Source of the DNA: an uncultured virus (IMG/VR IMGVR_UViG_3300030099_006786)
Lineage: Duplodnaviria; Heunggongvirae; Uroviricota; Caudoviricetes
Virus record (IMG/VR): IMGVR_UViG_3300030099_006786
Length of the DNA: 64,000 nucleotides
Reading direction: 5' to 3' (one strand)
The position numbers were made by a program, and so were the translations under genes. This document shows positions 1 to 64,000 of the stretch, in pieces (positions within the stretch are counted from its first letter, which is position 1; each line of letters starts with the position of its first letter). The notes beneath the pieces were generated by a model, which ran no database searches, was not told the DNA's origin, and saw only the letters and a program-made list of their open reading frames with translations.

Positions 1-397
1 TCTGCAATAAATTTACAGACTTCATCATAGCTTCTTTAAGCTTTTGCTTACGACAAAACTCTAATGCAGTTTCTTTAATGTAATCAACTTCATCAATTTC
101 TTTCGAATGTATTTTTGCATAGTAGTCACGAACTTGTTTTTGAATTACTTCATCTTCTCTATCTAATTGAGTTCGGATGATAGATATAATTGCTTCAGCA
201 GAAGGATGCTTGTCGTATTTAATTCTATATTCAATAATTTTGCTAGCAAAAACTCTCAAGTATTCAAGATCTAAAAAATTAATGTCCAAGACTTCAGTAA
301 TCTGATCGGCAAATGGCCTGTCTTCAAACATTAATTGTACAAGACCTTCTTGGAAGGATTTTCCATACCTTCCAAAGTCTACTTTTTCTGCTAACAT
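1..397 (-). CDS. Replicative helicase (T4 gp41/DnaB-like), N-terminal part; runs off the window's left edge
   Basis: Not in the ORF track. Manual translation from ATG at 397 is open to position 1 (MLAEKVDFGRYGKSFQEGLVQLMFEDRPFADQITEVL...ETALEFCRKQKLKEAMMKSV). It resembles the gp41 N-terminal domain, lies in the replication cluster and has its own promoter. Confidence 0.7.
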   Translation of the reverse strand, partial: MLAEKVDFGRYGKSFQEGLVQLMFEDRPFADQITEVLDINFLDLEYLRVFASKIIEYRIKYDKHPSAEAIISIIRTQLDREDEVIQKQVRDYYAKIHSKEIDEVDYIKETALEFCRKQKLKEAMMKSVNLLQ

Positions 398-419
398 AAG
401 TTCTCTCTTTTGCTATACA

Positions 420-447
420 ATTATAGCACATTTTTTACACAAGTCAA
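420..447 (-). promoter_or_regulatory. sigma70-like promoter of the helicase gene
   Basis: TTGACT (447-442), 16 nt spacer ending in TGc, TATAAT (425-420). Confidence 0.7.
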
Positions 448-541
448 ACAAAATATCTATATTTTGTAGTCCGACTTTGTGGTTCTTGGTGCGGTAGTAT
501 TAAGTAGTAGCCAACATATTCGTTTGCTTACTAAAATAAAA

Positions 542-1528
542 TTAATCCTGCTGCCCAATACATTCTAGGCTGATTTTGTTAAGGGAGGCCTTCAAATCTT
601 CCCAATTTAGCTCCCCAAAACCGTCCTCGATCATCAGCCTTAGTATTTCAGTTTTGTTAAAAGTACATTCAAACTCAGTAATAGCATAATCAACTTTTTG
701 TTTTGCTTGCACTGACATTTGTGGAGCGTAAAGCTGCATCATATTGTAATTGTGTTCAACAACTTCTCTCGCTTCCACAACATTTGAATAAAATTTTTGC
801 TTTTGTTCAGTTTCGTTACAATAATCAATGACATCATCAATAGAAGCTGTCCTGCTTTCTTTAAGAAATGGTAATCTTTTTGCGATCGTGGCAAGACCAG
901 CGCCCCTAACGCCTTTTAAATTATCACTAGCATCACCAGCAATTGCTCTGGCTAGTGCCATGTTGGTAGGATGGATGCCAATGTTCTCTGAAATGGTATT
1001 CATGCTCATAATTTCTTTCTTTGTGGGTCTAAACAATATTGTTTCGCCATCACACAATTGCATAAAGTCCTTATCGTTAGATACAATTACCTTTTGCCAG
1101 CCTGAATAATTCTCCATACTGGTTATATATGAGATTACATCATCTGCTTCAATCTCAGGCAGCATCACTTGGATGATTGGCATTTCATTGATATATTCTA
1201 TAAGTCTTGATTGTTGCCAAACCTTGTTTTGCATTTCTTGATCGTCGGTCAAGTTGTGAAATGCCCTGTTAAGACGAATCGGTTTACGGCCAGCTTTGTA
1301 GTTGCTGTCCATGCTTTTTCGCTTACGTGATCCGTTGGGGCCATCCCAAACAATAACAATTTCTTCAGGTCTTGTATCTCTAACAAGCTTTTGTAGAATC
1401 TTGATAAAGCCCTTTAGTCCACCAATGGGCTGTCCATTGGCAGAAATAGATGGGTCAACAATATATGCTCTTAGGTAAGCATTTAATGCATCAATAATCA
1501 GAACTCTTTTTTTATTATCTGGTGTCAT
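542..1528 (-). CDS. 5'-3' exonuclease / flap endonuclease (Pol I N-terminal, T4 RNase H-like)
   Basis: Motifs LIIDALN, IVWDG, YKAGR, EADDVI, VSNDKDFMQL, GDASDNLKGVRGAG (helix-3-turn-helix). Confidence 0.92.
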   Translation of the reverse strand: MTPDNKKRVLIIDALNAYLRAYIVDPSISANGQPIGGLKGFIKILQKLVRDTRPEEIVIVWDGPNGSRKRKSMDSNYKAGRKPIRLNRAFHNLTDDQEMQNKVWQQSRLIEYINEMPIIQVMLPEIEADDVISYITSMENYSGWQKVIVSNDKDFMQLCDGETILFRPTKKEIMSMNTISENIGIHPTNMALARAIAGDASDNLKGVRGAGLATIAKRLPFLKESRTASIDDVIDYCNETEQKQKFYSNVVEAREVVEHNYNMMQLYAPQMSVQAKQKVDYAITEFECTFNKTEILRLMIEDGFGELNWEDLKASLNKISLECIGQQD

Positions 1529-1539
1529 ATTATCCTCGA

Positions 1540-2685
1540 TTATGCAGTAACTGGTACGGTGAGATCTTCAGGATCTTCATAGAAGTTTTTAGCATCACCT
1601 TGTCTCATGTCGAACTTCTGAATAATTTCCTCATCCATAATTGAAATTACCTTTTGTTTAAACTCTTCATCTGATTGCACAAGGTCAGTCCATTTGGATG
1701 GTTGAAATTTCTTTGTGTATCCGTCAGGTGTTGCCAAAGTATACCACGCCCCAGCGCTTGTTAGCGATGGCGAACCCTTAATTGCATCAAACCAAGATTC
1801 TTCATCGCGAATACCAACTTCATTGCCCCATAGAATTCTAAAAGCACAGGATCTACCTTGCGTACCAAAACGTGATTTTTCTAGCTTTACCTTCACTTCT
1901 GAGCCAATTCTAAAGCCTTTCTCATCCTCGATATAGGCTGACTTAGCTTTGCGGCCTGTAAGCCAAATACGAAGCGAATAAGAATAATGCATCGCTTTAC
2001 CACCGGGAGTAATATATGGTGTGGTCATGGCAATTTGACGAGCCATAGGTCCCTGTGGAATATTTGTTTTCAATTGATTAAGCACAAGTAGCGTTGCTTG
2101 CTTATCAGCAATTGGAATTACAAGTTTAGACATGCCCTTTGCAAGAATACGAGCCTTCATTGCCATGGTTGACTGTGGATTAAAGTCACCTTCAACATCG
2201 GATACAGATGGCGTGAGCGCCAAAGAGTCCCAGATGAATACCATCTGCTCATCAGTTGCACCTAATAATTCTTCAATTGTTTCAAGCACAAACTCAACTG
2301 ACGACGCCTGAATATACATAAGGTTTTCAAGGTCACAGCCTGCTTGCTCAAGAAAAGACGGGTCAATTGCAGACTCAGAATCAAAGTATACAATTAGCTT
2401 ACCTGTCTTTTGTGCATTGGCTGCAATTTGTGCTGCCATATAAGATTTTCCTGTTGCCTCAAGGCCTGCAATTTCAGTTACCTTCCCAACAGGAATACCT
2501 GCTCTTTGACCTTTGCAAATAATTGAATCCAGCCACCTTGAGCCAGTGGGAATCCATTCTTTAACTTCGGTCGGATTTTCACCTGTTAGATCATGCGCAA
2601 CAGGACGCCCAGCTTTTTTATTAACAAGCTTCATTAAATCTTGCAGACCAACACGGCCCGCTTTCACGGCTTTCTTTCTCGCCAT
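1540..2685 (-). CDS. recA: RecA/UvsX-like recombinase
   Basis: IPTGSRWLD, Walker A GLEATGKS, YFDSESA, Walker B FIWDS, LNQL, TPGGKAM, KSRFG. Confidence 0.95.
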   Translation of the reverse strand: MARKKAVKAGRVGLQDLMKLVNKKAGRPVAHDLTGENPTEVKEWIPTGSRWLDSIICKGQRAGIPVGKVTEIAGLEATGKSYMAAQIAANAQKTGKLIVYFDSESAIDPSFLEQAGCDLENLMYIQASSVEFVLETIEELLGATDEQMVFIWDSLALTPSVSDVEGDFNPQSTMAMKARILAKGMSKLVIPIADKQATLLVLNQLKTNIPQGPMARQIAMTTPYITPGGKAMHYSYSLRIWLTGRKAKSAYIEDEKGFRIGSEVKVKLEKSRFGTQGRSCAFRILWGNEVGIRDEESWFDAIKGSPSLTSAGAWYTLATPDGYTKKFQPSKWTDLVQSDEEFKQKVISIMDEEIIQKFDMRQGDAKNFYEDPEDLTVPVTA

Positions 2686-2710
2686 TTACCCTCCTAATAG
2701 TGGTATTCAT

Positions 2711-2739
2711 ATAATAACATTGTACACTGCAATTGTCAA
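2711..2739 (-). promoter_or_regulatory. sigma70-like promoter of recA
   Basis: TTGACA (2739-2734), 17 nt spacer, TATTAT (2716-2711) with extended TG; SD AGGAGG follows. Confidence 0.75.
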
Positions 2740-2742
2740 GCA

Positions 2743-3849
2743 AGAACGATCGTTTTTATAAAGGTAAGTGTTTTGATGCGACAACAACTTGCAGATCGCG
2801 ACCTGTACCTCGGACGTTATCAACGGTTCTCGCAAAGGTTTCGCCACCATTAGAACTCTCGTAGATATCCCCGCCTTCTCCCACAATCATCCATGTGAAA
2901 CCATCTGTGGCAATATCACGTATTTCAATGCCGGGGCTGAATGTTGGGTTTAATAAATTACTTGTTGTTGTGCCGCTAATATCAAGTGTAGCAATTGCTT
3001 CAATTTTGTTAGAGACAATAACCACCCTACCATTTGCAGCAGCTATGCTGGCTCTTTTATCGGGCGTATTAACGTTATCCTTATTTGCAGGCTTTTGAAT
3101 GCCTAAATTACGCTCGGCACTCCAAGTGGTGAGATCGGAGTCGGCCGCTGATCTGGCAAACAAATTAGTCTCTCCGGTTTTAGTATATGTCACAACCCAT
3201 GTTGCACCAGTATAAGCTACGCCATTTATTTGCTCGGCGGTGAAAGGTGTTGAAGAAGAGAATGATGCGCCATCATCAGTGCTAATTAATAATCTGCCTT
3301 CTTGTCCTGTCACAAATTTTCCACTGCCATTACCTGCTATTGATAAAATTGGATCACCACTGTCATTTGGCAAAGTAATTTCACTAAAAGATGAAGCGCC
3401 ATCGGTACTGCGATAAACATGCCCGTTTCGTCGTCCAACCATCCATACACCCGATGTAGAGTTTGTTGAATCATTAGACCACGTTACGGCATCACAAAAT
3501 TGTTGGCCACCTCCCACCAAATTAAGCCCAGTCCACTGAACACCATCGGTGATATCATCAGAACTAATTGCAAGCTCGCCCGGTGTTTCACTAGAAGATT
3601 GCGAAAAAACATATATACCATTCCCATTGCCATCTTTTCCATAAGCACCGTCGAGTGATGCTGAATTACCGGGGCTTTTATCATAAAATGTCCACGAGGC
3701 TCTATTGGTGTTGGCTGCATAGCCAATGTCACCCGTGCCAGAAGCCTCTCCAATAACCCAGTAATCAGCTGTAGGCCTAGGTGCAGGAAGGGTAAATTTA
3801 TATGTCATAATTCATGTTCTCCATAATCTTATATAATTAGAACGATCGT
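2743..3849. repeat. 11 bp direct repeat AGAACGATCGT at 2743-2753 and 3839-3849 flanking the beta-propeller gene
   Basis: Two exact copies read directly; both contain the palindrome ACGATCGT. Confidence 0.7.
2756..3808 (-). CDS. BNR/Asp-box beta-propeller protein (sialidase-like fold), possibly virion-associated
   Basis: Asp-box motifs YRSTDGASSF, LISTDDGASF, YESSNGGETF; rich in Gly/Ser/Thr/Trp. Confidence 0.7.
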   Translation of the reverse strand: MTYKFTLPAPRPTADYWVIGEASGTGDIGYAANTNRASWTFYDKSPGNSASLDGAYGKDGNGNGIYVFSQSSSETPGELAISSDDITDGVQWTGLNLVGGGQQFCDAVTWSNDSTNSTSGVWMVGRRNGHVYRSTDGASSFSEITLPNDSGDPILSIAGNGSGKFVTGQEGRLLISTDDGASFSSSTPFTAEQINGVAYTGATWVVTYTKTGETNLFARSAADSDLTTWSAERNLGIQKPANKDNVNTPDKRASIAAANGRVVIVSNKIEAIATLDISGTTTSNLLNPTFSPGIEIRDIATDGFTWMIVGEGGDIYESSNGGETFARTVDNVRGTGRDLQVVVASKHLPL

Positions 3850-3865
3850 CATTCAAAATAGGTAT

Positions 3866-3898
3866 AAAAAGCGGCAGACTTTTCACCGGTCTGCCAGC
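3866..3898 (-). terminator. Rho-independent terminator
   Basis: Stem GGCAGAC/GTCTGCC followed by GCTTTTT on the minus strand. Confidence 0.75.
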
Positions 3899-3906
3899 GG
3901 CTTTAA

Positions 3907-4170
3907 TCACTCTGAAATTGTTTCAGTAGTGGTTGTTGTCTCAGTTGAATTACCTGTGTTTTCATTGGTTGTGGTAGTAGTTTCAGAAACTTCGACTGTA
4001 TTTGTGGTTGCCTCAACCTCAACTGTTTCGGTGACAGTGCTAGCTTCACTAACTTCAGCCACCGGTGGCTCAACGGTACAAGTTCCGTAAGTAGTCGCTA
4101 CAACAAGTGCTCCAGCAACAAAACTAACTTGAACCTTCCATCGAGCTAGTTGTGATTTTAACCATTCCAT
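3907..4170 (-). CDS. Small membrane-anchored protein with Thr/Glu-rich tail
   Basis: Start moved to ATG 4170 (SD AAGGAG). Hydrophobic segment VQVSFVAGALVVATTYGTC, then low-complexity T/E tail. Confidence 0.65.
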   Translation of the reverse strand: MEWLKSQLARWKVQVSFVAGALVVATTYGTCTVEPPVAEVSEASTVTETVEVEATTNTVEVSETTTTTNENTGNSTETTTTTETISE

Positions 4171-4233
4171 AACATTCTCCTTTTCCGTATAGAATATAGT
4201 GGCACCCAATTTTGCCGGGGTGCCATCGGCCTA

Positions 4234-5004
4234 CTAAGTTCCAGTCATCAAGTCATTAAATGCCTTGTCAACATCGCTGGCACCATTAGCATAATGAGTG
4301 CTCTCAGATGAGCGCTCTTCTGCAGAAGCCGAACCAGCCATTTGTTCGTCTAAGATAGCGTCAATTTGCTCTGGGGTGAGGCGTTCAAACAAGCTATCAA
4401 AGTCAGGCATGTTATCTAACATTCCGGGGATAGACTCTTGGTCTTCCAAGAGTGGCGATGTATTTCGGCGCATTTTTAAATTAGTCTGCGGGTATGCCCC
4501 GGGACGATTTGGCTTAGTATACGTTAGCGTGATATCTGTACCTTCCTTAATGTCGGTAATGTCGCCATACTCAGGGTCAAGAATATAGCCAAGCAGAAGC
4601 TCGTAAGCTTGCTTGCCATAGCCATATACCTTAATTCCATCAGCTTCATTGCCGCGCAATACGACTGGCGAGAAGTATCGGGTACGCACAAAAAGTGACT
4701 TTGCCAGCTTTTTGCTTTCCTCATCATTGTTGTCAACACCCTCGCGCCAAAGCGTTGAAGCGAAGTCACAAATTGGACAGCGCTCATTAAAATTACGCTT
4801 TGAGCACATGATACCACCCTTATGATCTCCCACGTTATAGTGGAAGAAAAACTCTTTCAACGGATCGCCATCGCTCGTTGGTACGATCCGAATATCTTGG
4901 TCACCTTCATCTGGCTTAAACCAGATAGACGGGCCATCATTTCCATTTCCATCGCCACGAAGTGCGGCGAGCTTCTTTCTCATTAGTTCCATATTAATAG
5001 ACAT
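4234..5004 (-). CDS. Single-stranded DNA-binding protein (T4 gp32-like)
   Basis: WFKP...IRIVP, H...C...CPIC zinc ligands, RYFSPV, YGYGK, YGDITDIKEGTDITL, acidic C-terminus (DVDKAFNDLM). Confidence 0.88.
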   Translation of the reverse strand: MSINMELMRKKLAALRGDGNGNDGPSIWFKPDEGDQDIRIVPTSDGDPLKEFFFHYNVGDHKGGIMCSKRNFNERCPICDFASTLWREGVDNNDEESKKLAKSLFVRTRYFSPVVLRGNEADGIKVYGYGKQAYELLLGYILDPEYGDITDIKEGTDITLTYTKPNRPGAYPQTNLKMRRNTSPLLEDQESIPGMLDNMPDFDSLFERLTPEQIDAILDEQMAGSASAEERSSESTHYANGASDVDKAFNDLMTGT

Positions 5005-5055
5005 ATTTTTCTCCTTTTTTTGTTAATAAAGTATATCAAGCGTTCCTTGACATCT

Positions 5056-5084
5056 AATGTATCACTCTTGATCTACCTTGTCAA
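5056..5084 (-). promoter_or_regulatory. sigma70-like promoter of the SSB gene, inside the 3' end of the upstream gene
   Basis: TTGACA (5084-5079), 17 nt spacer, TG-n-TACATT (5061-5056). Confidence 0.65.
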
Positions 5085-5922
5085 GAGTTTTTTGAATTGC
5101 GTTAGTGTGGGCAACGCAGAACCCAAAATCTTCATCGTATGGAGATTCGTAAATCGCATACGTTATATTTTTAAAAGCATTTTTCGGTTTTTGTTTTAAC
5201 TTTTCGATAATTCTTTGATGTAATCCGCCATCCTTTTCTAGTTTTTCCTGAGATATGCAGAAATAATAACACACGTCCCGGCTCATGTCAAGATCAAAAA
5301 ACCATTTTTCTTCAACTTTGTTGGTGTCAAGTCTACCTAGAGAGCGTATTCTTTGTACGTCAGAAGGCTTACTTAGGTTGCCAATAATAGGCTGTGTGTG
5401 GTCAAACAAATTCTTGTAATGCACACTATAATAAATAGTCTGGTTAATAGTTTCAAAGTATTTTTTAATTGGTACATTTCCTATTGTTTCTTCTAAGATC
5501 GGATTACTGAAAATTGTTATTGAGTTAATCAAACCCGAACGTGCATATTCCTGTAAGATACCAAAAACTGCTCTTTCCTGAAGTCGAGAATCACCTATTA
5601 ATAATTCAGTATCTGGTCTAATATAGAATAAATCTATTTTAGTGTGTTTAATTTGTTCTAAAATCCCCAGTGTCATCACTGCGCTTTTGCTAGAGCCACA
5701 AACAAATGCCTGCACATTGTTGCTAATTCCTTTGAAGAACTTTGACAGCTTAGGAATGTTTTTTTCGTAATCCTCTATTTCATCATATTTTTTAAGCTTA
5801 TATTGGCCACCAGACGTCTTTGAAAACTGATTAGACAATTGATAAAGTTTGTATTCCTTATTGCCAGCAAACTGACCAACGATATTTGAACCAGCAGTCC
5901 CTATTCCAACTAATGATATCAA
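5062..5922 (-). CDS. Divergent tubulin/FtsZ-fold protein with degenerate GTPase motifs
   Basis: N-terminal T1 loop LVGIGTAGSNI. The GGGTG(S/T)G signature position reads CGSSKSA. T5-like YIRP and T6-like IFSN present. TTG start overlaps the polymerase stop codon. Confidence 0.7.
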   Translation of the reverse strand: MISLVGIGTAGSNIVGQFAGNKEYKLYQLSNQFSKTSGGQYKLKKYDEIEDYEKNIPKLSKFFKGISNNVQAFVCGSSKSAVMTLGILEQIKHTKIDLFYIRPDTELLIGDSRLQERAVFGILQEYARSGLINSITIFSNPILEETIGNVPIKKYFETINQTIYYSVHYKNLFDHTQPIIGNLSKPSDVQRIRSLGRLDTNKVEEKWFFDLDMSRDVCYYFCISQEKLEKDGGLHQRIIEKLKQKPKNAFKNITYAIYESPYDEDFGFCVAHTNAIQKTLDKVDQE

Positions 5923-7106
5923 AGCTTAAGCCCTCGAAGTTCTAAATAATTTTGACCAGCACCCAAATTGCACACAAAATTACCAAGTTTTGTTTTTTCA
6001 AATATTTCTTTAATTTCAGGCACCAATTCCCTATCCTCATTACTCAAATCAATAACAATCTCATCATGAACAATGTGAGATATAAAGCTTTTTTTATCTG
6101 ATAGAAATTTATCGATTTCTATTGCGCGTTCTATTACAATATCCGAAGTTGTACTTTGTATGATGTAGTTAAATGCTCGACGTGCATCAATTTTGATTTT
6201 TCGATCAAATGGCGTATTAATGTAGTCGCCATCATACCAATCGTCAAGTACTTTTTCTCGATTATAATAATTTGTTGATATAATTCTTGACTCTGGATTA
6301 TAAAGCCACGAAAAGAATAGCGTTTTAGCTTCTTCTCTGTAAATATCTGAGCGCTTAATTACATTATCCATATTCCATTCATGAATATCACCGGATGGCT
6401 GTTCTTGGCCACTTAGACCAAGAAGTGTTCTAATTTCTGCACCATTATAATCAAGTGACAAAAACCAATCATTAGTTGGTTTAATAAGTTTTCTATATTC
6501 TTTTTTCATGGTTAAAATTGGAAATGTATCCGGTCTGGTTGTGAACCTACCTGTTGCTGTTCCAAAAATATTATAATCAACATGTGGTGATGTAGCTAAA
6601 ATCTTTTGAACATTGTTGCGATTTATTGAATTAACAAATAAGTGCCTACAATCTTCATTATTAATCAATAAATTTTGAAACTTGATCTTATGGACAAGCT
6701 TGTAAGCAGCGTCTAAGTGATCATAATTTTTGGGTTTTTCAAAATTCTCAAATACATGCCTTGTAATTTTGTTTCTAATCTCACAAAATTCTAATAGGAA
6801 ATCGTGGGGAACAAGATCGAAAAAACAAAAATTTCTCAGATCTACTTTACCAATTTTAAAAGACTTAATAAATGCACGGAATTTTTTTTGAGCCGTGTCT
6901 AATTCTTCTCTAAGATGCTCTGGGCAAACTTCGGCCAATGACTTACCACCACTATATAGCCATGCATATTCGATACTATCGTCGGAAATTGAACCCGTAA
7001 ACTTCCATGTCCTTGTAAGGCCTTCAGGAATATCATCAAAGTTCAACTTACCAGACGTATATACGCCCACACATTCTGTTTTGTCATCTAATGTTTGAAA
7101 ATACAC
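5919..7106 (-). CDS. polA: Compact family A DNA polymerase (palm/fingers), no recognisable 3'-5' exonuclease
   Basis: TATGRFT, motif A SLDYNGAEIR, motif B REEAKTLFFSWLY, AFNYIIQST, motif C IVHDEIV. Confidence 0.88.
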   Translation of the reverse strand: MYFQTLDDKTECVGVYTSGKLNFDDIPEGLTRTWKFTGSISDDSIEYAWLYSGGKSLAEVCPEHLREELDTAQKKFRAFIKSFKIGKVDLRNFCFFDLVPHDFLLEFCEIRNKITRHVFENFEKPKNYDHLDAAYKLVHKIKFQNLLINNEDCRHLFVNSINRNNVQKILATSPHVDYNIFGTATGRFTTRPDTFPILTMKKEYRKLIKPTNDWFLSLDYNGAEIRTLLGLSGQEQPSGDIHEWNMDNVIKRSDIYREEAKTLFFSWLYNPESRIISTNYYNREKVLDDWYDGDYINTPFDRKIKIDARRAFNYIIQSTTSDIVIERAIEIDKFLSDKKSFISHIVHDEIVIDLSNEDRELVPEIKEIFEKTKLGNFVCNLGAGQNYLELRGLKL

Positions 7107-7121
7107 TGGTGCCTCAACTAA

Positions 7122-7150
7122 ATTATATCATTTCTTACGCTGATTGTCAA
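7122..7150 (-). promoter_or_regulatory. Consensus sigma70 promoter of the polA-tubulin operon
   Basis: Perfect TTGACA (7150-7145), 17 nt spacer, TG-a-TATAAT (7127-7122). Confidence 0.85.
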
Positions 7151-8396
7151 GAAAAGTTTTCTTAATATCGTTTAAGGTTCCTTTACCACGGATACCTTTA
7201 AATTTTTCATCAACAATAGAAGAAATTTTGTTATGTCTTTCAAATTTTGTTTGTTTCAATTTTAGAATTTCATTCATTTCTTCTTTTAAAACTTTCATTT
7301 CTCGTTTACCAACAAAATTTTGATTTTGTAAATTTTTCAACTCAATGTATTTTTTTAAAAAATAATCAGTACCATAATTTTGATAAACCTTTGTCTCGTC
7401 AAGTTTTTCTAAATTATATTTTTTAGTTAAAACAATATCACCCCGCTGAAGTGGTCGTGCTGTTAAATTTTTTCTATCAACGTATTGTGCATACGCATTT
7501 AATGTAAAATCAATAAATTCTTGAAAATCATTAGTGTGTGCCATTCTACAATAATTATTAAAAAAATCTGCAGGGCCATTTATGTTGTAATTTGCCATAT
7601 ATTTTCTCATCGTTGGTGAACTTAAGTCTGCTACTAAGCGCCATGGTGCGTTTTTGTCTACTGAAAACCCCACTTTCATCGCCACGTTCAAATAATAATC
7701 GAAATTAGGATTCTGATAAAATAAAAGATCGATTGGGTTATCTTTTGAAAAATCTCCCTCTGCTAATTCAATAACAAGTCCCGAAGCACGAATCGGTATA
7801 AACTTGTTCTTTACCATTTCAGGCTTTGTAAATGGTGTTTCTGACGAGAATTGCTCTACATAAAATAAAAAATTGTTCATAAAAACATGAAAACTGCTAA
7901 GGTTTTGATTAGTGTATTCTTCCATTTCAAAAACAAAATCAATAAATGGCTTATTATAAACTACTTGTCTAGCAGTATTTTTAATATCTTCAAAGCTTGC
8001 ATAGCCTTTATACGGCGTTGGTGTAGAAAGATATGGATCATCTAATAATATTTTACCGTTTTGTCTAGCAGCCTTAAAATATTTTTCCATATCAGAAAAA
8101 GCATCTGCTACAAAATTTACAACAAATATTTGACCTATTTCATTGAATGAGCCAGCTTTTTTTAATATATTGTCGTTTTCACTTGGATCTAACACGACAG
8201 CCATCCCATTCAAATCAATTTTTCCATACATTGAATTTTCAGCAAATCTAAAGTCTTTTATACATTTTGCAAATCTAGAATTTTCTGCATTTAATTCTGA
8301 TCTATTTTTAACTTGAGCGTCAATATTGACTTTAAAATTAAGCCGATTTAAAAACCCTTCAAACGTTCCGAGACTATTTTTTCCTTTAAAACTCAT
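7128..8396 (-). CDS. Hypothetical protein
   Basis: 422 aa ORF abutting the upstream gene; motif GFSVDKNAPWRLVADL; no recognised domain. Confidence 0.7.
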   Translation of the reverse strand: MSFKGKNSLGTFEGFLNRLNFKVNIDAQVKNRSELNAENSRFAKCIKDFRFAENSMYGKIDLNGMAVVLDPSENDNILKKAGSFNEIGQIFVVNFVADAFSDMEKYFKAARQNGKILLDDPYLSTPTPYKGYASFEDIKNTARQVVYNKPFIDFVFEMEEYTNQNLSSFHVFMNNFLFYVEQFSSETPFTKPEMVKNKFIPIRASGLVIELAEGDFSKDNPIDLLFYQNPNFDYYLNVAMKVGFSVDKNAPWRLVADLSSPTMRKYMANYNINGPADFFNNYCRMAHTNDFQEFIDFTLNAYAQYVDRKNLTARPLQRGDIVLTKKYNLEKLDETKVYQNYGTDYFLKKYIELKNLQNQNFVGKREMKVLKEEMNEILKLKQTKFERHNKISSIVDEKFKGIRGKGTLNDIKKTFLDNQRKK

Positions 8397-11300
8397 TATT
8401 TTGAACCGAAATCCTTAACTTTATCATGTAAAATATTTGCAAATGCTTCAGAAACAGGAATTTCTGGGTATTCTTCTCCTAATCTAGCTCTATTAGGATC
8501 AAGACCAGTTGTACCTGCACCGAAAACCTGACCCTCAAAACCAAGATCTTCAAATGCTTTTTGGATTGCATCTTTAGAACTATTATCTTCTTTTGAGCGC
8601 AAATTACAATTATCCGCAGGGGTAGTTGGGGCATTTGCCGGCTTTCTAGCAAGGGCATCATTTAAAGTATCAATTGTGCCGTGCGATGTCCATTTAGCGG
8701 TCAGTGTAGTCCTAAATTCACCCGGGCCTATCGTATTTTTAGCGTGCGTTATTAAATGATAGCCCCCAAAACCTAGCATATACGATAATGAAGTTCTATC
8801 CGAAATATTACCAAGTGCCAAATCAATACATCTGGAGTCCACAAAACATATAGAGCCGGGAAAAATACTAGGCAGTCCAAATGTTTCTATTGTTATTTTG
8901 TATGGCTCACGCAATTGTAAAAGTTTGTTTTTCTTATAATTTGTTTCAGCAGCAAAAAATCTAGCCTCGCGAACATATGGCTGATCATCTTTTTCAAATG
9001 AAACTTTTTGAACCATCCCACTATTGACACCAAAATTAAATTGATAAAAGCCTTTGTCTAAGTTTTCTTTAGTAGGCTTGGGAAAATTCTCACATGGATC
9101 AGATTTAAGCGCCGCAGTTCTTGGATAAAATATAAAATAATTAAACCAATTTTCGGCTGCTTGCTTGGAGTAAAACTGCATTGTTTCTTCGCTTTCGCCG
9201 GGGCCATGTTTACTATTTTGTGTTATTCTTGTAATGCTCTTACATTCGGCGCCGGGAATAAATAAATTGTAATTTAATTTTTTGTTTTTTTGTGCACATT
9301 CACCTATTGCATCCACCGGTGCGTATACTTGTGCTCTTTGAATAGAAGTGGTATCAGTTAAAGTATGAGATGTACCAGACTCATCAGTATAATTTTTAAA
9401 TTTGCTTAATGTTGTACTTAATAAATCTCTTAGAAACAATCCAAAACTATACTCAGGGAATTTTTTATTTCCTTGATATTTTGTAATATGTTTAACAAAC
9501 CAAATTGAGAAAGTTTCAACTGAAATTGGTATATCGCCCATATTAACAATTAAATCATATACAGGATCTTCAGGATTTTGTGTCATTCTAATATCCGTAA
9601 GGACGATTCTAGTATTTTTAAAAGCTGTTTGTGCAGCAGTACCCGTTCCTTTCTTTTCCTGATTTTTTGAATAATTTTCATTAACAAGGCCTTTAACAAT
9701 TTTAATTAAATCACTAACATAAAAAAATGTCACTACTCGCTTGCCTTCAGAAATAATAGATTGTGGAGTGACATTTCTGGAAAATATATCTTCAACACAT
9801 TTTTCTTTATCAGCATGCTCACACTTGCTTGCAGCTTTTCTAGCATTATCAATAATCTCAGAAATAACGCTGTATGTATTTGGCTCTGACGGAGGATACA
9901 AATCTAAATCAGTAGTTACAATTTTTCTAGATATTAAATCTTCGACTCTAGGATATGTTGTATAAATTTTATTTTCGGCTCGTAATTCAGTTAAAATTTT
10001 TGAAAAAACTAGTTGTTGAATTTCTTTACCAAACCAATCAAGCTCGGAAGTTAAATTTTTTCTAAGGTTCTCCGCGGTTTGACCAGATTCACAATTAGCA
10101 AGAACCGTTTTTAAAACATTTCGAGCCTTATGATAAGTTATTTCTAATTCAGGGCTTGAGAAAATATTGGCTCCTTCAGAGTGTGCCACAGCTTCTAGAT
10201 AACCTCTGTATGTTATTACTAAGTTAACAGACCCATCTTCTTGGATATCAAAACGATGGTCAATCAACGTTGCTATGATTGGAAGAACAGTTGTGTCAAT
10301 TGCTAATCGTTTATTATTTGGTATAATGTCACCAGCACCGTTAATTGGGTCAGAATATGCGTAACCGATCAAAAATTTAATTCTATAGTATTCTGGATCA
10401 TATTCTGATTGACTTATACTTGGGTCGGTGCTGCTGGCTAATCTTCGGGGTCTTGTAATTAAATCAGCATAAGAAAATGTATTTACACCGGGCTTATTTT
10501 TACCGGCAGAAAATTCTGGGCCCGGTATACCAATGTGCCTGTTTCTTAAAATATCTGAAAAACTTTGAAAAAATAATGTTAAAGTCAGTGATATATCTTT
10601 TGTATCATTCGCCGGGTTTGTACCTTGATAAGACCACTCTAAACTTCTAATACCGACTGAATTTCCACGATTGTAATTTTCTATAAAATTTCCTGAATTA
10701 ATTTCTCTTGATTTATCGTTTTCGATATTGTTAATCGCATTACTTTCAAAAGGAATCTCTTGTTCAAAATCGTTACCTATCTTAAACAGTCGCACCATCG
10801 GAACCAGCGATGACACTTCTGCCGGTGTTAAATCTAAAAGCTTTTGTTGATTTTCGTTATATAATAATTGACTAACTCCACACTCAGGCTTTCCTTCAAT
10901 TGGATAAACACCTCGAAAAGTTTGTTCAACATCTGTTTCTGAAGATGCATGTTCGTCGTATGCTATTTCTCTTCGTTTTTCTTTAATCGCGGCGAATAAT
11001 GGGGTATTTATTGTAAGATAATCTCTAATGCTTGTCCTGATATTGGCTGCTGATTGTTTTTGTAATTCAGTAGCCGATTCTTTCCCTGCTGGTGGTGTTC
11101 GAGGTCTAATCGGTGCGGAGCCGCCGGCTGCAGCTGTCGCAGCTTCTATAATATCCTTTAAGTCATTTAAATTAGTGGCATTTTGAGCCTCGGAAATAGC
11201 TAACTGTTCATCGTAATCAAGCTCGCCATCATCACGGAGGCCGTCTAGTGTTGCAACAACTTCAGCATAAAGTTTTAATAACTCAAAATAATTTTGATAT

Positions 11301-12286
11301 AACTCCATATTTTTAATTTGTTCAACTGCTTTATTGGCTGACGTGACACCCACATTTGTACCAAAAGAATAAATTTGCTGGCCCTTGGCATCGGTTAAGC
11401 CAGATGTAAAACTTGCACTACTGTAATCAATCAAGCTGTCAAAATCGACAGAGGTGTCTACAGGCCTTGCAAAGCCCAAAGGTCCAACTAAAATAACATT
11501 TTTTCTATCTAAAACAAAATTAATTTTTGATTCAATATCATCAACGATAAAATCCTTAGATCTTGCGCCAGTCACAAGACCCTCAAAAGTGCCGCCCACA
11601 CCATATACTTCTTCAATGTATGCCGCGGCGCTGTTTTCTTCTAGCTGTCCATACATAAGCGCCTGACCAAGACCACCCCATATACTTTTATATAAATTAA
11701 AAATTTTATAAGTATCTTTCAAGAAATTAGCAACAACAGTTTTTTGTGCAGGATCAAAACCATTAGGCAAATTGCCTCCTGCTGGCGGAAGATAAGCGTC
11801 AATAGTAGATTCTGCAGCTTTTTTTGCAACTTCATCTTCTGATTCAGTACCAGTCTTTTGTCCAGCTACTGTACCAGCTTCGGAGTGAGCCACGGTTTCA
11901 AGACCCTCTTTAATGAGAATATTAATAATTCTTTCAATATCGCCACCACTGTATAATGCATTAAGCACACGTTTGCTTGTATTCCATTTTCCGGCGTCGG
12001 TGGATTGACTAGCCGCCCTCACAAAGGCGCCTGCCTTGGCAATTGGAATTGCACCGGGGCTGACCGGATATACAATTGAATTTTTGATCCCCCGGTCGGC
12101 GGTTAATTTAATTGTGCCGCCGGCGCCTCTCGCAAGGTAGATCGGACTTGCAGCAAAGCTTTGGTTACCAATTGAGCTATCTACAGGTTTTTTAAGTTTA
12201 TCTCTAATTCCAGTTTTTGGAAATCCACTTTCAGTTATTCTTTGAATTAGCCCTTCATCTAATTTTATAACACCGCTATCTGCCAT
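8396..12286 (-). CDS. Large baseplate hub / tail-associated protein (putative)
   Basis: 1296 aa; follows the LysM/gp53-like gene. C-terminal ITIETFGLPSIFPG...GGYHLITHAKNTIGPGEFRTTLTAKW resembles gp27/gp44/VgrG-type hub ends. Confidence 0.55.
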   Translation of the reverse strand: MADSGVIKLDEGLIQRITESGFPKTGIRDKLKKPVDSSIGNQSFAASPIYLARGAGGTIKLTADRGIKNSIVYPVSPGAIPIAKAGAFVRAASQSTDAGKWNTSKRVLNALYSGGDIERIINILIKEGLETVAHSEAGTVAGQKTGTESEDEVAKKAAESTIDAYLPPAGGNLPNGFDPAQKTVVANFLKDTYKIFNLYKSIWGGLGQALMYGQLEENSAAAYIEEVYGVGGTFEGLVTGARSKDFIVDDIESKINFVLDRKNVILVGPLGFARPVDTSVDFDSLIDYSSASFTSGLTDAKGQQIYSFGTNVGVTSANKAVEQIKNMELYQNYFELLKLYAEVVATLDGLRDDGELDYDEQLAISEAQNATNLNDLKDIIEAATAAAGGSAPIRPRTPPAGKESATELQKQSAANIRTSIRDYLTINTPLFAAIKEKRREIAYDEHASSETDVEQTFRGVYPIEGKPECGVSQLLYNENQQKLLDLTPAEVSSLVPMVRLFKIGNDFEQEIPFESNAINNIENDKSREINSGNFIENYNRGNSVGIRSLEWSYQGTNPANDTKDISLTLTLFFQSFSDILRNRHIGIPGPEFSAGKNKPGVNTFSYADLITRPRRLASSTDPSISQSEYDPEYYRIKFLIGYAYSDPINGAGDIIPNNKRLAIDTTVLPIIATLIDHRFDIQEDGSVNLVITYRGYLEAVAHSEGANIFSSPELEITYHKARNVLKTVLANCESGQTAENLRKNLTSELDWFGKEIQQLVFSKILTELRAENKIYTTYPRVEDLISRKIVTTDLDLYPPSEPNTYSVISEIIDNARKAASKCEHADKEKCVEDIFSRNVTPQSIISEGKRVVTFFYVSDLIKIVKGLVNENYSKNQEKKGTGTAAQTAFKNTRIVLTDIRMTQNPEDPVYDLIVNMGDIPISVETFSIWFVKHITKYQGNKKFPEYSFGLFLRDLLSTTLSKFKNYTDESGTSHTLTDTTSIQRAQVYAPVDAIGECAQKNKKLNYNLFIPGAECKSITRITQNSKHGPGESEETMQFYSKQAAENWFNYFIFYPRTAALKSDPCENFPKPTKENLDKGFYQFNFGVNSGMVQKVSFEKDDQPYVREARFFAAETNYKKNKLLQLREPYKITIETFGLPSIFPGSICFVDSRCIDLALGNISDRTSLSYMLGFGGYHLITHAKNTIGPGEFRTTLTAKWTSHGTIDTLNDALARKPANAPTTPADNCNLRSKEDNSSKDAIQKAFEDLGFEGQVFGAGTTGLDPNRARLGEEYPEIPVSEAFANILHDKVKDFGSK

Positions 12287-12287
12287 T

Positions 12288-12629
12288 TTAGACTCCTAAT
12301 TTATCCAAAATAAATCTTGGTGAGGCGGGAACTAGTATATTTTGTCCCGGCGTTAAATGAAATTCAGTCGGTGCTTTATTATAATACGCAATTACAAACC
12401 AAAGTCTTGGATCTCCATAAAAACGCTTAGCTACTTTCCAATACATGTCTGAAGATCTCCAAGTATAGACTCTGGTGTCAACAGCTGCTCTCTCAGCATC
12501 TGTCATAGCACTCATTTCTACCATCGCAGTTTTGTAAATTATTCTAGCATCTCTGTTTTTAAACAAATATTCATATCTGTCGTCATTTTTCGATAAAGCT
12601 ATTGGTGATCTTACATTATATCTTGCCAT
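12288..12629 (-). CDS. LysM-like / tail-X (gp53-like) baseplate protein
   Basis: SDMYWKVAKRFYGDPRLWFVIAYYN...LTPGQNILVP. Confidence 0.75.
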   Translation of the reverse strand: MARYNVRSPIALSKNDDRYEYLFKNRDARIIYKTAMVEMSAMTDAERAAVDTRVYTWRSSDMYWKVAKRFYGDPRLWFVIAYYNKAPTEFHLTPGQNILVPASPRFILDKLGV

Positions 12630-12639
12630 TTGTCAATTC

Positions 12640-13662
12640 CTAATTTGTTCCTGTGTTTTGTGATTCAACACCTACGATTCCACTACCTGCGAGAAGAGCA
12701 TCCTCTTTGTCGCCAGTGGCACTATCACTTGTGTCTGGTATCTCATCGCCAGCGGTGTCGGTCAGCCCGAGGCCACCGATTCCGATGGGTTCTGTAAGAG
12801 GCTCTTCTATGCCAAGCATCTCGGGGCCAATTCCAAACGGAAACGTAGGTAGTGCTCTTTCATTAATATCCAAATCTCTTGGGCCCTGATCCGGTTCGTA
12901 AATCTTGTGATTCTCTGATGTACCAATCCAAAGGTTATCATCACTGGTCCACCCAATTGGGTGCTCATGAATCGGTGCAAAATTTACCGTCACAGTTATG
13001 ATTTTTGGTAGAATAAATGGAGATCCATCTTCACCGATAGTATCAAAACCTCCAGAATCGTTGTTATAAGTATGATTTAGGCCTGTAACAAATCCCAATA
13101 ATCCTGAGTTTTTTGCTGAAGATTGCTGTGAGGTAATGTTGTTTGAAATTATATTTGCATACTTCATACGAATCAGCGGTGGCTTTGATAATGTGGTAGC
13201 AGAGCTGAAATATTTTAATGGCTGATCTCCTTCTCCCAAAAGATGTTCTATTGGTTTATACGCAGGATATAAAAACTTGATAAGTGTAGCTAATCTATTG
13301 ACATTTTCAATAGCCTCTGTTCGATCTCTAGCTGGAATTGTAAAGCTAACCGAAATATTTCTTTTTGTGCTTCTATAGGTCATAATAGGATCAGCGCGGC
13401 CATAAACATCAGTTGGGGTTGTATTAACATCATAATTTTCATTATAATCATCTAAATAAGCCATGAATTTAACACTGTTTTTTGATGCGACATGATAAAA
13501 TTCTAAAAATAAATTATTTGAAAATGCATCGGAGGGATCTTGCCTTGTGGCTTTAGAATTGAAAGTTTTAGTATTATATCTTTCATAAATTTTTCTTAAT
13601 ACGCCCTCACCACTGGTGCTTACAGAAGGATTATCGTCGTCATTATTTCCATTTTTAGCCAT
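12640..13662 (-). CDS. Baseplate / tail tube initiator-like protein
   Basis: DVYGRADPIMTYRSTKRNISVSF and PPLIRMKYAN; lies between the tape measure and LysM genes. Confidence 0.6.
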   Translation of the reverse strand: MAKNGNNDDDNPSVSTSGEGVLRKIYERYNTKTFNSKATRQDPSDAFSNNLFLEFYHVASKNSVKFMAYLDDYNENYDVNTTPTDVYGRADPIMTYRSTKRNISVSFTIPARDRTEAIENVNRLATLIKFLYPAYKPIEHLLGEGDQPLKYFSSATTLSKPPLIRMKYANIISNNITSQQSSAKNSGLLGFVTGLNHTYNNDSGGFDTIGEDGSPFILPKIITVTVNFAPIHEHPIGWTSDDNLWIGTSENHKIYEPDQGPRDLDINERALPTFPFGIGPEMLGIEEPLTEPIGIGGLGLTDTAGDEIPDTSDSATGDKEDALLAGSGIVGVESQNTGTN

Positions 13663-13686
13663 TATTATATTCCTTTAACATAACTA

Positions 13687-16416
13687 TCACGTTCTAGTAA
13701 AATTAAGCTTAGCCAACACTCTTTCGTCGATCTTACCTATCAGTTGTGTATTATCATCTACCTTGATAGTAATTGGAGAGGTAATTGTAAGTTCAGCTTT
13801 TTGCTCTTTTTCTTGCATATTAATCGTAGCCGCTAATTGCATATCTCTTTCAAATACCTTGAGCATGTCTGTGAAGTCTTTAATCATATCTGGAGATTCC
13901 ATCATATTGCTCATTTCATTTCTCAATTTCGAAACCTGCTCTACTGTCTTGGTTAAATTGTCTGGATTAATGTTAGCTAAACTTTCTATCATTCCTGTAA
14001 ATGATTCCATATCGCCTGCATCTGGACCACCACCAAATAACCTACCAACAGCTGTCACTCCTTGGAATACTAACACAGCCGGTGTCAGAATTGCAAGTGC
14101 CGCTGCAAATACCACCAAACTAGCGGCCATGGCGAATAATCCAGCAGCCATGCCAATTAGTGCACCACCACCGACTCCTGAATCAAACAGTTTAACAAAG
14201 CTGTCTGTCATGGTTGCAATTCCTGTAGCCATTGATTCTACAAGAGAGCCAACCGCCTCGACAACTGTTCCGACTCCTTCCGCAAATACACCCATACCAG
14301 CGGCTGCTACACCAATTCCGGCTCCAATCATTAAAAATGCAGCTCCAATGCCGAGAATCCCCAGCATTTGCGGCCCAGTGGCGAATAAGCCGAGAGCTAC
14401 AATACCAATCGTAAACAGCGCCAAAGTCCCTACAAGGCCTATTAGAGCGTTATTAAACCCTGCTAATTGTTCTGCATTCAGATTTGATACAGAGTCTGCC
14501 ATTGATGCAATACCTTCTGCTGCGAGGGCAATTCCGGCCATGGCTAGCAGAACAGCGCCGCCAAGAGCAAGAAGAACTTTCACCATTCCCATATTCATAC
14601 TTTTGCCAGCAATGCGAGAAGCAACACCAATTGCTATCATCGCAAAAGATAACGCATAAACCACATCAATAAGGTTAGAGCCCCATGCTATCACAGCTAT
14701 AATAAAAGCGACAGATATTAAAGCCCCGATAACACCAATTCCGCCTAATCCCATTTTTGTTGGACCACCGCCTAGGCCGGCACTCGCAGCTTTTGCTGAA
14801 AATGCCAAATAAAGATTGGCCGCGGCCAAAGTTTTAGTGACAATGGTTAAAGTGCCTAATATTCCAATAACTAATTTGCCTTGACGAGCAATAAAATCCA
14901 CAAATCCAATAAACATTTCAATACCGCCGATTACAGATTTACGGAATCCCGGCGTATTGGCAATTTGTACCAACATATTTTGAAGCTCTTCTTGCACTTC
15001 TTGAAAATTTCTTGCTCTTTTTGCAGCTTCCACGAATGAATCTTGTGACTGGACAACTGCATTGCTCATTAGATCAAAATTACCAGACATTGCTAATGCC
15101 AACTCACCAACATCTTTAAAGCCGCCGGCTTCGGCTATAGCCAATCTTTCATAATATGCCATGTCTTGAAAAGTTTTATTTTGATCTTTAAGAACGTCAG
15201 TTATCATTTGAAATCTTTTTGCTGGATCTTCTTCAGCCATTAGATCCATAACATTTAAGAAATCTCCACCTAAGATAGCATTTAATTTACCCACTCTATC
15301 TGCTGCGCCCTCAAAAGTATCAAAGCCTGCGGCAAAGTCTGCAATTCTTCCCATTTCTATTCCAGTCTGCCTTGAAGCATAAGCTAAATTATTCATGGTT
15401 TTAGTTAAATCAGAGGTATCTTTTCCTATTTTTAATATTTGTGGTGATAATTCGTTAAAAGTTGATACTAATTCACCCGGACCAAGACCTTGAGCGACAC
15501 CTATATCATTTAAGCCTGAAGCAAAATCTCTAGTAGCTTCGGCGTTTTGACCAAAAACACGGTTTAGAGTATTAGAAGTTTTACCAAATTGTGCTGTTTC
15601 AACTCCAACTTTTTCTAATGTGGCACCAAATTTTATAAAATCTTGATTTGCTTTCATAGTATCACCAGATAACAAAACAAATTCACCTCTCATTGTTTCA
15701 AAAGCTTTATAAATTTCATTAGAAGTTACACCTAGACGACTGAGATCAATATTCGCTCCAACAGTCTGATCCTGCATGTTTATCAAACCTTTGGCTACCT
15801 CATCAGAAGCACCGTAAAATCTTTGAAGACCTTTAGTAGTGTCTATGGTGGCGGTTGCTAATTTTACAGTTTGAGAAAATATTTTTTCAAAAGCACGGGT
15901 TGCGGGGCTCAATGCAAACTGGGCCATTTGAATTCTTCCCCGCATTAAAGCATTATTATATTTTTCTTGAGTAATTGTTCCGGCTTCAAGTGCTACTCTT
16001 AATTCTTCTTGAGCTTGCATGTATTTTGCAACACCATCGGTGGCATCACCTAAGCCTTTTAAGCCTAGTTCTGACATTGATGATTGCAAGCCACCAAAGG
16101 TGCCTTCCATTTCTTTTGCTGCAGCTTCAGCCTCCTTAAAGGCTGCTGCAATTTTATTTAATTCTGCTCTATATTCTTTTGCTTCAGCAGAATTATCGCC
16201 TGTGCTTTCTTTGATTGCATCTTGTACTTGTTTAAGATTCTCAAAACCACCAATTAGGTCTTTAATGGCCTCGGCCTGTATGCGATCCGCATCAGTAAGC
16301 TCTTCTGTACTTTTAAGGGCATCTTTTAGACTTTTACTAAAATTAATTAATGAATCTTTAGCGCCTTCTAAACTAGCTTTAATTTTATCAAGCTTACTGC
16401 CATCATCTTCAGCCAT
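13687..16416 (-). CDS. Tape measure protein
   Basis: 909 aa; helical Ala-rich N-half, many Gly/Ala-rich hydrophobic segments in the C-half; directly downstream of the tail chaperones. Confidence 0.85.
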   Translation of the reverse strand: MAEDDGSKLDKIKASLEGAKDSLINFSKSLKDALKSTEELTDADRIQAEAIKDLIGGFENLKQVQDAIKESTGDNSAEAKEYRAELNKIAAAFKEAEAAAKEMEGTFGGLQSSMSELGLKGLGDATDGVAKYMQAQEELRVALEAGTITQEKYNNALMRGRIQMAQFALSPATRAFEKIFSQTVKLATATIDTTKGLQRFYGASDEVAKGLINMQDQTVGANIDLSRLGVTSNEIYKAFETMRGEFVLLSGDTMKANQDFIKFGATLEKVGVETAQFGKTSNTLNRVFGQNAEATRDFASGLNDIGVAQGLGPGELVSTFNELSPQILKIGKDTSDLTKTMNNLAYASRQTGIEMGRIADFAAGFDTFEGAADRVGKLNAILGGDFLNVMDLMAEEDPAKRFQMITDVLKDQNKTFQDMAYYERLAIAEAGGFKDVGELALAMSGNFDLMSNAVVQSQDSFVEAAKRARNFQEVQEELQNMLVQIANTPGFRKSVIGGIEMFIGFVDFIARQGKLVIGILGTLTIVTKTLAAANLYLAFSAKAASAGLGGGPTKMGLGGIGVIGALISVAFIIAVIAWGSNLIDVVYALSFAMIAIGVASRIAGKSMNMGMVKVLLALGGAVLLAMAGIALAAEGIASMADSVSNLNAEQLAGFNNALIGLVGTLALFTIGIVALGLFATGPQMLGILGIGAAFLMIGAGIGVAAAGMGVFAEGVGTVVEAVGSLVESMATGIATMTDSFVKLFDSGVGGGALIGMAAGLFAMAASLVVFAAALAILTPAVLVFQGVTAVGRLFGGGPDAGDMESFTGMIESLANINPDNLTKTVEQVSKLRNEMSNMMESPDMIKDFTDMLKVFERDMQLAATINMQEKEQKAELTITSPITIKVDDNTQLIGKIDERVLAKLNFTRT

Positions 16417-16450
16417 AGGTCTGCCCTCGTTATATTAATTAGTTCACAAT

Positions 16451-16478
16451 AAAAAAGACCGTAATTTCTTACGGTCTT
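16451..16478 (-). terminator. Rho-independent terminator after the tail chaperone genes
   Basis: AAGACCGTAA-GAAA-TTACGGTCTT followed by TTTTATT. Confidence 0.85.
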
Positions 16479-16486
16479 AGTAAATA

Positions 16487-16676
16487 TTATCTTTTGGAAG
16501 CTTTGTCCATTTGTTCTTTTTCGTCTTTTAACTGCTTTATTAGTCGTTTTACAAACCATGTTCGCAGTCCGACTGGTAAATTATAGCATTCTATAAAACT
16601 CCAGCCACCATGATATTTTAAGAAAAAGAATTGCTCGTATATTTGCTCAAGATACTCAGAGGTCAGGCCAAAAAAA
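16487..16676 (-). CDS. Tail assembly chaperone C-terminal extension (T4 gp51-like / 'T' frame), probably reached by frameshift
   Basis: FFGLTSEYLEQIYEQFFFLKYHGGWSFIECYNLPVGLRTWFVKRL resembles gp51; no start codon after the U7 run. Confidence 0.65.
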
Positions 16677-17519
16677 GTTTGCCGTAATCGGCACCTCCAA
16701 TTCATCACTATGGCCGCAGGATGAGCAATCAAAATCAAGCATCATTTTTGTTGTTGGAGTAAGCTGTGTTATAGTTCTTCTTAAATATCGCGCGTCAGCC
16801 GCTGGCATCTGTTCTAAAAAGCCTTCAACTTGGGCTCTATCTTCGATGCCGTTTAATGCGATCACAATTCTTTTGAGATTGTCTGTTATCGCAGAATTAA
16901 GGTCTTTGTTCTTCGCCTTATTTCTTTGATTTCGTACAATTTCACTTTCATCGTATCCGTACATTAATCTGATTTCTGCCTCAACTTTAGTTATTGGCAA
17001 TTTAACTCTAAATGTAAGCCTATCTGTTGACAATGCGCCCAATTCTGTCAAAGTGTCGGAATCGGTACCACCATCATAATTTTGGCAATTATCAAGATCA
17101 TACGTTAGTGATGATTGTGTGCTACAATTTGGGCATGTAACCTGAGTTTTATAATCAGAGCCATAACCAGTTCTTCTGGCTTGGATTAGCATGGCGTTTT
17201 TATCGCCTACTAAAAGCGTACCCGGATCAATTGTCTTATCAAGCATTAAGCTGCTCAATAGACGATCTAAAGCTACGCCCTTTTTCAAAAGTGTCTGAGA
17301 TGTAAGAATCTCTTCTTCTTTTGTAGTCATCTGTCTAATCTCGATAGACTCAGCCTTATGTAAAGGATGATTCTCGGGATAGAAAAGACCTTTCGATGGA
17401 AGCTCTACTAATTCAGTTGGATTTACAAATGAAAGTAGATCTCCCCCTGATTGTGTAGGTGCGGGAGAATTTGCACCTGCGACAGAAGCTGTTCTGTCTT
17501 CGTTGTTTCTAACTGACAA
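16656..17519 (-). CDS. Tail assembly chaperone / T4 gp26-like baseplate hub assembly protein
   Basis: VELPSKG, IRQMTTKEEEIL, two CxxC motifs (CPNC, CSSC), C-terminal NFFWP; TTG start with SD GAGGT. Confidence 0.8.
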   Translation of the reverse strand: MSVRNNEDRTASVAGANSPAPTQSGGDLLSFVNPTELVELPSKGLFYPENHPLHKAESIEIRQMTTKEEEILTSQTLLKKGVALDRLLSSLMLDKTIDPGTLLVGDKNAMLIQARRTGYGSDYKTQVTCPNCSTQSSLTYDLDNCQNYDGGTDSDTLTELGALSTDRLTFRVKLPITKVEAEIRLMYGYDESEIVRNQRNKAKNKDLNSAITDNLKRIVIALNGIEDRAQVEGFLEQMPAADARYLRRTITQLTPTTKMMLDFDCSSCGHSDELEVPITANFFWPDL

Positions 17520-17548
17520 TTTTTACCTCACGTTTGTCGTTTGTTTGA

Positions 17549-18178
17549 TTATTCGGTTTCTGCTGTGCTTGGAGCACCCCAGTTCCACGTTTGGGCCGGA
17601 CCAGCTGGGGTTTCGGTCCCAGTGACCTTTGTGGTGCCGGCGGCGGTGACCAGTTCTGCCCAGTCGTATCTAAGTTCAAGATCGCATGTTGAAAGATCCT
17701 CGGAATCATAATCTAAATCAGAGAATTTAACAGACTTAATAAATGCGTTCTTAAGTGACCAAGTTTCGAGTGCGCTACCGTCAGCATCTAAATGTATGAT
17801 GCTTACTGTTCCCAAAGCAACACCCATTAGTGCTTTATTTACAGTTCCTTCAGACAAAGTTTGGCCGGGAAGTTTATAGCCGGCAGTTTGAAGAAGATTC
17901 AACATTAAATTAGTGGTACTGGGATTAATTGGATCAACCATAGTAAGTGTTACGGTCTCCCAAGTAACAGTAGAGGGAAAATGAAAAGTGTGATTTAAAA
18001 GCTTATGAGTTGTCTCACCAACTGTAAATGCAGGCTTGGTAACCTTTTTTGCCCACCAAACAATATCGGTACCGGCGGGCCCCGAAGCACCTTGATTGGC
18101 TTGAAAGCCCGGAAATTGAACCTTAAACCTGTAATTTCTTTTTGGCTCACTGCCTTTTTCTGTTGTCCAAAATGACAT
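17549..18178 (-). CDS. Tail tube protein (gp19-like)
   Basis: EPKRNYRFKV, TWETVTLTMVDP, ETWSLKNAFI, FSDLDY, LRYDWA; follows the sheath gene. Confidence 0.88.
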   Translation of the reverse strand: MSFWTTEKGSEPKRNYRFKVQFPGFQANQGASGPAGTDIVWWAKKVTKPAFTVGETTHKLLNHTFHFPSTVTWETVTLTMVDPINPSTTNLMLNLLQTAGYKLPGQTLSEGTVNKALMGVALGTVSIIHLDADGSALETWSLKNAFIKSVKFSDLDYDSEDLSTCDLELRYDWAELVTAAGTTKVTGTETPAGPAQTWNWGAPSTAETE

Positions 18179-18207
18179 TTTTCATTGTCTCCCTTTAGTA
18201 TTAATTA

Positions 18208-21200
18208 TTAGTATGTTGAAAAATCTGCATCAGTTCTTGTAATAACAAAGTCAAGTGCAATAAACTCGATTGCGCGAGCCGGCTTGATGTAGACCTTGGC
18301 ATACAAAACGTTTTGATCGATAAGATCGGCGGTCGTTGTGGTGTTGTCCAATTTAACAAGATATTCTGAAATACCTAAGTTAGTTTGTACACCTCTGAGG
18401 AAATCTTCGGTTTGATTTCTGAATCTATTCCATGTATCCTCTACGTTTTGGTCGAAAAGGATACCATTGGCAATTAATCTAACTTTCTTCTTGACGTAAA
18501 TCAACATTCTTCTAACGTTAATTCTGTCAAGCGCTGATGGATCGGCTAACAAGGTCTTTTGGCCGAAGACCACAATACCCTCTTGAGTAAAGTTAGCAAT
18601 TGGGTTAATATCGACTTCGTAAAGTTCATCACGGTCATCTCTGTTAAGTTGCTGAGTAACGCCCCCAACTTGAAGATTAATTTGGTTTTTACTAATTCCA
18701 CCGCGGTTAAAGCCTGCAGGAGCAAACCAAACTTGGTCTGTACTGGCGTCTGAACGACCCATGGCTCCGAGACCCACAACTGATGGTGGAAGGTATACGG
18801 TCGCGGCTGTGCGCGTGTCGGTAATGTATACCCACGGATAGTAGCATGCAGCGAAAGATGAGTCAAGCTGGCGCGATTTTATGTTGCTAACTGCAGTGGC
18901 CACGCTCTTAGGAGTTCTAGTGACTTTACTATTGGAATTTTCAGTGGCTGGAACATAGCCGCCCTCAACATCAATAATCGCCAGAACATCTTGACGTTCT
19001 TCAGCAGTTCTGATAACTTCATCGGTAATAGTAGTTTCCGTAATACCCGGAATTGTAAGAATGTTGGCCTCTGTAACTTCCGCATCTTCGACTGTCTTAA
19101 GAGCAGTGCGAAGACTATAATTAGCATAATAGCTTGCCTTAGTGGTACCAGCGAGATCCGAGTTGTTAAATGGCTCTTTTTCGTTGATTCTGAGACCATC
19201 AAACCCACCATAAAGAGGCAAGGAGAAATTCTTCGCGCCGATGCCAACTGTAGACTTCCAGCCTTCTGAACCCACCGCACTTCGAGATGTTCCAGCTTTT
19301 CTAGAGCCTGATGTATATGTCGCTGAGTCAGCGGTACCAACAATATCGTCAAGAGTAAAGTAGTATGAAATTTCTGATGCATCACCGGGCGTAAATGAAT
19401 CAGATTGAAGACCAAATGGTAGCGGACGTAAATAGTCAACAACGCCCGGGTCAAGCTGGTCGCTTCCTACCTTAAGTGCTGAGAAGCCAAAATAGGCGCC
19501 CTTAGTTTTAGTGGTAGAATCTCCAGCATCTGAATTAGTGCTTCGAAGTCTGGTTGAAGGAAATTGAATTGACGCAGTGTAATCAACACCTGTGGCTGAT
19601 GCAAACTCCTTGGCTCTTAACAAAGACTCTTGATCAGAGGATAGCCAACTAAACTTTGTACGAAATTGAACCATGGTATTAACTTGTTCAGATGCTTGAA
19701 CAAGCGTATCTTTGGCAGCAAGATCATAAGCAAACATCTGATTTGATCCAGATATAGTTGCAAAGTCTCTCGGCTTAAGTGGGCCTTCAAATCCAAATGG
19801 TACGGCACCCTTATTAATCGGAGTAGCGTCAGAATACATTTCTACACGAATATATCTGGAGCGATTAGGAAACTCTCCGTATCTAACTAATCTTTCATTA
19901 GCCTTATCATACTCGTAGTAATAATCACCAATAACTCGACCAATAAACTTATTAGAGTTTCTATCTAAATTGCATCTTTGGAAATATTCAAGACGACCTT
20001 CAGTTGCAAGTTTGCTATCTCGACTACCAATTGTTCTAACTTCGACATCAAAAGTCGGGTATCCACCCTCATATGATGCATCAGTAATGTTAGAGATTGA
20101 AATTTTGATATTTTTCTGAATATACTCACCAGCATCAGTCGCACAGAATCTAAATAATCTTTCTGCTCTTTCACCATTAGCCGGATCGAAAGTAGCTCTA
20201 TCCGCACTAAGATCTTGTGAGAAAATATAGCCAGTTTTTGCGTATTGATAATCCGACAACATTCTGTGGTGGCCCTCGGCTGTAGCGAGTGCGGAACCAG
20301 ATTGTAAGCACATAATTGCTCCGTATTGCGCACCAGCACCTGCAGCGCCGACAATTCGAGCAACTGCTTCTTCGTAAGTTTCACCTAAGAAATATTTTTG
20401 TTGATTAGATGAACCAACAAGATTAGCATTTGTTGCTACTGGATCAACGTTCAACACGTTGCGAATGTAATTGGTTGAGCCTTTAGTAAAATCAACAACT
20501 GCTTTTTTATAAACAGTTCCAGATTGATCTCTAAATTCTAATGCAAACGTATTTGAAGTCGCACCAGCACCACCAAGCGTAGTATTCAGTGACGATATAA
20601 GCGTGTAAGCACTACTTGTTAAAGTTGTTCCATAATCCTCATTTGCTAAAATAGAACCAGAGACTCTTACGTTACCTTCAGAAAGATAGAAAATAGCAGC
20701 TAGTGTACCGCTCATATTGTAGCCAACACCAGAGCCGCCAGCGCCACCGCGTTGTGGCCCAACTGATGCAGATTGGAAAACAAACAATCCCCAAGCTCCA
20801 CCGTTGGCGGACTCAACAGTATTCGGATATGCGGCTGCTCCACCAGTAGTTTCTGTGTACCATCCGGCTTTTGCGGCATCCGTGCTAGCGCCAGAAGGAC
20901 CCATACCTAATAAGCGAACAGTGGTAGCAGGTGACGCTCCTGACTTTAAGTAACTTTCTGCTGCGTATCCTGCATATGTTGGGCCTTGATAATTTCCAAG
21001 CCTGTAAACATCTGCTTTTCCGCCAGTTCTTGATTTTAATACCTCTGAGGCTGGTTTACCGGTTCCATCAATTGGGTTTCCAAAAAATGTAGTCCAATCG
21101 CTCCAGTTATCCACACTAACAGGGCGCATTGCGGGCCCATGTTCCGTGCGGCCAATGATAATCGGGCCGTCTTCAGGACGGGGGGTATCTCTAATTGATT

Positions 21201-21258
21201 CATCCACTTCTGCGATAAAAACGCCGGGGGATAAAAATTTGAATTTTTCAACTGCCAT
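18208..21258 (-). CDS. Contractile tail sheath protein (gp18-like) with large insertions
   Basis: FLSPGVFIAEVD, YYPWV, WFAPAGFNRG, INPIANF, VVFGQKTL, SALDRINVRRML, IKPARAIEFIALDF. Confidence 0.96.
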   Translation of the reverse strand: MAVEKFKFLSPGVFIAEVDESIRDTPRPEDGPIIIGRTEHGPAMRPVSVDNWSDWTTFFGNPIDGTGKPASEVLKSRTGGKADVYRLGNYQGPTYAGYAAESYLKSGASPATTVRLLGMGPSGASTDAAKAGWYTETTGGAAAYPNTVESANGGAWGLFVFQSASVGPQRGGAGGSGVGYNMSGTLAAIFYLSEGNVRVSGSILANEDYGTTLTSSAYTLISSLNTTLGGAGATSNTFALEFRDQSGTVYKKAVVDFTKGSTNYIRNVLNVDPVATNANLVGSSNQQKYFLGETYEEAVARIVGAAGAGAQYGAIMCLQSGSALATAEGHHRMLSDYQYAKTGYIFSQDLSADRATFDPANGERAERLFRFCATDAGEYIQKNIKISISNITDASYEGGYPTFDVEVRTIGSRDSKLATEGRLEYFQRCNLDRNSNKFIGRVIGDYYYEYDKANERLVRYGEFPNRSRYIRVEMYSDATPINKGAVPFGFEGPLKPRDFATISGSNQMFAYDLAAKDTLVQASEQVNTMVQFRTKFSWLSSDQESLLRAKEFASATGVDYTASIQFPSTRLRSTNSDAGDSTTKTKGAYFGFSALKVGSDQLDPGVVDYLRPLPFGLQSDSFTPGDASEISYYFTLDDIVGTADSATYTSGSRKAGTSRSAVGSEGWKSTVGIGAKNFSLPLYGGFDGLRINEKEPFNNSDLAGTTKASYYANYSLRTALKTVEDAEVTEANILTIPGITETTITDEVIRTAEERQDVLAIIDVEGGYVPATENSNSKVTRTPKSVATAVSNIKSRQLDSSFAACYYPWVYITDTRTAATVYLPPSVVGLGAMGRSDASTDQVWFAPAGFNRGGISKNQINLQVGGVTQQLNRDDRDELYEVDINPIANFTQEGIVVFGQKTLLADPSALDRINVRRMLIYVKKKVRLIANGILFDQNVEDTWNRFRNQTEDFLRGVQTNLGISEYLVKLDNTTTTADLIDQNVLYAKVYIKPARAIEFIALDFVITRTDADFSTY

Positions 21259-21327
21259 GGTTTTGTGGCTCCTTCGTAACAGTAAATCTCACTATCTAAG
21301 TAGTTACAATATAATCTAAAAGACACT

Positions 21328-22173
21328 TCACTCTTTATAAAATCTTCCATCATCCTCATTGGGATGCTTGTCGCCAATCAATATTCTTTCTCGCGGTAAT
21401 CGAACCTCGACTACTGACTGCCTTTTTTCTATCTCTAAGTACTCAGAATTTTTATCATCATTAAGCAAATATCCTAAGACCCTTATCTCAATGTTAGTTT
21501 CATACATTTTTTCATCATCACCTATAGATGTGACATTGTTAGCAGCATCATAAGTTTTTGGAAGAAATGCTTCGTAGCGGTGTGGTGATTGGCCGATCAT
21601 AAATCCATTAATTTGGCCGGGATATTTTAAAAAAGGAGTTAATATTTCATTAATTTGTTGTTGATATTGTGCTTTTATTTGAATTTTATATAAAACGTTA
21701 ACATGAACAGGTGCGGGGATAGTGTAAAATTCATAAACAACTTTTTTGTTATCTCTTCTGATATTGAACGGCGACTTTGTATTTTCAATTGTATTTTTAG
21801 CAGCAGAATACTTTGTAGTATTACGCTGATCAATTTTTTTACCTACAACAAATGCAGTTGAGGTGCCCCCTTTAGAATCTCTAGGTATATTACTATAAAA
21901 TGAACCTCTTTCTTCTTTATTAACAGATGTTCGTTCAATTGTCATAACAGGTAAATTTATATTTCCCTTACTGTCTCTAAGATTTACATCATTTTTAGAT
22001 TGAAAAGCTCTTTCTGCGCCTGCCCAGAGAATTGGAACTTGTTTCCAGCCATCAGGATATGTTGCCTGAATATTTAAAGTCTCTGTGACCCATTCGTAAA
22101 GTGCCCTATCAATAGTTTCCAAAGTTGATCTTGGAACTGTTATGGGACATTGTTCTGTTTTATCAGTTGGCAT
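21328..22173 (-). CDS. Tail completion/terminator-like protein (gp15 position)
   Basis: Start probably ATG 22173 (MPTDK). TIDRALYEW...VPILWAGAER...LPVMTIERT; located between neck and sheath genes. Confidence 0.55.
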   Translation of the reverse strand: MPTDKTEQCPITVPRSTLETIDRALYEWVTETLNIQATYPDGWKQVPILWAGAERAFQSKNDVNLRDSKGNINLPVMTIERTSVNKEERGSFYSNIPRDSKGGTSTAFVVGKKIDQRNTTKYSAAKNTIENTKSPFNIRRDNKKVVYEFYTIPAPVHVNVLYKIQIKAQYQQQINEILTPFLKYPGQINGFMIGQSPHRYEAFLPKTYDAANNVTSIGDDEKMYETNIEIRVLGYLLNDDKNSEYLEIEKRQSVVEVRLPRERILIGDKHPNEDDGRFYKE

Positions 22174-22663
22174 CGAAATAACTTCCTCTTGCTCTAGTAC
22201 ATACTGCAGTAATCTCAAAAGATTGATCTACTTGACCAAATAATGGCCTAGGCTCTTTCAGTGTTGTAATTTCATAGTACTGATCTCCATAATATATGAA
22301 ATCGCCCACTCTTGTGTAAAGATTTTGATCTTCTGAAAGTCTTCTTTTGTGAAAATGAACCACAATATCAGAACTAAAATCAACGTGCAATCCATCAACG
22401 TATCCAAAAGTAGACGCAGACTCATCCCAATCAACTAAGACATAAACACGTATAGGAGACAGAAAGTTTTTTTGAATTGACTCCCCATAAACATCATGAA
22501 AATTGGTTCTATCTATGTCAATTGGATAGTAAAGGATTTGTTGCCCAATAACTTTTTCAATTAACTCATCGTTAACCTGCTTAACTAGGTTTCTTTCTTT
22601 CTCACCTAAAAATAATGGCGGGGGTGGGTTTTTAGGTCTGGACCATTCATCATCGTATGCCAT
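22163..22663 (-). CDS. Neck / head closure protein (gp14-like)
   Basis: ELIEKVIGQQILYY, DVYGE, VGDFIYY...YYEI; synteny. Confidence 0.7.
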   Translation of the reverse strand: MAYDDEWSRPKNPPPPLFLGEKERNLVKQVNDELIEKVIGQQILYYPIDIDRTNFHDVYGESIQKNFLSPIRVYVLVDWDESASTFGYVDGLHVDFSSDIVVHFHKRRLSEDQNLYTRVGDFIYYGDQYYEITTLKEPRPLFGQVDQSFEITAVCTRARGSYFDAN

Positions 22664-22668
22664 TCACA

Positions 22669-23946
22669 TTACCCCACAAATATTGGCAGCGGTGTTCTAC
22701 GTAAAGTTTCTTCAACTGCTGCGACCTTTTCTTGATCTCTCTTCGCTAATTCTGAATATTCGGTGCTATCAAGCATCTCCATTAGCTTATCTTTAAGTTG
22801 TTGTTGTTCGTCTTTTGCTTGCGAAAGCAAGTCAGATGCATTAAGTGTTACACTCTCCCCCGGAATCGGTATTGAAGCGAATTTACCACGAATCTGACCT
22901 AACATTTCTTTTGATAATGCTAGTGCATATTTGCGAATCCATTGCTTACCTATGGCATTTATGTTTTCGAACGGCACATTATCGAATGGTAGCGTATTTA
23001 AGTTATTAACACCTTCCATACCATCATCATAGTCATTGTCGCTTTCATAGGCATCAGTATCAATTCTAAATCTTACGTAAATTCTGCTTAAATGGCCTGT
23101 AAAATGCTCTTGGCTGGATGGCGTCGGATACAACCTAATAAAGTTATTCATAATTTCATATGAATAGTGAGATGTTCGCGTATAAAGCGAATCTTCGTAC
23201 ATAATAGCCTGCATTTTGTTTTGCCACGTAGGTATAACTTCAAAAGTTGAGTCATCGGCGTATTGACCATAAGTTGAATAATTTCCAACAACGCCAATTC
23301 CACCATAATACCCGAAAAAACGCCACATTGCAACAGGTGACTTATAATAAACCTTGTCAATGATGATTCTGTTGTTTTTGACTTTGCCAGTGTAGTCAAC
23401 TGGCGCCCCTGCGTCGTTAAGACCAGAAGCAGACGAACTAGAAATTATAGATTGTATATTGTAATCTTGTTGATTGTTTACAGCCTTAAAAGATGCGGAA
23501 TAGAATCTAGTAGTTCCGCCTTGGCCGGCCATAGTAGACATACCATCACCAACTTTATTTGCATATGCCAATTGAAATTTTGGAAATTTCAAGTTAGCGC
23601 CAGAAGGACCATCAGTTAAGTCACCTTTATGATCAAACGTACCCGTGGTATTACCCAAAGCATCTGATAAGATGTTTTTACCTTGATGTAAATTAACAAT
23701 GTATGAATACTCAAGCACTGCTTCTTCATATGCTGAATAAACGTTAGATGGAGTCAATTCAATGTCTACTACATCACCACCAAGCTTTTTATAAGTGTAA
23801 GCAACTTGTGCTGTGGCACCCGATAAGAAATCAGCGGAGCCAGTATACATACCAAAAGGTAAAGAACTGGCTACGTCACTAAATGTACCCGTTGAAGGTA
23901 ATACGATCGCGCTTTGTTGCGATCTTGGTAATAAATTGGCCGGCAC
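22669..23946 (-). CDS. Neck / head-tail adaptor (gp13-like)
   Basis: KLGGDVVDIEL, WIRKYALALSKEMLGQIRGKF, IPGESVTLNA; GTG start. Confidence 0.8.
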   Translation of the reverse strand: MPANLLPRSQQSAIVLPSTGTFSDVASSLPFGMYTGSADFLSGATAQVAYTYKKLGGDVVDIELTPSNVYSAYEEAVLEYSYIVNLHQGKNILSDALGNTTGTFDHKGDLTDGPSGANLKFPKFQLAYANKVGDGMSTMAGQGGTTRFYSASFKAVNNQQDYNIQSIISSSSASGLNDAGAPVDYTGKVKNNRIIIDKVYYKSPVAMWRFFGYYGGIGVVGNYSTYGQYADDSTFEVIPTWQNKMQAIMYEDSLYTRTSHYSYEIMNNFIRLYPTPSSQEHFTGHLSRIYVRFRIDTDAYESDNDYDDGMEGVNNLNTLPFDNVPFENINAIGKQWIRKYALALSKEMLGQIRGKFASIPIPGESVTLNASDLLSQAKDEQQQLKDKLMEMLDSTEYSELAKRDQEKVAAVEETLRRTPLPIFVG

Positions 23947-24007
23947 GCACGGATCCTCCTACTAAATAAATAGTTAGCAAAACACAAAGCCCAAGTCTAT
24001 TAGCGTT

Positions 24008-24334
24008 TTATACCGACTTAGATACTTGGGTTTTACTTTTTCTGGAGCGTGTACGTGTTGTTTTCGCTGTTTTTGTGGTCTTGGCTGTACTTTTTAATGT
24101 GTTTTTAGTTTTAGTGTAATTTGTAGATTTTTTTTCTTTTACGGTTGAATTCACAACTGGTTTTTCTTCTACAACGGGTGTTACAACCTCTGCAGCAACT
24201 TCAACTTTTGTTGGTTGATTTTCTACGACGTTTTCTTCTACTTCAATTTCAGAAACACTGTCTCTGTATAATGGATGATTTCGATGTTTAAGATTAAATT
24301 TTTGACTATTAATAAGTCTGCGTTTTTTGCCCAT
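24008..24334 (-). CDS. Hypothetical protein with Lys/Thr-rich basic tail
   Basis: 108 aa ORF with SD GGAG and an upstream late motif. Confidence 0.6.
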   Translation of the reverse strand: MGKKRRLINSQKFNLKHRNHPLYRDSVSEIEVEENVVENQPTKVEVAAEVVTPVVEEKPVVNSTVKEKKSTNYTKTKNTLKSTAKTTKTAKTTRTRSRKSKTQVSKSV

Positions 24335-24433
24335 TAGGGTCTCCTATATAACATAATAAATAGTATCTTTTTTGAAAAACGAAAATCTCAAAAAATTACT
24401 GGGAAAAATTTTTGAGGGATCGACATTTTCAAT

Positions 24434-24465
24434 AAAAAACCCCCAACCAAGATGGATGAGGGTTT
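24434..24465 (-). terminator. Rho-independent terminator
   Basis: AAACCCTCATCC-ATCTT-GGTTGGGGGTTT followed by TTTATT. Confidence 0.7.
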
Positions 24466-24492
24466 AAAATTATGAAGTCACTACAGTTTAAA

Positions 24493-25113
24493 TTAGAAAG
24501 ATGCTCTTCCATAAAGTCTAACTGTAAGCTTACCTGCTGTGAACACTGCAGCACCGGTAGAAGTAGCCCCTTCGCAAAGGTAGAGGTAATTTCCAGATGT
24601 TACGGTGCCAACTGTTTCATTAGTCATGGTTTGCCCTTTTGCAATATTTTCAGTTGCCGCAAAGATAGATTCACCACCGGATGCATCACCGTCGTAAGCT
24701 AAAGTTGAACTTGAGTGTAAAATCAAGTCAAAGTCTTTCAATACGTTAGTACCTGTAGGCAATTCAAGACAAGTAAGCTCTACTCTGTAGAGAATACCGT
24801 GTGTTGCGGTAGCATACTGAAGCGCATATGCGCCTGCAACACCGTCAAGACCAATTACATCACCGACGTCGCTGGCCTTTTTCAAGCCAGTAAGATCGAT
24901 ATCAATAGTGGTTACAATATCGCCATTTGCTAATTTACTAACATATGTTGCTGGTGCAACTTCAGTGCTAATAAGTCCGGCGCCGTATGTTGGATCTTCA
25001 GCCTTTTTTTGAGCTTGCAATCCTGAAAGGGTGCTCTGACTAATATCAAGATCTCTTTTTAAATTTTCAATTAAAGCCTCAACTCTCGCTAAGCCTATTC
25101 TTTTACTTCCCAT
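24493..25113 (-). CDS. Putative capsid-associated structural protein
   Basis: 206 aa, immediately downstream of the major capsid gene, beta-rich, strong SD GGAGG. Confidence 0.55.
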   Translation of the reverse strand: MGSKRIGLARVEALIENLKRDLDISQSTLSGLQAQKKAEDPTYGAGLISTEVAPATYVSKLANGDIVTTIDIDLTGLKKASDVGDVIGLDGVAGAYALQYATATHGILYRVELTCLELPTGTNVLKDFDLILHSSSTLAYDGDASGGESIFAATENIAKGQTMTNETVGTVTSGNYLYLCEGATSTGAAVFTAGKLTVRLYGRASF

Positions 25114-25202
25114 GTTTAAAACCCTCCATTTATAATCATGTCAAAAACATATGGTACGGAATAATTTATATTCTCGCACCATAAATAGTTTTCAGATACA
25201 GG

Positions 25203-25230
25203 AAAGCCCCCGTCAAAAAACGGAGGCTTT
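25203..25230 (-). terminator. Hairpin terminator after the major capsid gene
   Basis: AAAGCCTCCGT-TTTTTG-ACGGGGGCTTT. Confidence 0.65.
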
Positions 25231-25253
25231 ACACTGCAGCTATGGGCTAACTA

Positions 25254-27095
25254 TTAGCTAGTTGCACCCGATGAGCCGTTAAGACCACGACACACGACTA
25301 ATCCGTACATATCTGGACGAACCATCTTCTTCGCGTAACGGGTCATAACACCCTTACGTGGCACGAAGTCTTCTGGTCCGAAGATCGTAGGAGTAGTTTG
25401 CAGTGGTACATACGGTGCGTACACATATCCGCTTTCAAGGAAAGAGGAACCGCGACGTCCAACGAGGATTACGTTGCGAAGGAAGTAAGGATCAACAATT
25501 ACATCAAACTTCTTGCTCAACGAACCAACGTTGACTGCACCGACCGAACCGGTTTCATCATCGTGAGTGACAGAAGCACGGAATCCAGCAGTGAACTCAA
25601 GAATGTTGGCAACTTCAGGTCCGCAGACGATAAAGTTAGCGCCGCCACGAAGAGTCTTGCGGTGAATTTGTGCAGAAACATCGTTGATGGTTTCAACGAG
25701 AGTTTCGTACCACTCGGAAACAGTACCGGTGAAGTCAGGAGCAGCAGAGCTAGCGCCAACTTCTTCACCAGTAGTGCGGTCAAGGAATTGTCCCGGGTTA
25801 CGCGACCAGTAGTAAGTACCGGCAGTTGCACCGTTAACGAGGTCTGCAAGGATCTCGCGGTCAATTTCAAGAGCGATTTGTTCCGAAAGGATGCTAGTCA
25901 ACTCAACTTCAGCATCAAGGTTGTGGTAAGCGTTAAGGTCTTGACCTAACTCTGGAGTCCACTTAGCCTTGAGCTTCTTGGTGATAGCGGTCACGGCGAT
26001 CGAATCGACCTTGATGTCGATTTCTGGAATCGCTTCTTCTGCTTCAAGCGCGAACGGGCTTGCGCCTACAACAGCACCAAGGGTATCTGCCTTAGTAATA
26101 TTATCACGCTGTGGGAAAGAACACGTAAGAGATGGAATTGGCATCTCATCGGTAGCACCACCACCACGGCCAGTAGCATTGTTGTTAGCAACTCGAATTT
26201 CGTCGGTACCTGAACCAGTCAATCCAACATAAGTCAGAAGAATTTGGGCGTTATCAGCGGTATCGGCCGCATCTGGGTCCAAGCGCGTAAGTCGACGAAC
26301 CAACTGAGGAACAGTGCTTTGAAGACAACCACTTAATGCGGTCGCTGCGTTACTTGCTGTAATTGCAGCCAAATTCTCTCGATCTAATTGAGTTAATCCA
26401 GAGGCACTAATTGCAGCAATACAAACAGCATGAGTCGCTGCTGTTCCGTTGCGAGTAATCTTCGAAAGAATATCAGGATCGTATTGAAGAAGCTTCTTTT
26501 GTGCTTCAGTCATGGAAGACGTAAGCGAGAAAGAAGTCTTAATAATTCCCTTAGTTCCTGCGGAAGCGGTTGCGGCTGCATAGCCATAACCACGCGCGGT
26601 TGCGGTGCGAGGACCTGAAAGGTCTTCGGTGCGGGCACCAAGAAGATCAACACCACCGGTAACTTGTGCACCAACTTGGTTTGTACCATAAATTGACTTG
26701 TTACGGAGGTTACCTAATCTTCCATCATCAGCTTCTTGAGCACCAGCCGCATCGGGCGAGAACACGAAGTCAAGGAAGAAGATAAGTCCACTTGGAAGGC
26801 TCATGGGCTGAACGCTAACGAGATCGTTTGCAATCAATCCTGCGAATACACGACGGACAATTGGGAATGCGACGGCTGCGAAGCCCTCAACATCACCAGC
26901 GCTCATAGAGCTTTGCTCGCGAAGTAATTCTTTTGCTTGGTTTTCAAGAAGGCGAGCCATAGATTGCTTGTTGCGATCTGTATTGATTCCTTCAAGAAGT
27001 CCGGTTTTTTCCCACTTAGAGAGTAGGGCGTGACCTTCGGCACGCATATCACGGTTGACTACACCTTCGGTGAGTCTGTCGATAATACCAGCCAT
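25254..27095 (-). CDS. Major capsid protein (T4 gp23-like)
   Basis: PIVRRVF, VSVQPMSLPSGLIFFLD, KLKAKWTPELGQDLNAYH, EIDREIL, YAPYVPL, FVPRKGVMTRYA. Confidence 0.97.
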   Translation of the reverse strand: MAGIIDRLTEGVVNRDMRAEGHALLSKWEKTGLLEGINTDRNKQSMARLLENQAKELLREQSSMSAGDVEGFAAVAFPIVRRVFAGLIANDLVSVQPMSLPSGLIFFLDFVFSPDAAGAQEADDGRLGNLRNKSIYGTNQVGAQVTGGVDLLGARTEDLSGPRTATARGYGYAAATASAGTKGIIKTSFSLTSSMTEAQKKLLQYDPDILSKITRNGTAATHAVCIAAISASGLTQLDRENLAAITASNAATALSGCLQSTVPQLVRRLTRLDPDAADTADNAQILLTYVGLTGSGTDEIRVANNNATGRGGGATDEMPIPSLTCSFPQRDNITKADTLGAVVGASPFALEAEEAIPEIDIKVDSIAVTAITKKLKAKWTPELGQDLNAYHNLDAEVELTSILSEQIALEIDREILADLVNGATAGTYYWSRNPGQFLDRTTGEEVGASSAAPDFTGTVSEWYETLVETINDVSAQIHRKTLRGGANFIVCGPEVANILEFTAGFRASVTHDDETGSVGAVNVGSLSKKFDVIVDPYFLRNVILVGRRGSSFLESGYVYAPYVPLQTTPTIFGPEDFVPRKGVMTRYAKKMVRPDMYGLVVCRGLNGSSGATS

Positions 27096-27117
27096 TTTTA
27101 ATTTCTCCTTTAAATTA

Positions 27118-28317
27118 TTAAATTATACCTGCTAGTTTTTTCATTCGCTCAGATACAGGATCAACCTTTTGGGTTTCAGCCTTTCTGCTAGCACGAATGA
27201 CAGAAGACGGACTTCTGATTGCTTCGCCAAGTGTTTCTGGTCGACGCTTGGGCTTCGACTCCACTGTGCTTTGAAGTGTTTCAAAAATGGTCTTCGCTTC
27301 ATTTACAGAACCAGCTTTGGAAATTGCATCGACAATTTTGGTTTTTTGTCGCTCATTCAAGGAGTTATTTCTTAGAACGCGGTTCGTGTATAATAAACGA
27401 GCGTTAGAAAGATTAACGTCATAGACGGTTTCTTTCAATTGCTCAACTACGTTTTCGTAGTTTTGAATTTTCTCGCTAAGTTGGTTATTCTCAAAAACCA
27501 ACTCTTCTTGAGCTTTTTTCAAATCTTCTAATTCTTCTTGGACTTCTGTGCTTCTGCGGTGTGCGATTTCTTTTTCCATTTGGAATTTTTGGTCTTCAGA
27601 TGAGCGCCCAGCCCATCCAGCCAATTCAGCACCCATATCAACAGTAAGCTTCTCTACAATAGAGTCTACAAGAGAATCAATATCAATATCTTCGTTAGTT
27701 GCTTGGCCTTCTTCGCCAGCATAAGAACCCGGATCGTCATCGCCATCACCCTTAGAATCTTCACCCTCTTCGGATTCAAGAGATTCTTTATCAGCGACAG
27801 AGGCTGCAGCAGAACCTGCAAGTTCAGCACCACCACCTTCTTCGATTGGCTCTTCTAATTCTTCGGAAAGTTTTTCCATAATAGCTGCGACGAGTGAATC
27901 CATTTCGGTTTCTTCTTCGATTTCTTCTTCTTCGGCTAATTCTACTTCCACTTCGTTAATTTCTTCCTCGGAGTCTTCTTCCAAGTTTTCTACTTCTTCA
28001 TTGAGGGCTTTTAAAGCTTCTGCAAGTTCATCGAAGTTAATTTCAATTTCGGTTTCTTCATCTTCATCGGGACACGGACAAAGATCTTCACCTTCAGCGG
28101 CACCAAGAGGTACGTCAACACCAGCGTCTGGGCCGGCTGCAGCGGCAGCATCGCCGGCTAGGGCTCCTAACCCCATATCGTCTTGTTCTAAAATTTGATC
28201 AAGATTCTTTTTAACTTCGTCAGAATATTTTTCAATGACAGAAGCTTCAGCGTTTTTAAGCGCTGCTTCCTTAAGGGCACTCGCATCAACGATTGCTTGC
28301 TCCAATAAAGATGACAT
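27118..28317 (-). CDS. Prohead core / scaffolding protein (gp22-like)
   Basis: Highly acidic coiled coil, NLSNARLLYTN, C-terminal RMKKLAGI; directly upstream of the capsid gene. Confidence 0.85.
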   Translation of the reverse strand: MSSLLEQAIVDASALKEAALKNAEASVIEKYSDEVKKNLDQILEQDDMGLGALAGDAAAAAGPDAGVDVPLGAAEGEDLCPCPDEDEETEIEINFDELAEALKALNEEVENLEEDSEEEINEVEVELAEEEEIEEETEMDSLVAAIMEKLSEELEEPIEEGGGAELAGSAAASVADKESLESEEGEDSKGDGDDDPGSYAGEEGQATNEDIDIDSLVDSIVEKLTVDMGAELAGWAGRSSEDQKFQMEKEIAHRRSTEVQEELEDLKKAQEELVFENNQLSEKIQNYENVVEQLKETVYDVNLSNARLLYTNRVLRNNSLNERQKTKIVDAISKAGSVNEAKTIFETLQSTVESKPKRRPETLGEAIRSPSSVIRASRKAETQKVDPVSERMKKLAGII

Positions 28318-28400
28318 TTATATGACTCCTATAAAAACAGTTTTTCAATGTAAATAGTGTTGACACAATTGAAAATCCATTTATTTAATGACCACAGTGC

Positions 28401-30305
28401 TTATACGTTATAATATGACAGTACTAACCATTCGAAGCCAGTTACAAGAGCGATTCCCATAACCTTAGCGCTATCTCCTTGAGAAAGTGACAAACTTTGC
28501 TGACCATCGATAAAATTTTCATGACCTGTTGAGCCAGTCACTGTAACAACGCCACTACCTATATTTTTGATGTAATACTGAATTCCGTGATTAGTTGTTG
28601 TGATTTGAGGTAGTGTTGCAGTTTGACCACTAGCATTATTAAAAACTATAACGTTATCGAGAGCACTAATTGCATATCCACCAGCAGTGTCCCTAACTGT
28701 ATAACTTGAGTGGGTTGAGCCACTAACTATAGTTGAGCCAATTACTGAAAATGTTTGAGTAGGGGCACTGGTGTTAATCCCCACCTTATCGGCTCCCCCC
28801 GACACATATAGCATGTGAGTATTGTTATCAGATTCAACACGAAAATCCATTAATGAATCAGAAGTCTGATTTACAACGACTTCAGGAATTGCGCCATCTA
28901 ATCTTAGTCCCTCTCTTATTGTTCCACCATCATTTGCTTTAAATACAATATGTTTATTTGTCGTATCATTTTGGATTAAAATATTTTGAGAAGCATTAAC
29001 TCCAATTGAAGCCAATCCGGTGCCTGCACTATTTGTAAAAAATACAGTTGGCGCGTCTTTTGTAAGATGTAATCCAGAGCCAAATATATTTGCAGATGCG
29101 GAAAGTGTTTTTACAGCCGTATCTCCATCAGCATCTACCGTAAATCCGGTCATTGTGATTGTGCCCATTGTAAGATCACCAGAACCATCGACACTTGTAG
29201 CGCCAGCAATTGAGCCGGCATTAGTAATTCCGCCGTTAACAATATCAAGGCTAGCTAATTCGGTCGCGCCCTCGTTGCTGACCGTGAACATACCCTGACC
29301 AACGTTAAGGCTGTGTAATGTAGCTGTGCTTGAGCCAGATAGAACAGTGCCAGAAATACTACCAGAACTGGCAACAACGCCTTCTTTGCTTACGGTGAAT
29401 GTTCCTTCACCAACGTCAACAGTCCCACCATGAATAAGAGTTCCTGATAAGTGCCCAGAAACAACGTGCTCATCAAAGCGCGCTGCAGAGCCACTAAACC
29501 CAAAAGCGCCAGTTATGGTGGCGGCGCCAATTATATGTGATGTTGCGTTCAGCCTTTTAGCGGTGGCATCACCGTCTGAAGCTACTGTGAATACTCCTTC
29601 ACCAACGTTGACAGTCCCACCATGAATAAGAGTTCCTGATAAGTGTCCAGAAACAACATGCTCATCAAATCGGCCTGCAGAGCCACTAAACCCAAAAGCG
29701 CCAGTTACACTGCCACCGCCAACTATGTGTGATGTTGCGATTAATCTTTTAGCATTGATAACGCCGTCAGAGCTTACTGTGAAATTTTCGTTCGAGGATT
29801 GAAGCATGCCAGCAAAGGTAGCGGTTGATGATCCAGAAATCACACCGGCAACACTAACACTGCCAGAACTGGCAACAACACCTTCTTTACTTACGGTAAA
29901 TGTTCCTTCACCAATGTCGAGAGCATTCAATGCTGTGGTTTGGGAGGATGAAAGTATTCCGCCATTTGTAATGAGAGTTCTTGCATTGGCTTCGCCGTTA
30001 TTGGGGCTCGCAATGATATCAAAGAATCCGCCTAGCGCTTCGACCTGAGAACCAGAGATTACACCCGCGATAACTTCGCGGTTAAAATATCCGGTTGAGC
30101 CAGAATATCCAAGTGAAGAAGAAATTTCACCAACAATTATGTGCGAGCCTGTAACAGATAAACCTCCATCAGTAAAAGAACCTCTAACAGATCCTCCCGT
30201 TCTAAATTTAATTTCGTTTTGTTCGAAATCTATCTGTGTGTCCGTATCCTTATCATAGATTACGTCACCATGTTTTTGTTTACCCTTAGATTTATTATAG
30301 GCCAT
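28401..30305 (-). CDS. Fibre/decoration-like virion protein with internal repeats
   Basis: G/S/T-rich beta repeats, DFRVESDN motif, C-terminal TLP...G..Y.IKN...IDG...W domain. Confidence 0.65.
   Translation of the reverse strand: MAYNKSKGKQKHGDVIYDKDTDTQIDFEQNEIKFRTGGSVRGSFTDGGLSVTGSHIIVGEISSSLGYSGSTGYFNREVIAGVISGSQVEALGGFFDIIASPNNGEANARTLITNGGILSSSQTTALNALDIGEGTFTVSKEGVVASSGSVSVAGVISGSSTATFAGMLQSSNENFTVSSDGVINAKRLIATSHIVGGGSVTGAFGFSGSAGRFDEHVVSGHLSGTLIHGGTVNVGEGVFTVASDGDATAKRLNATSHIIGAATITGAFGFSGSAARFDEHVVSGHLSGTLIHGGTVDVGEGTFTVSKEGVVASSGSISGTVLSGSSTATLHSLNVGQGMFTVSNEGATELASLDIVNGGITNAGSIAGATSVDGSGDLTMGTITMTGFTVDADGDTAVKTLSASANIFGSGLHLTKDAPTVFFTNSAGTGLASIGVNASQNILIQNDTTNKHIVFKANDGGTIREGLRLDGAIPEVVVNQTSDSLMDFRVESDNNTHMLYVSGGADKVGINTSAPTQTFSVIGSTIVSGSTHSSYTVRDTAGGYAISALDNVIVFNNASGQTATLPQITTTNHGIQYYIKNIGSGVVTVTGSTGHENFIDGQQSLSLSQGDSAKVMGIALVTGFEWLVLSYYNV
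29400..29790. repeat. Tandem duplication with 192 nt (64 aa) period inside the fibre gene
   Basis: acagtcccaccatgaataagagttcctgataagtg... starts at both 29419 and 29611. Confidence 0.85.
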
Positions 30306-30344
30306 TTACACTGCCCCTCCGTCATAAATAGTTCTTATATTATA

Positions 30345-31472
30345 TTAGGTGCCCGATAAACCAATCGACCACCAATTTTCTCCATCAGACTGCAACATTC
30401 TCGATGAATAATTCATTTTAATTACCATAACATCTTTTCTGTCAATTATGGAATCTTTAGCTACAATATTAATTGGTTCAGATTTAATACTGTATTTATC
30501 GGTATTAACTTTTTTGATAATCAGTATTCTTCCAGTATTATTACATGCGGGTGGTAATTTAACCGTCACCTTGTTTTTTACTGTATCACATAATATTGTA
30601 TAGTCATCATCAGCAACCACATAATTCGGTGAATCTGTTTTAATAATTCTTTTATATACTGAGCCTTCGCACTTAAATTTACCTTCAGTGGTAATTCTAT
30701 CAGCAACAATTAAGCCATCAACATTCAATTTATTCTTACCTATGTCGTAAGTTAATTTTTCTGATGCACCAAAACCACTTTCATTTTTAATTTGTAATTG
30801 TCCATTGCCGCCGCTTGCTTTTGGTATTTTTACATCAATATAATTGTCGTACAAGTTTCTTAGTGTGGTGTTTTGTAATTGATTTCTAGATATGTCTGCA
30901 ACCAATAACAAATCTTGGTCGCTGAGATTTTGTCCACCTTGAGTTATTGGCTGAGATTTCGTCGGATCTACATAAAGTTGTTTGCTTTTAATTGATAAGC
31001 CACTTCTAGAATTTAAATTTATATCGACATTACCGTCTTCAACTTTTATTCCATCACCAGCAAATACTTGTAATTCTCCATCAACATTACGTAGGCCGAG
31101 GCCATGTTTAATAAAATTAGCTTTTATTTCACCAGCAAATTCTGTTACTGGTATATTGCATAAACCTTCTGCAGAACCATTAAAGGTTGAAGCTATTACA
31201 TTTTTAACATCAAGAGTATTATTATCATATATTAGACTGTGGTTAACTTTAGCAACTCCATTACTATCGTAACTGATAAGACCGTTTTTTCTTCCACCTG
31301 ATAATTTAGTTATTGCCACATCTTTTATAGTGGCACATGGACTTTCAGCGTCTGTATCATAAAAAACACTCGCGCTAATGGTGCTTTTAAATACTTTTAC
31401 ACCTTCAATTTTTTGATCACCATATTGATCAACAGAGCCCTCAACGAGCCCCTTTAAAACATTATAGGCCAT
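30345..31472 (-). CDS. Fibre/decoration-like virion protein
   Basis: GLR/GIK beta-turn repeats; C-terminal TVKLP...GRILIIKK...IID...W domain shared with neighbours. Confidence 0.6.
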   Translation of the reverse strand: MAYNVLKGLVEGSVDQYGDQKIEGVKVFKSTISASVFYDTDAESPCATIKDVAITKLSGGRKNGLISYDSNGVAKVNHSLIYDNNTLDVKNVIASTFNGSAEGLCNIPVTEFAGEIKANFIKHGLGLRNVDGELQVFAGDGIKVEDGNVDINLNSRSGLSIKSKQLYVDPTKSQPITQGGQNLSDQDLLLVADISRNQLQNTTLRNLYDNYIDVKIPKASGGNGQLQIKNESGFGASEKLTYDIGKNKLNVDGLIVADRITTEGKFKCEGSVYKRIIKTDSPNYVVADDDYTILCDTVKNKVTVKLPPACNNTGRILIIKKVNTDKYSIKSEPINIVAKDSIIDRKDVMVIKMNYSSRMLQSDGENWWSIGLSGT

Positions 31473-31517
31473 ATTAAATTTAATTCCTTAATTGAACGTT
31501 CGTTAGTAAGTAGTCAT

Positions 31518-31549
31518 AAAAAAAGGATGCCCCCCATTGAGAGGCATCC
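31518..31549 (-). terminator. Rho-independent terminator
   Basis: GGATGCCTCTC-AAT-GGGGGGCATCC followed by T-tract. Confidence 0.8.
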
Positions 31550-31583
31550 AGTAGTGTATAAACCAATAAAATTGGTTAGACGA

Positions 31584-33026
31584 TTATACGATTCTCCAAT
31601 CATTAGCAACAACGTACACAAGTGAAACCGCTGCGAATGGTGATTCAAGGTGAATGTTAGTAGCGTCACCATCAATCAAGTGCGAACCTTGTACTTCAAT
31701 AGTAATGTTCTGTCCAGCAGCAGTATTTCCTGCTTTAACAACAACAACATCACCAACACTAGGCCCAGCTGGGAGTTTGACGGTTGCATTTACAGTACCG
31801 GTGAAATAGTTATAACCCTCGGAAAGAGTTCCACCATCAGCACCAACTGTAACAGAACCACCATCAGTTGAAAGAACACCGGCGGTAGCGGTAAGGCCAG
31901 CACCAGCCATTGCTGCCACAAGGTCAACAATGCTATCTTTCTTAGGAATGTCAGTATCATCTGCATCAACAAAAGCAAAGAAGTCTTGAGCAACATTAAT
32001 AGAGCCAGAAGCAAGACTGTTTGGATCAAATTGAATCTTACCGCCTGCAGAGCCAAGACCCGGCTCTGATTCTACAAGTTTAGCAGCATAATCTACAAAA
32101 GTATCTCTGCGAACTTTACCAGATGTAGCATCCAAGAAATAAATGCTATCGTCAGCAACACTAACTACAGCTTCTGAAGCACCGGAAAGAGCAACATCTC
32201 CTGAGAACAATGCTGTTTGAGTGATACTAAGATCATTCATTGTCAACAAGCCAGAACCAGTGATTGTGGTTGCACCAGCAATTGCGTTAGCAGTTGTGAC
32301 ACCACCAGAAAAGACTGCACCTGCTTGAAAGGTAGGAACACCTTCAACATTCAAAGTACCATCGATGTCAGTGTTACCGTTTGCAGCAACAGTAAATTCA
32401 GCCATTGTAATTGTACCCACGGTAAGATCACCGGACGCGTCAATGCTAGTAACATTTGCAATTGCTTTAGCAGCCGAAATAATATCGGTACCTTGCATAG
32501 TTAAACCACCATCGGCACGAACTTGACCAAATGAAGCAAGAAGCGTTCCTGAAATAGTGCTAGTGGTAGCCACAGCACCAGCATCGCTAACAGTAAACCT
32601 AGAATCACCAGCAGCAATGCTACCAGAAATCAAAAAGTTACCAGAACCTGAAACATTAGAGTTAGAGGTAAGTGATTTAGCGACAAGATCACCATCAGCA
32701 TCAACAGTGAAGCCAGCGTTAGAAGTGCTAACAGTGCCAGCAATATGAAGATTATTAGAGCCAGAAATCAATCCGAGCCCGGTGAGTGATTTAGCGACAA
32801 GATCACCATCAGCATCGACAGTGAAGCCCTCGTTAGAAGTACTAACAGTACCAGCGATACTAAGGTTACCAGAACCAGAGACAGCTGCTAAAGTAGCATT
32901 TTTGGATGCATCAATAGCAGTGCTGCCAGCCAATTGAAGTACACCACTGTCAATAATGTCAATGTTACCTTCTTGAGCCAACGATCCACTTAAAATCGCA
33001 TCGTCTAATTGAAATTTGTAAGCCAT
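31584..33026 (-). CDS. Fibre/decoration-like virion protein with internal repeats
   Basis: Repeated IAGTVSTSN.GFTVDADGDLVAKSLT; C-terminal TVKLP...GDVVVVK...IDG...W domain. Confidence 0.65.
   Translation of the reverse strand: MAYKFQLDDAILSGSLAQEGNIDIIDSGVLQLAGSTAIDASKNATLAAVSGSGNLSIAGTVSTSNEGFTVDADGDLVAKSLTGLGLISGSNNLHIAGTVSTSNAGFTVDADGDLVAKSLTSNSNVSGSGNFLISGSIAAGDSRFTVSDAGAVATTSTISGTLLASFGQVRADGGLTMQGTDIISAAKAIANVTSIDASGDLTVGTITMAEFTVAANGNTDIDGTLNVEGVPTFQAGAVFSGGVTTANAIAGATTITGSGLLTMNDLSITQTALFSGDVALSGASEAVVSVADDSIYFLDATSGKVRRDTFVDYAAKLVESEPGLGSAGGKIQFDPNSLASGSINVAQDFFAFVDADDTDIPKKDSIVDLVAAMAGAGLTATAGVLSTDGGSVTVGADGGTLSEGYNYFTGTVNATVKLPAGPSVGDVVVVKAGNTAAGQNITIEVQGSHLIDGDATNIHLESPFAAVSLVYVVANDWRIV
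32671..32860. repeat. Tandem duplication with 114 nt (38 aa) period
   Basis: agtgatttagcgacaagatcaccatcagcatc starts at both 32671 and 32785. Confidence 0.85.
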
Positions 33027-33150
33027 GTTTTAAAAACCCTCCATTTATAGTTTTAATAATATGGTTTTGTTGCATAGTATAAACTGATGCAACACAACAC
33101 AAAGCAAACTTTGCGTCATCTATAATTAGTTCGTTTTGAAGCCTAAAATC

Positions 33151-33903
33151 TTAGCAGATGAAGTATTTTGCCGCCCCATCACAATAAAGCTGAACTGATG
33201 CACGGGGTGACTCCAAAACAATAAAATTTTGACCGTCGATTTTATCGCCGCCGACACTGCAAGAGATCGTTATATTGTTATTGTTAGCGTTTCCGGCTTC
33301 ATCTTTGATAACAAAAGTTTGGCCTTCAGTGGTTGTACTGGCGGTTGGTAATGTAAGCAAAACAGGATTAGATGTAGAATCGACACCGACGTAGTAATCT
33401 GTAATTGTAACTAAGTAATTTGCGGCCGTAGCATGTCTTTTATGTATAACAGCCCCACTTAAAAACGAAGAACCCACAACTGACAAAGTACTTGACGGAC
33501 TTGTATTGGCACCAACTGAAATACTACTAGTTGTGAAAGCTCTATTAGCAGCCAATTCTGTAAATATGCCGCCGCCGCTGGCTGAGATGCCTGTTAAAAA
33601 TCTACCATCTCCGTAAAAGAAAGATGAAGACATGCTGATGCTGGCAGTAACATGACCAGTTACGCTTAGTGTGTTAGTGCCACCATCAAACTTTAGGTTC
33701 GATTCACAAGTTAAATTATTCGCATCACCACCAACATTAGTTACAATTGAATTGTCGGTAGCATTTGATACGCGAGGAACATTAATGACATTAGCTGCAT
33801 CAGATGTGCTAAGATTCCCTGAGAGAATATTTGTTCCCTCTGATATACCGGGCCCGAAATAGGCCGGCGCAATTACGGTTCCCGATAAATTGTTACGCGC
33901 CAT
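33151..33903 (-). CDS. Fibre/decoration-like virion protein
   Basis: C-terminal LTLP...GQTFVIKDEAG...NNNITI...IDGQ domain. Confidence 0.6.
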   Translation of the reverse strand: MARNNLSGTVIAPAYFGPGISEGTNILSGNLSTSDAANVINVPRVSNATDNSIVTNVGGDANNLTCESNLKFDGGTNTLSVTGHVTASISMSSSFFYGDGRFLTGISASGGGIFTELAANRAFTTSSISVGANTSPSSTLSVVGSSFLSGAVIHKRHATAANYLVTITDYYVGVDSTSNPVLLTLPTASTTTEGQTFVIKDEAGNANNNNITISCSVGGDKIDGQNFIVLESPRASVQLYCDGAAKYFIC

Positions 33904-33942
33904 TCAACATTGTCTCCCATGTTTAATTAGAGAATACAAATA

Positions 33943-34638
33943 TTAATAGACAAACCAATTCGTACCATTTGAATACAAGTTAATTGCAGGCATTGTTCCT
34001 GACAATTCATATGAAGATTCGCCGTCAATAGTACAGCCAGTTGGAACTATGGTGATTGAGCCGGTTCTATATACAACTTCGTCTTTAATTGTCATTAAAG
34101 CACCGCCTTTAGAGCCCCACGAATTTGCGTTTGGTAATACTAATCTTGCTTCACCAGTGCGGCGTACACCAACAATTGTGCACGTTGTTGCTACAGATGT
34201 TGTATGCGCTAAGGCTGCACTATAATGCATTTGTATAGACGCACTTTGCACGCGGACTCTTGCCGGTAAACTACCTGCAGCTGTATTAGCTATAAAATAA
34301 GGTAAGGTGGCTGCTCCGCCACCCATTAAAGCTAAACTACCAGTTCTGACATGTATGTCGTCTGCTGTATCACCAAAGAACGTAGATCCAGTACCATCAA
34401 TCTCTGAAATGTTTTTAATTGTATAGCTACTTGCACTAATATTTCCGGTAACAATTAATGTTCCAGATAAAACTAGCGTACTAACAGGAAGCCCGCCGGC
34501 GCTTGCAGTATGGTATAAAAGATTGGTAGAGCCACTAGTGGCGTTAGCACCAGTCAAAAACTGAACTGAGCCAGTTGGCCCTGCTGCCTGACCACCACCA
34601 CTTTCGGTGCAATCTACAAATGCCCATCCTGAAGCCAT
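33943..34638 (-). CDS. Fibre/decoration-like virion protein
   Basis: GPTGSVQF, GSTFFGDTADDIH, C-terminal LVLP...IKDE...IDG...NWFVY domain. Confidence 0.6.
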   Translation of the reverse strand: MASGWAFVDCTESGGGQAAGPTGSVQFLTGANATSGSTNLLYHTASAGGLPVSTLVLSGTLIVTGNISASSYTIKNISEIDGTGSTFFGDTADDIHVRTGSLALMGGGAATLPYFIANTAAGSLPARVRVQSASIQMHYSAALAHTTSVATTCTIVGVRRTGEARLVLPNANSWGSKGGALMTIKDEVVYRTGSITIVPTGCTIDGESSYELSGTMPAINLYSNGTNWFVY

Positions 34639-34644
34639 AGACTA

Positions 34645-35079
34645 TTAAACTCCTTCGTATGAGCCGGTAAAGTTATTTGCGGTCTTTCTACTATCAATTG
34701 AGGTGAGGCCAGCAACTACGTTGAATACATTGCTGCCATCAGCGGAGCCAGACTTAACAAACCACAAACTAGATACTTTCATCTCGTATACTTCTGATTT
34801 TCCATATCCGTTGGAGCCGCTCGCATCAACTGTGTAATAAAAGCTCTCGCTTCCGGTGCCGGCGACGTTAAGGCCTTCATGAGAAAATGCCACTTTTAGT
34901 GGGGTGCCAGCTTTATTGATAACCTGAACCCATCTTGTTACATACGGGAACTTAACTTCTACCACGCTGAGTGCTTCAATGCCACCCGAAGCAAAGGGCC
35001 GGCCACTAACTTGATAGGCGGGTGTGTGATTAATTCCTACATCGGCGTTTTTCCAGCCGGCCGGATTATAATTAGCCAT
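34645..35079 (-). CDS. Putative virion structural protein
   Basis: Start probably ATG 35079; PAYQVSGRPF, FPYVTRWV; late motif upstream. Confidence 0.55.
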   Translation of the reverse strand: MANYNPAGWKNADVGINHTPAYQVSGRPFASGGIEALSVVEVKFPYVTRWVQVINKAGTPLKVAFSHEGLNVAGTGSESFYYTVDASGSNGYGKSEVYEMKVSSLWFVKSGSADGSNVFNVVAGLTSIDSRKTANNFTGSYEGV

Positions 35080-35122
35080 TTCTAAAATCTCCAAAATATA
35101 ATGTGTTCATTGTAAATAGTCT

Positions 35123-35374
35123 TTATTTTTTTCTTTGGCGTTTTTCTTGCGCCCTCTTTCTTTTTAATTCTCTTCTTGCTTTATCGCGCAAAGCACGAAT
35201 ATGTTTTTCTTTCTTTGCGACGGATGGTTTTTTATATCTGCTCTTCTCTCTATATAATTCAACAATTCTTTCTTTCTTGCATTTCTTAATAAATCTTCTA
35301 ATCATTCTTTCATGATTTCCGCGACACTCTCTAGATGTCACAAGCACATTCGCGCTGCGTCTTTTATTCATCAT
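35123..35374 (-). CDS. rpsU: Phage-encoded ribosomal protein bS21
   Basis: Basic 83 aa protein; NHERMIRRFIKKCKKERIVELYREKSRYKKPSVAKKEK matches the bS21 pattern E.ALRRFKR......I..E.R.R..YEKPS..RK. Confidence 0.85.
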   Translation of the reverse strand: MMNKRRSANVLVTSRECRGNHERMIRRFIKKCKKERIVELYREKSRYKKPSVAKKEKHIRALRDKARRELKRKRAQEKRQRKK

Positions 35375-35380
35375 ATATCC

Positions 35381-35782
35381 TTATTTCATCGCCTGCCATA
35401 TTTGTGAGGCATTTCCAACTAGGGAACTAATATCAACACCTGAGTCATTTGAATTCCCTAAATCAACTGAACCAGCAGAGGTACCGGAAGCTTCGCGAGA
35501 TGATAAAGGTTCCGTGTCTTCAAATAAATCAACACCATTATAAGCATCAGCACCAATTGCACTCATTAACTTTTGACGTTGTTCATTAATTTTATTTTTT
35601 TGTTGCTCAGACATAATAGGAGCAGTAGTTTGTCTTACGGGACTTTCGACAACAACGTTGCTTTGCAAACCAGAAACAACTTCTGATACTACATTAGAAA
35701 GAATGCCCTCTTCTAAAAGAACTTCGTTAATACATTCTTTTATCAAGGGCTTGAGTAAAACTTTCAATTCATTTTTCTTCAT
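35381..35782 (-). CDS. Hypothetical head-associated protein
   Basis: MKKNELKVLLKPLIKECINEVLLEE leader; adjacent to the prohead protease gene. Confidence 0.6.
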   Translation of the reverse strand: MKKNELKVLLKPLIKECINEVLLEEGILSNVVSEVVSGLQSNVVVESPVRQTTAPIMSEQQKNKINEQRQKLMSAIGADAYNGVDLFEDTEPLSSREASGTSAGSVDLGNSNDSGVDISSLVGNASQIWQAMK

Positions 35783-36380
35783 TTAAAACCTCATTTAAAA
35801 GCCTATTGATTTTATCAGCTTTTGTAAAAATATTTGGGGCACTTAAATCTTTTGCCTCTTTCATCATAAAAGCGCCCGGGGTCGATGGTTCAGAAACAAA
35901 GTCAAAGCAAATAAGTTGAAAATCATCTTCAACCATTGTAGCACCATTATTTTCAGATACAGATCCCATACCTCTTGAAGATATACCTAATTTAACGCCA
36001 GATTCTACTAGTGACCTAAGTATATTTCCAGATGGTGTATTGAGAACCTGTACCTTACCCATTACATCGGTGCCTTCAGTCCATATATCAGTTACCATGT
36101 GAGATGCATTTTTAAGATTAATTACCGAATCATCTGGATGATCAAGCTCACCAAGTGCTCTTCTTTCTTTTACGAGCTTCTTGTATGTTTCTACTTCCCT
36201 CATTAGTACTTTAGCCGGGTAGACTCTACCGTTTCCATTTCTAGTGTCAGCTTTTTGCATAATTCCAGAAAGAATCATGCCGCCTTCAGAAACAAATTTC
36301 TTTTCAGCTTCTGTTAATAAGTCTTGGCAAACACCGCCATCGCATAGTTCGTAGTATTCTCTTAAAAGTACTTGACCCAT
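35769..36380 (-). CDS. Prohead protease (T4 gp21-like)
   Basis: NGNGRVYP, ALGELDHP, ASHMVT, GISSRGMGS, DFVSEPSTPGA. Confidence 0.95.
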   Translation of the reverse strand: MGQVLLREYYELCDGGVCQDLLTEAEKKFVSEGGMILSGIMQKADTRNGNGRVYPAKVLMREVETYKKLVKERRALGELDHPDDSVINLKNASHMVTDIWTEGTDVMGKVQVLNTPSGNILRSLVESGVKLGISSRGMGSVSENNGATMVEDDFQLICFDFVSEPSTPGAFMMKEAKDLSAPNIFTKADKINRLLNEVLNEEK

Positions 36381-36382
36381 AG

Positions 36383-36472
36383 CTAAGATCCTTTACAGCA
36401 ACGTCGAACTGGCTGAAGCATCCACTTGTTTGTCCAAGTGGCAGTTGTTTTTATCAGTGTGTTTGTGTTCAT
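36383..36472 (-). CDS. Unannotated 29 aa micropeptide MNTNTLIKTTATWTNKWMLQPVRRCCKGS
   Basis: ATG 36472 preceded by GAGGGA; TAG at 36385-36383, two nt before the protease start codon; overlaps the 3' end of the upstream gene in another frame. Confidence 0.55.
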   Translation of the reverse strand: MNTNTLIKTTATWTNKWMLQPVRRCCKGS

Positions 36473-36755
36473 ATTTTATTCCCTCATCTCCAAAAATCAT
36501 GTTGAATACATATGACGTGCCAGAAGACAACCATCCTAAAAGAAAGAAATTTGCTACAGTTACGTCATAGCTAAATAGTTCTGTAAATGGAGAAAGTAGC
36601 ATTAAAAACCAACCCACATGGAATCCCATGCACATAGGGCAATTAAATAATTCGCCAGCCCTTCCTTTTTTTGGTCTTATATTACTAAAAATCTTGCCAT
36701 ATACTATAATTTGTGTAAGTCCGTAAGCACACAATATAAATGTTAATAATTCCAA
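36393..36755 (-). CDS. Small membrane protein with CxxC (DUF1360-like)
   Basis: About three hydrophobic segments; LFNCPMCMGFHVGW. Confidence 0.6.
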   Translation of the reverse strand: MELLTFILCAYGLTQIIVYGKIFSNIRPKKGRAGELFNCPMCMGFHVGWFLMLLSPFTELFSYDVTVANFFLLGWLSSGTSYVFNMIFGDEGIKYEHKHTDKNNCHLDKQVDASASSTLL

Positions 36756-36767
36756 TTTAACTCCTAA

Positions 36768-37271
36768 TTAATTATCGTCAAGGACTGTGGCAATTGAATC
36801 AGCAGCCAGTCCTCCTTCTAGTGAACCTTGGCTAGCTAGCTTCATCATAGCCTTTAGATCAGCAGCTTCAGCCGGGGGGTCTTGAATTTTCAATGCTAGC
36901 AAAGCCATCGCCAATACAGGACCGCCATATTTTGCCACTTTTTGTCCTGCAGGTGTACTAAAAAATTTTTGTACCGCAATATCTCCTTGGATATATGTTT
37001 GCAGCATTTTATCTGCAAGTGCCCCTTCACTAATGTTTTCTTCAAGTGCTGCGCCTTTAAGTGCTTTTACCGTCGCTGAAATCTCTGGATCTTTTAAGAG
37101 GCTTTGAAGCAATGCTTGCAACTGATCACTGTTAGCAGAAGCTGCTTTCTTGATTAAATCAGTAGCTTCTTCTGAGTCATCTTTTATCTTCTCTATTGTT
37201 TCTTGTTCTTCAGAGTTATTTTGCTCATCAAGAAACTTACTCCAATTTTCAAATATAGTTTCCATAATCAC
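36768..37271 (-). CDS. Hypothetical protein with 'ENW.KFL.E' leader
   Basis: METIFENWSKFLDE N-terminus. Confidence 0.6.
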   Translation of the reverse strand: MIMETIFENWSKFLDEQNNSEEQETIEKIKDDSEEATDLIKKAASANSDQLQALLQSLLKDPEISATVKALKGAALEENISEGALADKMLQTYIQGDIAVQKFFSTPAGQKVAKYGGPVLAMALLALKIQDPPAEAADLKAMMKLASQGSLEGGLAADSIATVLDDN

Positions 37272-37846
37272 ATTGTAAACATATACGAGAACGAATAAGG
37301 ATCTCGTAAGTAGCCCGGGCGAATAGACCCTTGCTTAACTTTTTCTGGAACCTCACCCAATTCTGTGGAGTCGGCTTTGTCTGGTTCTAAAAGATTATCT
37401 TCCACGCCAGCAACATGAGCCTCAAAGTTCTCAAAGTAAGGACGCTCTTCTTCAATAAATTTAGAAATATTCAATAGTGTCATTTTTGTAGAGTTAATCT
37501 TATCATCATAAGACTCTTCTATAGAACCTTCTAAAGCACCATAAAAAGAGCCGGCCTGAATTGATTCAGCAATAATGATGCCTTTTTTTCTAAGAAAGGC
37601 AAACAATCTATTTTGCGCACCGTAGACCATATCTGTCATAGTCTCTTTCGGAAAAGCAGTCACCTTGTTGGTTTTAGAGGACAACACAATATCGATATCA
37701 GCATGGTCGAAAATCATTAAATCACCACTAAGGCTTTTTCTGATTTTTAATTCAAGCCTAATTGTTGGTAATGGCTTTCTTGCAGCATCACCTACTTTAA
37801 TTTTAATTGGCTCGTTTTTTGGTATTAATCTAACTAGAACTGACAT
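37268..37846 (-). CDS. Hypothetical protein
   Basis: 192 aa ORF overlapping both neighbours. Confidence 0.65.
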   Translation of the reverse strand: MSVLVRLIPKNEPIKIKVGDAARKPLPTIRLELKIRKSLSGDLMIFDHADIDIVLSSKTNKVTAFPKETMTDMVYGAQNRLFAFLRKKGIIIAESIQAGSFYGALEGSIEESYDDKINSTKMTLLNISKFIEEERPYFENFEAHVAGVEDNLLEPDKADSTELGEVPEKVKQGSIRPGYLRDPYSFSYMFTM

Positions 37847-38660
37847 CTGAGTAAATTTCCTTAACTAATTTTTGAGTCTTGAGGACCGTCAATAGTAATG
37901 ACTCGCTTACAACTTCTTTAGAATAATTATCAAGTTTGGAAATGACACTATCAGTTTTATTAATCATAGATGCATCCGATTTAATTTCATCAGTTGTTTT
38001 TGCTTCTTGTAATTTAACTTTAAGTCTTCCAATTTCTTCGTTTAAGAAAATCTTCAATTCGAGAGAATTGTCGACAAACGAAGTAATATAATGCATCAAT
38101 AGCTCTTTTTGTTCTTTTAATAAACTGTCGCCATACTTTTCATTGAACTTCTTAACAAACGAATTGTAAACAATATTATCAATTGGCACCATTTCCTCTA
38201 CTTCTTCTTCGGCGGTTGACATAAAATCAGTAAGTTGAGATTCAAGCATAATTTGTTGTTTAGGATTGGAGCCATTAAACATTTGAAATATAGTTGCTAA
38301 AGTTTTGTAATTGGGAACAAAGTTATTGAATATATCAGGAGATAAATCTTTATTAATATCGTTTATCAAGCTTGTTTGTTGTTTAAATAAATTAGCTGGG
38401 TCGATAAGCATCTTAGATAATTTTGCTTCTTTAATAATCTTTTCACTTGTTTCAGAATCTAGGCCACGTGTCTCATATAACGAGCGGTAGCAATCTAAAT
38501 CTCTTTTTAATTCAGAAAATGGTGCAAAGTAGTTTTTTATAATCTTAACAATCTTTTGTTTTTTTTCTAAATCATTTTTTACAATTGCTTCTGTGGCTTC
38601 TTTGATAAGTGCTTCATAAACAAACGCGGTATTTCTTTTCTTATTATGTTTAATTTTCAT
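37830..38660 (-). CDS. Conserved hypothetical head-region protein
   Basis: KHNKKRNTAFVYEAL, VPNYKTLATI, KFNEKY; overlaps the portal gene. Confidence 0.65.
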   Translation of the reverse strand: MKIKHNKKRNTAFVYEALIKEATEAIVKNDLEKKQKIVKIIKNYFAPFSELKRDLDCYRSLYETRGLDSETSEKIIKEAKLSKMLIDPANLFKQQTSLINDINKDLSPDIFNNFVPNYKTLATIFQMFNGSNPKQQIMLESQLTDFMSTAEEEVEEMVPIDNIVYNSFVKKFNEKYGDSLLKEQKELLMHYITSFVDNSLELKIFLNEEIGRLKVKLQEAKTTDEIKSDASMINKTDSVISKLDNYSKEVVSESLLLTVLKTQKLVKEIYSDVSSS

Positions 38661-40662
38661 TTTTTTGCTCCGTCATAAGATTCTTATCTTTTAATTCTAA
38701 TTCTTCAACCAAAGACCTCATAGATTCATTAATTGAAATTAAATTGTCTTCCTCTTGTTGCTCACTCAATGAGTAAGTAGGTTCCTCACTTGGATAAATA
38801 CTTTCTGAAGTGGGTACAAATCCTTTTCCGAGGCTTTTTAGGCCATCGGCATAGCCGGGAAATACATTTCTAGATGTACTTTTTGTCTTTTCAGAATTAT
38901 ATTGTGATTGATTTGAACGTCGGCGAGCACCAGCATCACGTCGATCTACTCTCTTAGGATTATAAACCTTGCCTTTTGAGCGGGGTGTTACGCGGGGCGC
39001 AAATCTAGAGCCCGGCGGGGCTGTCAGTAATGCTGAATCATCTTCTCCGCCAGCTGGTTCTTCTGCTCCTGCTTCTGCATCGCCAGTATCCAATGCGCCT
39101 TCAAGATCGTCACCCAAGCCAGCATCAAGATCGCCACCCAAGTCGCCGCCTAGGTCGCCACCTAAATCGCCACCGAGACCACCTGTTTCTCCTGCTGCAG
39201 CTTGTTCAGCGACTTGTTGAAGATTAGCATCTTGTTTTCTATCATAGAACATTTCACGTTGATTACGTACAAATTCTTCATGAGACATACCAAAAATGTT
39301 TTCTGTAACCCATCTGCGTGAGAAATACCCTTCAGTTGCGGCTGCAGCAATATCAAACTTAGTTTTCCAATGCTCAATTTCTTGCATCTCAGCAATCTTA
39401 GATGGGTTATTCAAAGAAAGTTTAAAGTTAATCAAGTCGTCGCCGCGGAAACCAAGAGTATAAAGATGGATAATTCCAATCTTTTCTAGTTCGTGGATAA
39501 CTGTGCGTTGTAATCTTTGGATAGTTCTAGCAAATCGAATGTCTTTTTGTGCTAAAGTTGTTTTATCTTCGGTAGCACCTTCACCCATCGTTAAATAAGA
39601 TTGTGGAATTTTCAATGCTGAAAATAACTTGTCGCGTAGATATTTGATGTCATCGATTGCTGTAATATTTTGAGCACCGGCAAGCGATTCAATCGAGGTT
39701 GCTGAACCAGCACGAACAGGCAAGAAATAATCTTCTTCAATTGACATTGGATTATATCGTAAATCAATTCTACCAGAATCGGGATCTACAATGGTGTGTC
39801 TCTTAAGTTGAGTAACAATCTTTTGCATATACTGTTCAACATCTTGAGGTGGAATTGCACCTACATCAATCTTGAAAACACGACGTTCAGATGAACGAAT
39901 GACACGATATGCCATCATAGCATCTTCCATCAAAGTAAGTTGGCGCCAGATTCTTCTAGCCGCCTCAAGCACCGAAGAACCATATGGATTGTATTTGTCG
40001 TTACCTAAAACTCGAAAATGCGCAATTTGCCAGTTTTCAAAAGTCATCCCGGCAGAATTCCATTGGTATTGAATATAATTTGGGTTTGTTGCGTCTAAGC
40101 CTTCGAGTCTTTCAACTTCCTGCATTGGTAATGAAATAACAGATTGAACACCGTGCTTATCATCAATGTCTAAATACAAAACAAAGTCTCCGTATTTACA
40201 CAGTGTCCGACACCATCCAAATAAATTATATTCAATATTTAAAACGTTTCTGTAAAGAAGATCTAATACAGCTTTGATTTCTTCGTTTGTACATTTGATG
40301 TTTAGCATTGGACGCAAATCAGAAAACGTTGTCATCTCATCTGCATATATGTCCAGTGACGATGCAATCTCGGGCATGTATTCCATTTGATCAAAATCAA
40401 CATAACGTTCTGATCTTCTTTGATTTGCAATTGCATTAGCTGCAATATTATCTAAAGGGTTATAGCTTTGCTTTTTAAATTGTTGTCCAGAAGGGTTTCT
40501 GAATCTTGAAGAAAACTTATCTAAATGTTGTCTTCTAATTTTTCTACCAGACTGAGAGCGGTAGTTAATGATAGGTCCCGAAAATAATCTAGTCAGAGCC
40601 TTAAATAAGTCTGACTGTCGGTTTATTGGGTTTCTTCCTTGTTTTGGGTTTCTTGGTGCCAT
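38650..40662 (-). CDS. Portal protein (T4 gp20-like)
   Basis: PEIASSLDIYADE, LMEDAMMAYR, ERRVFKIDVG, EEDYFLP, DDIKYLRDKLFSALKIP, DIRFARTIQRLQ. Confidence 0.95.
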   Translation of the reverse strand: MAPRNPKQGRNPINRQSDLFKALTRLFSGPIINYRSQSGRKIRRQHLDKFSSRFRNPSGQQFKKQSYNPLDNIAANAIANQRRSERYVDFDQMEYMPEIASSLDIYADEMTTFSDLRPMLNIKCTNEEIKAVLDLLYRNVLNIEYNLFGWCRTLCKYGDFVLYLDIDDKHGVQSVISLPMQEVERLEGLDATNPNYIQYQWNSAGMTFENWQIAHFRVLGNDKYNPYGSSVLEAARRIWRQLTLMEDAMMAYRVIRSSERRVFKIDVGAIPPQDVEQYMQKIVTQLKRHTIVDPDSGRIDLRYNPMSIEEDYFLPVRAGSATSIESLAGAQNITAIDDIKYLRDKLFSALKIPQSYLTMGEGATEDKTTLAQKDIRFARTIQRLQRTVIHELEKIGIIHLYTLGFRGDDLINFKLSLNNPSKIAEMQEIEHWKTKFDIAAAATEGYFSRRWVTENIFGMSHEEFVRNQREMFYDRKQDANLQQVAEQAAAGETGGLGGDLGGDLGGDLGGDLDAGLGDDLEGALDTGDAEAGAEEPAGGEDDSALLTAPPGSRFAPRVTPRSKGKVYNPKRVDRRDAGARRRSNQSQYNSEKTKSTSRNVFPGYADGLKSLGKGFVPTSESIYPSEEPTYSLSEQQEEDNLISINESMRSLVEELELKDKNLMTEQKNEN
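39100..39182. repeat. (GGDL)n low-complexity repeat in the portal C-terminal tail
   Basis: GGLGGDLGGDLGGDLGGDLDAGLGDDL; about 12 nt period. Confidence 0.8.
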
Positions 40663-40670
40663 TTAAAATC

Positions 40671-42254
40671 TCACTTTATAATCCACATGAATTCTTCATA
40701 TGTTTTTTTAGCTTCACTTATTTTATCAAGAATGTTATCTTTTTTGTAGCCTTCTTGACCTTTAATTTGTGTATTCATTGTTGTTCTACTTGTGTAAATT
40801 GCATCAACAAAAGCTTTCTGATAATTTAAATCTCTAGCGTTTGATTGTATTGCTGTGTCCCTAACCCAACATGCTATTGCCAATGACATTATAAGGTCAT
40901 CGTTATAGCCCTTCATGGCTTGAGGCTTACCGTTTCTCCAAATAAAAGTTTTCATCTCGTTAATTGTACGAGAAGAATATACCGTAATTAGTTTATTTCT
41001 GATAAACTCTTCTAATTTCGCAACGATAAGGGGTCTAGTCTTCATTGTAGTAGTAAAACCCGGCACTGCTGAGTTTGTGTATTCTGCTTGATACTGTTCA
41101 ATGTATTGGTGTGTTGATTTCACCGAGAAATACAAATTTGGATATGCGTGCTCAGTTAGCTTGTCTAGTACTGAATAACCAATGTTATTATTTTCGACCA
41201 CAAGCATAGCATTACCAAACTCTCTGCCAACTTGATTTAACATATTGGCATACATATCTAAAGTTGGCTTACCTTGGTATTCGCCTACTATCTGAAGTGT
41301 TTCAAGTTTGATTATGTGAAATGCTGAGTTATCGGCACCATCACCTCTTGCAACATCAGCAACCATCAAATAATTGCATTCAGGATCAAATTCTTCCCAA
41401 ATCCAAAAATTGCGGTCAAAACCAGTTCTGTATTTTGGTTCTGCCACGTTCTTCAATAGCCATTCCATATCTTCAGGATCAATAACAGTTTCGCCTGAAG
41501 TATTGAAGTTGCACTCAAGCTCTTGAGCAATTTGTCTTTTAGACATGTTTTTAGTTTCTTTTTGATACCATTCTTCATCGCGATCAGGGTGAACGTCCCA
41601 TGCTAAAGTTGTTATATTAAAATTATTACCGCCCGATTCTGCATCTGCGCAGGTTTTATGAAACCAGTTACCAACTCCATTTGGAGTTGACAGCGCAATA
41701 CAGCGACCACCTGTAGACAGCGTAGGATAAAGACCAGTCCACAACTCTTCTAAGCCCTCAATATGTGCAGCCTCATCTAATACTAAAAGTGACAGTGCTT
41801 CAGAACGACCAGCATCGCCCGAAGTAGAAGCTGCTTTGATAGATGAGCCGTTAGACAATTCAAAAGAAGTTCTGTTATCGACTGAGATTTCTGCAATCTT
41901 AATCCAGTCTGGTAAATTTCTCATGATGCTCTTGACTTTTTTAACCAAGTTGCCTGCTGTGGCAAACTTTGTAGCCATAACAAGTATGGACTTATCACGA
42001 TGAAAAAGCATCATCCACACAACATAGCCAGCAGTTATTGTGGATATTCCAAGCTGTCTTGCTTTTAATATAACATTAAATCGATAATCATTAAAATCTT
42101 TCAATAAATCATCTTGGAATTCATAAGTATCAAATGGAATTAGTCCATGCATTGGGTGTGATATTCTTGCATAGTTTTTAAGAAAATATGCGGGATCTCT
42201 CCCGCATTTTAATATTTCTTTAACTTGCTGTTTTTTATCTAATTGAAAACTCAT
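40671..42254 (-). CDS. Terminase large subunit (gp17-like)
   Basis: KARQLGIST (Walker A), LVLDEAA (Walker B), STPNG, ADVARGDGAD, VENN, DDLIMS. Confidence 0.96.
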   Translation of the reverse strand: MSFQLDKKQQVKEILKCGRDPAYFLKNYARISHPMHGLIPFDTYEFQDDLLKDFNDYRFNVILKARQLGISTITAGYVVWMMLFHRDKSILVMATKFATAGNLVKKVKSIMRNLPDWIKIAEISVDNRTSFELSNGSSIKAASTSGDAGRSEALSLLVLDEAAHIEGLEELWTGLYPTLSTGGRCIALSTPNGVGNWFHKTCADAESGGNNFNITTLAWDVHPDRDEEWYQKETKNMSKRQIAQELECNFNTSGETVIDPEDMEWLLKNVAEPKYRTGFDRNFWIWEEFDPECNYLMVADVARGDGADNSAFHIIKLETLQIVGEYQGKPTLDMYANMLNQVGREFGNAMLVVENNNIGYSVLDKLTEHAYPNLYFSVKSTHQYIEQYQAEYTNSAVPGFTTTMKTRPLIVAKLEEFIRNKLITVYSSRTINEMKTFIWRNGKPQAMKGYNDDLIMSLAIACWVRDTAIQSNARDLNYQKAFVDAIYTSRTTMNTQIKGQEGYKKDNILDKISEAKKTYEEFMWIIK

Positions 42255-42265
42255 ACATTTTTAAA

Positions 42266-42805
42266 TTACTTTTTTCTAGTATCATTATTGGGACGCTTAC
42301 CGCCATCACCAGTCCAGCCACCCTGAGAAAGAAAGTCTTGCCAATAAGCAGTTGGTGCTTTTGAACCAGTTTCAACATTCATCTCTTCTTCAAGTCCAGA
42401 AACTTTGTAATGTAACTTAGCCATTACCCAAGAACGAACTCTAGATGAATTTTCTACTCTAACGTCCACTTCTCCTTCTTTAGTTAAAGTCACTGAATTG
42501 CCTGTTAACTTTTTATATTCTTTCTTAAGGAACGAAGCAATGTCAGAAATTCTTTTTTCTACGTCAGATTCAAATCCATTTGCATATACTTCCTTTAACT
42601 GCACCTCAGAGTGGTACCCAATGCACATCATGTTGCCATAAAATTTTACATTGAATCCATCCATAATTCTCTTATCCAGAATTGGGTCGCCGTCTTCTCT
42701 CTGAAGACCAGCCTTAAGTGGTTCTCCGTTTTCATCTAAAGCACCATCATAAGCATTAGCTGCTGCTTGTGATAGTCCTTGAACGATTTCATATACTGTT
42801 GCCAT
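42266..42805 (-). CDS. Hypothetical protein
   Basis: 179 aa ORF in the operon upstream of the terminase. Confidence 0.65.
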   Translation of the reverse strand: MATVYEIVQGLSQAAANAYDGALDENGEPLKAGLQREDGDPILDKRIMDGFNVKFYGNMMCIGYHSEVQLKEVYANGFESDVEKRISDIASFLKKEYKKLTGNSVTLTKEGEVDVRVENSSRVRSWVMAKLHYKVSGLEEEMNVETGSKAPTAYWQDFLSQGGWTGDGGKRPNNDTRKK

Positions 42806-42806
42806 T

Positions 42807-43376
42807 TTAGTGTTCCTTTAATTTTTCATATTCTAAATAGTGCTTTACAGACTCAATATAGTCTGCTGCCTTAGTAATCTTTGCTTGTACCCAGCCTTCA
42901 AGCTCATCTCCTTCGTGTATTAATTCTTGTAATACTGTGGAGTATTTATGTAGTCTGTATAGTTGGGCCTTAGCCATAGAAGCTTCATGATCATCAGCAC
43001 AGTGTGATTGCATATGTGGCTGTTGATCACCGCATGCTTCCTCTATTTGTTCATTTTGTGGCTGTTTTTGTCTTTGCGATACAGTTGCTTTTTGTAATAA
43101 AACGATGACTTTTTGAAGTAAAGCACGATTTCTCATTAAATCAACACCCGGTGTAGCAGCCAAATCTGAAAGAAACTTTTCAAATTGGTCGACTAAGTTC
43201 TTCTCAGTATTTGTTAATTCATCACCAGCAGATTTAATTCTTTTTACTGCATCAGAAGTGCGCTGACTGGTAGACTTAGAGCCAGTCTTAAGAACGGGAG
43301 AGCCGGATGCATCAACTTCTTGCTCAGATATTACATTAAGAATTAACTCTTTAATTTGATTTTTTGAAATTTTCAT
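42807..43376 (-). CDS. Hypothetical protein with 'MKI.K..IKE.I' leader
   Basis: MKISKNQIKELI; C-terminal DHEASMAKAQL...LEGWVQAKITKAADYIESVKHYLEYE. Confidence 0.65.
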   Translation of the reverse strand: MKISKNQIKELILNVISEQEVDASGSPVLKTGSKSTSQRTSDAVKRIKSAGDELTNTEKNLVDQFEKFLSDLAATPGVDLMRNRALLQKVIVLLQKATVSQRQKQPQNEQIEEACGDQQPHMQSHCADDHEASMAKAQLYRLHKYSTVLQELIHEGDELEGWVQAKITKAADYIESVKHYLEYEKLKEH

Positions 43377-43749
43377 CTGGTCGCCATCCTTCGTGCCATC
43401 TTTTTTCTCTACCTTCGATAAATTTAATATAACAAGAATTGCAAGTATTAAATTTTATCTGGCAAACATCGTCCATTGATTTCTTTGGGAAAGCCCCGCA
43501 GACAGAACAACTTTTTAAAGATTCTCTATTAAGTAGTTTTTTTGATACCTTTATACCATTTAAATCAACTTTCTCATAGCTGTCTAAATTTTTGTTTTGT
43601 TTGTTGTAAAAATCTTTCATCTCTTCAAGATAAAGTTTTTCTTTTTCTTCATTCCAATTTGACTTAGGGTTCGCGACAGCTTCTTCTCCATATTTTTCAG
43701 CAATTGCCTTTTCATAAGCTGCCAATTTATTGAGCTTGTCTTTACTCAT
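43351..43749 (-). CDS. Hypothetical protein with putative Zn finger
   Basis: CSVC...CNSC...WHEGWRP; start ATG 43749 overlaps the upstream stop (ATGA). Confidence 0.65.
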   Translation of the reverse strand: MSKDKLNKLAAYEKAIAEKYGEEAVANPKSNWNEEKEKLYLEEMKDFYNKQNKNLDSYEKVDLNGIKVSKKLLNRESLKSCSVCGAFPKKSMDDVCQIKFNTCNSCYIKFIEGREKRWHEGWRPDENFKKSN

Positions 43750-44294
43750 ACACCCCACCAAACATCTTCACCTCGACGGTAATTTTTTGTTTGCATAAAT
43801 GTTTCTTTGTTTACAAGATGGTCATCCCTAAATCTACAATAGTTATTGGGCTGCAAAGCAAACTGGCCATCGTCCAAAGATATCAAATTGAGCGGCTTGT
43901 GTTCTTGAGGATATCTATCAAACCCATTGTTCCAGTCTATCATAATACCAGTGTGCCTACCTTTCCATCCAAATCTAAATAATTCTACTTCCAGTCCCTC
44001 AAGATATTTAGCCCCATAAGCTTCAATATCAGGGCCCATAGCTGCCCATGGACACAAATCTAAATAAGGTTTTTCTTCCCAAGTCTCAGGCCCATGAAAA
44101 TCTGACATAGCGTGAAGGGGTAATCCAGACCAGTGAGCACCAGTTTCGAGTAATACATGAGCCATGGGTATCTGACCTTCTCTAGAGTGAATTCCGTGCC
44201 AAAGTGCGTATGTGTAGCCGCTAGGCATATTGGGTCCTAAGTAAGAATTCTTAACCCAAACATAAAAATGATGTGGTAAATTAGCGTGTTTCAT
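43746..44294 (-). CDS. Hypothetical phage protein
   Basis: HANLPHH, LLETGAHWSGLPLHA, GQFALQPNNY. Confidence 0.65.
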   Translation of the reverse strand: MKHANLPHHFYVWVKNSYLGPNMPSGYTYALWHGIHSREGQIPMAHVLLETGAHWSGLPLHAMSDFHGPETWEEKPYLDLCPWAAMGPDIEAYGAKYLEGLEVELFRFGWKGRHTGIMIDWNNGFDRYPQEHKPLNLISLDDGQFALQPNNYCRFRDDHLVNKETFMQTKNYRRGEDVWWGV

Positions 44295-44710
44295 TTTGAT
44301 AGTTCCTTATCTAGTGCATAGTAACCTAGACCACCTAGTATAACGCCGCCTGTAAAATACAGCCACTTATATCTAGGCGACGTTTTTCTTAATGCACCAG
44401 CAAGCAGGTCTATTTCTTTATCTTTTTGTATTATAAACAAATCGTATTCATCTGTTAAGGCCCTGTGTTCTATCTTCAGTCCTTCGAGTTCAAATCGATG
44501 TTTTTCTTCCAATTTCTTTAATTCGTAATCAACCCTTATTTGACATGCATACGATGCGATGTCATAATCGGATAGTATAGTTGATATCGAAAATTCATCA
44601 AACAGAACACCCTCAAAAGGTGCCGGTTGTTTATATTCTAAAAAAGTAAACTTGGCCGACTCAGTTGCATTGGCCGTTAAAGAAAACATTAATAAAAGTT
44701 TAAGGAACAT
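44291..44710 (-). CDS. Exported coiled-coil protein with C-terminal hydrophobic anchor (spanin-like candidate)
   Basis: Signal-like MFLKLLLMFSLTANA, coiled coil, C-terminal WLYFTGGVILGGLGYYAL. Confidence 0.45.
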   Translation of the reverse strand: MFLKLLLMFSLTANATESAKFTFLEYKQPAPFEGVLFDEFSISTILSDYDIASYACQIRVDYELKKLEEKHRFELEGLKIEHRALTDEYDLFIIQKDKEIDLLAGALRKTSPRYKWLYFTGGVILGGLGYYALDKELSK

Positions 44711-45083
44711 ACTGGATCCCAAAAGTGTCTTCTATATCTTTAATTAGTTGTTCTCGATCGCTATTAAATTTGTTCCTATATTTGCCTTTTTTATCTTCTC
44801 TTAGTTCCTCAATCATCTGTAATGCATCTTCGTAGTCTTCTTCAATTACAGCGAGAGATTCCAAGTGGCTTTCTGCGAGCAATCTTTGTTCCTCTATTTG
44901 TTGTTTATGTATTTCTTTGAGGCCATCAATTTGAGCTTTGTGGGAGTCAACTTGTGTTTGATATGCTTTCTGCATAGATAGGTAATCGTGTCGATTTTTT
45001 GCAGCGATCATTATAAAAAAAACTACTAGTAAAATAGATTTCCAATTTTTAAGTACAAAATTAATTATTTTGCCTTTAATCAT
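44700..45083 (-). CDS. N-terminally anchored coiled-coil protein (i-spanin/Rz-like candidate)
   Basis: TM segment WKSILLVVFFIMIAA followed by a long coiled coil; overlaps both neighbours. Confidence 0.45.
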   Translation of the reverse strand: MIKGKIINFVLKNWKSILLVVFFIMIAAKNRHDYLSMQKAYQTQVDSHKAQIDGLKEIHKQQIEEQRLLAESHLESLAVIEEDYEDALQMIEELREDKKGKYRNKFNSDREQLIKDIEDTFGIQYVP

Positions 45084-45273
45084 TGTGCCCTCGCAATCTT
45101 GCAATACCATCAATTACAGTTTGACCACCAATATAAATTGCAGAAATAATTACCCAATCTTCACTAGTAACTTGGCCTGCCAATGTCATTGCAGTTGCTG
45201 TGAGCCAAACCATCAATTTTCTTGATGTTAATTTAGCTAACCATGTGTCTAAGAATGCTTGTGCTTTTTCCAT
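45076..45273 (-). CDS. Holin-like small membrane protein
   Basis: 65 aa, two hydrophobic segments, KLTSRKLMVW...YIGGQTVID, basic C-terminus. Confidence 0.55.
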   Translation of the reverse strand: MEKAQAFLDTWLAKLTSRKLMVWLTATAMTLAGQVTSEDWVIISAIYIGGQTVIDGIARLRGHND

Positions 45274-45281
45274 TATATAAC

Positions 45282-45935
45282 CTATTCGATCTCACCCATA
45301 TCTCTTAAAACCTTGGCAACATAAGCATTTGCACTTTCAGAATCTAATCCTTTAGTTCTTCGAATGCACTTTGCCTTGCCTTTAAATGTTTCATACTTAC
45401 CTTTCGCGAAACAATTTTCTTTTTTTTTAGCCTCGGTAAGATTTTTTAATTCGTCTTTAATTATACGAATTAATTCTTCTTTAAACCCAACCTGTGGTCG
45501 ACCTTCAGCGCCGGGTGTGTACAAAGTTTCTGGCGGTTCCTCATCCTGCATTTCGACACCGGGAAGCTTTTCAAATACAGCTTGAAAAATATCTGCTACT
45601 TCTTCAGGTGGCATGCCCTGTACTAGTGCAGCAATTTGATCCTCCAAAGGTGGACCGGCACGATCTTGGAAGCCGCTAACATCTCGCTCTGGAGCGTCAT
45701 CTGACGGGATGTCCGAAGGTCCAAATGGCATTGTATCATCGGCTGCTTGTTTTTTAGACGCCGGGACTTTTGGAGGTTTTGGAATTTCACGATCATCATC
45801 GTCCATCCAATCTGGCTTAGGTCCACCTTTAATATATGCTAGTAAATCATCAGCCTTATCTTCAGATAAATTATATTCACTAAAAACTTCTTTGATAATA
45901 AGTCTATACATCTTTTTTTCATTAATCTTCATCAT
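45282..45935 (-). CDS. Hypothetical protein with IIKE leader motifs
   Basis: Start ATG 45935 (SD GGAG); YRLIIKEVFSE and internal ELIRIIKDELKNLTE. Confidence 0.6.
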   Translation of the reverse strand: MMKINEKKMYRLIIKEVFSEYNLSEDKADDLLAYIKGGPKPDWMDDDDREIPKPPKVPASKKQAADDTMPFGPSDIPSDDAPERDVSGFQDRAGPPLEDQIAALVQGMPPEEVADIFQAVFEKLPGVEMQDEEPPETLYTPGAEGRPQVGFKEELIRIIKDELKNLTEAKKKENCFAKGKYETFKGKAKCIRRTKGLDSESANAYVAKVLRDMGEIE

Positions 45936-46179
45936 TGCTCTCCGATACATCTGATTTTCCAACACTTACAGTTGGGGCCTTTCGCAATCTTCCAAGTGCT
46001 TTCTGTGACAATCCAATAGACAAAGCATCCTCACCGGTGATTGCAGACGCCAAATAATCAATACTAACATCTAAATTATCAATTTTATTAGACAATTTTT
46101 CAATTGCGTTTCTTAATGCTGGATCAGAAGATATCTCTTCTTTAATAATTTCTAAAAGTCTTTGTTTAGTTATTTTCAT
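45922..46179 (-). CDS. Hypothetical protein with 'MKITK.RL.EIIKEE' leader
   Basis: MKITKQRLLEIIKEEI. Confidence 0.65.
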   Translation of the reverse strand: MKITKQRLLEIIKEEISSDPALRNAIEKLSNKIDNLDVSIDYLASAITGEDALSIGLSQKALGRLRKAPTVSVGKSDVSESNDED

Positions 46180-46538
46180 TTTATTATCCCTGCTGATTTT
46201 AGTGAACGCTGAAACTTAGCATTGATTGCACTATCAGAATTTACAAAATCTTTAATAGAGTCTAGAACACTTTGCTTGTTAGCTTCACCGGTGTACCACT
46301 CTTCAAATTTTGATACAGCATCAGTACTATCCAGAATTTTCTGACCAATACCTAAATCAGTACAAACTTCAATAAACAATTCTTGCACTGATAATTGTTC
46401 TTCGGGCTCGTCGCAACACTCACCTTCACAACAATCATCATCACACTCTTCATTGTCACAGCAATCTTGTGGTGCATCACAACAAGGCTCTGTGTTAGGG
46501 GTTGTAAACCAATTCCAAAATCTTCTTAATAAATTCAT
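46176..46538 (-). CDS. Cys/Asp/Glu-rich hypothetical protein
   Basis: PCCDAPQDCCDNEECDDDCCEGECCDEPEE. Confidence 0.6.
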   Translation of the reverse strand: MNLLRRFWNWFTTPNTEPCCDAPQDCCDNEECDDDCCEGECCDEPEEQLSVQELFIEVCTDLGIGQKILDSTDAVSKFEEWYTGEANKQSVLDSIKDFVNSDSAINAKFQRSLKSAGIIK

Positions 46539-47380
46539 TGTTCATTATTATCCTTTAATGCTTGATGTATGGCCTGAATGACTCCATCATCAAGGTATCT
46601 AAATGCGGGAGGATCTTTTTGAGCATCCTCCGCTGCAGCCATAATTAATTTAGCAAGCTTTCTTCTTGCTTGACGAACAGTTAAACTGCCATAGCCGGGA
46701 ATTAAAATTTCGCTTCCCATATCTTCTTTCATAGAAGAACGCTTTGCAAGTTCTTGGTACATTTCATCTGAATCGTTATGTACTGTTACATCGCCTCTCT
46801 TATGTCTAACTATGATTACGTCTTTTCCATCACTAGCCTGTTCTATACTAGCTTTAACACCAAATTTATCAGCTAAATCTTGCACTGATTCTCCGTCAAG
46901 ATCATTAGGGCTCATACGTTCTTCGCCAGTATCAATATCAGCAACAGCTCGGCCGGGCTCGTACATTGCTTCATTTTGGCTTTTTAAATCTTGCTTAGCA
47001 CTATCCATTTCATCCTTGTGACGCTTAAGCCAGCGCTCAGCTTCTTCGTCAGAAAGATTAGTAGTTAAGCTTTTTAATGTTTCCTTGGCGCTTTTTCCTG
47101 TTTTCATCATCTTTTTAACGACATGATGGGCTGAATGTGGTACAGAGCCTTCATTTAGTGAAGCCCTTTCTTGCGCTAATCCAAGTTGTTCGATAGCCAA
47201 ATCAACAATATTGTGTGTTTCTTTTTGAATTCTGGCTCTGTCCTTGGGTTCACCCGGATTCATACCCATTGTCTTCATCTGTCCAACTATAAAATCAACA
47301 ACAGCTTCACGAAAGCGGCTTTCACTAGGATTGCCGCGCTCGTTTAAGTAGTTGTTCCAATTTTCAAATAGTTTTTTCAC
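46535..47380 (-). CDS. Hypothetical protein with 'MKKLFENW' leader
   Basis: MKKLFENWNNYLNE; internal SLNE, QNE, SMKE. Confidence 0.65.
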   Translation of the reverse strand: MKKLFENWNNYLNERGNPSESRFREAVVDFIVGQMKTMGMNPGEPKDRARIQKETHNIVDLAIEQLGLAQERASLNEGSVPHSAHHVVKKMMKTGKSAKETLKSLTTNLSDEEAERWLKRHKDEMDSAKQDLKSQNEAMYEPGRAVADIDTGEERMSPNDLDGESVQDLADKFGVKASIEQASDGKDVIIVRHKRGDVTVHNDSDEMYQELAKRSSMKEDMGSEILIPGYGSLTVRQARRKLAKLIMAAAEDAQKDPPAFRYLDDGVIQAIHQALKDNNEQ

Positions 47381-47382
47381 TT

Positions 47383-47763
47383 TTAGCGACCTTTTTGTTG
47401 TGGAATCATTCCTAAATCTTGCATAGCATAGATAGAAGAGGTGTCTTTACGATACATACACTTTACAAAGTCGCCCTCTAAATCACCGCGGAGTGCTTCG
47501 TCAGAGCAAGCTTTAATTTTTTGCTGCGTCTCTTTAGGATCGCTATTGTATGGTGCCGAAGTTAAAGTCTTGTAAAGCTCTTCATATTTTTCAGGTACTC
47601 CACCGGGGTCAGGAGTCATTCTTCCCATAACATCTGCTGTGCTTGGTATATCCTTGGGCATATTGGTAGTGAAACTACCTTGCTCTTCAAGCTCGTCTCT
47701 ATATGTTGTCTCGTTTAAAAAGTAACGAGGGTCAATTCTTTTTGTGTTTTTACGTCTAGCCAT
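47383..47763 (-). CDS. Hypothetical protein
   Basis: MARRKNTKRIDPRYFLNE; SD AGGAG. Confidence 0.6.
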   Translation of the reverse strand: MARRKNTKRIDPRYFLNETTYRDELEEQGSFTTNMPKDIPSTADVMGRMTPDPGGVPEKYEELYKTLTSAPYNSDPKETQQKIKACSDEALRGDLEGDFVKCMYRKDTSSIYAMQDLGMIPQQKGR

Positions 47764-47775
47764 TATAATCTCCTA

Positions 47776-48915
47776 TTATGTTGCTAATCCATTCATACTT
47801 AGTATCGCAATCAAACCGGGCACATTCTTTCTGACATAAACGCCAGAGAAAAGTGTCTCGCATCGACCGCCGACATAAGCGATTGCCGACTCAATATTCT
47901 TGCTGACCTTGGGGTCTGCCACCATCTCTTCTGACACAACCAACACTAATGAGCCTGCAGCGGCCTTACCCTTGGGTGGAGGGCATGCGGAACGATTCAT
48001 GCAATTGTGAAGGATCACCGATCCAAGCTTTCCAGTATTTGGATCCTTTATCATAGTCGAGCCCATAAAGGCTCTGCCGTTATTGCCCAAGCATGTTTCC
48101 AGATCTTTACTATCAAAAGATTGGATCGGTGAATCCTCTGTAGAGAGTTTTAAAACTTGGGCTAACGATTTTGCAAATTGAGTGTTTGCGACAGGGTACA
48201 TGCCAAGCATACCAATTCTGCCGCGAAGTAAGCGTGTGGCACGTTCATTATCTAAAATGATGTGCGGGTGACGAGATACGTCATTGGCCAATGTCAGTGC
48301 ATTGCGAGCGATTGTAGGGTTAAGATTTTCTTGTGCTGTTGGCCAAGAAACTACATAAACGACTTTACCGCTTGACTGAACAGAGCGCATGTAACGCTCA
48401 AAGACAGGATGGAGAGCGGTAACAGAACTACCGGTGCCACCACCACCACCAGCAAAGACGAATAACCAATCCACTTTACCGAGTTTGATGCGCAAAGCAT
48501 CTTCAACAATTGCACCATTTTGACTTAATACCTCTTTTCCATAGTCTACGTTTTTTCCAATTCCATCAGAATCGGGTATAAGGACAACGTGATCCTCTTC
48601 AACATTTTTAGGAATGTCTTTGCCTGTTGAGTTGACAAGCAATGTTTTATTGAAACCAAGCTCAATAAATGCATTTACCATTTTGTTGCCTCCACCGCCG
48701 ACACCAACAAAACCGACATTAATTGAAGAGGGAGCCGTATTTTCTGGGAGTAAATCTTCATCAGAGTATTCCATCTGTAATCCAAAATCCTCAACCATTC
48801 CGAAATCTTCAGCGTCTACCTGTTCGTGGTAGTGGTCTTTCTCCTGATTGAAGGAGGGTGGTGGTTCCGCGGGAGGCAGAAAATCAAATTCATTATTGTC
48901 ATTATCATTAGACAT
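47776..48915 (-). CDS. Tubulin/FtsZ-family GTPase (PhuZ/TubZ/CetZ-like) with acidic N-terminal extension
   Basis: T1 GVGGGGNK, T2 NSTGKD, T3 GIGKN, T4 signature AGGGGGTGS, T6 LDNE, T7 FDSKDL. Confidence 0.92.
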   Translation of the reverse strand: MSNDNDNNEFDFLPPAEPPPSFNQEKDHYHEQVDAEDFGMVEDFGLQMEYSDEDLLPENTAPSSINVGFVGVGGGGNKMVNAFIELGFNKTLLVNSTGKDIPKNVEEDHVVLIPDSDGIGKNVDYGKEVLSQNGAIVEDALRIKLGKVDWLFVFAGGGGGTGSSVTALHPVFERYMRSVQSSGKVVYVVSWPTAQENLNPTIARNALTLANDVSRHPHIILDNERATRLLRGRIGMLGMYPVANTQFAKSLAQVLKLSTEDSPIQSFDSKDLETCLGNNGRAFMGSTMIKDPNTGKLGSVILHNCMNRSACPPPKGKAAAGSLVLVVSEEMVADPKVSKNIESAIAYVGGRCETLFSGVYVRKNVPGLIAILSMNGLAT

Positions 48916-48918
48916 TTT

Positions 48919-49311
48919 CTAATTCCTTATAATTGATTCTTCTAAAGTGTTAAGCCACTCTATGTTTTCATTAACTGATGTATCAACACTTTTCGCAACT
49001 TGAATTCTTTTGGCAGCAGATGATTTAGCTAAGCCGCGCGCGAGTAAAGTTCTAGCAAGATTAACTAAATATGGATCAGAATATCTATATTTTCCAATCG
49101 CATTAGCTAAAACTTCTTGACGATCTTCGCCGCCTTTAGTAATAAAATCTGCAATTGATTTTCTTAAATCTTTATCATCGCCGCCAGAAACCCTAAGTGC
49201 ATCTCTAAAATTCATATTTTTAAAATCTTGTTGTGATACTTGAACCTCTTTTAAAGTTTCTAAAATTTCTTCTTTAATAATTTCTTTTAAGCGTAATTTA
49301 GTTACCTTCAT
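48919..49311 (-). CDS. Hypothetical protein with 'MKVTK.RLKEIIKEE' leader
   Basis: MKVTKLRLKEIIKEEILETLKE. Confidence 0.65.
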   Translation of the reverse strand: MKVTKLRLKEIIKEEILETLKEVQVSQQDFKNMNFRDALRVSGGDDKDLRKSIADFITKGGEDRQEVLANAIGKYRYSDPYLVNLARTLLARGLAKSSAAKRIQVAKSVDTSVNENIEWLNTLEESIIRN

Positions 49312-49322
49312 TTTTTAATTCC

Positions 49323-50153
49323 TTATTCAGCTGCTTTCTTTTCTTCTCCGCCGCGTGGAGCATATGGCGGATTGACATCAACAAAGCCTTTTTGAAGTAA
49401 ACCAATCGCATTGCGAATGTCCTTCTTATCAATAATTGGCATATCAATTCTTTCCGGTGCACCCTCTGGAGTATTCATTGTCGCTGTGCTTAAATTGTCA
49501 GCCATTTTTTTAGCTGCTATTTGTATTCCTTCTTCTCCCTCGGTGCCCGAAAATTTTGCAATCGCTTGACGCACCTTGTCTACGGACATAAACTTATTAC
49601 CTTTTTGATATAAATCAGTCAGAACAGTAGCAATACCTTGTGCATTAAAATCAGAAAAACTACCAGACCCTTCTTTACCTTTAAGTTCTCCAAATTTTCC
49701 TACAGTGATAGCATTGAGAACCGGAATAAGTTGTGCAGCAGGGAAATTAACAGCATAGCCACCAATTTCTGCATTTGGGTCTACCATGTAGCTAGATATC
49801 CATCTGTGGTGTCCGTCCATAATTCTCTTATCATTTGAAATAAATGCGCCTAAGTTACCACCTGCCTTTCCTTTAAGAATCGCCTGAAGCGCCATTCCAA
49901 CAGCTTGACCAATTCTCATTGTTGATTGTGATGGTCCTAGCTCAGATACTTTAAATGTAGCTCCATTAACAGGAATCTTATCATCTTCTCCTGAAGGATC
50001 AGCATCCTTGACACCAAGAGAAACATCAGCTTGTGCATCTTGTGGATTCTGTGCAACAACTGACAGCTTAGTTGGAAATCTTCTTGGATCTAGCTTAGAC
50101 GGATCCGCGTCTTCAGTAAGGAATTTATTCCAGTTCTCTAATAGTTTTTTCAT
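49323..50153 (-). CDS. ParB/sulfiredoxin-like N-terminal domain protein with 'MKKLLENW' leader
   Basis: ELGPSQS and FISNDKRIMDGHHRW (ParB/Srx GxxR motif). Confidence 0.65.
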   Translation of the reverse strand: MKKLLENWNKFLTEDADPSKLDPRRFPTKLSVVAQNPQDAQADVSLGVKDADPSGEDDKIPVNGATFKVSELGPSQSTMRIGQAVGMALQAILKGKAGGNLGAFISNDKRIMDGHHRWISSYMVDPNAEIGGYAVNFPAAQLIPVLNAITVGKFGELKGKEGSGSFSDFNAQGIATVLTDLYQKGNKFMSVDKVRQAIAKFSGTEGEEGIQIAAKKMADNLSTATMNTPEGAPERIDMPIIDKKDIRNAIGLLQKGFVDVNPPYAPRGGEEKKAAE

Positions 50154-53100
50154 TATTGATTTACCCTTGCAAAACCTGCTTTCTTTTCAATTGCGATTTG
50201 CATATCAACACAATCTTTGAGCGAATCAAGATGCGAAATAAGCAAAACGTTTTTAAAATACACTTTAATTAGTTCCAAAATACGAATAAAGCCTTCCATA
50301 TTTTCTTCATCAAGTGCAGTACCGGGTTCGTCAAGGATAAATACATCTCCCTTTGGCAAGGAAGACACTGTTAGTAAGGATAGTCTAATGGCCATTGACG
50401 CCATTGTTTTCTCAGCACCCGATGCCATTTCAATTGGACGTGGCTCATGCTTAGGATGCTTAATAAAAATATCAAATTTGTTTCCGTTTGACTCAAAGAA
50501 AACTTCAAAGTCTACAATATTGGCCAATACTTTAGCAATTTCTGAATTAATAACTGGTATTTTCTTTTTAATAATATCATAGGCAATACCATTAGGATGC
50601 ATACATCTCATAAAAAGATCGTGAGCGGCAAACTCCTGTTGTAAGTCGGCTAATTCTTTTTGTTGTTCTCGGAGGTTTTTGGCTCTTTGCTCAAGCGAAC
50701 CAACTCGTTTATAAAGATCAAGCGCCTTTGATTTATCTCCGCTAATCTTTCTTTTAAGTCGTTCGATGTTGGTTTCATGTTGGGTTTTTTCCTTTATTAA
50801 TAATTCTAGATTTTCTATAGCTTCTTTATTTTCTTGATAACTAATTTCTTTTTGTCTATATTCTTTGATGTTATTGTTTAATCTCTCTAAAGCAACATTA
50901 TTTCTTTCTAGAGAAATTTTAAGATCTTTAATCAAGTATTCTGTTTCTTGTTTTTTAGTATCTAGAGACAGATATTTTTGAATGTGATCATTCACCAAAT
51001 CAGGCGACAAATCAGAAAGTTTAGTATTCAAGTTTTCAATATCCAAATTTATCTCTGGCATGGTAGCCACCGACACGTGTGCGTCACGAATAAATTTGCA
51101 TGTAGGATAATTAGTACCACACGGGATACCATCCAATAATTTTTCTTTTTTTGTAGCAGAATCTAACAGATTAGTTAAGTTTTCCAGATTTTTATTTAAG
51201 TCATTTATTGTCTCTTTCTTATGTAGCAAGTCATTGTAATCTAAACTGCTCATTAAATTTCTGATTTTTCTTAATCTGTCATATTCACCAGATAATCTTT
51301 CTTTCTCATCTATAATTGATTGTGACAGTAAAAATACCTTGCTTTCACAGCTTTTCAATTCTTGTTTTACTGTCATAATATTAATTGCTTCAGTAGGCAT
51401 TGATGACATTTTTTCTGTAACACTTATAAGTGCTGCGCTAGCTTCTTCTAGTTTTTGTTCGCTCTTAACTGCTCTAGATTCATGCTCAGAAATTTCAGTT
51501 CTACATGTATCTAATTCCAATTCAGCTTCTTCTATTTCAGAATTATAATCTTTATCTTCTAACTTTTTCAACAATGCTTTTGTTTCAACAGACTCATCTT
51601 TGGACAATTTAAATTTCTTATCAAAAATTTCTAAATCTAAGAACTTTGCAATAATCTCTTTACGTCTTGTGGAGCCCTCATCAATAAAGCTAAGTGCTCC
51701 ATGCTGTGATGCCATTGAAGAAACTAAGAAATCATCAACACTACCAAAGTGTTTTCTAATATTAGCATCGGTATTGTTTCTTGTTAGGCCGTTAAGTGAA
51801 ATAGTTTCACCGGTTGCTTCGTCATAGCATTCAAAATTTAAATCAGTTTTTGCTTCTAGAGTTTCTTCGCCTTTTAATCTCTTAATATATTTTTCTGCTT
51901 TTCTAGTAACATAATAGTGCTTATTACCTACCTGAATTGTTATGCTACCTTCACAAAATTCTTTATTCTGGTTAATAACATTGAGGTTCTTACGCTCATT
52001 TTTCGAGGTTGTGTTAAATAAAGTCCAAAGCACAGCATCAATAATGCTGCTCTTCCCAGAAAAGTTTTTACCAAAGATCCCTGTAATGCCGTTAAGTTCA
52101 TCAAAATTAACATTGTTATCTTCTCCATAATTAAATAAGTTATCAAATTTAAAATTGGTCAACTTCCAATTAACATTTCTCGAAATATCTTCTTTTTCCT
52201 CCACCATTTTTTTATATTTACGGTTAAGGTCATAGATTTTTTCCATCGTTGGCGAATCTACCTGATAGTCCTTAAGGTATTCGCTAATCAATTCTTCCTG
52301 AACATTGATATCTCTAAGGTTTTCTCTCTTTAAGTTTTCTGTTAATTCTGTAACATCACCACGTTCACCTGCTGCTCTATTTAGAAACGTTATTGATTCG
52401 GGACTAAACCTGTGTTTTGCGATATCAACCGCACGTTTCATGGTATTTATCGGAAGATTATTATTACTAACGAGGCGAAGACGAGCGCCAGACGGAATAG
52501 AAATATTCTTTGGCATTCGTCCCTTTCTTGTAAGTTCAATCGTGATAAAAGGCTTTGGATTTTTAAGTACAATTGGCTCAATATTCCAATCATTTTTACT
52601 TTCGATCTCCCATATCAATATACCCTTATCGTTTGTTTCGCCGTGGTTTTGCTGAACAGTAGAGCCAGCATACCACACACGACCTTCTTTATCTAAGAAT
52701 TGGCGACGGTGAATATCCCCAAGCATTGAAAAGTCAAAGTCATCAAAGATACTTAGCTCGTCTTCTCCAAAAGTCATGGTCCAATTAATATCTGTCTTAC
52801 AATTACTAATCGAGCCATGATATAAGGCAATATTAACCTTGTCATTATTGGTTGGCTTAATCCAGTTCTCTCGATCAAAAACAGAAAGCACATTCAAACA
52901 AAACTTATCGTTGATGTGTGTTTCGCCTGATTCTTTTAGTAGGTGTAAGTCAGGCAGGTCAAGTGCCTCTACAATAGGCGTGAGTGCGTCTTGACGGCTG
53001 CTATTCTTAAGATTACCATCATGGTTACCAAGAATGATATAAGTGGGCGCGAGGGCCGCAAGATTGCGAAAGAAATCAGAACACATTTCAACAAACTCAG

Positions 53101-53260
53101 GTGATATTTGAGTTTTTGTGTGAGCGATATCTCCGCAATGAATAATATAGTCTACCTCTTGTTTTCGTAATTCTTCATAAAGCTGCTCGAAAACAATTCG
53201 GTATTCATAGTGATACTTTAAATTTTTGATGTGAGTATCCGCTATATGAGCAAATTTCAC
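50153..53260 (-). CDS. Fused SbcD(Mre11)-SbcC(Rad50) nuclease/ATPase (gp47+gp46-like)
   Basis: Phosphoesterase motifs HIADTH, GDIAH, GNHD, LYHG, LGDIH; Walker A GKNFSGKS, coiled coil, signature ASGAE, Walker B FILDEP, ISH. Confidence 0.93.
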   Translation of the reverse strand: MKFAHIADTHIKNLKYHYEYRIVFEQLYEELRKQEVDYIIHCGDIAHTKTQISPEFVEMCSDFFRNLAALAPTYIILGNHDGNLKNSSRQDALTPIVEALDLPDLHLLKESGETHINDKFCLNVLSVFDRENWIKPTNNDKVNIALYHGSISNCKTDINWTMTFGEDELSIFDDFDFSMLGDIHRRQFLDKEGRVWYAGSTVQQNHGETNDKGILIWEIESKNDWNIEPIVLKNPKPFITIELTRKGRMPKNISIPSGARLRLVSNNNLPINTMKRAVDIAKHRFSPESITFLNRAAGERGDVTELTENLKRENLRDINVQEELISEYLKDYQVDSPTMEKIYDLNRKYKKMVEEKEDISRNVNWKLTNFKFDNLFNYGEDNNVNFDELNGITGIFGKNFSGKSSIIDAVLWTLFNTTSKNERKNLNVINQNKEFCEGSITIQVGNKHYYVTRKAEKYIKRLKGEETLEAKTDLNFECYDEATGETISLNGLTRNNTDANIRKHFGSVDDFLVSSMASQHGALSFIDEGSTRRKEIIAKFLDLEIFDKKFKLSKDESVETKALLKKLEDKDYNSEIEEAELELDTCRTEISEHESRAVKSEQKLEEASAALISVTEKMSSMPTEAINIMTVKQELKSCESKVFLLSQSIIDEKERLSGEYDRLRKIRNLMSSLDYNDLLHKKETINDLNKNLENLTNLLDSATKKEKLLDGIPCGTNYPTCKFIRDAHVSVATMPEINLDIENLNTKLSDLSPDLVNDHIQKYLSLDTKKQETEYLIKDLKISLERNNVALERLNNNIKEYRQKEISYQENKEAIENLELLIKEKTQHETNIERLKRKISGDKSKALDLYKRVGSLEQRAKNLREQQKELADLQQEFAAHDLFMRCMHPNGIAYDIIKKKIPVINSEIAKVLANIVDFEVFFESNGNKFDIFIKHPKHEPRPIEMASGAEKTMASMAIRLSLLTVSSLPKGDVFILDEPGTALDEENMEGFIRILELIKVYFKNVLLISHLDSLKDCVDMQIAIEKKAGFARVNQ

Positions 53261-53277
53261 ATTCCCTCCGTGTGTTA

Positions 53278-53427
53278 TTACTCTGGTAACTGCACACTCA
53301 TAAGCGCGTCAATATTCTCATTATTAAGCATATTGTCGTCAAGATTTACTCCGTTGTTACCAGAAAATGAAATGGTGGAAATAAATCCAAGTGCGAATCC
53401 AAAAATAATTGCCTTTACATACTTCAT
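53278..53427 (-). CDS. Unannotated 49 aa membrane/exported peptide MKYVKAIIFGFALGFISTISFSG...VQLPE
   Basis: Below the ORF-track cutoff; SD GGAGG, dedicated promoter, N-terminal hydrophobic segment. Confidence 0.6.
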   Translation of the reverse strand: MKYVKAIIFGFALGFISTISFSGNNGVNLDDNMLNNENIDALMSVQLPE

Positions 53428-53445
53428 AAGTGCCTCCATAATAAT

Positions 53446-53474
53446 ACTATAACACTATACATTAGTGCTGTCAA
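53446..53474 (-). promoter_or_regulatory. sigma70-like promoter upstream of the small ORF and the sbcDC fusion
   Basis: TTGACA (53474-53469), 17 nt spacer, TG-t-TATAGT (53451-53446). Confidence 0.75.
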
Positions 53475-53481
53475 GCACTTT

Positions 53482-54531
53482 TTATTGTGATCTTCCAACA
53501 CTGTATAAAGTATCATACATAAACTTATCAAAATCGGCGTCGTTATTGACGTTTGGTAATTGATCGTAAATTTGTTCTTTTTCTTCTGGTGACGCAGTTT
53601 GTAGGGCGTCGTACAAATCAAACATTTTTTGTTCGACAATATCAGAATAAACTGTGTATGCCACTGTCCAATCAGGTGGTAGCAAGTTCGACCCGTCGTC
53701 AGCTTTCTTAAAATTAGCGTCCTTTCCTGAACCACCTGACCACTTACCAACATCACCAAATACTAATTTTTTAAGCAACGGTAATTCAACAGACGGATTT
53801 GATTCAACCTTTTGATTCCAATAATTGTAATAATCATCAGCATGCATACCTGAAAGTGGCAAAATACTATTGTCGGTAATTGACTCGGGTGGAACATGCG
53901 AATATTTAAAAATATGGAATTGGCTTGTAACTGGAGCGCGGGGAGTGTCAATGTTGTCATATTGTGACCAACTTTTCTCCATTTTTTCTGCGTTACTAAG
54001 GCCTGCAAATTCACCTTCTAAATCAGCCCAAGCTGTCCCGTACATGTCCGAAGGTACTAAAGTATCATCTACCAGTTCAGTTTGGTCAAACTCAGTAGGA
54101 GTCGATGTATCAGTATCTGGCGTAGACATATACAAGCCAGCGCCTACGCCGCCCACCAAGCCAGAAATGATAGCTAGCGGGACGCCCAAATATTTAGCGA
54201 CCTTCACAACTGCATCGGCGCCACCGCCTAATTTATCAACTGCATTACGAATCATTTTCTTTTGATCATCATCGAGAAAATCATCGATAAGTTTACGCTG
54301 TTTTTCTTCATCATCAGGCGCTTCGTTTACTTTCTTTTTGTCTGTGACTCTTAAGACTGCAGACATAATATCGTCGCTAATAGGGCGCGTTTTATCATTA
54401 GTGGGAGATTTAAGTGAACTTGATTTTTCTCTTAAAATTTTATCAACTTCTTCTTTAATGATAGAACTAAGAATACTAGTTTCTATTTCTTCATAAATAA
54501 GTTGTTTTAATCTTGTTTGTGTAATTTGCAT
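53482..54531 (-). CDS. Hypothetical protein with doubled IIKEE leader and a central hydrophobic segment
   Basis: MQITQTRLKQLIYEEI...IIKEEVDKILRE; YLGVPLAIISGLVGGVGAGLY. Confidence 0.65.
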   Translation of the reverse strand: MQITQTRLKQLIYEEIETSILSSIIKEEVDKILREKSSSLKSPTNDKTRPISDDIMSAVLRVTDKKKVNEAPDDEEKQRKLIDDFLDDDQKKMIRNAVDKLGGGADAVVKVAKYLGVPLAIISGLVGGVGAGLYMSTPDTDTSTPTEFDQTELVDDTLVPSDMYGTAWADLEGEFAGLSNAEKMEKSWSQYDNIDTPRAPVTSQFHIFKYSHVPPESITDNSILPLSGMHADDYYNYWNQKVESNPSVELPLLKKLVFGDVGKWSGGSGKDANFKKADDGSNLLPPDWTVAYTVYSDIVEQKMFDLYDALQTASPEEKEQIYDQLPNVNNDADFDKFMYDTLYSVGRSQ

Positions 54532-54532
54532 A

Positions 54533-55474
54533 CTAAACCGCCGACAATAAATCTAGCAATAAGTAGTTATCTCTATCGATTAAAGTCGCACTATTTTTTC
54601 TCTCATCAAATACCTCTTTGGACATAGAGCCAACATCTTCGTATCCTGACACATCTATTTTATATAATTCAATATCATATTCCAAAAGCATTTTAATAAT
54701 CCGCCTCTCTTTCGTGGCAGCGTCGGGGTCGAGGGCGACATAGATTGGTGTGTCGTTCCATACAATCTTTCGTAATAATTCGGACCCTGACCGTAAGGTT
54801 GAACCCAATATAGGAACAGCATTTCCGGCGACCAGTGCATCAAAAACTCCTTCGACCAATACTAGGTCTTTATTCCAGTCGATAAATAGCTCGTTAAATA
54901 CAATATCTTTAGATGCCCTAGGATTCTTGTATTTATATGAGTCGCCAGAATACGATCTGGCTATAAAATAATTGCAATCTCCGTCTTCGTCAAAAGATGG
55001 AATTATAATTCTATTCTTATATTCTCCAGCAAAACAATAGCCTATTTTCCATTTCAATATATCTGCTTGCGTAACACCACGTTTTGTTAGATAATTTAGC
55101 GCGTAAGTTCCTGTTGCTGGGATTTTTGTTGCGCAGAGGCTTGTGAACTCTTTGGGTAATTCAAGTTTGACCTTGTGTTCTTGATCGCTTGGCTCCATAA
55201 ATAAGTCAGCGAATCTTTCAATATCGGTACGGTCTGATATTGCGTCCCATTTCTGTAATTGGATATACGAACCAAAACGCCTAATAAGGCGCCTAACACT
55301 ACGACCGCGATAATCACATACCCAGCAATGAAAAGCATTTTTATCCAAGTTAACAGCGAATTTATACTTTCTGTGATTGCACGACGGACATTGGAAATAA
55401 TGCTCGTTTTTGCTGGTCTGGCGGTAGTTCCCAATAACTTCATTGAGTATTTTTAGTCCTTCTTTTTTATTCAT
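54533..55474 (-). CDS. dnaG: DNA primase (zinc finger + TOPRIM; gp61/DnaG-like)
   Basis: CPSC...FHCWVC, YLTKRG, RIIIP, KYKNP, LVEGVFDA, LDPDA. Confidence 0.9.
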   Translation of the reverse strand: MNKKEGLKILNEVIGNYRQTSKNEHYFQCPSCNHRKYKFAVNLDKNAFHCWVCDYRGRSVRRLIRRFGSYIQLQKWDAISDRTDIERFADLFMEPSDQEHKVKLELPKEFTSLCATKIPATGTYALNYLTKRGVTQADILKWKIGYCFAGEYKNRIIIPSFDEDGDCNYFIARSYSGDSYKYKNPRASKDIVFNELFIDWNKDLVLVEGVFDALVAGNAVPILGSTLRSGSELLRKIVWNDTPIYVALDPDAATKERRIIKMLLEYDIELYKIDVSGYEDVGSMSKEVFDERKNSATLIDRDNYLLLDLLSAV

Positions 55475-55488
55475 ACGCCCTCAAGTGT

Positions 55489-55517
55489 ATAATAACACTA
55501 TTCGGAGTAGTCGTCAA
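55489..55517 (-). promoter_or_regulatory. sigma70-like promoter of the primase gene
   Basis: TTGACG (55517-55512), 17 nt spacer, TG-t-TATTAT (55494-55489). Confidence 0.7.
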
Positions 55518-55815
55518 GTATTTCTGGATACTTTATTAATTCGTATATATTACCCCAAGGATCTCTCTTGTATGCGGAACACGATCCATCACGATGAAAT
55601 TTTACTACATCTTCTTCATCAAACTCTTCTACCTCGATAGCAAAATGAGGTGGATGCTGGCCCTTAACAACAAAAGCAATTTTGACATTTTCTAATTCTA
55701 CAAATGCCCAAGTATCATCCATGTAAAGCAAATCTGCATCAAAATTAAGTTGATACCATTTAGCAGCCAACCTTGGTTCATCAACTACTAAAGCTATGTG
55801 GTCAATCCTCTTCAT
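55498..55815 (-). CDS. VOC / glyoxalase-family protein
   Basis: IDHIALVV...AAKWY, HFAIEV, YKRDPWGNIYELI; start ATG 55815. Confidence 0.85.
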   Translation of the reverse strand: MKRIDHIALVVDEPRLAAKWYQLNFDADLLYMDDTWAFVELENVKIAFVVKGQHPPHFAIEVEEFDEEDVVKFHRDGSCSAYKRDPWGNIYELIKYPEILDDYSE

Positions 55816-56371
55816 TTTCTGCAATCCATCCAGCTTGAGCAATCACTATCGCATCAGCCCGATCATAACTTTCCGGTTTTGGATTACCGTGCTTAGTATA
55901 TTCAATTGTAAATGCAGGCTCAGTATTTAGTAAATGCTCAAGTACAACTTGTTTTGCCTTTTGGCCTCTTGGTACCTTTATGCCTGCTAGCTTTCTTGCT
56001 GCGGAGGCGCCTAAATACTTTGGCTTTATCTCAAATATTTCATAAACCAACCAAGAAACAATGCCGTTAAATTTTTGTAAAGCAGCCATTGTTTTAGCCG
56101 AAGAGCCGCCAGAATTGAAAAACATAAATGGCTGCTCTATATATATGGCCTGTACTGGAAACTTGGAATCTCCCCAGCCGGCTGAAGCAGTATCATCGTT
56201 ATTAAGCTGATACATTTCGTACAAGTCAAGTATCTTTTCTTTTATAGCTATTGTTTTACTAAATACATCTTTATACTTTCTCAAATCTATAGAAGTATAG
56301 TGAAGTAGCTGACCATCACCAACTATAGCAAAACCAGTAATACTGGTACTGACATCAATTCCCAAAATCAT
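55802..56371 (-). CDS. ruvC: RuvC-like Holliday junction resolvase
   Basis: ILGIDVST, IYIEQP, DRADAIVIA catalytic acidic residues. Confidence 0.85.
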   Translation of the reverse strand: MILGIDVSTSITGFAIVGDGQLLHYTSIDLRKYKDVFSKTIAIKEKILDLYEMYQLNNDDTASAGWGDSKFPVQAIYIEQPFMFFNSGGSSAKTMAALQKFNGIVSWLVYEIFEIKPKYLGASAARKLAGIKVPRGQKAKQVVLEHLLNTEPAFTIEYTKHGNPKPESYDRADAIVIAQAGWIAENEED

Positions 56372-57562
56372 TTACACATCCAATTTTAATTTAAATATAT
56401 AATCTCTATCTTCTAATTTTCTCATAGGTTTGGACAAATGTGTAATGGCAATTAAGTTTTTCTCATCGTCATATATACCAATTTTTGTGATGTAAGTTTC
56501 TTTTTGAAATGTACCAGTGGGGTCGACATAGCTTGTACTAACTATGTTTTTAATATCTATTGTAGAATCCTCAATATAAGAAAACGAACTAGTATTAACT
56601 TTCGCTGTTTGGCCGTGTTTATAGAAAGTTAAATTATTGGAATGATTTAATTCTTGTTTTTTAGCTTTTGCAAAATACGTCATTGTAGAAACATAATTTG
56701 TTCCCTCAAAATCAATTGAATAAGCTGCTTCTTCCATAGTTGAATCCATAGTAAAACCATCATCAGTCATGGTAGTGCCCCAATACAGCCAAGAAGAAGT
56801 CACATAGTCTGGTGCCGAGGCTTGATTAAGATAGTCTCTAGAGCCTGTTTCTAAGGCCCATGAGCCAGTTAGAACTATAACACCCTGATCATACAACACA
56901 ACACCAGCACAAGCGCCTGAACCGTTAGCTTGGGCGTATGTGGTACCGGATACTTGTATCAATTCACCATTTCTTTTTGAATCTTGTAATTCAGCAACAA
57001 CAGTTCCTGTTATATAATACTTTAAAGTAACTGAGCCTTTTTTGATGGATGAGCCATAAAAGATTGAAGGTACAGAAATTAAATTTACATCGGAGGTAAT
57101 TTTATTTCCAAACACGCCAGACATTGCAAACCTAGGTGATAGTTGAGTATATGCACCCATTGATGTTCGAATGGCTCTGAGTCGCCTACGTTTAGCGCCA
57201 GCATCATTAACAAACGTTCTACTTAAGCTGGCTGATAGCCTGTAGGAGCCTGTTATTTTATCGCCATATCCAAACTGTGAATTAAAATTAGAAGTAGAAA
57301 CCGTTTTAAATGCGCCGATGGTTCCGTCTTTGGTTATAAACGGATGGATATATTTGTTAGTTGTACCATTACGATCAATGTTTAATTCATACAAACTAGC
57401 AAAGCCGCGTGGGACAGATCTTTCAGTAGCAGAAAAACTACCACTAGTTTCTTTACTTTGTAAATAATAGACTGTTCCACTATGAATAAAGAAATTACTT
57501 TTAGGGTGAGTTTTTACCCTATTGTAAAATATGTCCTCTTCTTTAAACTTGAAGTAGGACAT
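56372..57562 (-). CDS. Putative virion (baseplate/collar-like) protein
   Basis: C-terminal YITKIGIYDDEKNLIAITHLSKPMRK...FKLKLD; paralogous to the next gene. Confidence 0.55.
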   Translation of the reverse strand: MSYFKFKEEDIFYNRVKTHPKSNFFIHSGTVYYLQSKETSGSFSATERSVPRGFASLYELNIDRNGTTNKYIHPFITKDGTIGAFKTVSTSNFNSQFGYGDKITGSYRLSASLSRTFVNDAGAKRRRLRAIRTSMGAYTQLSPRFAMSGVFGNKITSDVNLISVPSIFYGSSIKKGSVTLKYYITGTVVAELQDSKRNGELIQVSGTTYAQANGSGACAGVVLYDQGVIVLTGSWALETGSRDYLNQASAPDYVTSSWLYWGTTMTDDGFTMDSTMEEAAYSIDFEGTNYVSTMTYFAKAKKQELNHSNNLTFYKHGQTAKVNTSSFSYIEDSTIDIKNIVSTSYVDPTGTFQKETYITKIGIYDDEKNLIAITHLSKPMRKLEDRDYIFKLKLDV

Positions 57563-57563
57563 G

Positions 57564-58709
57564 TTAGTAATCCAATCTTACCCTCAACGTGAGTTCATTG
57601 GTGGGATCTTTCTTAAGAGGTTCAGACACCTTAGCGGTGGCAAGCAATTCATTATCGACCGAATAAAGCCCAACAGTTGTAACATAGGCAACCGGGGCAT
57701 CAGATGAATTTTGTTTCACTCTTAATTTACTCGAAGAAAGATACGTTAAGTTAGATGAATAATTGAACTCATTGTGAGCAAGTCTACAGAAATAAACAGT
57801 TGAATTTAATTCTGTTGTGTTGTTAAATTGTAGGTTGAATATTCTATGCCTAAAACCATTAGCAAAGGCATCCATAGTAGAACCAGTTAGTACATCTCTC
57901 GAAGATGTTTGAGAGGGAACCGTTGCTGGTGTCATACCCGGAACAATTGCTATTGATTTACTTAAGAAACCTTGACCAAACGTTCCAACAGCGGCTTCTG
58001 CGTTACGCTGATCAAAAATACTAGCGGTTAAAACTGCGACACCTGCTTGATAATATAACAGTCCACAAGGAAAGCCTTTAGCTGGTGGAACACCAGCAAC
58101 AGCAAACCCAGTACTAAAATAATCTTTCATATATAACACAGCGTATTCGCCGGCTGGGGAGTTAACTCGAAAATCATTTTGAGCGTTAGCGTCATAAATT
58201 TGAACCAAAGATGCCTCATCAAATGGATCTGTTGAGCCATAATTTCCAGAATTCATTCCCATAATAAGATTGAATGTGCCTTTTTTAATTTCATCTTTGG
58301 TAATCAAACGTGCAAAATTTAAGAAAATACACGTTTCAAGTTTTTGACCACCGGCTGCGATATTACCATCAGCGTCAAATTGTAATATAGAGCCAGTTGC
58401 ATCATGGCCTGCAAGTACTTGAGCCATTTGTGTATACATGTTAATTTTCTTTGCATTCTGAGTAGAAGCGGCCCCTGAAACAGATGACTTGGCAGAGTAT
58501 CCAACAGATATATCAAAAATATGGTTGGCAGATGAACTTAGATATGGATAATCATATACTGCTTGAAATTGCCCGTGAGCAAAAGTTTTAATGTTTTCAT
58601 CATTATACGTGCCACTTACTATTGTACCTGTAATTGGAATTGCTTCATGAAGAAGTGTTTTGGTTGAGACAACATCGTTGTCAGTTAAATTCTTAAATGT
58701 GCTAGCCAT
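57564..58709 (-). CDS. Putative virion (baseplate/collar-like) protein
   Basis: EFNYSSN, C-terminal YVTTVGLYSVDNELLATAKVSEPLKK...LRVRLDY. Confidence 0.55.
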   Translation of the reverse strand: MASTFKNLTDNDVVSTKTLLHEAIPITGTIVSGTYNDENIKTFAHGQFQAVYDYPYLSSSANHIFDISVGYSAKSSVSGAASTQNAKKINMYTQMAQVLAGHDATGSILQFDADGNIAAGGQKLETCIFLNFARLITKDEIKKGTFNLIMGMNSGNYGSTDPFDEASLVQIYDANAQNDFRVNSPAGEYAVLYMKDYFSTGFAVAGVPPAKGFPCGLLYYQAGVAVLTASIFDQRNAEAAVGTFGQGFLSKSIAIVPGMTPATVPSQTSSRDVLTGSTMDAFANGFRHRIFNLQFNNTTELNSTVYFCRLAHNEFNYSSNLTYLSSSKLRVKQNSSDAPVAYVTTVGLYSVDNELLATAKVSEPLKKDPTNELTLRVRLDY

Positions 58710-58719
58710 TATTTAATCC

Positions 58720-59664
58720 TTAAATTTTCTTAATAAATCTTACTGGAATATCAATTCTATATCCAGTTGTTGCGCCGGTTACCTTAATAATAGTGTCAAT
58801 AAACCTAACACTAACAGAGACACCGCTGATAGTAACAGTTGTAGTGCTACCAAGTTTTGTAAACAAATATGTACTTGTGTTTAAATCCAAGCTTGATTGG
58901 ACCCTAAAATTCAATATTGTTCCTTTTGGCCCCTGAATAACTTCAGTGCTAGGGTTTGTGCCAGCACTTGAAACCTCGCCGGCCTTCGGATTAATCTTTA
59001 CAAATCCAGAATCTGTATTTTCTGATAAAAAGTAAGTCGCTATGTTATCATCGTCAATAAAGGAGATTGGGCCTCTATTACCATTAATATCAACTACGAA
59101 ACCAAAACGATTATCCATTTCAATAATATATTGGGTTTCAAGAAGTTCGGAATCAATTGTGGAAGCTGGGCTAAGTTCACTGGTGTTTAAGCCTTGATCA
59201 ACTCTAATAAAATTACCATCTAGTGTTTCGCCGCGGAGCACGCCTGCCACTGGTCGACCTTGAGTATCATTCGCCGTATTCTCTTCTGTGGACTGATCTA
59301 CAGCAACTAGAAAAATATTATTGTTTGGTGCTGTTTGAAACGTTTGTGACGCCACATCTTTTTCATTCAATAATATAACAGGAAGATACAATAAATTAGT
59401 TCTAGGGATCGTAATAAGTTTCGATCTCATCGAAGCAGCATTGTCTGTGAAAGCTTCAAGTATAGGAGTCTGTAAAATTTCTAAATCATAATACGCGGAA
59501 CCTGAAGCGTGTTGATTATTATAAAGACCGTAATCAATCTCATCATCGCCTAAGCCAAACTTAGCGATTCTAAAGGAGCCATCACCTTTTGCTAATCTAA
59601 AGCGGCCAGTGTCAGTCAACACGGCATCAAGAATAATGTCACCGGAATTATCTAAAAAACCCAT
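58720..59664 (-). CDS. Putative virion structural protein
   Basis: MGFLDNSGDIILDAVLTDTGR...KFGLGDDEIDYGLY...PILEA; late motif upstream. Confidence 0.55.
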   Translation of the reverse strand: MGFLDNSGDIILDAVLTDTGRFRLAKGDGSFRIAKFGLGDDEIDYGLYNNQHASGSAYYDLEILQTPILEAFTDNAASMRSKLITIPRTNLLYLPVILLNEKDVASQTFQTAPNNNIFLVAVDQSTEENTANDTQGRPVAGVLRGETLDGNFIRVDQGLNTSELSPASTIDSELLETQYIIEMDNRFGFVVDINGNRGPISFIDDDNIATYFLSENTDSGFVKINPKAGEVSSAGTNPSTEVIQGPKGTILNFRVQSSLDLNTSTYLFTKLGSTTTVTISGVSVSVRFIDTIIKVTGATTGYRIDIPVRFIKKI

Positions 59665-59696
59665 TTTTGTTTTACCTCACTATAAATAGTCTTTAA

Positions 59697-62210
59697 TTAT
59701 GTTTCTTCTTCTGTATATTTCAAATGCACATGTTCGCAAGTGAAATTAATATCAATTTTTTTACCAGTTAATTTTGAAGTTAATCTTAGTTTATAATTTT
59801 GACCCCAAACTTTTTCGTTTGCAGTTCCTAAATTAACCTTAAGATTCTTAGGATTATTTTGCTGTAAGTCCAAAGTTTCTTGTTGTATAAGTCTTTGTTG
59901 TAAATTTGGAACTATTTGTATAAATCTTCTCATAGTTTTTTCTTTGTCAACAATAATATCATCAGCAAACTCAATAACCCTTTGTTCTAAGTAGACGCCA
60001 CCTGATATGTTTACCAATTCAATTTCATAAACTGGAGATGGATAAGATATTTTCCCATGAACATCAACACTTCTAAAAGTATAATAGTATTTGCGATCAA
60101 ATTGTAGTGAATCTACAAAAGCAATTGCAGTTCCTTTAGTGTTGTTATCAGAAACTAGAGCTGTAGATATTTCTGCAATCTTTTTATCGAAAAAATCTTC
60201 GTAAGAAGTTGGTACAATATCTGTTCTAAAAATTTCATATTTGATTGGATTATCATCAGTTGTAAAGTGTATTGGTATGTCTGTATTTAATGGTAGATTT
60301 TTTGCTCTTTTAAATTCATTAAATTGCTCTTGTTCTTTTGGAGAAAATGGTATAGGCTTTTTAAACAATTCGCCTGAGTTGCTAGACATCATAATTTTTA
60401 CTTGATCCAAAGTTTCTCTTACATTAAAAATATCAATGTTAGGAGAGGTAGAAAACGAATCTACCATGCGACCAGTATAAGAAAGTATTGGCATTTTAAA
60501 AATTTTCAAAGACGGACTACAGGTTACTGTAAACTCTGCTAAATATCTACTATTTTGTTCAATTGGCAAATATGTTACCTTGCCATTTTTGCTTGTTAAT
60601 ACTTGTCGAGTATTAATTCTAGGTTTAACTGGCTTACTGGTTTTTTGATTATAAAGCTCAATACATTCATCAGCCACCTTAGTACTTAACGCTAAGTCGC
60701 TGTATTTATATTTTGTACATACAGCAAGACAAATGGCATTTACTTCATAAACGTATTGTTGATTATAAACCATTTGAGAATCAATTAAATCTAAATCTTT
60801 AACTGAATCTAAATTAGGAACAATGTACCTTTTAACAAAGTTGTCTGGTGAATTATTTCTTTTGTATTTAATAATTTCATATGCTACAGTATCAACTTTT
60901 GATTTATTAGGCTCAAAAATCATATTATAATCTTTCAAAAATACTTTGACGTAATTTCTTAATCTACCTAAAAATTCTATGGAATTTAAATTTCTGACTA
61001 ATGAATAATTATTATCAAAAGCTGTGCGATAAGACATACCTCTAAAATCAGTTAGATAAGTAGTTTCTGCATCTGGTGGATTTGGCTCAGATTCATATAC
61101 GGTATTCCACCAGTCTAGCAAGTTGAACGCAGGATATGTGTAAGAATTATACTCTACGTTTCTATTTAATTTTTCATTCTCTAATAATAAGTTTTCAATA
61201 CTGAAATCTATTAATTCACCTTTGCCGCTCATTGCAACGTCGTATAAATTTTCTTCCTTGGCAAAATCTAAAAAATCAATTAATAAATCTGATTCATCTA
61301 ATATCTCACTTATAACTGATGCATCATCAGTGGTCATTTTTAAATTTGTATACATTGGCATATAAAACTTGTCATCATTAGAGCTAAGAATTTTAAATAC
61401 TGAAGACTTGTCAAATAATATGTCTTTTTCTTGACGACCGGTGCCGATACGATTTGCAGGATTCATCCTGTTGAAACTTAGAATATTTGATTTTAAAAAC
61501 TTATCAAAATTTTTCTTTGAGCGATCAGGATCATTTTTGCCTTTATTAAAAGATTTAAGTGTTTTTTTGAATCTATTCTTTGCTTCCTTGTCGTTATTAA
61601 AAACAACATCAACAATAGGATTAAAATCCATTTCTTCTTCCGCAGATGCCCTTAAATACGATAATAAATTTAAATTTGGTAATGCATTATCTTCATCTGA
61701 CTGTTCTTCAATGTTCAAAGTAACATTTTCATAAATTCTATCGTAAAAATTATATTCAAAATTTACATGATATGAATCAACTTTACTGCTGTCTGCCATT
61801 CTTTCGCTAATCGTTTTTTCAATTGGCATAACATAATCAAAAGCATATTCATCATATTCAGCATCCATATCGACCAGTCCACCATAATTTTTAATTTCAT
61901 TACTTTCTGGACTAGAGTACGCCAAACCTTTTACAAATGCATGCCATTCTTCGTCATTTTCGAAAAACTTTTCTTTGCCAACAACTCGAATATGATTTGT
62001 TATAACAGGCATAACAGGATTATTATTTGTTCTTTTTTTAGAAATTATAACATTATCGACTTTTCTATGAAATTTTTGTTCAGCATCCATGTCTCTGGCA
62101 TAGGAATTGCTTTTATCTTTTATAGACCAAACTCTACCGTTAAGTTTTCTAAATTTATCTGAACTAGCATCCACTAAATTGTTTGCTAGAAAAAGTTTTT
62201 TATTTGGCAT
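59697..62210 (-). CDS. Large hypothetical protein with possible FN3-like beta-sandwich domains
   Basis: 837 aa; QQYVYEVNA, RKYYYTFRSVDVHGKISYPS. Confidence 0.6.
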   Translation of the reverse strand: MPNKKLFLANNLVDASSDKFRKLNGRVWSIKDKSNSYARDMDAEQKFHRKVDNVIISKKRTNNNPVMPVITNHIRVVGKEKFFENDEEWHAFVKGLAYSSPESNEIKNYGGLVDMDAEYDEYAFDYVMPIEKTISERMADSSKVDSYHVNFEYNFYDRIYENVTLNIEEQSDEDNALPNLNLLSYLRASAEEEMDFNPIVDVVFNNDKEAKNRFKKTLKSFNKGKNDPDRSKKNFDKFLKSNILSFNRMNPANRIGTGRQEKDILFDKSSVFKILSSNDDKFYMPMYTNLKMTTDDASVISEILDESDLLIDFLDFAKEENLYDVAMSGKGELIDFSIENLLLENEKLNRNVEYNSYTYPAFNLLDWWNTVYESEPNPPDAETTYLTDFRGMSYRTAFDNNYSLVRNLNSIEFLGRLRNYVKVFLKDYNMIFEPNKSKVDTVAYEIIKYKRNNSPDNFVKRYIVPNLDSVKDLDLIDSQMVYNQQYVYEVNAICLAVCTKYKYSDLALSTKVADECIELYNQKTSKPVKPRINTRQVLTSKNGKVTYLPIEQNSRYLAEFTVTCSPSLKIFKMPILSYTGRMVDSFSTSPNIDIFNVRETLDQVKIMMSSNSGELFKKPIPFSPKEQEQFNEFKRAKNLPLNTDIPIHFTTDDNPIKYEIFRTDIVPTSYEDFFDKKIAEISTALVSDNNTKGTAIAFVDSLQFDRKYYYTFRSVDVHGKISYPSPVYEIELVNISGGVYLEQRVIEFADDIIVDKEKTMRRFIQIVPNLQQRLIQQETLDLQQNNPKNLKVNLGTANEKVWGQNYKLRLTSKLTGKKIDINFTCEHVHLKYTEEET

Positions 62211-64000
62211 TAGTAACCTGAGCCTCCTGTTCCGCCACCGCCCGTGCTACCACCAGTACTACCTCCGCCGCCGACGTCATTATTTTGATTACGACGGATT
62301 CGACGTAATCTTGTGTTTCCAATTGGATCACGCGATTGTGTGATGTTTTCTTTTTCAACTAAGGGTTTTCCATTCATGTTTGCATAATCAAATTTACCAA
62401 ATTGAGGGCGAGCACCATCAGCTGGTTCATTAATTTTATTTTTTAATCTTTCTACTCTTCTAATTCTAGTTTGAGTTATAAGATTATTAGACATGTTTAT
62501 ATCTGATGTTCTGACATATTCTTTAGGAACAAGTTGTTGTTTGGTTGCATTACTAAGCATCGATGCTTTCATTTGTTTTTCTAAATTAGAGCTGGCGCCG
62601 AATTTTGCTTGATTGTTCATTTTCATCATATACGCATGTCTTTTGTCAAAATTTCTACTTATAGTAAATAATTTTTTGCTTCCTTCGATTGTTTCAGTTG
62701 CTTGAGTTGGGCCTTTTTTTGTAAAAAATGATCCGTCTTCTCTTCTATGAAAAGCTCCAACATATTCTGTTCCATCTTGCAAAAACAATTCACCGCCAGA
62801 AGTAAATCCGGGTTTGATTTTTTTGTTTTCTTTTCTAATTGCTGGCTTTGAACCAATCATAAAATTACTATTACAAATTTCTAAATCAAGTATTGTTGCC
62901 ATTGATATACCAAGGCCGGGAATTACGTATGGTTGTATTTTACACAATAAATTTCCATTTGTATTTTCAAACGCGGCAAAGTCCAAAGTTTTATATATAG
63001 GAGCATTTAGAAATAATCTGCCTGTATCCTTATCCCTCTCAAATCCAACTAAAGTTTTAACTTCGACTAAATCTAAATGTTTCATCATGTAGTAAGGTCT
63101 TGTTTGAGAAGATGCCAAAACATCTACATCTAAATCTTGCTCGTCAGTTCCACCTATTGATTTATTTTTTAATGCTAAGGCTTTTATGTGATTTGGAAGT
63201 TTTTGTATTTTACGGGCTGACATATTTAAATTGTCAAAAATATTATCGGGATTATTGAAATCATACGAAGCAAGAGATAAAGATTTTTGTGTTATAGTTT
63301 CAGAATCAGAACTATTTTTATTGAAAACATTAGAAACTCCGCCTCTCATTATTGCTTTTTTATTTGGTCTTATAAGACCGCTACCAGCAATTTGACCAAC
63401 TACTGCATTAGTTATTTGAGCCTGATTGGATTTTGCAATTTCCTTGATCCTTTGTTCATTTTTAACTCTAGAAATTGCTTTTAAAAATTTCACTTTTCGA
63501 AAGTTTTTATTAAGTTTCATATATTCGTCTGAATTAACTAAACCATCCTCTTTATTTTTTTCAGCAAATCTAGGAATTATATCAAGTTCAATGTCTTCAT
63601 TTGGATCATCTACCAGTGTAACGCCAAATTTAGACAACATGTTTTGTGAATTCATTGCCTCATTTTTCATTAAACTAGCTTGAAAACTAATTCCTTTTTG
63701 CATTGTTGGAGCAACAACTTGTCTAATATTTTTATCTTCACTTAAATTAATATTTGAAATTTCATTAAATAATGTTGAATAAATTTGCTTATCTGTCTTC
63801 TTAGCTGTTGAAGCTTTGGACATATTTACTTTAATATTGGGCGTTTTATAAAGTGTGGGACTTAAAAAACTTAATTTAGTTTGATTCAAATCAGTAACAG
63901 CAGCACTAAGTTCTTCCCTTTCAAATTGAGACGCATCAACTGCTTCTGAGTCAGGAAGTAAATCTTCTATTTGTTTATTTACTCTTGTTAAATATGCGTC
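62210..64000 (-). CDS. Large hypothetical protein, 5' end outside the window
   Basis: Frame stays open from 63889 to 64000 (DAYLTRVNKQIEDLL...). Contains FTSGGELFLQDGTEYVGAFH and a Gly-rich C-terminal tail. Confidence 0.65.
   Translation of the reverse strand, partial: DAYLTRVNKQIEDLLPDSEAVDASQFEREELSAAVTDLNQTKLSFLSPTLYKTPNIKVNMSKASTAKKTDKQIYSTLFNEISNINLSEDKNIRQVVAPTMQKGISFQASLMKNEAMNSQNMLSKFGVTLVDDPNEDIELDIIPRFAEKNKEDGLVNSDEYMKLNKNFRKVKFLKAISRVKNEQRIKEIAKSNQAQITNAVVGQIAGSGLIRPNKKAIMRGGVSNVFNKNSSDSETITQKSLSLASYDFNNPDNIFDNLNMSARKIQKLPNHIKALALKNKSIGGTDEQDLDVDVLASSQTRPYYMMKHLDLVEVKTLVGFERDKDTGRLFLNAPIYKTLDFAAFENTNGNLLCKIQPYVIPGLGISMATILDLEICNSNFMIGSKPAIRKENKKIKPGFTSGGELFLQDGTEYVGAFHRREDGSFFTKKGPTQATETIEGSKKLFTISRNFDKRHAYMMKMNNQAKFGASSNLEKQMKASMLSNATKQQLVPKEYVRTSDINMSNNLITQTRIRRVERLKNKINEPADGARPQFGKFDYANMNGKPLVEKENITQSRDPIGNTRLRRIRRNQNNDVGGGGSTGGSTGGGGTGGSGY

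Follow-up and report, generated by a model that had tools for sequence, protein, structure and literature searches.

Proteins of the tubulin/FtsZ superfamily form dynamic, GTP-driven filaments that serve in division, partition and positioning of the phage nucleus. What, then, is a degenerate tubulin doing in one operon with a DNA polymerase and a single-strand DNA-binding protein? Such a gene is found in a 64-kb stretch of DNA from an uncultured marine phage (64,000 nucleotides, called the window here), where the locus is arranged as follows.

7122..7150, minus strand: sigma70-type promoter, TTGACA-17-TATAAT, with a TGn extended -10 (12/12 matches)
5919..7106, minus strand: divergent family-A DNA polymerase (divPolA1 type), 395 aa, GTG start
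5919..5922, minus strand: TTGA, the 4-nt overlap of the tubulin-like TTG start with the polymerase TGA stop
5062..5922, minus strand: tail-less tubulin/FtsZ-fold protein, 286 aa, TTG start
5056..5084, minus strand: another promoter-like site upstream of gp32, TTGACA-17-TACATT (10/12, TGn), within the final codons of the tubulin-like gene
4234..5004, minus strand: gp32-type single-strand DNA-binding protein (PF08804, phrog_1192)

An earlier note on this DNA had described a perfect sigma70 promoter ahead of polA, a polymerase stop codon overlapping the start of a tubulin-like gene, and a gp32-like protein thereafter, and all of these elements were recovered. This promoter is the only place in the window with an exact match, where shuffled sequence would give 0.05; it lies within the last codons of an upstream 422-aa ORF. 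The two reading frames were as described, with TTGA common to both, and the TTG start is backed by the N-terminus of the family (MxxIIGLG) and by relatives, which have ATG at this codon. Such short overlaps occur often in the genome; for example, the two ORFs upstream of the pair share one base, at 8396. The gp32-like protein matched both PF08804 (E 4.5e-12, 46.9 bits, the cut-off being 26.8) and phrog_1192 (E 1.9e-24), and its gene is followed by those for UvsX recombinase, a 5'-3' exonuclease and DnaB.

The structural model of the 286-aa protein (pLDDT 95.7) contained both domains of the fold, with a Rossmann-like nucleotide-binding domain, core helix H7 and a C-terminal domain. FtsZ, TubZ and CetZ were the top Foldseek matches, with bacterial FtsZ among the best, at 10-15% identity to any FtsZ, and no match was obtained to the Tubulin/FtsZ GTPase domain (PF00091). 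The window also encodes a second, canonical protein of this fold.

47776-48915: canonical FtsZ-like gene (379 aa), with GVGGGG, GGGGGTGS and a D..D T7 motif

Alignment of the two by hhalign, weak at E 0.07, placed loops T1 and T4 of the tubulin-like protein on those of the canonical one. The T1 loop is kept, with GIGTAGSN at residues 6-13 aligning to GVGGGG, and its glycines are conserved across 85 family members (G6 in 71, G8 in 84 and G11 in 67), as are the pocket residues N140 (70/85) and H168 (72/85) and residues of helix H7. The T4 signature of tubulins is [SAG]GGTG[SA]G; the tubulin-like protein has CGSSKSA at 75-81 where tubulins read GGGTGSG, GG[GS] is found in only 19 of the 85 members, and G76 (82/85) is the sole signature residue conserved.

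In the T7 loop of tubulins (NxDxx[DE]), acidic residues trigger GTP hydrolysis in the neighbouring subunit. The corresponding segment after H7 reads NLFDHTQP (171-178), its position being assigned from the secondary structure of the model and motif reading rather than from a residue-level structural alignment. N171 is present in 72/85 members, and no acidic column is conserved at 172-178, where 36/85 members have no acidic residue at all. The residues treated as family-invariant are Y24, E50, Q124, R128, S129, N140, H168, N171, R191, G196 and Q277. The model has no helix between H7 (152-174) and the strand at 192-199, so that H8 is missing, and only 13 residues follow the last strand (which ends at 273) before the chain ends at 286, leaving no C-terminal tail. 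Charge and pI of the protein gave no functional hint. The gene product is thus a real, full-length, minimal member of the tubulin/FtsZ superfamily that keeps the first glycine loop, whereas the signature loop, the acidic residues after H7, H8 and the C-terminal tail are missing, and the description of it as a degenerate tubulin was apt.

Comparison with TubZ, CetZ and FtsZ structures (PDB 4ei7, 3m8k, 4xcq, 3zid, 4b45, 2vaw) gave 7-14% identity and no profile match; the protein is shorter than all of these, and differs from them in its eroded signature loop and in lacking conserved acidic T7 residues, H8 and the tail. Their genes lie in division or partition loci, unlike the tubulin-like gene in its polymerase/SSB operon. 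Among relatives with solved structures, PhuZ of nucleus-forming jumbo phages (PDB 3rb8, 3zbq, 9pm9) lay furthest away. The window phage carries T4-type structural genes. PhuZ filaments are dynamic and GTPase-driven, and the C-terminal tail of the protein is acidic. In TubZ and PhuZ the tail makes contacts with the filament or with adaptors, and the adaptor and centromere, TubR and tubC, adjoin the gene. No TubR-like adaptor gene was found beside the tubulin-like gene, the neighbours of which are the polymerase and gp32.

Relatives were grouped by identity clustering. The family runs to 525 or more clusters (50% identity), with members found only in viral or metagenomic DNA. BLASTP with either tubulin-fold protein of the window gave no match, nor did tblastn of the tubulin-like protein against 50,697 phage records or megablast of the region, and a single-protein scan of prokaryote genomes found no relative. 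The tubulin-like protein founds a large and so far phage-only family. In the Atlas, a 283-aa Tubulin/FtsZ cluster of Nitrososphaerota was seen with a score of 0.88. Our literature search found no description of the family or of a tubulin-polymerase module, in agreement with the earlier note.

The polymerase aligned with divPolA1 of phage immuto over 282 columns (hhalign probability 98.2, E 2.7e-14). Motifs A, B and C of the palm and fingers are intact, residues D219, R257, K261, Y269, H347 and D348 are invariant, and the N-terminus holds a miniature remnant of the 3'-5' exonuclease domain. PMC11348598 describes a truncated thumb for divPolA1. A family-C polymerase, DnaE (PF07733 at about E 1e-54; ORF lengths 1142-1160 aa), was present in 5/5 related genomes, and in relatives such a polymerase lies near GroEL/GroES; within the window itself there is no DnaE. 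The related genomes carry a single PF00476 gene each and no PolB. The proposal that the mini-PolA is the only polymerase of the phage was rejected, given DnaE in all five. The polA of the earlier note is not the replicase: the enzyme is the accessory divPolA1 described in PMC11348598. A Pfam scan (E 1e-5) of 147 of the 200 referenced ORFs in one related genome (G002) found no sliding clamp or clamp loader, a weak result in that 53 ORFs and divergent genes fall outside its coverage. Thioredoxin is encoded elsewhere in the genomes of relatives.

In phage immuto, and in the immuto-like block described in PMC11348598 (Virol J 2024;21:200), SSB, RecA/UvsX, the 5'-3' exonuclease and DnaB come after the polymerase, and the same genes follow here. 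In immuto, where divPolA1 and SSB are both retained, the slot held here by the tubulin-like gene is occupied by two small unrelated ORFs (151 and 171 aa) that show no similarity to the tubulin-like profile. A supplement of PMC11348598 places IME4 and WYL_2 in this slot in another divPolA1 genome, and neither tubulin nor FtsZ is mentioned in the text and three supplement files of that paper that we searched. In phage Mel-JY01, the 428-aa gene upstream of SSB showed no similarity to the polymerase profile.

Synteny among relatives bore out the order polymerase, tubulin-like gene, gp32. The tubulin-like gene lies behind the polymerase in all 143 loci that hold both genes, and gp32 is downstream of it in 156/160 loci, the other four ending just past the tubulin-like gene. 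The frames of the pair overlap, by 4 nt or longer, in 108/143 loci, including 78/78 in the window's own clade. The overlap takes the form NTGA in 84/143 (80 ATGA, 3 GTGA and 1 TTGA), the sole TTGA case being a near-identical record of the window phage (L001). The claim of tight coupling, from which a stoichiometric partner of the polymerase had been suggested, held only in part: 25/143 loci carry one or two other genes between the pair (gaps of 283-2625 nt), a search for longer, fused proteins gave none (itself weak evidence), and the slot differs in phage immuto. All loci with the tubulin-like gene belong to one phage lineage, with a replication block that is colinear from end to end; because of this, the adjacency is not independent evidence, and little can be read from the context except that the gene is early and in the replication block.

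A promoter-like site matching at 10/12 positions or better was found upstream of PolA in 70/118 related loci, compared with 33/400 random places, and, in 119/156 loci, in the 130 nt ahead of gp32. Most of the latter sites read TTGACA-17-TA.ATT and lie some 80 nt from the gp32 start. In the related loci, the tubulin-like gene has no conserved promoter unit of its own comparable to these. A purine-rich, SD-like 4-mer was seen at -16..-5 of its start in 121/153 loci, falling inside the last codons of the polymerase. The promoter at 7122..7150 is likely to mark the start of an early replication transcription unit, in which the tubulin-like gene is second, in the order divPolA1, tubulin-like, gp32, and then UvsX, 5'-3' exonuclease and DnaB. 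The gp32 region (4036-4824) was present in contigs of two metatranscriptome runs, which indicates presence only. In the RNA runs X17-X20, contigs span gp32 and 4939-5258, with DNA carry-over possible, and do not cover the polymerase or most of the tubulin-like gene, gaps that carry no meaning.

Mean distances were 1.12 for the tubulin-like gene, 0.86 for PolA, 0.62 for gp32 and 0.38 for UvsX, and only the upstream 422-aa ORF evolves faster within the block than the tubulin-like gene. Distances of the tubulin-like gene tracked those of gp32 most closely (r 0.87, partial 0.51-0.56); PolA was not singled out (r 0.82, partial 0.25-0.30). Such correlation is weak evidence because linked genes share history.

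We tentatively propose that the tubulin-like protein is a nucleotide-bound, non-hydrolysing, static scaffold or tether for the divPolA1/gp32/UvsX branch, a reading with a real chance of being correct though short of probable. With its T1 loop kept, the protein is predicted still to bind a nucleotide. It would be incapable of the polymer-activated GTP hydrolysis that is the source of the dynamics of FtsZ, TubZ and PhuZ, and because this activity appears to be lost, it may be static and self-associating. The scaffold could organise DNA synthesis by divPolA1, gp32 and UvsX, whether recombination-dependent or in repair, beside the main DnaE replicase. It would not be an obligate catalytic subunit of divPolA1, since phage immuto does without the gene, other genes intervene in 25/143 loci and fusions were not found. 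A dynamic filament of the PhuZ or TubZ kind, positioning or partitioning the replicating DNA and owing its place in the early operon to timing alone, would agree with the complete two-domain fold and the conservation of T1, G76, N140 and H7 residues. PMC4244570 and PMC7824862 assign this role to all characterised phage tubulins. We consider it improbable here, given the lack of conserved acidic T7 residues, of a C-terminal tail and of an adjoining TubR-like gene.

In phage T7, the gp5 polymerase recruits a processivity protein, thioredoxin, and this pair shows how a family-A polymerase whose thumb is special could make use of a small protein unrelated to it. By analogy, the tubulin-like protein might be a stoichiometric subunit that binds the mini-polymerase, putatively truncated in its thumb and dead as an exonuclease, and gives it grip on DNA or processivity; the fold of thioredoxin is unrelated. 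Such a subunit would suit the overlapping frames, the SD-like element within the polymerase gene, the common promoter, the truncated thumb described in PMC11348598 and, weakly, the clamp scan of G002. We nevertheless regard it as unlikely: immuto has divPolA1 without the gene, IME4 and WYL_2 fill the slot elsewhere according to the supplement cited above, the pair can be separated and was not found fused, the partial correlation with PolA is below that with gp32, and short overlaps are commonplace in this genome. In its fullest form, which seems equally doubtful, a GTP-loaded, non-hydrolysing tubulin fold would bind divPolA1, and perhaps gp32 too, as the missing grip of the polymerase, and would anchor the enzyme on DNA or on a static protein lattice. 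If true, it would be the first case of a cytoskeletal fold serving in a polymerase holoenzyme.

Since the slot holds unrelated genes in other lineages, the tubulin-like gene could also be cargo with a function unrelated to DNA synthesis, and its fast evolution would suit a host-directed protein. Parallels are offered by FtsZ capping mutants and by the small inhibitors with which T7 and lambda target FtsZ. An FtsZ mimic without the activating T7 face might cap host FtsZ protofilaments and halt division during infection, as the early sigma70-type promoter, the variable slot and the bacterial FtsZ matches in Foldseek would allow. We give this rather little credence, as identity to any FtsZ is low, no FtsZ match exists at the sequence level, and the canonical FtsZ-like protein of the window's clade would be poisoned too. 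That protein might itself be the partner, with the tubulin-like protein acting as heterodimer subunit, cap or nucleator in the manner of alpha/beta-tubulin. The window encodes both, and the genes co-occur in G002 and G003, where the PF00091 HMM matched only the canonical gene. They are 42 kb apart, however, and three of three further related genomes that carry the eroded gene (G007, G008 and G009, 90-100% complete) have neither the canonical gene nor any PF00091 match. A partnership as the general role of the family was rejected on account of these genomes, and we hold it to be very unlikely overall; it could be an added role in the window's sub-clade.

The tubulin-like protein is an unnoticed addition to the published divPolA1 replication block, and its small size makes for easy expression. 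It represents an abundant protein family of ocean phages that has retained the tubulin fold but not the elements on which filament dynamics depend, and whose gene is fixed in a polymerase/SSB operon. Whether the protein is a scaffold, a polymerase partner or a poison of host FtsZ, the fold would be put to a new use.

All genes of the 64-kb window lie on the minus strand, and the structural block, which is of T4 type, ends in a 1296-aa and a 422-aa ORF that had no family match in Pfam or PHROGs.

Genes of the window
40671-42254 (-), large terminase
38650-40662 (-), portal
25254-27095 (-), major capsid protein (gp23)
18208-21258 (-), sheath
within the T4-type structural block (-), baseplate genes
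47776-48915 (-), canonical FtsZ/tubulin gene, 379 aa (PF00091 E 1.8e-8; FtsZ structures E 6.6e-11)
7106-5919 (-), family-A polymerase, 395 aa, GTG start
5922-5062 (-), tubulin-like ORF, 286 aa, TTG start
5004-4234 (-), gp32-type SSB
downstream of gp32 (-), 100-aa ORF
2756-3808 (-), between gp32 and UvsX, BNR-like gene, 350 aa, BNR/sialidase-like repeats with weak Pfam matches
2685-1540 (-), UvsX/RecA recombinase
1528-542 (-), 5'-3' exonuclease

ORF coordinates and the promoter match bore out the order read earlier from the sequence, namely a promoter, polA, a tubulin-like gene whose start shares TTGA with the polymerase stop, and a gp32-like SSB. The BNR-like gene (2756-3808) appears to be cargo within the replication block; it was seen only in L001, a near-identical record of this phage, and, at 36% identity, in the related locus L005. 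Elsewhere in the window, a single 1035-aa ORF (50153-53260, -) fuses an SbcD/Mre11-like phosphoesterase to an SbcC/Rad50-like ATPase (Pfam, PHROG), as does an ORF of G002, a 194-kb relative. G002 also carries, at about 46-68 kb (L167:8502 to L168:11003), a cluster of ~20 genes that make sugar nucleotides and glycans, with GDP-mannose dehydratase, several epimerases, aminotransferases, and methyl-, formyl-, sulfo- and glycosyltransferases. Another G002 ORF, of 3860 aa (L166:1734-13316), contains a laminin-G-like domain.

Sequence and profile searches of the 286-aa protein against Pfam, PHROGs, NCBIfam and the PDB gave no match. Relatives were numerous: of 1565 candidates in a 90%-clustered collection, 1041 reached E <= 0.01, all unnamed or 'hypothetical', and a 50%-identity library yielded 525 clusters at E <= 0.001, 373 of them at <= 1e-10. 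An alignment of 85 members (mean pairwise identity 34%) was used as input for AlphaFold2, and the resulting model (pLDDT 95.7, pTM 0.92) matched FtsZ, TubZ and CetZ at the top of a Foldseek search of the PDB (E 3.5e-12 to 1e-10, TMq 0.62-0.72). An independent structure scan over 48,161 chains gave scores of 22.6 and 21.7 for TubZ, 22.2 for CetZ2, 19.6-21.0 for eukaryotic, Asgard, Odin and Btub tubulins, 20.5 for FtsZ, 19.3 for phage c-st TubZ and 16.6-17.4 for PhuZ; the best unrelated fold, a short-chain dehydrogenase, scored 8.8. The predicted structure thus shows a tubulin/FtsZ fold, and since the match covers residues 1-286, neither domain is missing. In a search of predicted viral structures, matches were confined to canonical viral entries of FtsZ, PhuZ and tubulin, at <= 12% identity, and in the ESM Atlas the family was present solely as viral 'hypothetical protein' clusters. 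No tblastn match was found among 50,697 phage records, and a single-protein scan covering genomes of 185,579 prokaryote species found no close relative. The family is large and, so far, phage-only.

The motifs of the protein are eroded at the signature and at T7; loop names and roles follow those of FtsZ and tubulin. The T1 loop is retained (GIGTAGSN in the window; G6 in 71, G8 in 84 and G11 in 67 of 85 members). Only the first glycine of T4 is conserved (G76, 82/85); the window has CGSSKSA, and a GG[GS] remnant persists in 19/85. Other conserved positions are P103/D104, N140, N160, H168, N171, R191, G196 and Q277, along with an LQEYARSG motif in which Q124 and R128 occur in 84/85. The T7 position was placed provisionally from the secondary structure of the model. 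Following H7, modelled as a helix at 152-174, the family motif is N-V-F-x-N/H-T/S-x-P; no column of this stretch is conserved as acidic, and 36/85 members lack D/E at 172-178. The model has no helix at the place of FtsZ H8, and its last strand lies 13 residues before the chain end. The sole residue-level alignment, by hhalign to the canonical FtsZ-like protein of this phage, covered T1 to T4 only (E 0.07). The predicted fold and the eroded T4 signature and T7 across the 85 members support the description "degenerate tubulin" given in the earlier note. On the most economical reading of sequence and model, the protein may still hold nucleotide but would be without the apparatus for polymer-activated hydrolysis.

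The polymerase upstream is of the divPolA1 type, a divergent accessory family-A polymerase of immuto-like phages. A profile of 47 window-type polymerases matched the 'DNA polymerase family A' of phage immuto (hhalign probability 98.2, E 2.7e-14, 282 columns), with D219, R257, K261, Y269, H347 and D348 invariant. In the N-terminal exonuclease remnant of these 47 polymerases (window 5919-7106, -), C12, C61, C94, D7, K9 and W34 vary little or not at all. The paper on divPolA1 (PMC11348598, Virol J 2024;21:200) describes palm catalytic residues that are kept, a truncated thumb and replaced exonuclease aspartates, with replication genes downstream and a regular polymerase near GroEL/GroES. PF07733 (Pol III alpha, DnaE) was found in 5/5 related genomes (G002, G003, G007-G009; four of them 90-100% complete) in ORFs of 1142-1160 aa (E about 1e-54), and PolB was absent from all five and from the fragment G001. 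This DnaE rules out the mini-PolA as sole polymerase. The window polymerase is not the replicase, a role that probably falls to the DnaE-type (family C) enzyme. In G002, DnaE (e.g. G002:C1:134029-134829) lies ~15 kb past the point where the block ends in the 5'-3' exonuclease and DnaB, outside the range of the window; near it are GroEL, GroES, two ClpP genes, thioredoxin and an IMPDH/GMP-reductase gene.

Two scans of IMG/VR, with at least 596 and at least 589 confirmed relatives, provided 160 loci for a synteny survey, 80 at 51-100% and 80 at 31-38% identity to the target. In this survey, which the earlier note had proposed, 143/143 of the listed loci with both genes had a polymerase upstream of the target and co-directional with it. 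Among the loci listed, gp32 lay downstream in 156/160, and the other four end 43-295 nt past the gene.

Polymerase/tubulin-like junctions (143 listed loci)
4-nt NTGA overlap: 84/143 (80 ATGA, 3 GTGA, 1 TTGA, the latter in near-identical L001)
overlap of 13-16 nt: 20/143
overlap of 1 nt: 4/143
gap of 0-30 nt: 9/143
gap of 42 nt: 1/143
gap of 283-336 nt: 17/143
gap of 1.1-2.6 kb: 8/143

Among listed loci, the 4-nt overlap was present in 78/78 of the window's own clade, and overlaps occurred in 30/65 of the more distant set. An ORF of ~100 aa separated the genes in 17/143 listed loci (L103:5693-6001, L111:5679-5990, L130:5652-5990 and similar); three of four examined looked MazG/PRA-PH-like with a KLVRDKIP... 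N-terminus (Pfam weak or below cut-off), and the fourth had no Pfam match. Other inserts examined were 355-383-aa ORFs (one of them weakly matched to nucleotidyltransferases), a thioesterase, and 793-850-aa ORFs without matches. These ORFs, together with the 1.1-2.6 kb inserts in eight listed loci, mark the junction as an insertion hot-spot.

Outside the window's clade the slot is variable. Among cultured phages, capsid protein similarity is highest to the Flavobacterium immuto phages (47.5% identity), Microcystis phage Mel-JY01 and Rhodothermus phage RM378. The order in phage immuto is divPolA1, 151-aa and 171-aa ORFs, SSB, RecA, 5'-3' exonuclease, DnaB and ribonucleotide reductase; two small unrelated ORFs occupy the place of the tubulin-like gene, and neither was similar to the target profile (probability below 1). 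For another genome, PMC11348598 lists IME4 and WYL_2 in this slot. Neither 'tubulin' nor 'FtsZ' occurs in the available text of PMC11348598 and its searched supplements.

A TTGACA-17 nt-TATAAT site with a TGn extended -10 (7150-7122, -), within the final codons of the 422-aa ORF, was the sole exact sigma70-type match in 64 kb (0.05 expected).

Further sigma70-type sites close to consensus, with TGn (10-11 of 12)
5056-5084 (-), before gp32
2711-2739 (-), before UvsX
420-447 (-), before the gene at the window start
5263-5291 (-), within the tubulin-like gene

Among listed loci, sites of >=10/12 lay upstream of the polymerase in 70/118 and of gp32 in 119/156, compared with 33/400 random places, and the type TTGAC[AT]-17-TA...T recurred before PolA and gp32 across relatives. 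Given this enrichment and the junction overlaps, polymerase and tubulin-like gene usually form one unit that runs on into gp32, for which there is a separate promoter as well. In public MAGs, homologues carry the label Flavobacteriaceae or Flavobacteriales, groups with promoters of a different type. Contigs of marine metatranscriptome runs X17 and X18, and of X19 and X20 (kind uncertain), contain the gp32 gene (4036-4824), which indicates presence only; a small contig that reaches from the start of gp32 into the last part of the tubulin-like gene (4939-5129; window cover 4939-5258) likewise indicates only presence in RNA libraries.

Within one large marine lineage the gene keeps a fixed place in the divPolA1/gp32/UvsX block, with early co-transcription signals. 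Every listed locus was colinear (1296-aa ORF, 422-aa ORF, PolA, target, gp32, UvsX, 5'-3' exonuclease), so the 143 loci represent one inherited arrangement, and the polymerase linkage is weaker evidence than its appearance suggests. Target distances correlated most strongly with those of gp32 (r 0.87, partial 0.51 and 0.56; 72 and 51 loci) and more weakly with those of PolA (r 0.82 and 0.79, partial 0.25 and 0.30; same loci), a weak form of evidence because neighbours have a common recombination history. No fused form, that is, no protein >501 aa with a tubulin-like domain, was found. The stoichiometric partnership suggested earlier from the tight coupling, in which the protein is a direct polymerase subunit, is unlikely. 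A dynamic PhuZ/TubZ-like filament is likewise unlikely, and a poison of host FtsZ quite unlikely.

The 379-aa canonical protein, with an acidic 60-aa N-terminal extension, has GVGGGG, GGGGGTGS and D..D T7 motifs and no PHROG match. G002 and G003 encode it at 87-97% identity, against 56-64% for the eroded protein and for other genes of these two genomes. Neither it nor any PF00091 match was present in the sister-clade genomes G007, G008 and G009 (100, 95 and 90% complete), and each of the three has the eroded gene downstream of divPolA1; the eroded family is therefore independent of a canonical phage tubulin. Regulation of the phage's own FtsZ-like protein, which is missing there while the eroded gene persists, is highly improbable and was rejected as a general role. 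We tentatively favour a protein that would hold nucleotide without dynamic turnover and may serve the divPolA1/gp32/UvsX branch of phage DNA synthesis as a scaffold or tether, static and self-associating.

The polymerase is already published; the tubulin-fold family is not, as far as our searches reach. In agreement with the earlier statement that no tubulin-polymerase module was described, literature searches found no account of such a module or of this family, including in the available parts of PMC7824862, PMC9123017, PMC9871819 and PMC11348598. Within the tubulin/FtsZ superfamily the protein represents a new minimal, signature-less and tail-less family, and its genomic setting is likewise new.

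Follow-up and report, generated by a model that had tools for sequence, protein, structure and literature searches.

The DNA analysed here is a window of 64 kb from the ~190-kb genome of an uncultured marine T4-like phage, a member of a widespread, uncultured group of such phages whose genomes measure about 170-205 kb. As the original prediction had stated, the head genes are of the gp23, gp20 and gp21 type, and they match phrog_138, phrog_213 and phrog_207, respectively, in PHROGs. In line with that prediction, which recognised no chimallin in the window, none of the 59 scanned ORFs (8 + 51) matched a phage-nucleus shell family in PHROGs, and neither a chimallin shell nor a multisubunit RNA polymerase was recognised among these ORFs, which cover 64 of the ~190 kb. 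Both proposed tubulin/FtsZ homologues are present as ORFs on the minus strand, at 5062..5922 (gene A) and 47776..48915 (gene B), 42 kb apart and in different modules. The record closest to the window (G001) is a 36.9-kb fragment without gene B.

Gene A encodes a protein of 286 aa and lies between two replication genes on the same strand. Upstream is a family-A DNA polymerase-like gene (5919..7106, minus strand, 395 aa; PF00476 with 54.7 bits, phrog_17), in which the PF00476 match is confined to the C-terminal palm region. The TTG start of A overlaps the TGA stop of this gene (junction TTGA). A gene for a gp32-type single-strand DNA-binding protein (4234..5004, minus strand; PF08804, phrog_1192) is located 57 nt 3' of A. 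Among 127 loci selected through A, with five contigs represented twice, the polymerase-like gene is found directly upstream within 300 nt in 99 of 108 informative loci and the gp32 gene downstream within 400 nt in 112 of 113. When loci were selected through gp32 instead, A was present within 500 nt upstream in all 67 loci with enough room, 13 further loci being too short to judge. The order polymerase-A-gp32 holds in relatives down to ~32% identity. All nine records of at least 90% completeness contain A, and in the seven partial records where A is missing, gp32 is missing as well. At 50% identity the family falls into at least 525 clusters, and it is found on ~600 IMG/VR contigs. Median identities to the window copies are 53.8% for A, 56.6% for its polymerase-like neighbour and 74.4% for gp32. 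A is therefore a core gene of this phage lineage, and a fast-evolving one. Its fast evolution, together with a pI that spans 4.45-9.02 across the family, would also suit a protein that targets a host factor. The conserved synteny and the translational coupling suggest, without proving it, a role of A in replication.

The AlphaFold2 model of A, built on 115 relatives, reached a pLDDT of 96.1 and a pTM of 0.92. In Foldseek it matched FtsZ, TubZ and CetZ (best E 3.3e-12, TMq 0.62-0.73, ~315 aligned columns) at 10-16% identity. Alignment with VIA-align gave a Z of 24.1 to CetZ 3zid_B (rmsd 3.2 A, 262 residues aligned), 22.8 to TubZ 2xka_C (3.2 A, 280 aligned), 21.9 to FtsZ 2r6r (3.7 A, 271 aligned) and 21.5 to beta-tubulin 9n9g_b (3.6 A, 273 aligned). 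In these comparisons 262-283 of the 286 residues align, and the Rossmann-like domain, the H7 core helix and the C-terminal activation domain are all represented; an H8 helix following T7 is missing from the model. At very high model confidence A is thus predicted to have the complete two-domain tubulin/FtsZ fold, on which the original prediction depended. The top match among the BFVD viral structures was a 452-aa phage 'FtsZ' (TMq 0.71, 11% identity), and no close member of the A family was detected in that collection.

At the sequence level the relationship is far more remote. The window protein had no match in Pfam, PHROGs or NCBIfam and only a chance-level match to PDB sequences, and the A-family profile retrieved no tubulin from the PDB, its only match being the Rossmann protein KtrA (E 0.0029). 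At the PF00091 gathering score the window copy was not matched, and weak matches were obtained for 6/115 relatives (best E 5.6e-4), while 9/115 matched TrkA_N. The reading of A as a plain Rossmann/TrkA-like protein was rejected because the model spans both domains of tubulin-family chains. When the A and B families were compared profile to profile with hhalign, they aligned over 176 columns with a probability of 89% (E 2e-6), pairing GIGTAGSN of A with GVGGGGNK of B and CGSSKSA of A with the glycine signature of B. Judged by their profiles, the two families are related well beyond chance. This places A and B in the same superfamily, which is less than the duplication within one phage that the term paralogue in the original prediction could imply.

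The nucleotide-binding loops of A are unevenly preserved. The T1 phosphate loop GxGxxG is present (GIGTAG in the window), with G6 conserved in 97, G8 in 114 and G11 in 92 of 115 relatives, and residues of the T5, T6 and H7 pocket are kept as well. Further conserved columns are G76 (110/115), P103 (100), N140 (96) and N160 (95). The region of T3 (positions 43-58) has no glycine motif, where B has DGIGKN. The tubulin signature of T4 is [SAG]GGTG[SA]G. At the seven aligned positions the window copy reads S-K-S-A-V-M-T and so lacks this signature; the family consensus is G-x-G-x-[IV]-S-G, represented in the window by GSSKSAV, and retains about four of the seven signature positions (G78 in 63, S81 in 74 and G82 in 62 of 115). 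The fifth position, a glycine in the signature, is a bulky I or V in 77/115. In FtsZ the acidic pair of T7 (NxDxxD) activates hydrolysis in the adjoining subunit. The T7 zone of the window copy, HTQPIIGNLSKPSDVQRI, contains one acidic residue (D188) and no DxxD. Among the relatives, position 185 is acidic in 45/115, position 188 in 65/115, and [DE]xx[DE] occurs in 46/115. The motifs ExYE (50-53) and QEYARSG (124-130) are specific to the family, and R191 is found in 99/115. The original prediction had described A by GIGTAGSNI, CGSSKSA and the lack of an obvious T7 DxxD, and had called it apparently dead. The GTPase loops are indeed degenerate, but the verdict was too strong: as the T1 glycines, P103, N140 and N160 are conserved, nucleotide binding may survive, and since more than half of the family is acidic at position 188, some trans-activating function may survive too.

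This pattern bears on two alternative roles of A. It might be an unconventional dynamic filament, similar to TubZ or PhuZ, which moves or centres the replicating phage DNA with altered catalytic chemistry; RepX/TubZ of pXO1 is a tubulin relative required for replicon maintenance. The full two-domain fold, the conserved T1 glycines and pocket residues, the frequent acid at position 188 and R191 would fit such a filament. However, A lacks the glycine T3 loop that would sense the gamma-phosphate, its T4 is degenerate with the bulky I/V in place of the signature glycine, no H8 helix follows T7 in the model, and the evolution of A is far faster than that of the filament-like B, so that we regard a dynamic A filament as unlikely. 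Phages commonly block host division, and A could also be, as the original prediction had considered, a decoy or capper that docks on the ends of host FtsZ protofilaments by one face and halts Z-ring assembly during infection. Retention of the T1, T5, T6 and H7 pocket residues with decay of T3, T4 and T7 agrees with this role, and fast evolution and variable charge are expected for a protein tracking a host target. Yet A holds a fixed place between the polymerase-like gene, to which it is translationally coupled, and the SSB gene. This placement points to replication, and the most conserved motifs of A (ExYE, QEYARSG, R191) are specific to the family and not FtsZ-like. Action on host FtsZ therefore appears quite improbable.

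Gene B (47776..48915, minus strand) encodes a protein of 379 aa in which all tubulin-family loops named in the original prediction were confirmed: T1 GVGGGGNK, T4 AGGGGGTGS and T7 FDSKD. GVGGGGNK, GGGGGTGS, D268 and D271 are invariant in 33/33 relatives. In PF00091 (Tubulin) B scores 35.3 bits, above the cut-off of 33 (E 1.8e-8), and score and loops together assign it to the tubulin superfamily. Among PDB sequences, FtsZ chains were closest (E 6.6e-11), followed by CetZ 3zid (3.5e-9) and TubZ of phage c-st (4xcq, 0.0028). By structure, the scores were Z 31.1 for CetZ2, 30.9 for TubZ (2.5 A, 310 aligned) and ~27-28 for FtsZ. B is not an FtsZ proper: it reaches 50.6 bits in the equivalog model TIGR00065 of NCBIfam, for which the cut-off is 295.2. 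FtsZ proper has a C-terminal linker and a conserved peptide that binds the membrane anchor. In the B model the last beta-strand finishes at residue 377 of 379, leaving no space for either, and its relatives terminate 2-5 residues past this strand without any C-terminal tail. The N-terminal ~55-65 residues are instead acidic and disordered (pLDDT <50 for residues 1-54); residues 1-65, encoded by 48721..48915 on the minus strand, contain 18 D+E and 1 K+R. N-terminal tails of 36-92 aa are present in 33/33 relatives. By its sequence, B is a diverged FtsZ/TubZ/CetZ-like GTPase with intact nucleotide-binding loops.

B is located in a variable slot of ~5 kb with seven ORFs (45114..50152, minus strand). 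The slot's upstream border is a gene for a fused SbcD/SbcC-like nuclease of the gp47/gp46 type (50153..53260, minus strand; phrog_77, phrog_100), and on the other side it is followed by conserved small genes that precede the large terminase gene (40671..42254, minus strand; phrog_2). With the nuclease and terminase genes as anchors, the 80 closest of 489 loci were analysed, 61 of which cover the slot fully. B is present in 22 of these 61 and missing from 39, figures that describe the closest loci and not a population frequency. Among records at least 90% complete, B occurs in 6/9, and in 2/5 of those not chosen through B. A profile search of the whole records did not detect B in G027 (95% complete), from which the slot is missing altogether, nor in G037 and G038 (100%, with terminal repeats), all three of which carry A; completeness is the CheckV estimate. 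PF00091 likewise gave no match when run on G027 and on G025, a partial record. The B profile could miss a second tubulin that is very divergent, and the record G044 carries a different 380-aa tubulin elsewhere. The neighbours of B vary among loci and include no conserved adjacent adaptor of the kind expected for TubZRC: of 25 B-carrying loci, six share the 276-aa ORF upstream, and the 130-aa ORF that immediately precedes B recurs in none. Hence B is an accessory gene of a variable slot. It is nevertheless strongly constrained, with a median identity to the window copy of 91.6% compared with 82.5% for the terminase and 63.8% for SbcCD at the same loci, and it exceeds the terminase in 18/19 loci.

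The original prediction favoured a two-component phage cytoskeleton. In such a system B would form the filament and A would cap, nucleate or co-polymerise with it, like alpha/beta-tubulin or BtubA/B. The two proteins do share a fold, the T7 face is degenerate in A and intact in B, for which beta- versus alpha-tubulin is an analogue, and A accompanies B in 6/6 B-carrying records of at least 90% completeness. Since A is core in 9/9 (near-)complete records, its presence beside B is uninformative. The co-occurrence check on relatives contradicted the pairing: B is missing while A is present in G027, G037 and G038, and likewise in 39/61 slots, which is incompatible with the strict co-inheritance of a heterodimer. 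In addition, the two loci are far apart and belong to different modules, and their opposite evolutionary rates are unusual for proteins that must polymerise together. Prediction of a complex of A with residues 60-379 of B gave 0.00 in two runs without controls and counts neither way. An obligate two-part cytoskeleton is thus not supported, and we consider it very improbable. Of the original prediction, two very different homologues with one intact and one degenerate set of loops stand, while their obligate pairing does not.

Rather, A and B appear to be separate genes with separate jobs. The most likely explanation, which we favour with modest confidence, is that A, a tubulin-fold protein impaired as a GTPase, is linked to replication and that B forms filaments separately. 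Throughout the lineage A belongs to the core of the replication module; it adjoins gp32 and would share a message with the polymerase-like gene. It probably still holds nucleotide but would have lost the usual GTP switch, given the missing glycine T3 loop, the degenerate T4 and the poorly conserved T7 acids. In this reading A, as a static scaffold or a positioning protein, would act together with the replisome or with DNA under replication and would not form dynamic filaments driven by GTP. B, catalytically intact by its motifs, would form GTP-dependent filaments on its own, and its acidic N-terminal tail may fill the role of the C-terminal tails in FtsZ, TubZ and PhuZ. More tentatively, the A family may represent virus-only 'minimal tubulins' which are no longer cytoskeletal GTPases and have been built into the phage replisome or replication factory, for example as a polymerase or SSB accessory holding a structural nucleotide.

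In 50,697 GenBank phage records, neither A nor B found a match by tblastn. By terminase, the closest cultured relatives are Flavobacterium phage immuto (47% identity) and Microcystis phage Mel-JY01 (44%); A and B are absent from both and from an uncultured 484-kb phage, a lone A match in these three (11 bits, E 0.0135) being taken as noise. For cellular relatives of A, a search of 185,579 species genomes yielded 37 pattern matches, but no relative is encoded at any of them; sensitivity is limited, as the search rests on a single back-translated pattern. In a protein atlas, a 283-aa Nitrososphaerota 'Tubulin/FtsZ' cluster appeared for A at rank 24 (score 0.88). The A profile gave only marginal matches (E 4.9e-4 or weaker, ORFs of 326-741 aa) over 5 and then 201 Nitrososphaeria genomes, so that this cluster was not borne out as a relative of A by sequence in the genomes searched. 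A search of abstracts and article text found no published description of either family. In the text consulted, tubulins are discussed only for nucleus-forming or pseudolysogenic jumbo phages (PMC7824862), the words 'phage', 'virus' and 'viral' do not occur (PMC9871819), neither family is mentioned (PMC4611503, PMC6302109), and cellular FtsZ-like families have other gene contexts (PMC2875224).

The marine T4-like group adds two undescribed kinds of phage tubulin beyond PhuZ and TubZ. The A family is a 280-aa minimal tubulin fold locked in a polymerase-SSB operon, in which the GTPase loops decay far and the fold stays, and it points to a role of the tubulin fold outside the cytoskeleton. If the minimal tubulins are indeed part of the replisome, this would be the first recruitment of a tubulin fold to DNA replication itself, in a lineage abundant across the oceans. 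The B family is a strongly constrained, predicted FtsZ-like filament protein in phages without a recognisable nucleus shell, whose proposed regulatory tail sits at the N-terminus instead. As A and B are small and look soluble, they can be tested directly in vitro.

Compared with known systems, A and B resemble alpha/beta-tubulin and BtubA/B in that two diverged proteins of the tubulin fold are encoded in one genome and the T7 face of one is weakened; however, the genes of those pairs are adjacent or strictly co-inherited. CetZ, the archaeal cell-shape protein (PDB 3zid, 4b45), gave the top structural scores for both A and B and matches B by sequence, but these scores lie within ~1-3 Z units of those of TubZ and FtsZ, too close to place A and B in one of these families. 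In contrast to CetZ, both genes are viral, and members of the A family were not found in the archaeal genomes searched. FtsZ is closest to B by sequence, with T1, T4 and the two T7 aspartates conserved; B differs by its low TIGR00065 score, its acidic N-terminal tail and the missing C-terminal linker and anchoring peptide, and A has no sequence match to FtsZ at all. The known phage tubulins are PhuZ of nucleus-forming jumbo phages and TubZ of plasmid-like prophages. PhuZ is likewise phage-encoded, the A model matches the predicted PhuZ of phage Noxifer (BFVD, E 7.4e-7), and an acidic tail matters for the assembly of PhuZ. Unlike the PhuZ phages, the phage studied here has T4-type head genes, a genome of ~190 kb and no nucleus-shell protein recognised in the window; the tail of B is N-terminal, and A is ~30-60 residues shorter than the PhuZ-like matches (312-347 aa). 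From TubZ/RepX of type III partition (PDB 2xka, 4ei7, 4xcq) both proteins differ by the lack of a C-terminal tail, B by the lack of a conserved TubR-like adaptor gene beside it, and A by the loss of the T3 glycines and the T4 signature and by its position in the replication operon of a lytic phage. With TubZ/RepX they nevertheless share the two-domain fold and the carriage on a mobile replicon, and in B the GTPase loops are intact.

Two genes with a tubulin/FtsZ fold lie in the window, as the original prediction had it: gene A (5062-5922, minus strand, 286 amino acids) and gene B (47776-48915, minus strand, 379 amino acids). For B this is confirmed by Pfam, PDB sequences and the tubulin-family motifs quoted earlier, which are all found in the protein. 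A has no match in Pfam, PHROGs, NCBIfam or PDB sequences, and its fold was established from its relatives and its model. The A family is large: 1041 of 1565 candidate proteins reach E <= 0.001. At 50% identity it has 525 representative clusters; 152 of these score E <= 1e-30, and almost all are 270-300 amino acids long. The AF2 model of A, based on a 115-sequence alignment, reached a pLDDT of 96.1 and a pTM of 0.92, and the top Foldseek matches were exclusively FtsZ, TubZ and CetZ (best E 3.3e-12). With VIA-align, which spanned residues 1-286, the model scored highest against CetZ (Z 24.1), followed by TubZ (22.8), FtsZ (21.9) and eukaryotic, gamma and Asgard tubulins (about 21). When the two families were compared with hhalign they matched over 176 columns (probability 89%, E 2e-6), with T1, T4, T6 and H7 in register. 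Pfam Tubulin was weakly matched by 6 of the 115 A members and the Rossmann family TrkA_N by 9.

The setting of A is highly conserved. Its TTG start shares TTGA with the TGA stop of the family-A polymerase-like gene upstream, and 57 nt separate A from the gp32 gene on its downstream side. Of 127 IMG/VR loci selected through A, in which 5 contigs occur twice and the identity of A runs from 32 to 100%, 108 had room upstream. The polymerase-like gene is no more than 300 nt upstream of A in 99 of these; in 8 of the 9 exceptions it is found farther upstream, beyond an insertion. Downstream, gp32 lies within 400 nt in 112/113 loci. The reverse test, with loci picked through gp32 (of 486 relatives 80 were kept, 13 of them too short), gave A within 500 nt upstream of gp32 in all 67 loci with room. 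Seven partial records without A also lack gp32, so none of them is a counter-example to the linkage. A belongs to the core of the replication module. The family-A polymerase signal of the upstream gene (5919-7106, 395 amino acids) is confined to residues of about 290-390, and just upstream of it an ORF of 422 amino acids (7128-8396), without a match in any family library, keeps its place in relatives, with identities of 23-100%. It may be that the polymerase is split or has diverged strongly.

The nucleotide loops of A, counted over 115 relatives, are in a mixed state. The T1 glycines are kept (G6 in 97, G8 in 114, G11 in 92), as are G76 (110), P103 and D/E104 of T5 (100 and 101), N140 of T6 (96) and N160, H168 and N171 of H7 (95, 90 and 90). 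At the T3 zone, where B has DGIGKN, A has a shorter, glycine-free segment bearing the family-specific E50-x-Y52-E53 (106, 99 and 102). T4 has the consensus G-x-G-x-[IV]-S-G and reads G-S-S-K-S-A-V in the window. At T7 an acidic residue occupies position 185 in 45 and position 188 in 65 relatives, a [DE]xx[DE] motif is present in 46, and the H8 helix that follows T7 is absent from the AF2 model. The earlier view of A as apparently dead holds for T3, T4 and T7, which are decayed, but not for the conserved residues of T1, T5, T6 and H7. Judged from these columns the nucleotide pocket is probably still occupied, while the GTP-sensing and trans-activating parts have probably left the usual constraint. 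It is somewhat favoured that A is a scaffold or positioning protein linked to replication, which holds a nucleotide but is impaired as a GTPase. A dynamic though unconventional TubZ-like filament is an unlikely reading of A. The strongest motif of the family, Q124-E-Y-A-R128-S129-G (Q in 113, R in 114 and S in 110 of 115), has no counterpart in FtsZ. Action on the host's FtsZ as a decoy, already suggested in the original prediction, or as a capper is a slightly less likely role still.

B resides in a variable slot (45114-50152) between the SbcCD-like gene and the terminase gene. The related record G027 (172 kb, 95% complete) lacks the roughly 5 kb that house B in the window: directly after its SbcCD-like gene come homologues of 44700-45113, 44291-44722 and 43351-43761 and then the terminase. 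Eighty loci were picked through SbcCD as the closest of 489, and in the 61 with a fully covered SbcCD-to-terminase interval B is present in 22 and absent from 39. In whole-record profile searches A and B were found together in G002, G007, G010, G012, G013 and G042, all 100% complete, and A without B in G027 and in G037 and G038 (both 100%, with terminal repeats). Among complete or nearly complete records not picked through B, 2/5 carry it. The three records with A alone and the intervals lacking B speak against the proposal of an obligate two-part machine of A and B. That A is a partner of B in those phages that carry both is very improbable. As an accessory gene, B is restricted to a clade.

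The neighbours of B vary as well. Among 25 B-carrying loci a 276-amino-acid upstream ORF recurs in 6, the 130-amino-acid ORF directly upstream in none, and no TubR-like partner is apparent beside B. In the related loci L220-L299 the SbcCD-terminase interval measures between about 2.0 and 8.0 kb and contains differing small genes, and the slot looks like a hot spot of gene exchange. The minus-strand ORFs 49323-50153 and 46535-47380, which flank B and are otherwise unrelated, have a common leader, MKKL[LF]ENWN.[FY]L; the former has a DGHHRW motif reminiscent of ParB/Srx folds and no Pfam or NCBIfam match. In the SbcCD-like gene (50153-53260) SbcD-like (gp47-type) and SbcC-like (gp46-type) parts are joined in one protein of 1035 amino acids, a fusion conserved in 80 related loci at 51-73% identity. 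A ferredoxin-like auxiliary gene (phrog_3704, 43746-44294), flanked by small conserved genes on the upstream side of the terminase, occurs in only 4/80 related loci, at 82-84% identity.

The two genes also differ in their rates. Median identity to the window in the same loci is 91.6% for B, 82.5% for the terminase and 63.8% for SbcCD, and B exceeds the terminase in 18/19 loci and SbcCD in 21/22. The corresponding medians are 53.8% for A, 56.6% for the polymerase-like protein and 74.4% for gp32, with A below gp32 in 98/99 loci. Unlike A, B behaves like a polymer under constraint on many faces. In the complete genome G042 (locus L229) the B copy is 60% identical to that of the window and the terminase 85%, pointing either to distinct B sub-lineages or to exchange between phages.

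The window (64 kb, G+C 38%) carries nearly all long ORFs on the minus strand. T4-type structural and replication genes were recognised with PHROGs: major head protein (25254-27095), prohead protease (35769-36380), portal (38650-40662), large terminase (40671-42254), tail sheath, tail tube and baseplate parts, a UvsX-like recombinase, a primase, a RuvC-like resolvase and the fused SbcD/SbcC-like nuclease. No terminase of a GenBank phage exceeds 47% identity to the window's (top: Flavobacterium phage immuto and Microcystis phage Mel-JY01), and near-identical or related IMG/VR contigs reach 172-204 kb, some with terminal repeats. These genes, the distant terminase and the sizes and repeats of the related contigs indicate a lineage of uncultured T4-like myoviruses from the sea, whose genomes measure about 170-205 kb. 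Its annotation is very poor, as most large ORFs of the window (e.g., 8396-12286 and 59697-62210; proteins of 1296 and 837 amino acids are included) have no Pfam or PHROG match.

In the atlas, clusters of A are 100% viral where taxa are known. No A relatives were found with a single pattern run over 185,579 prokaryote species genomes, in 201 Nitrososphaeria genomes or in BFVD, no relatives of A or B in GenBank phages, and no description of either family in literature searches. A different tubulin of 380 amino acids is encoded in the related phage record G044 (locus L300, 6044-7186), near ClpP-like and PhoH-like genes. It has T1 GSGQGGGR, T4 GAAGGTGGG and likewise an acidic N-terminal tail, and is matched by A-family and B-family profiles alike.

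B clears the Pfam Tubulin threshold by a small margin (35.3 bits, cut-off 33) and does not reach the FtsZ equivalog model (50.6 bits vs 295.2). Its 56 distinct PDB sequence matches at E <= 1 rank FtsZ (6.6e-11) before CetZ (3.5e-9) and phage c-st TubZ (0.0028), while the structural scores of CetZ2 (Z 31.1, rmsd 2.5 A, 292 aligned), TubZ (Z 30.9, 2.5 A, 310 aligned) and FtsZ (Z about 27-28) are nearly tied. The AF2 model has a pLDDT of 81, near 90 in the core and below 50 for residues 1-54, and the chain stops in the last strand. Across 33 relatives there is no variation in the glycines of T1 and T4 or in the T7 aspartates D268 and D271. B would most likely form an autonomous GTP-dependent filament. 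All 33 carry at the N-terminus an acidic tail of 36-92 residues, in which D37 and F38 are invariant, and none has a C-terminal tail; the core of the window's B has a pI of 8.8. FtsZ, TubZ and PhuZ bear C-terminal tails, for which the acidic N-terminal tail of B would stand in.
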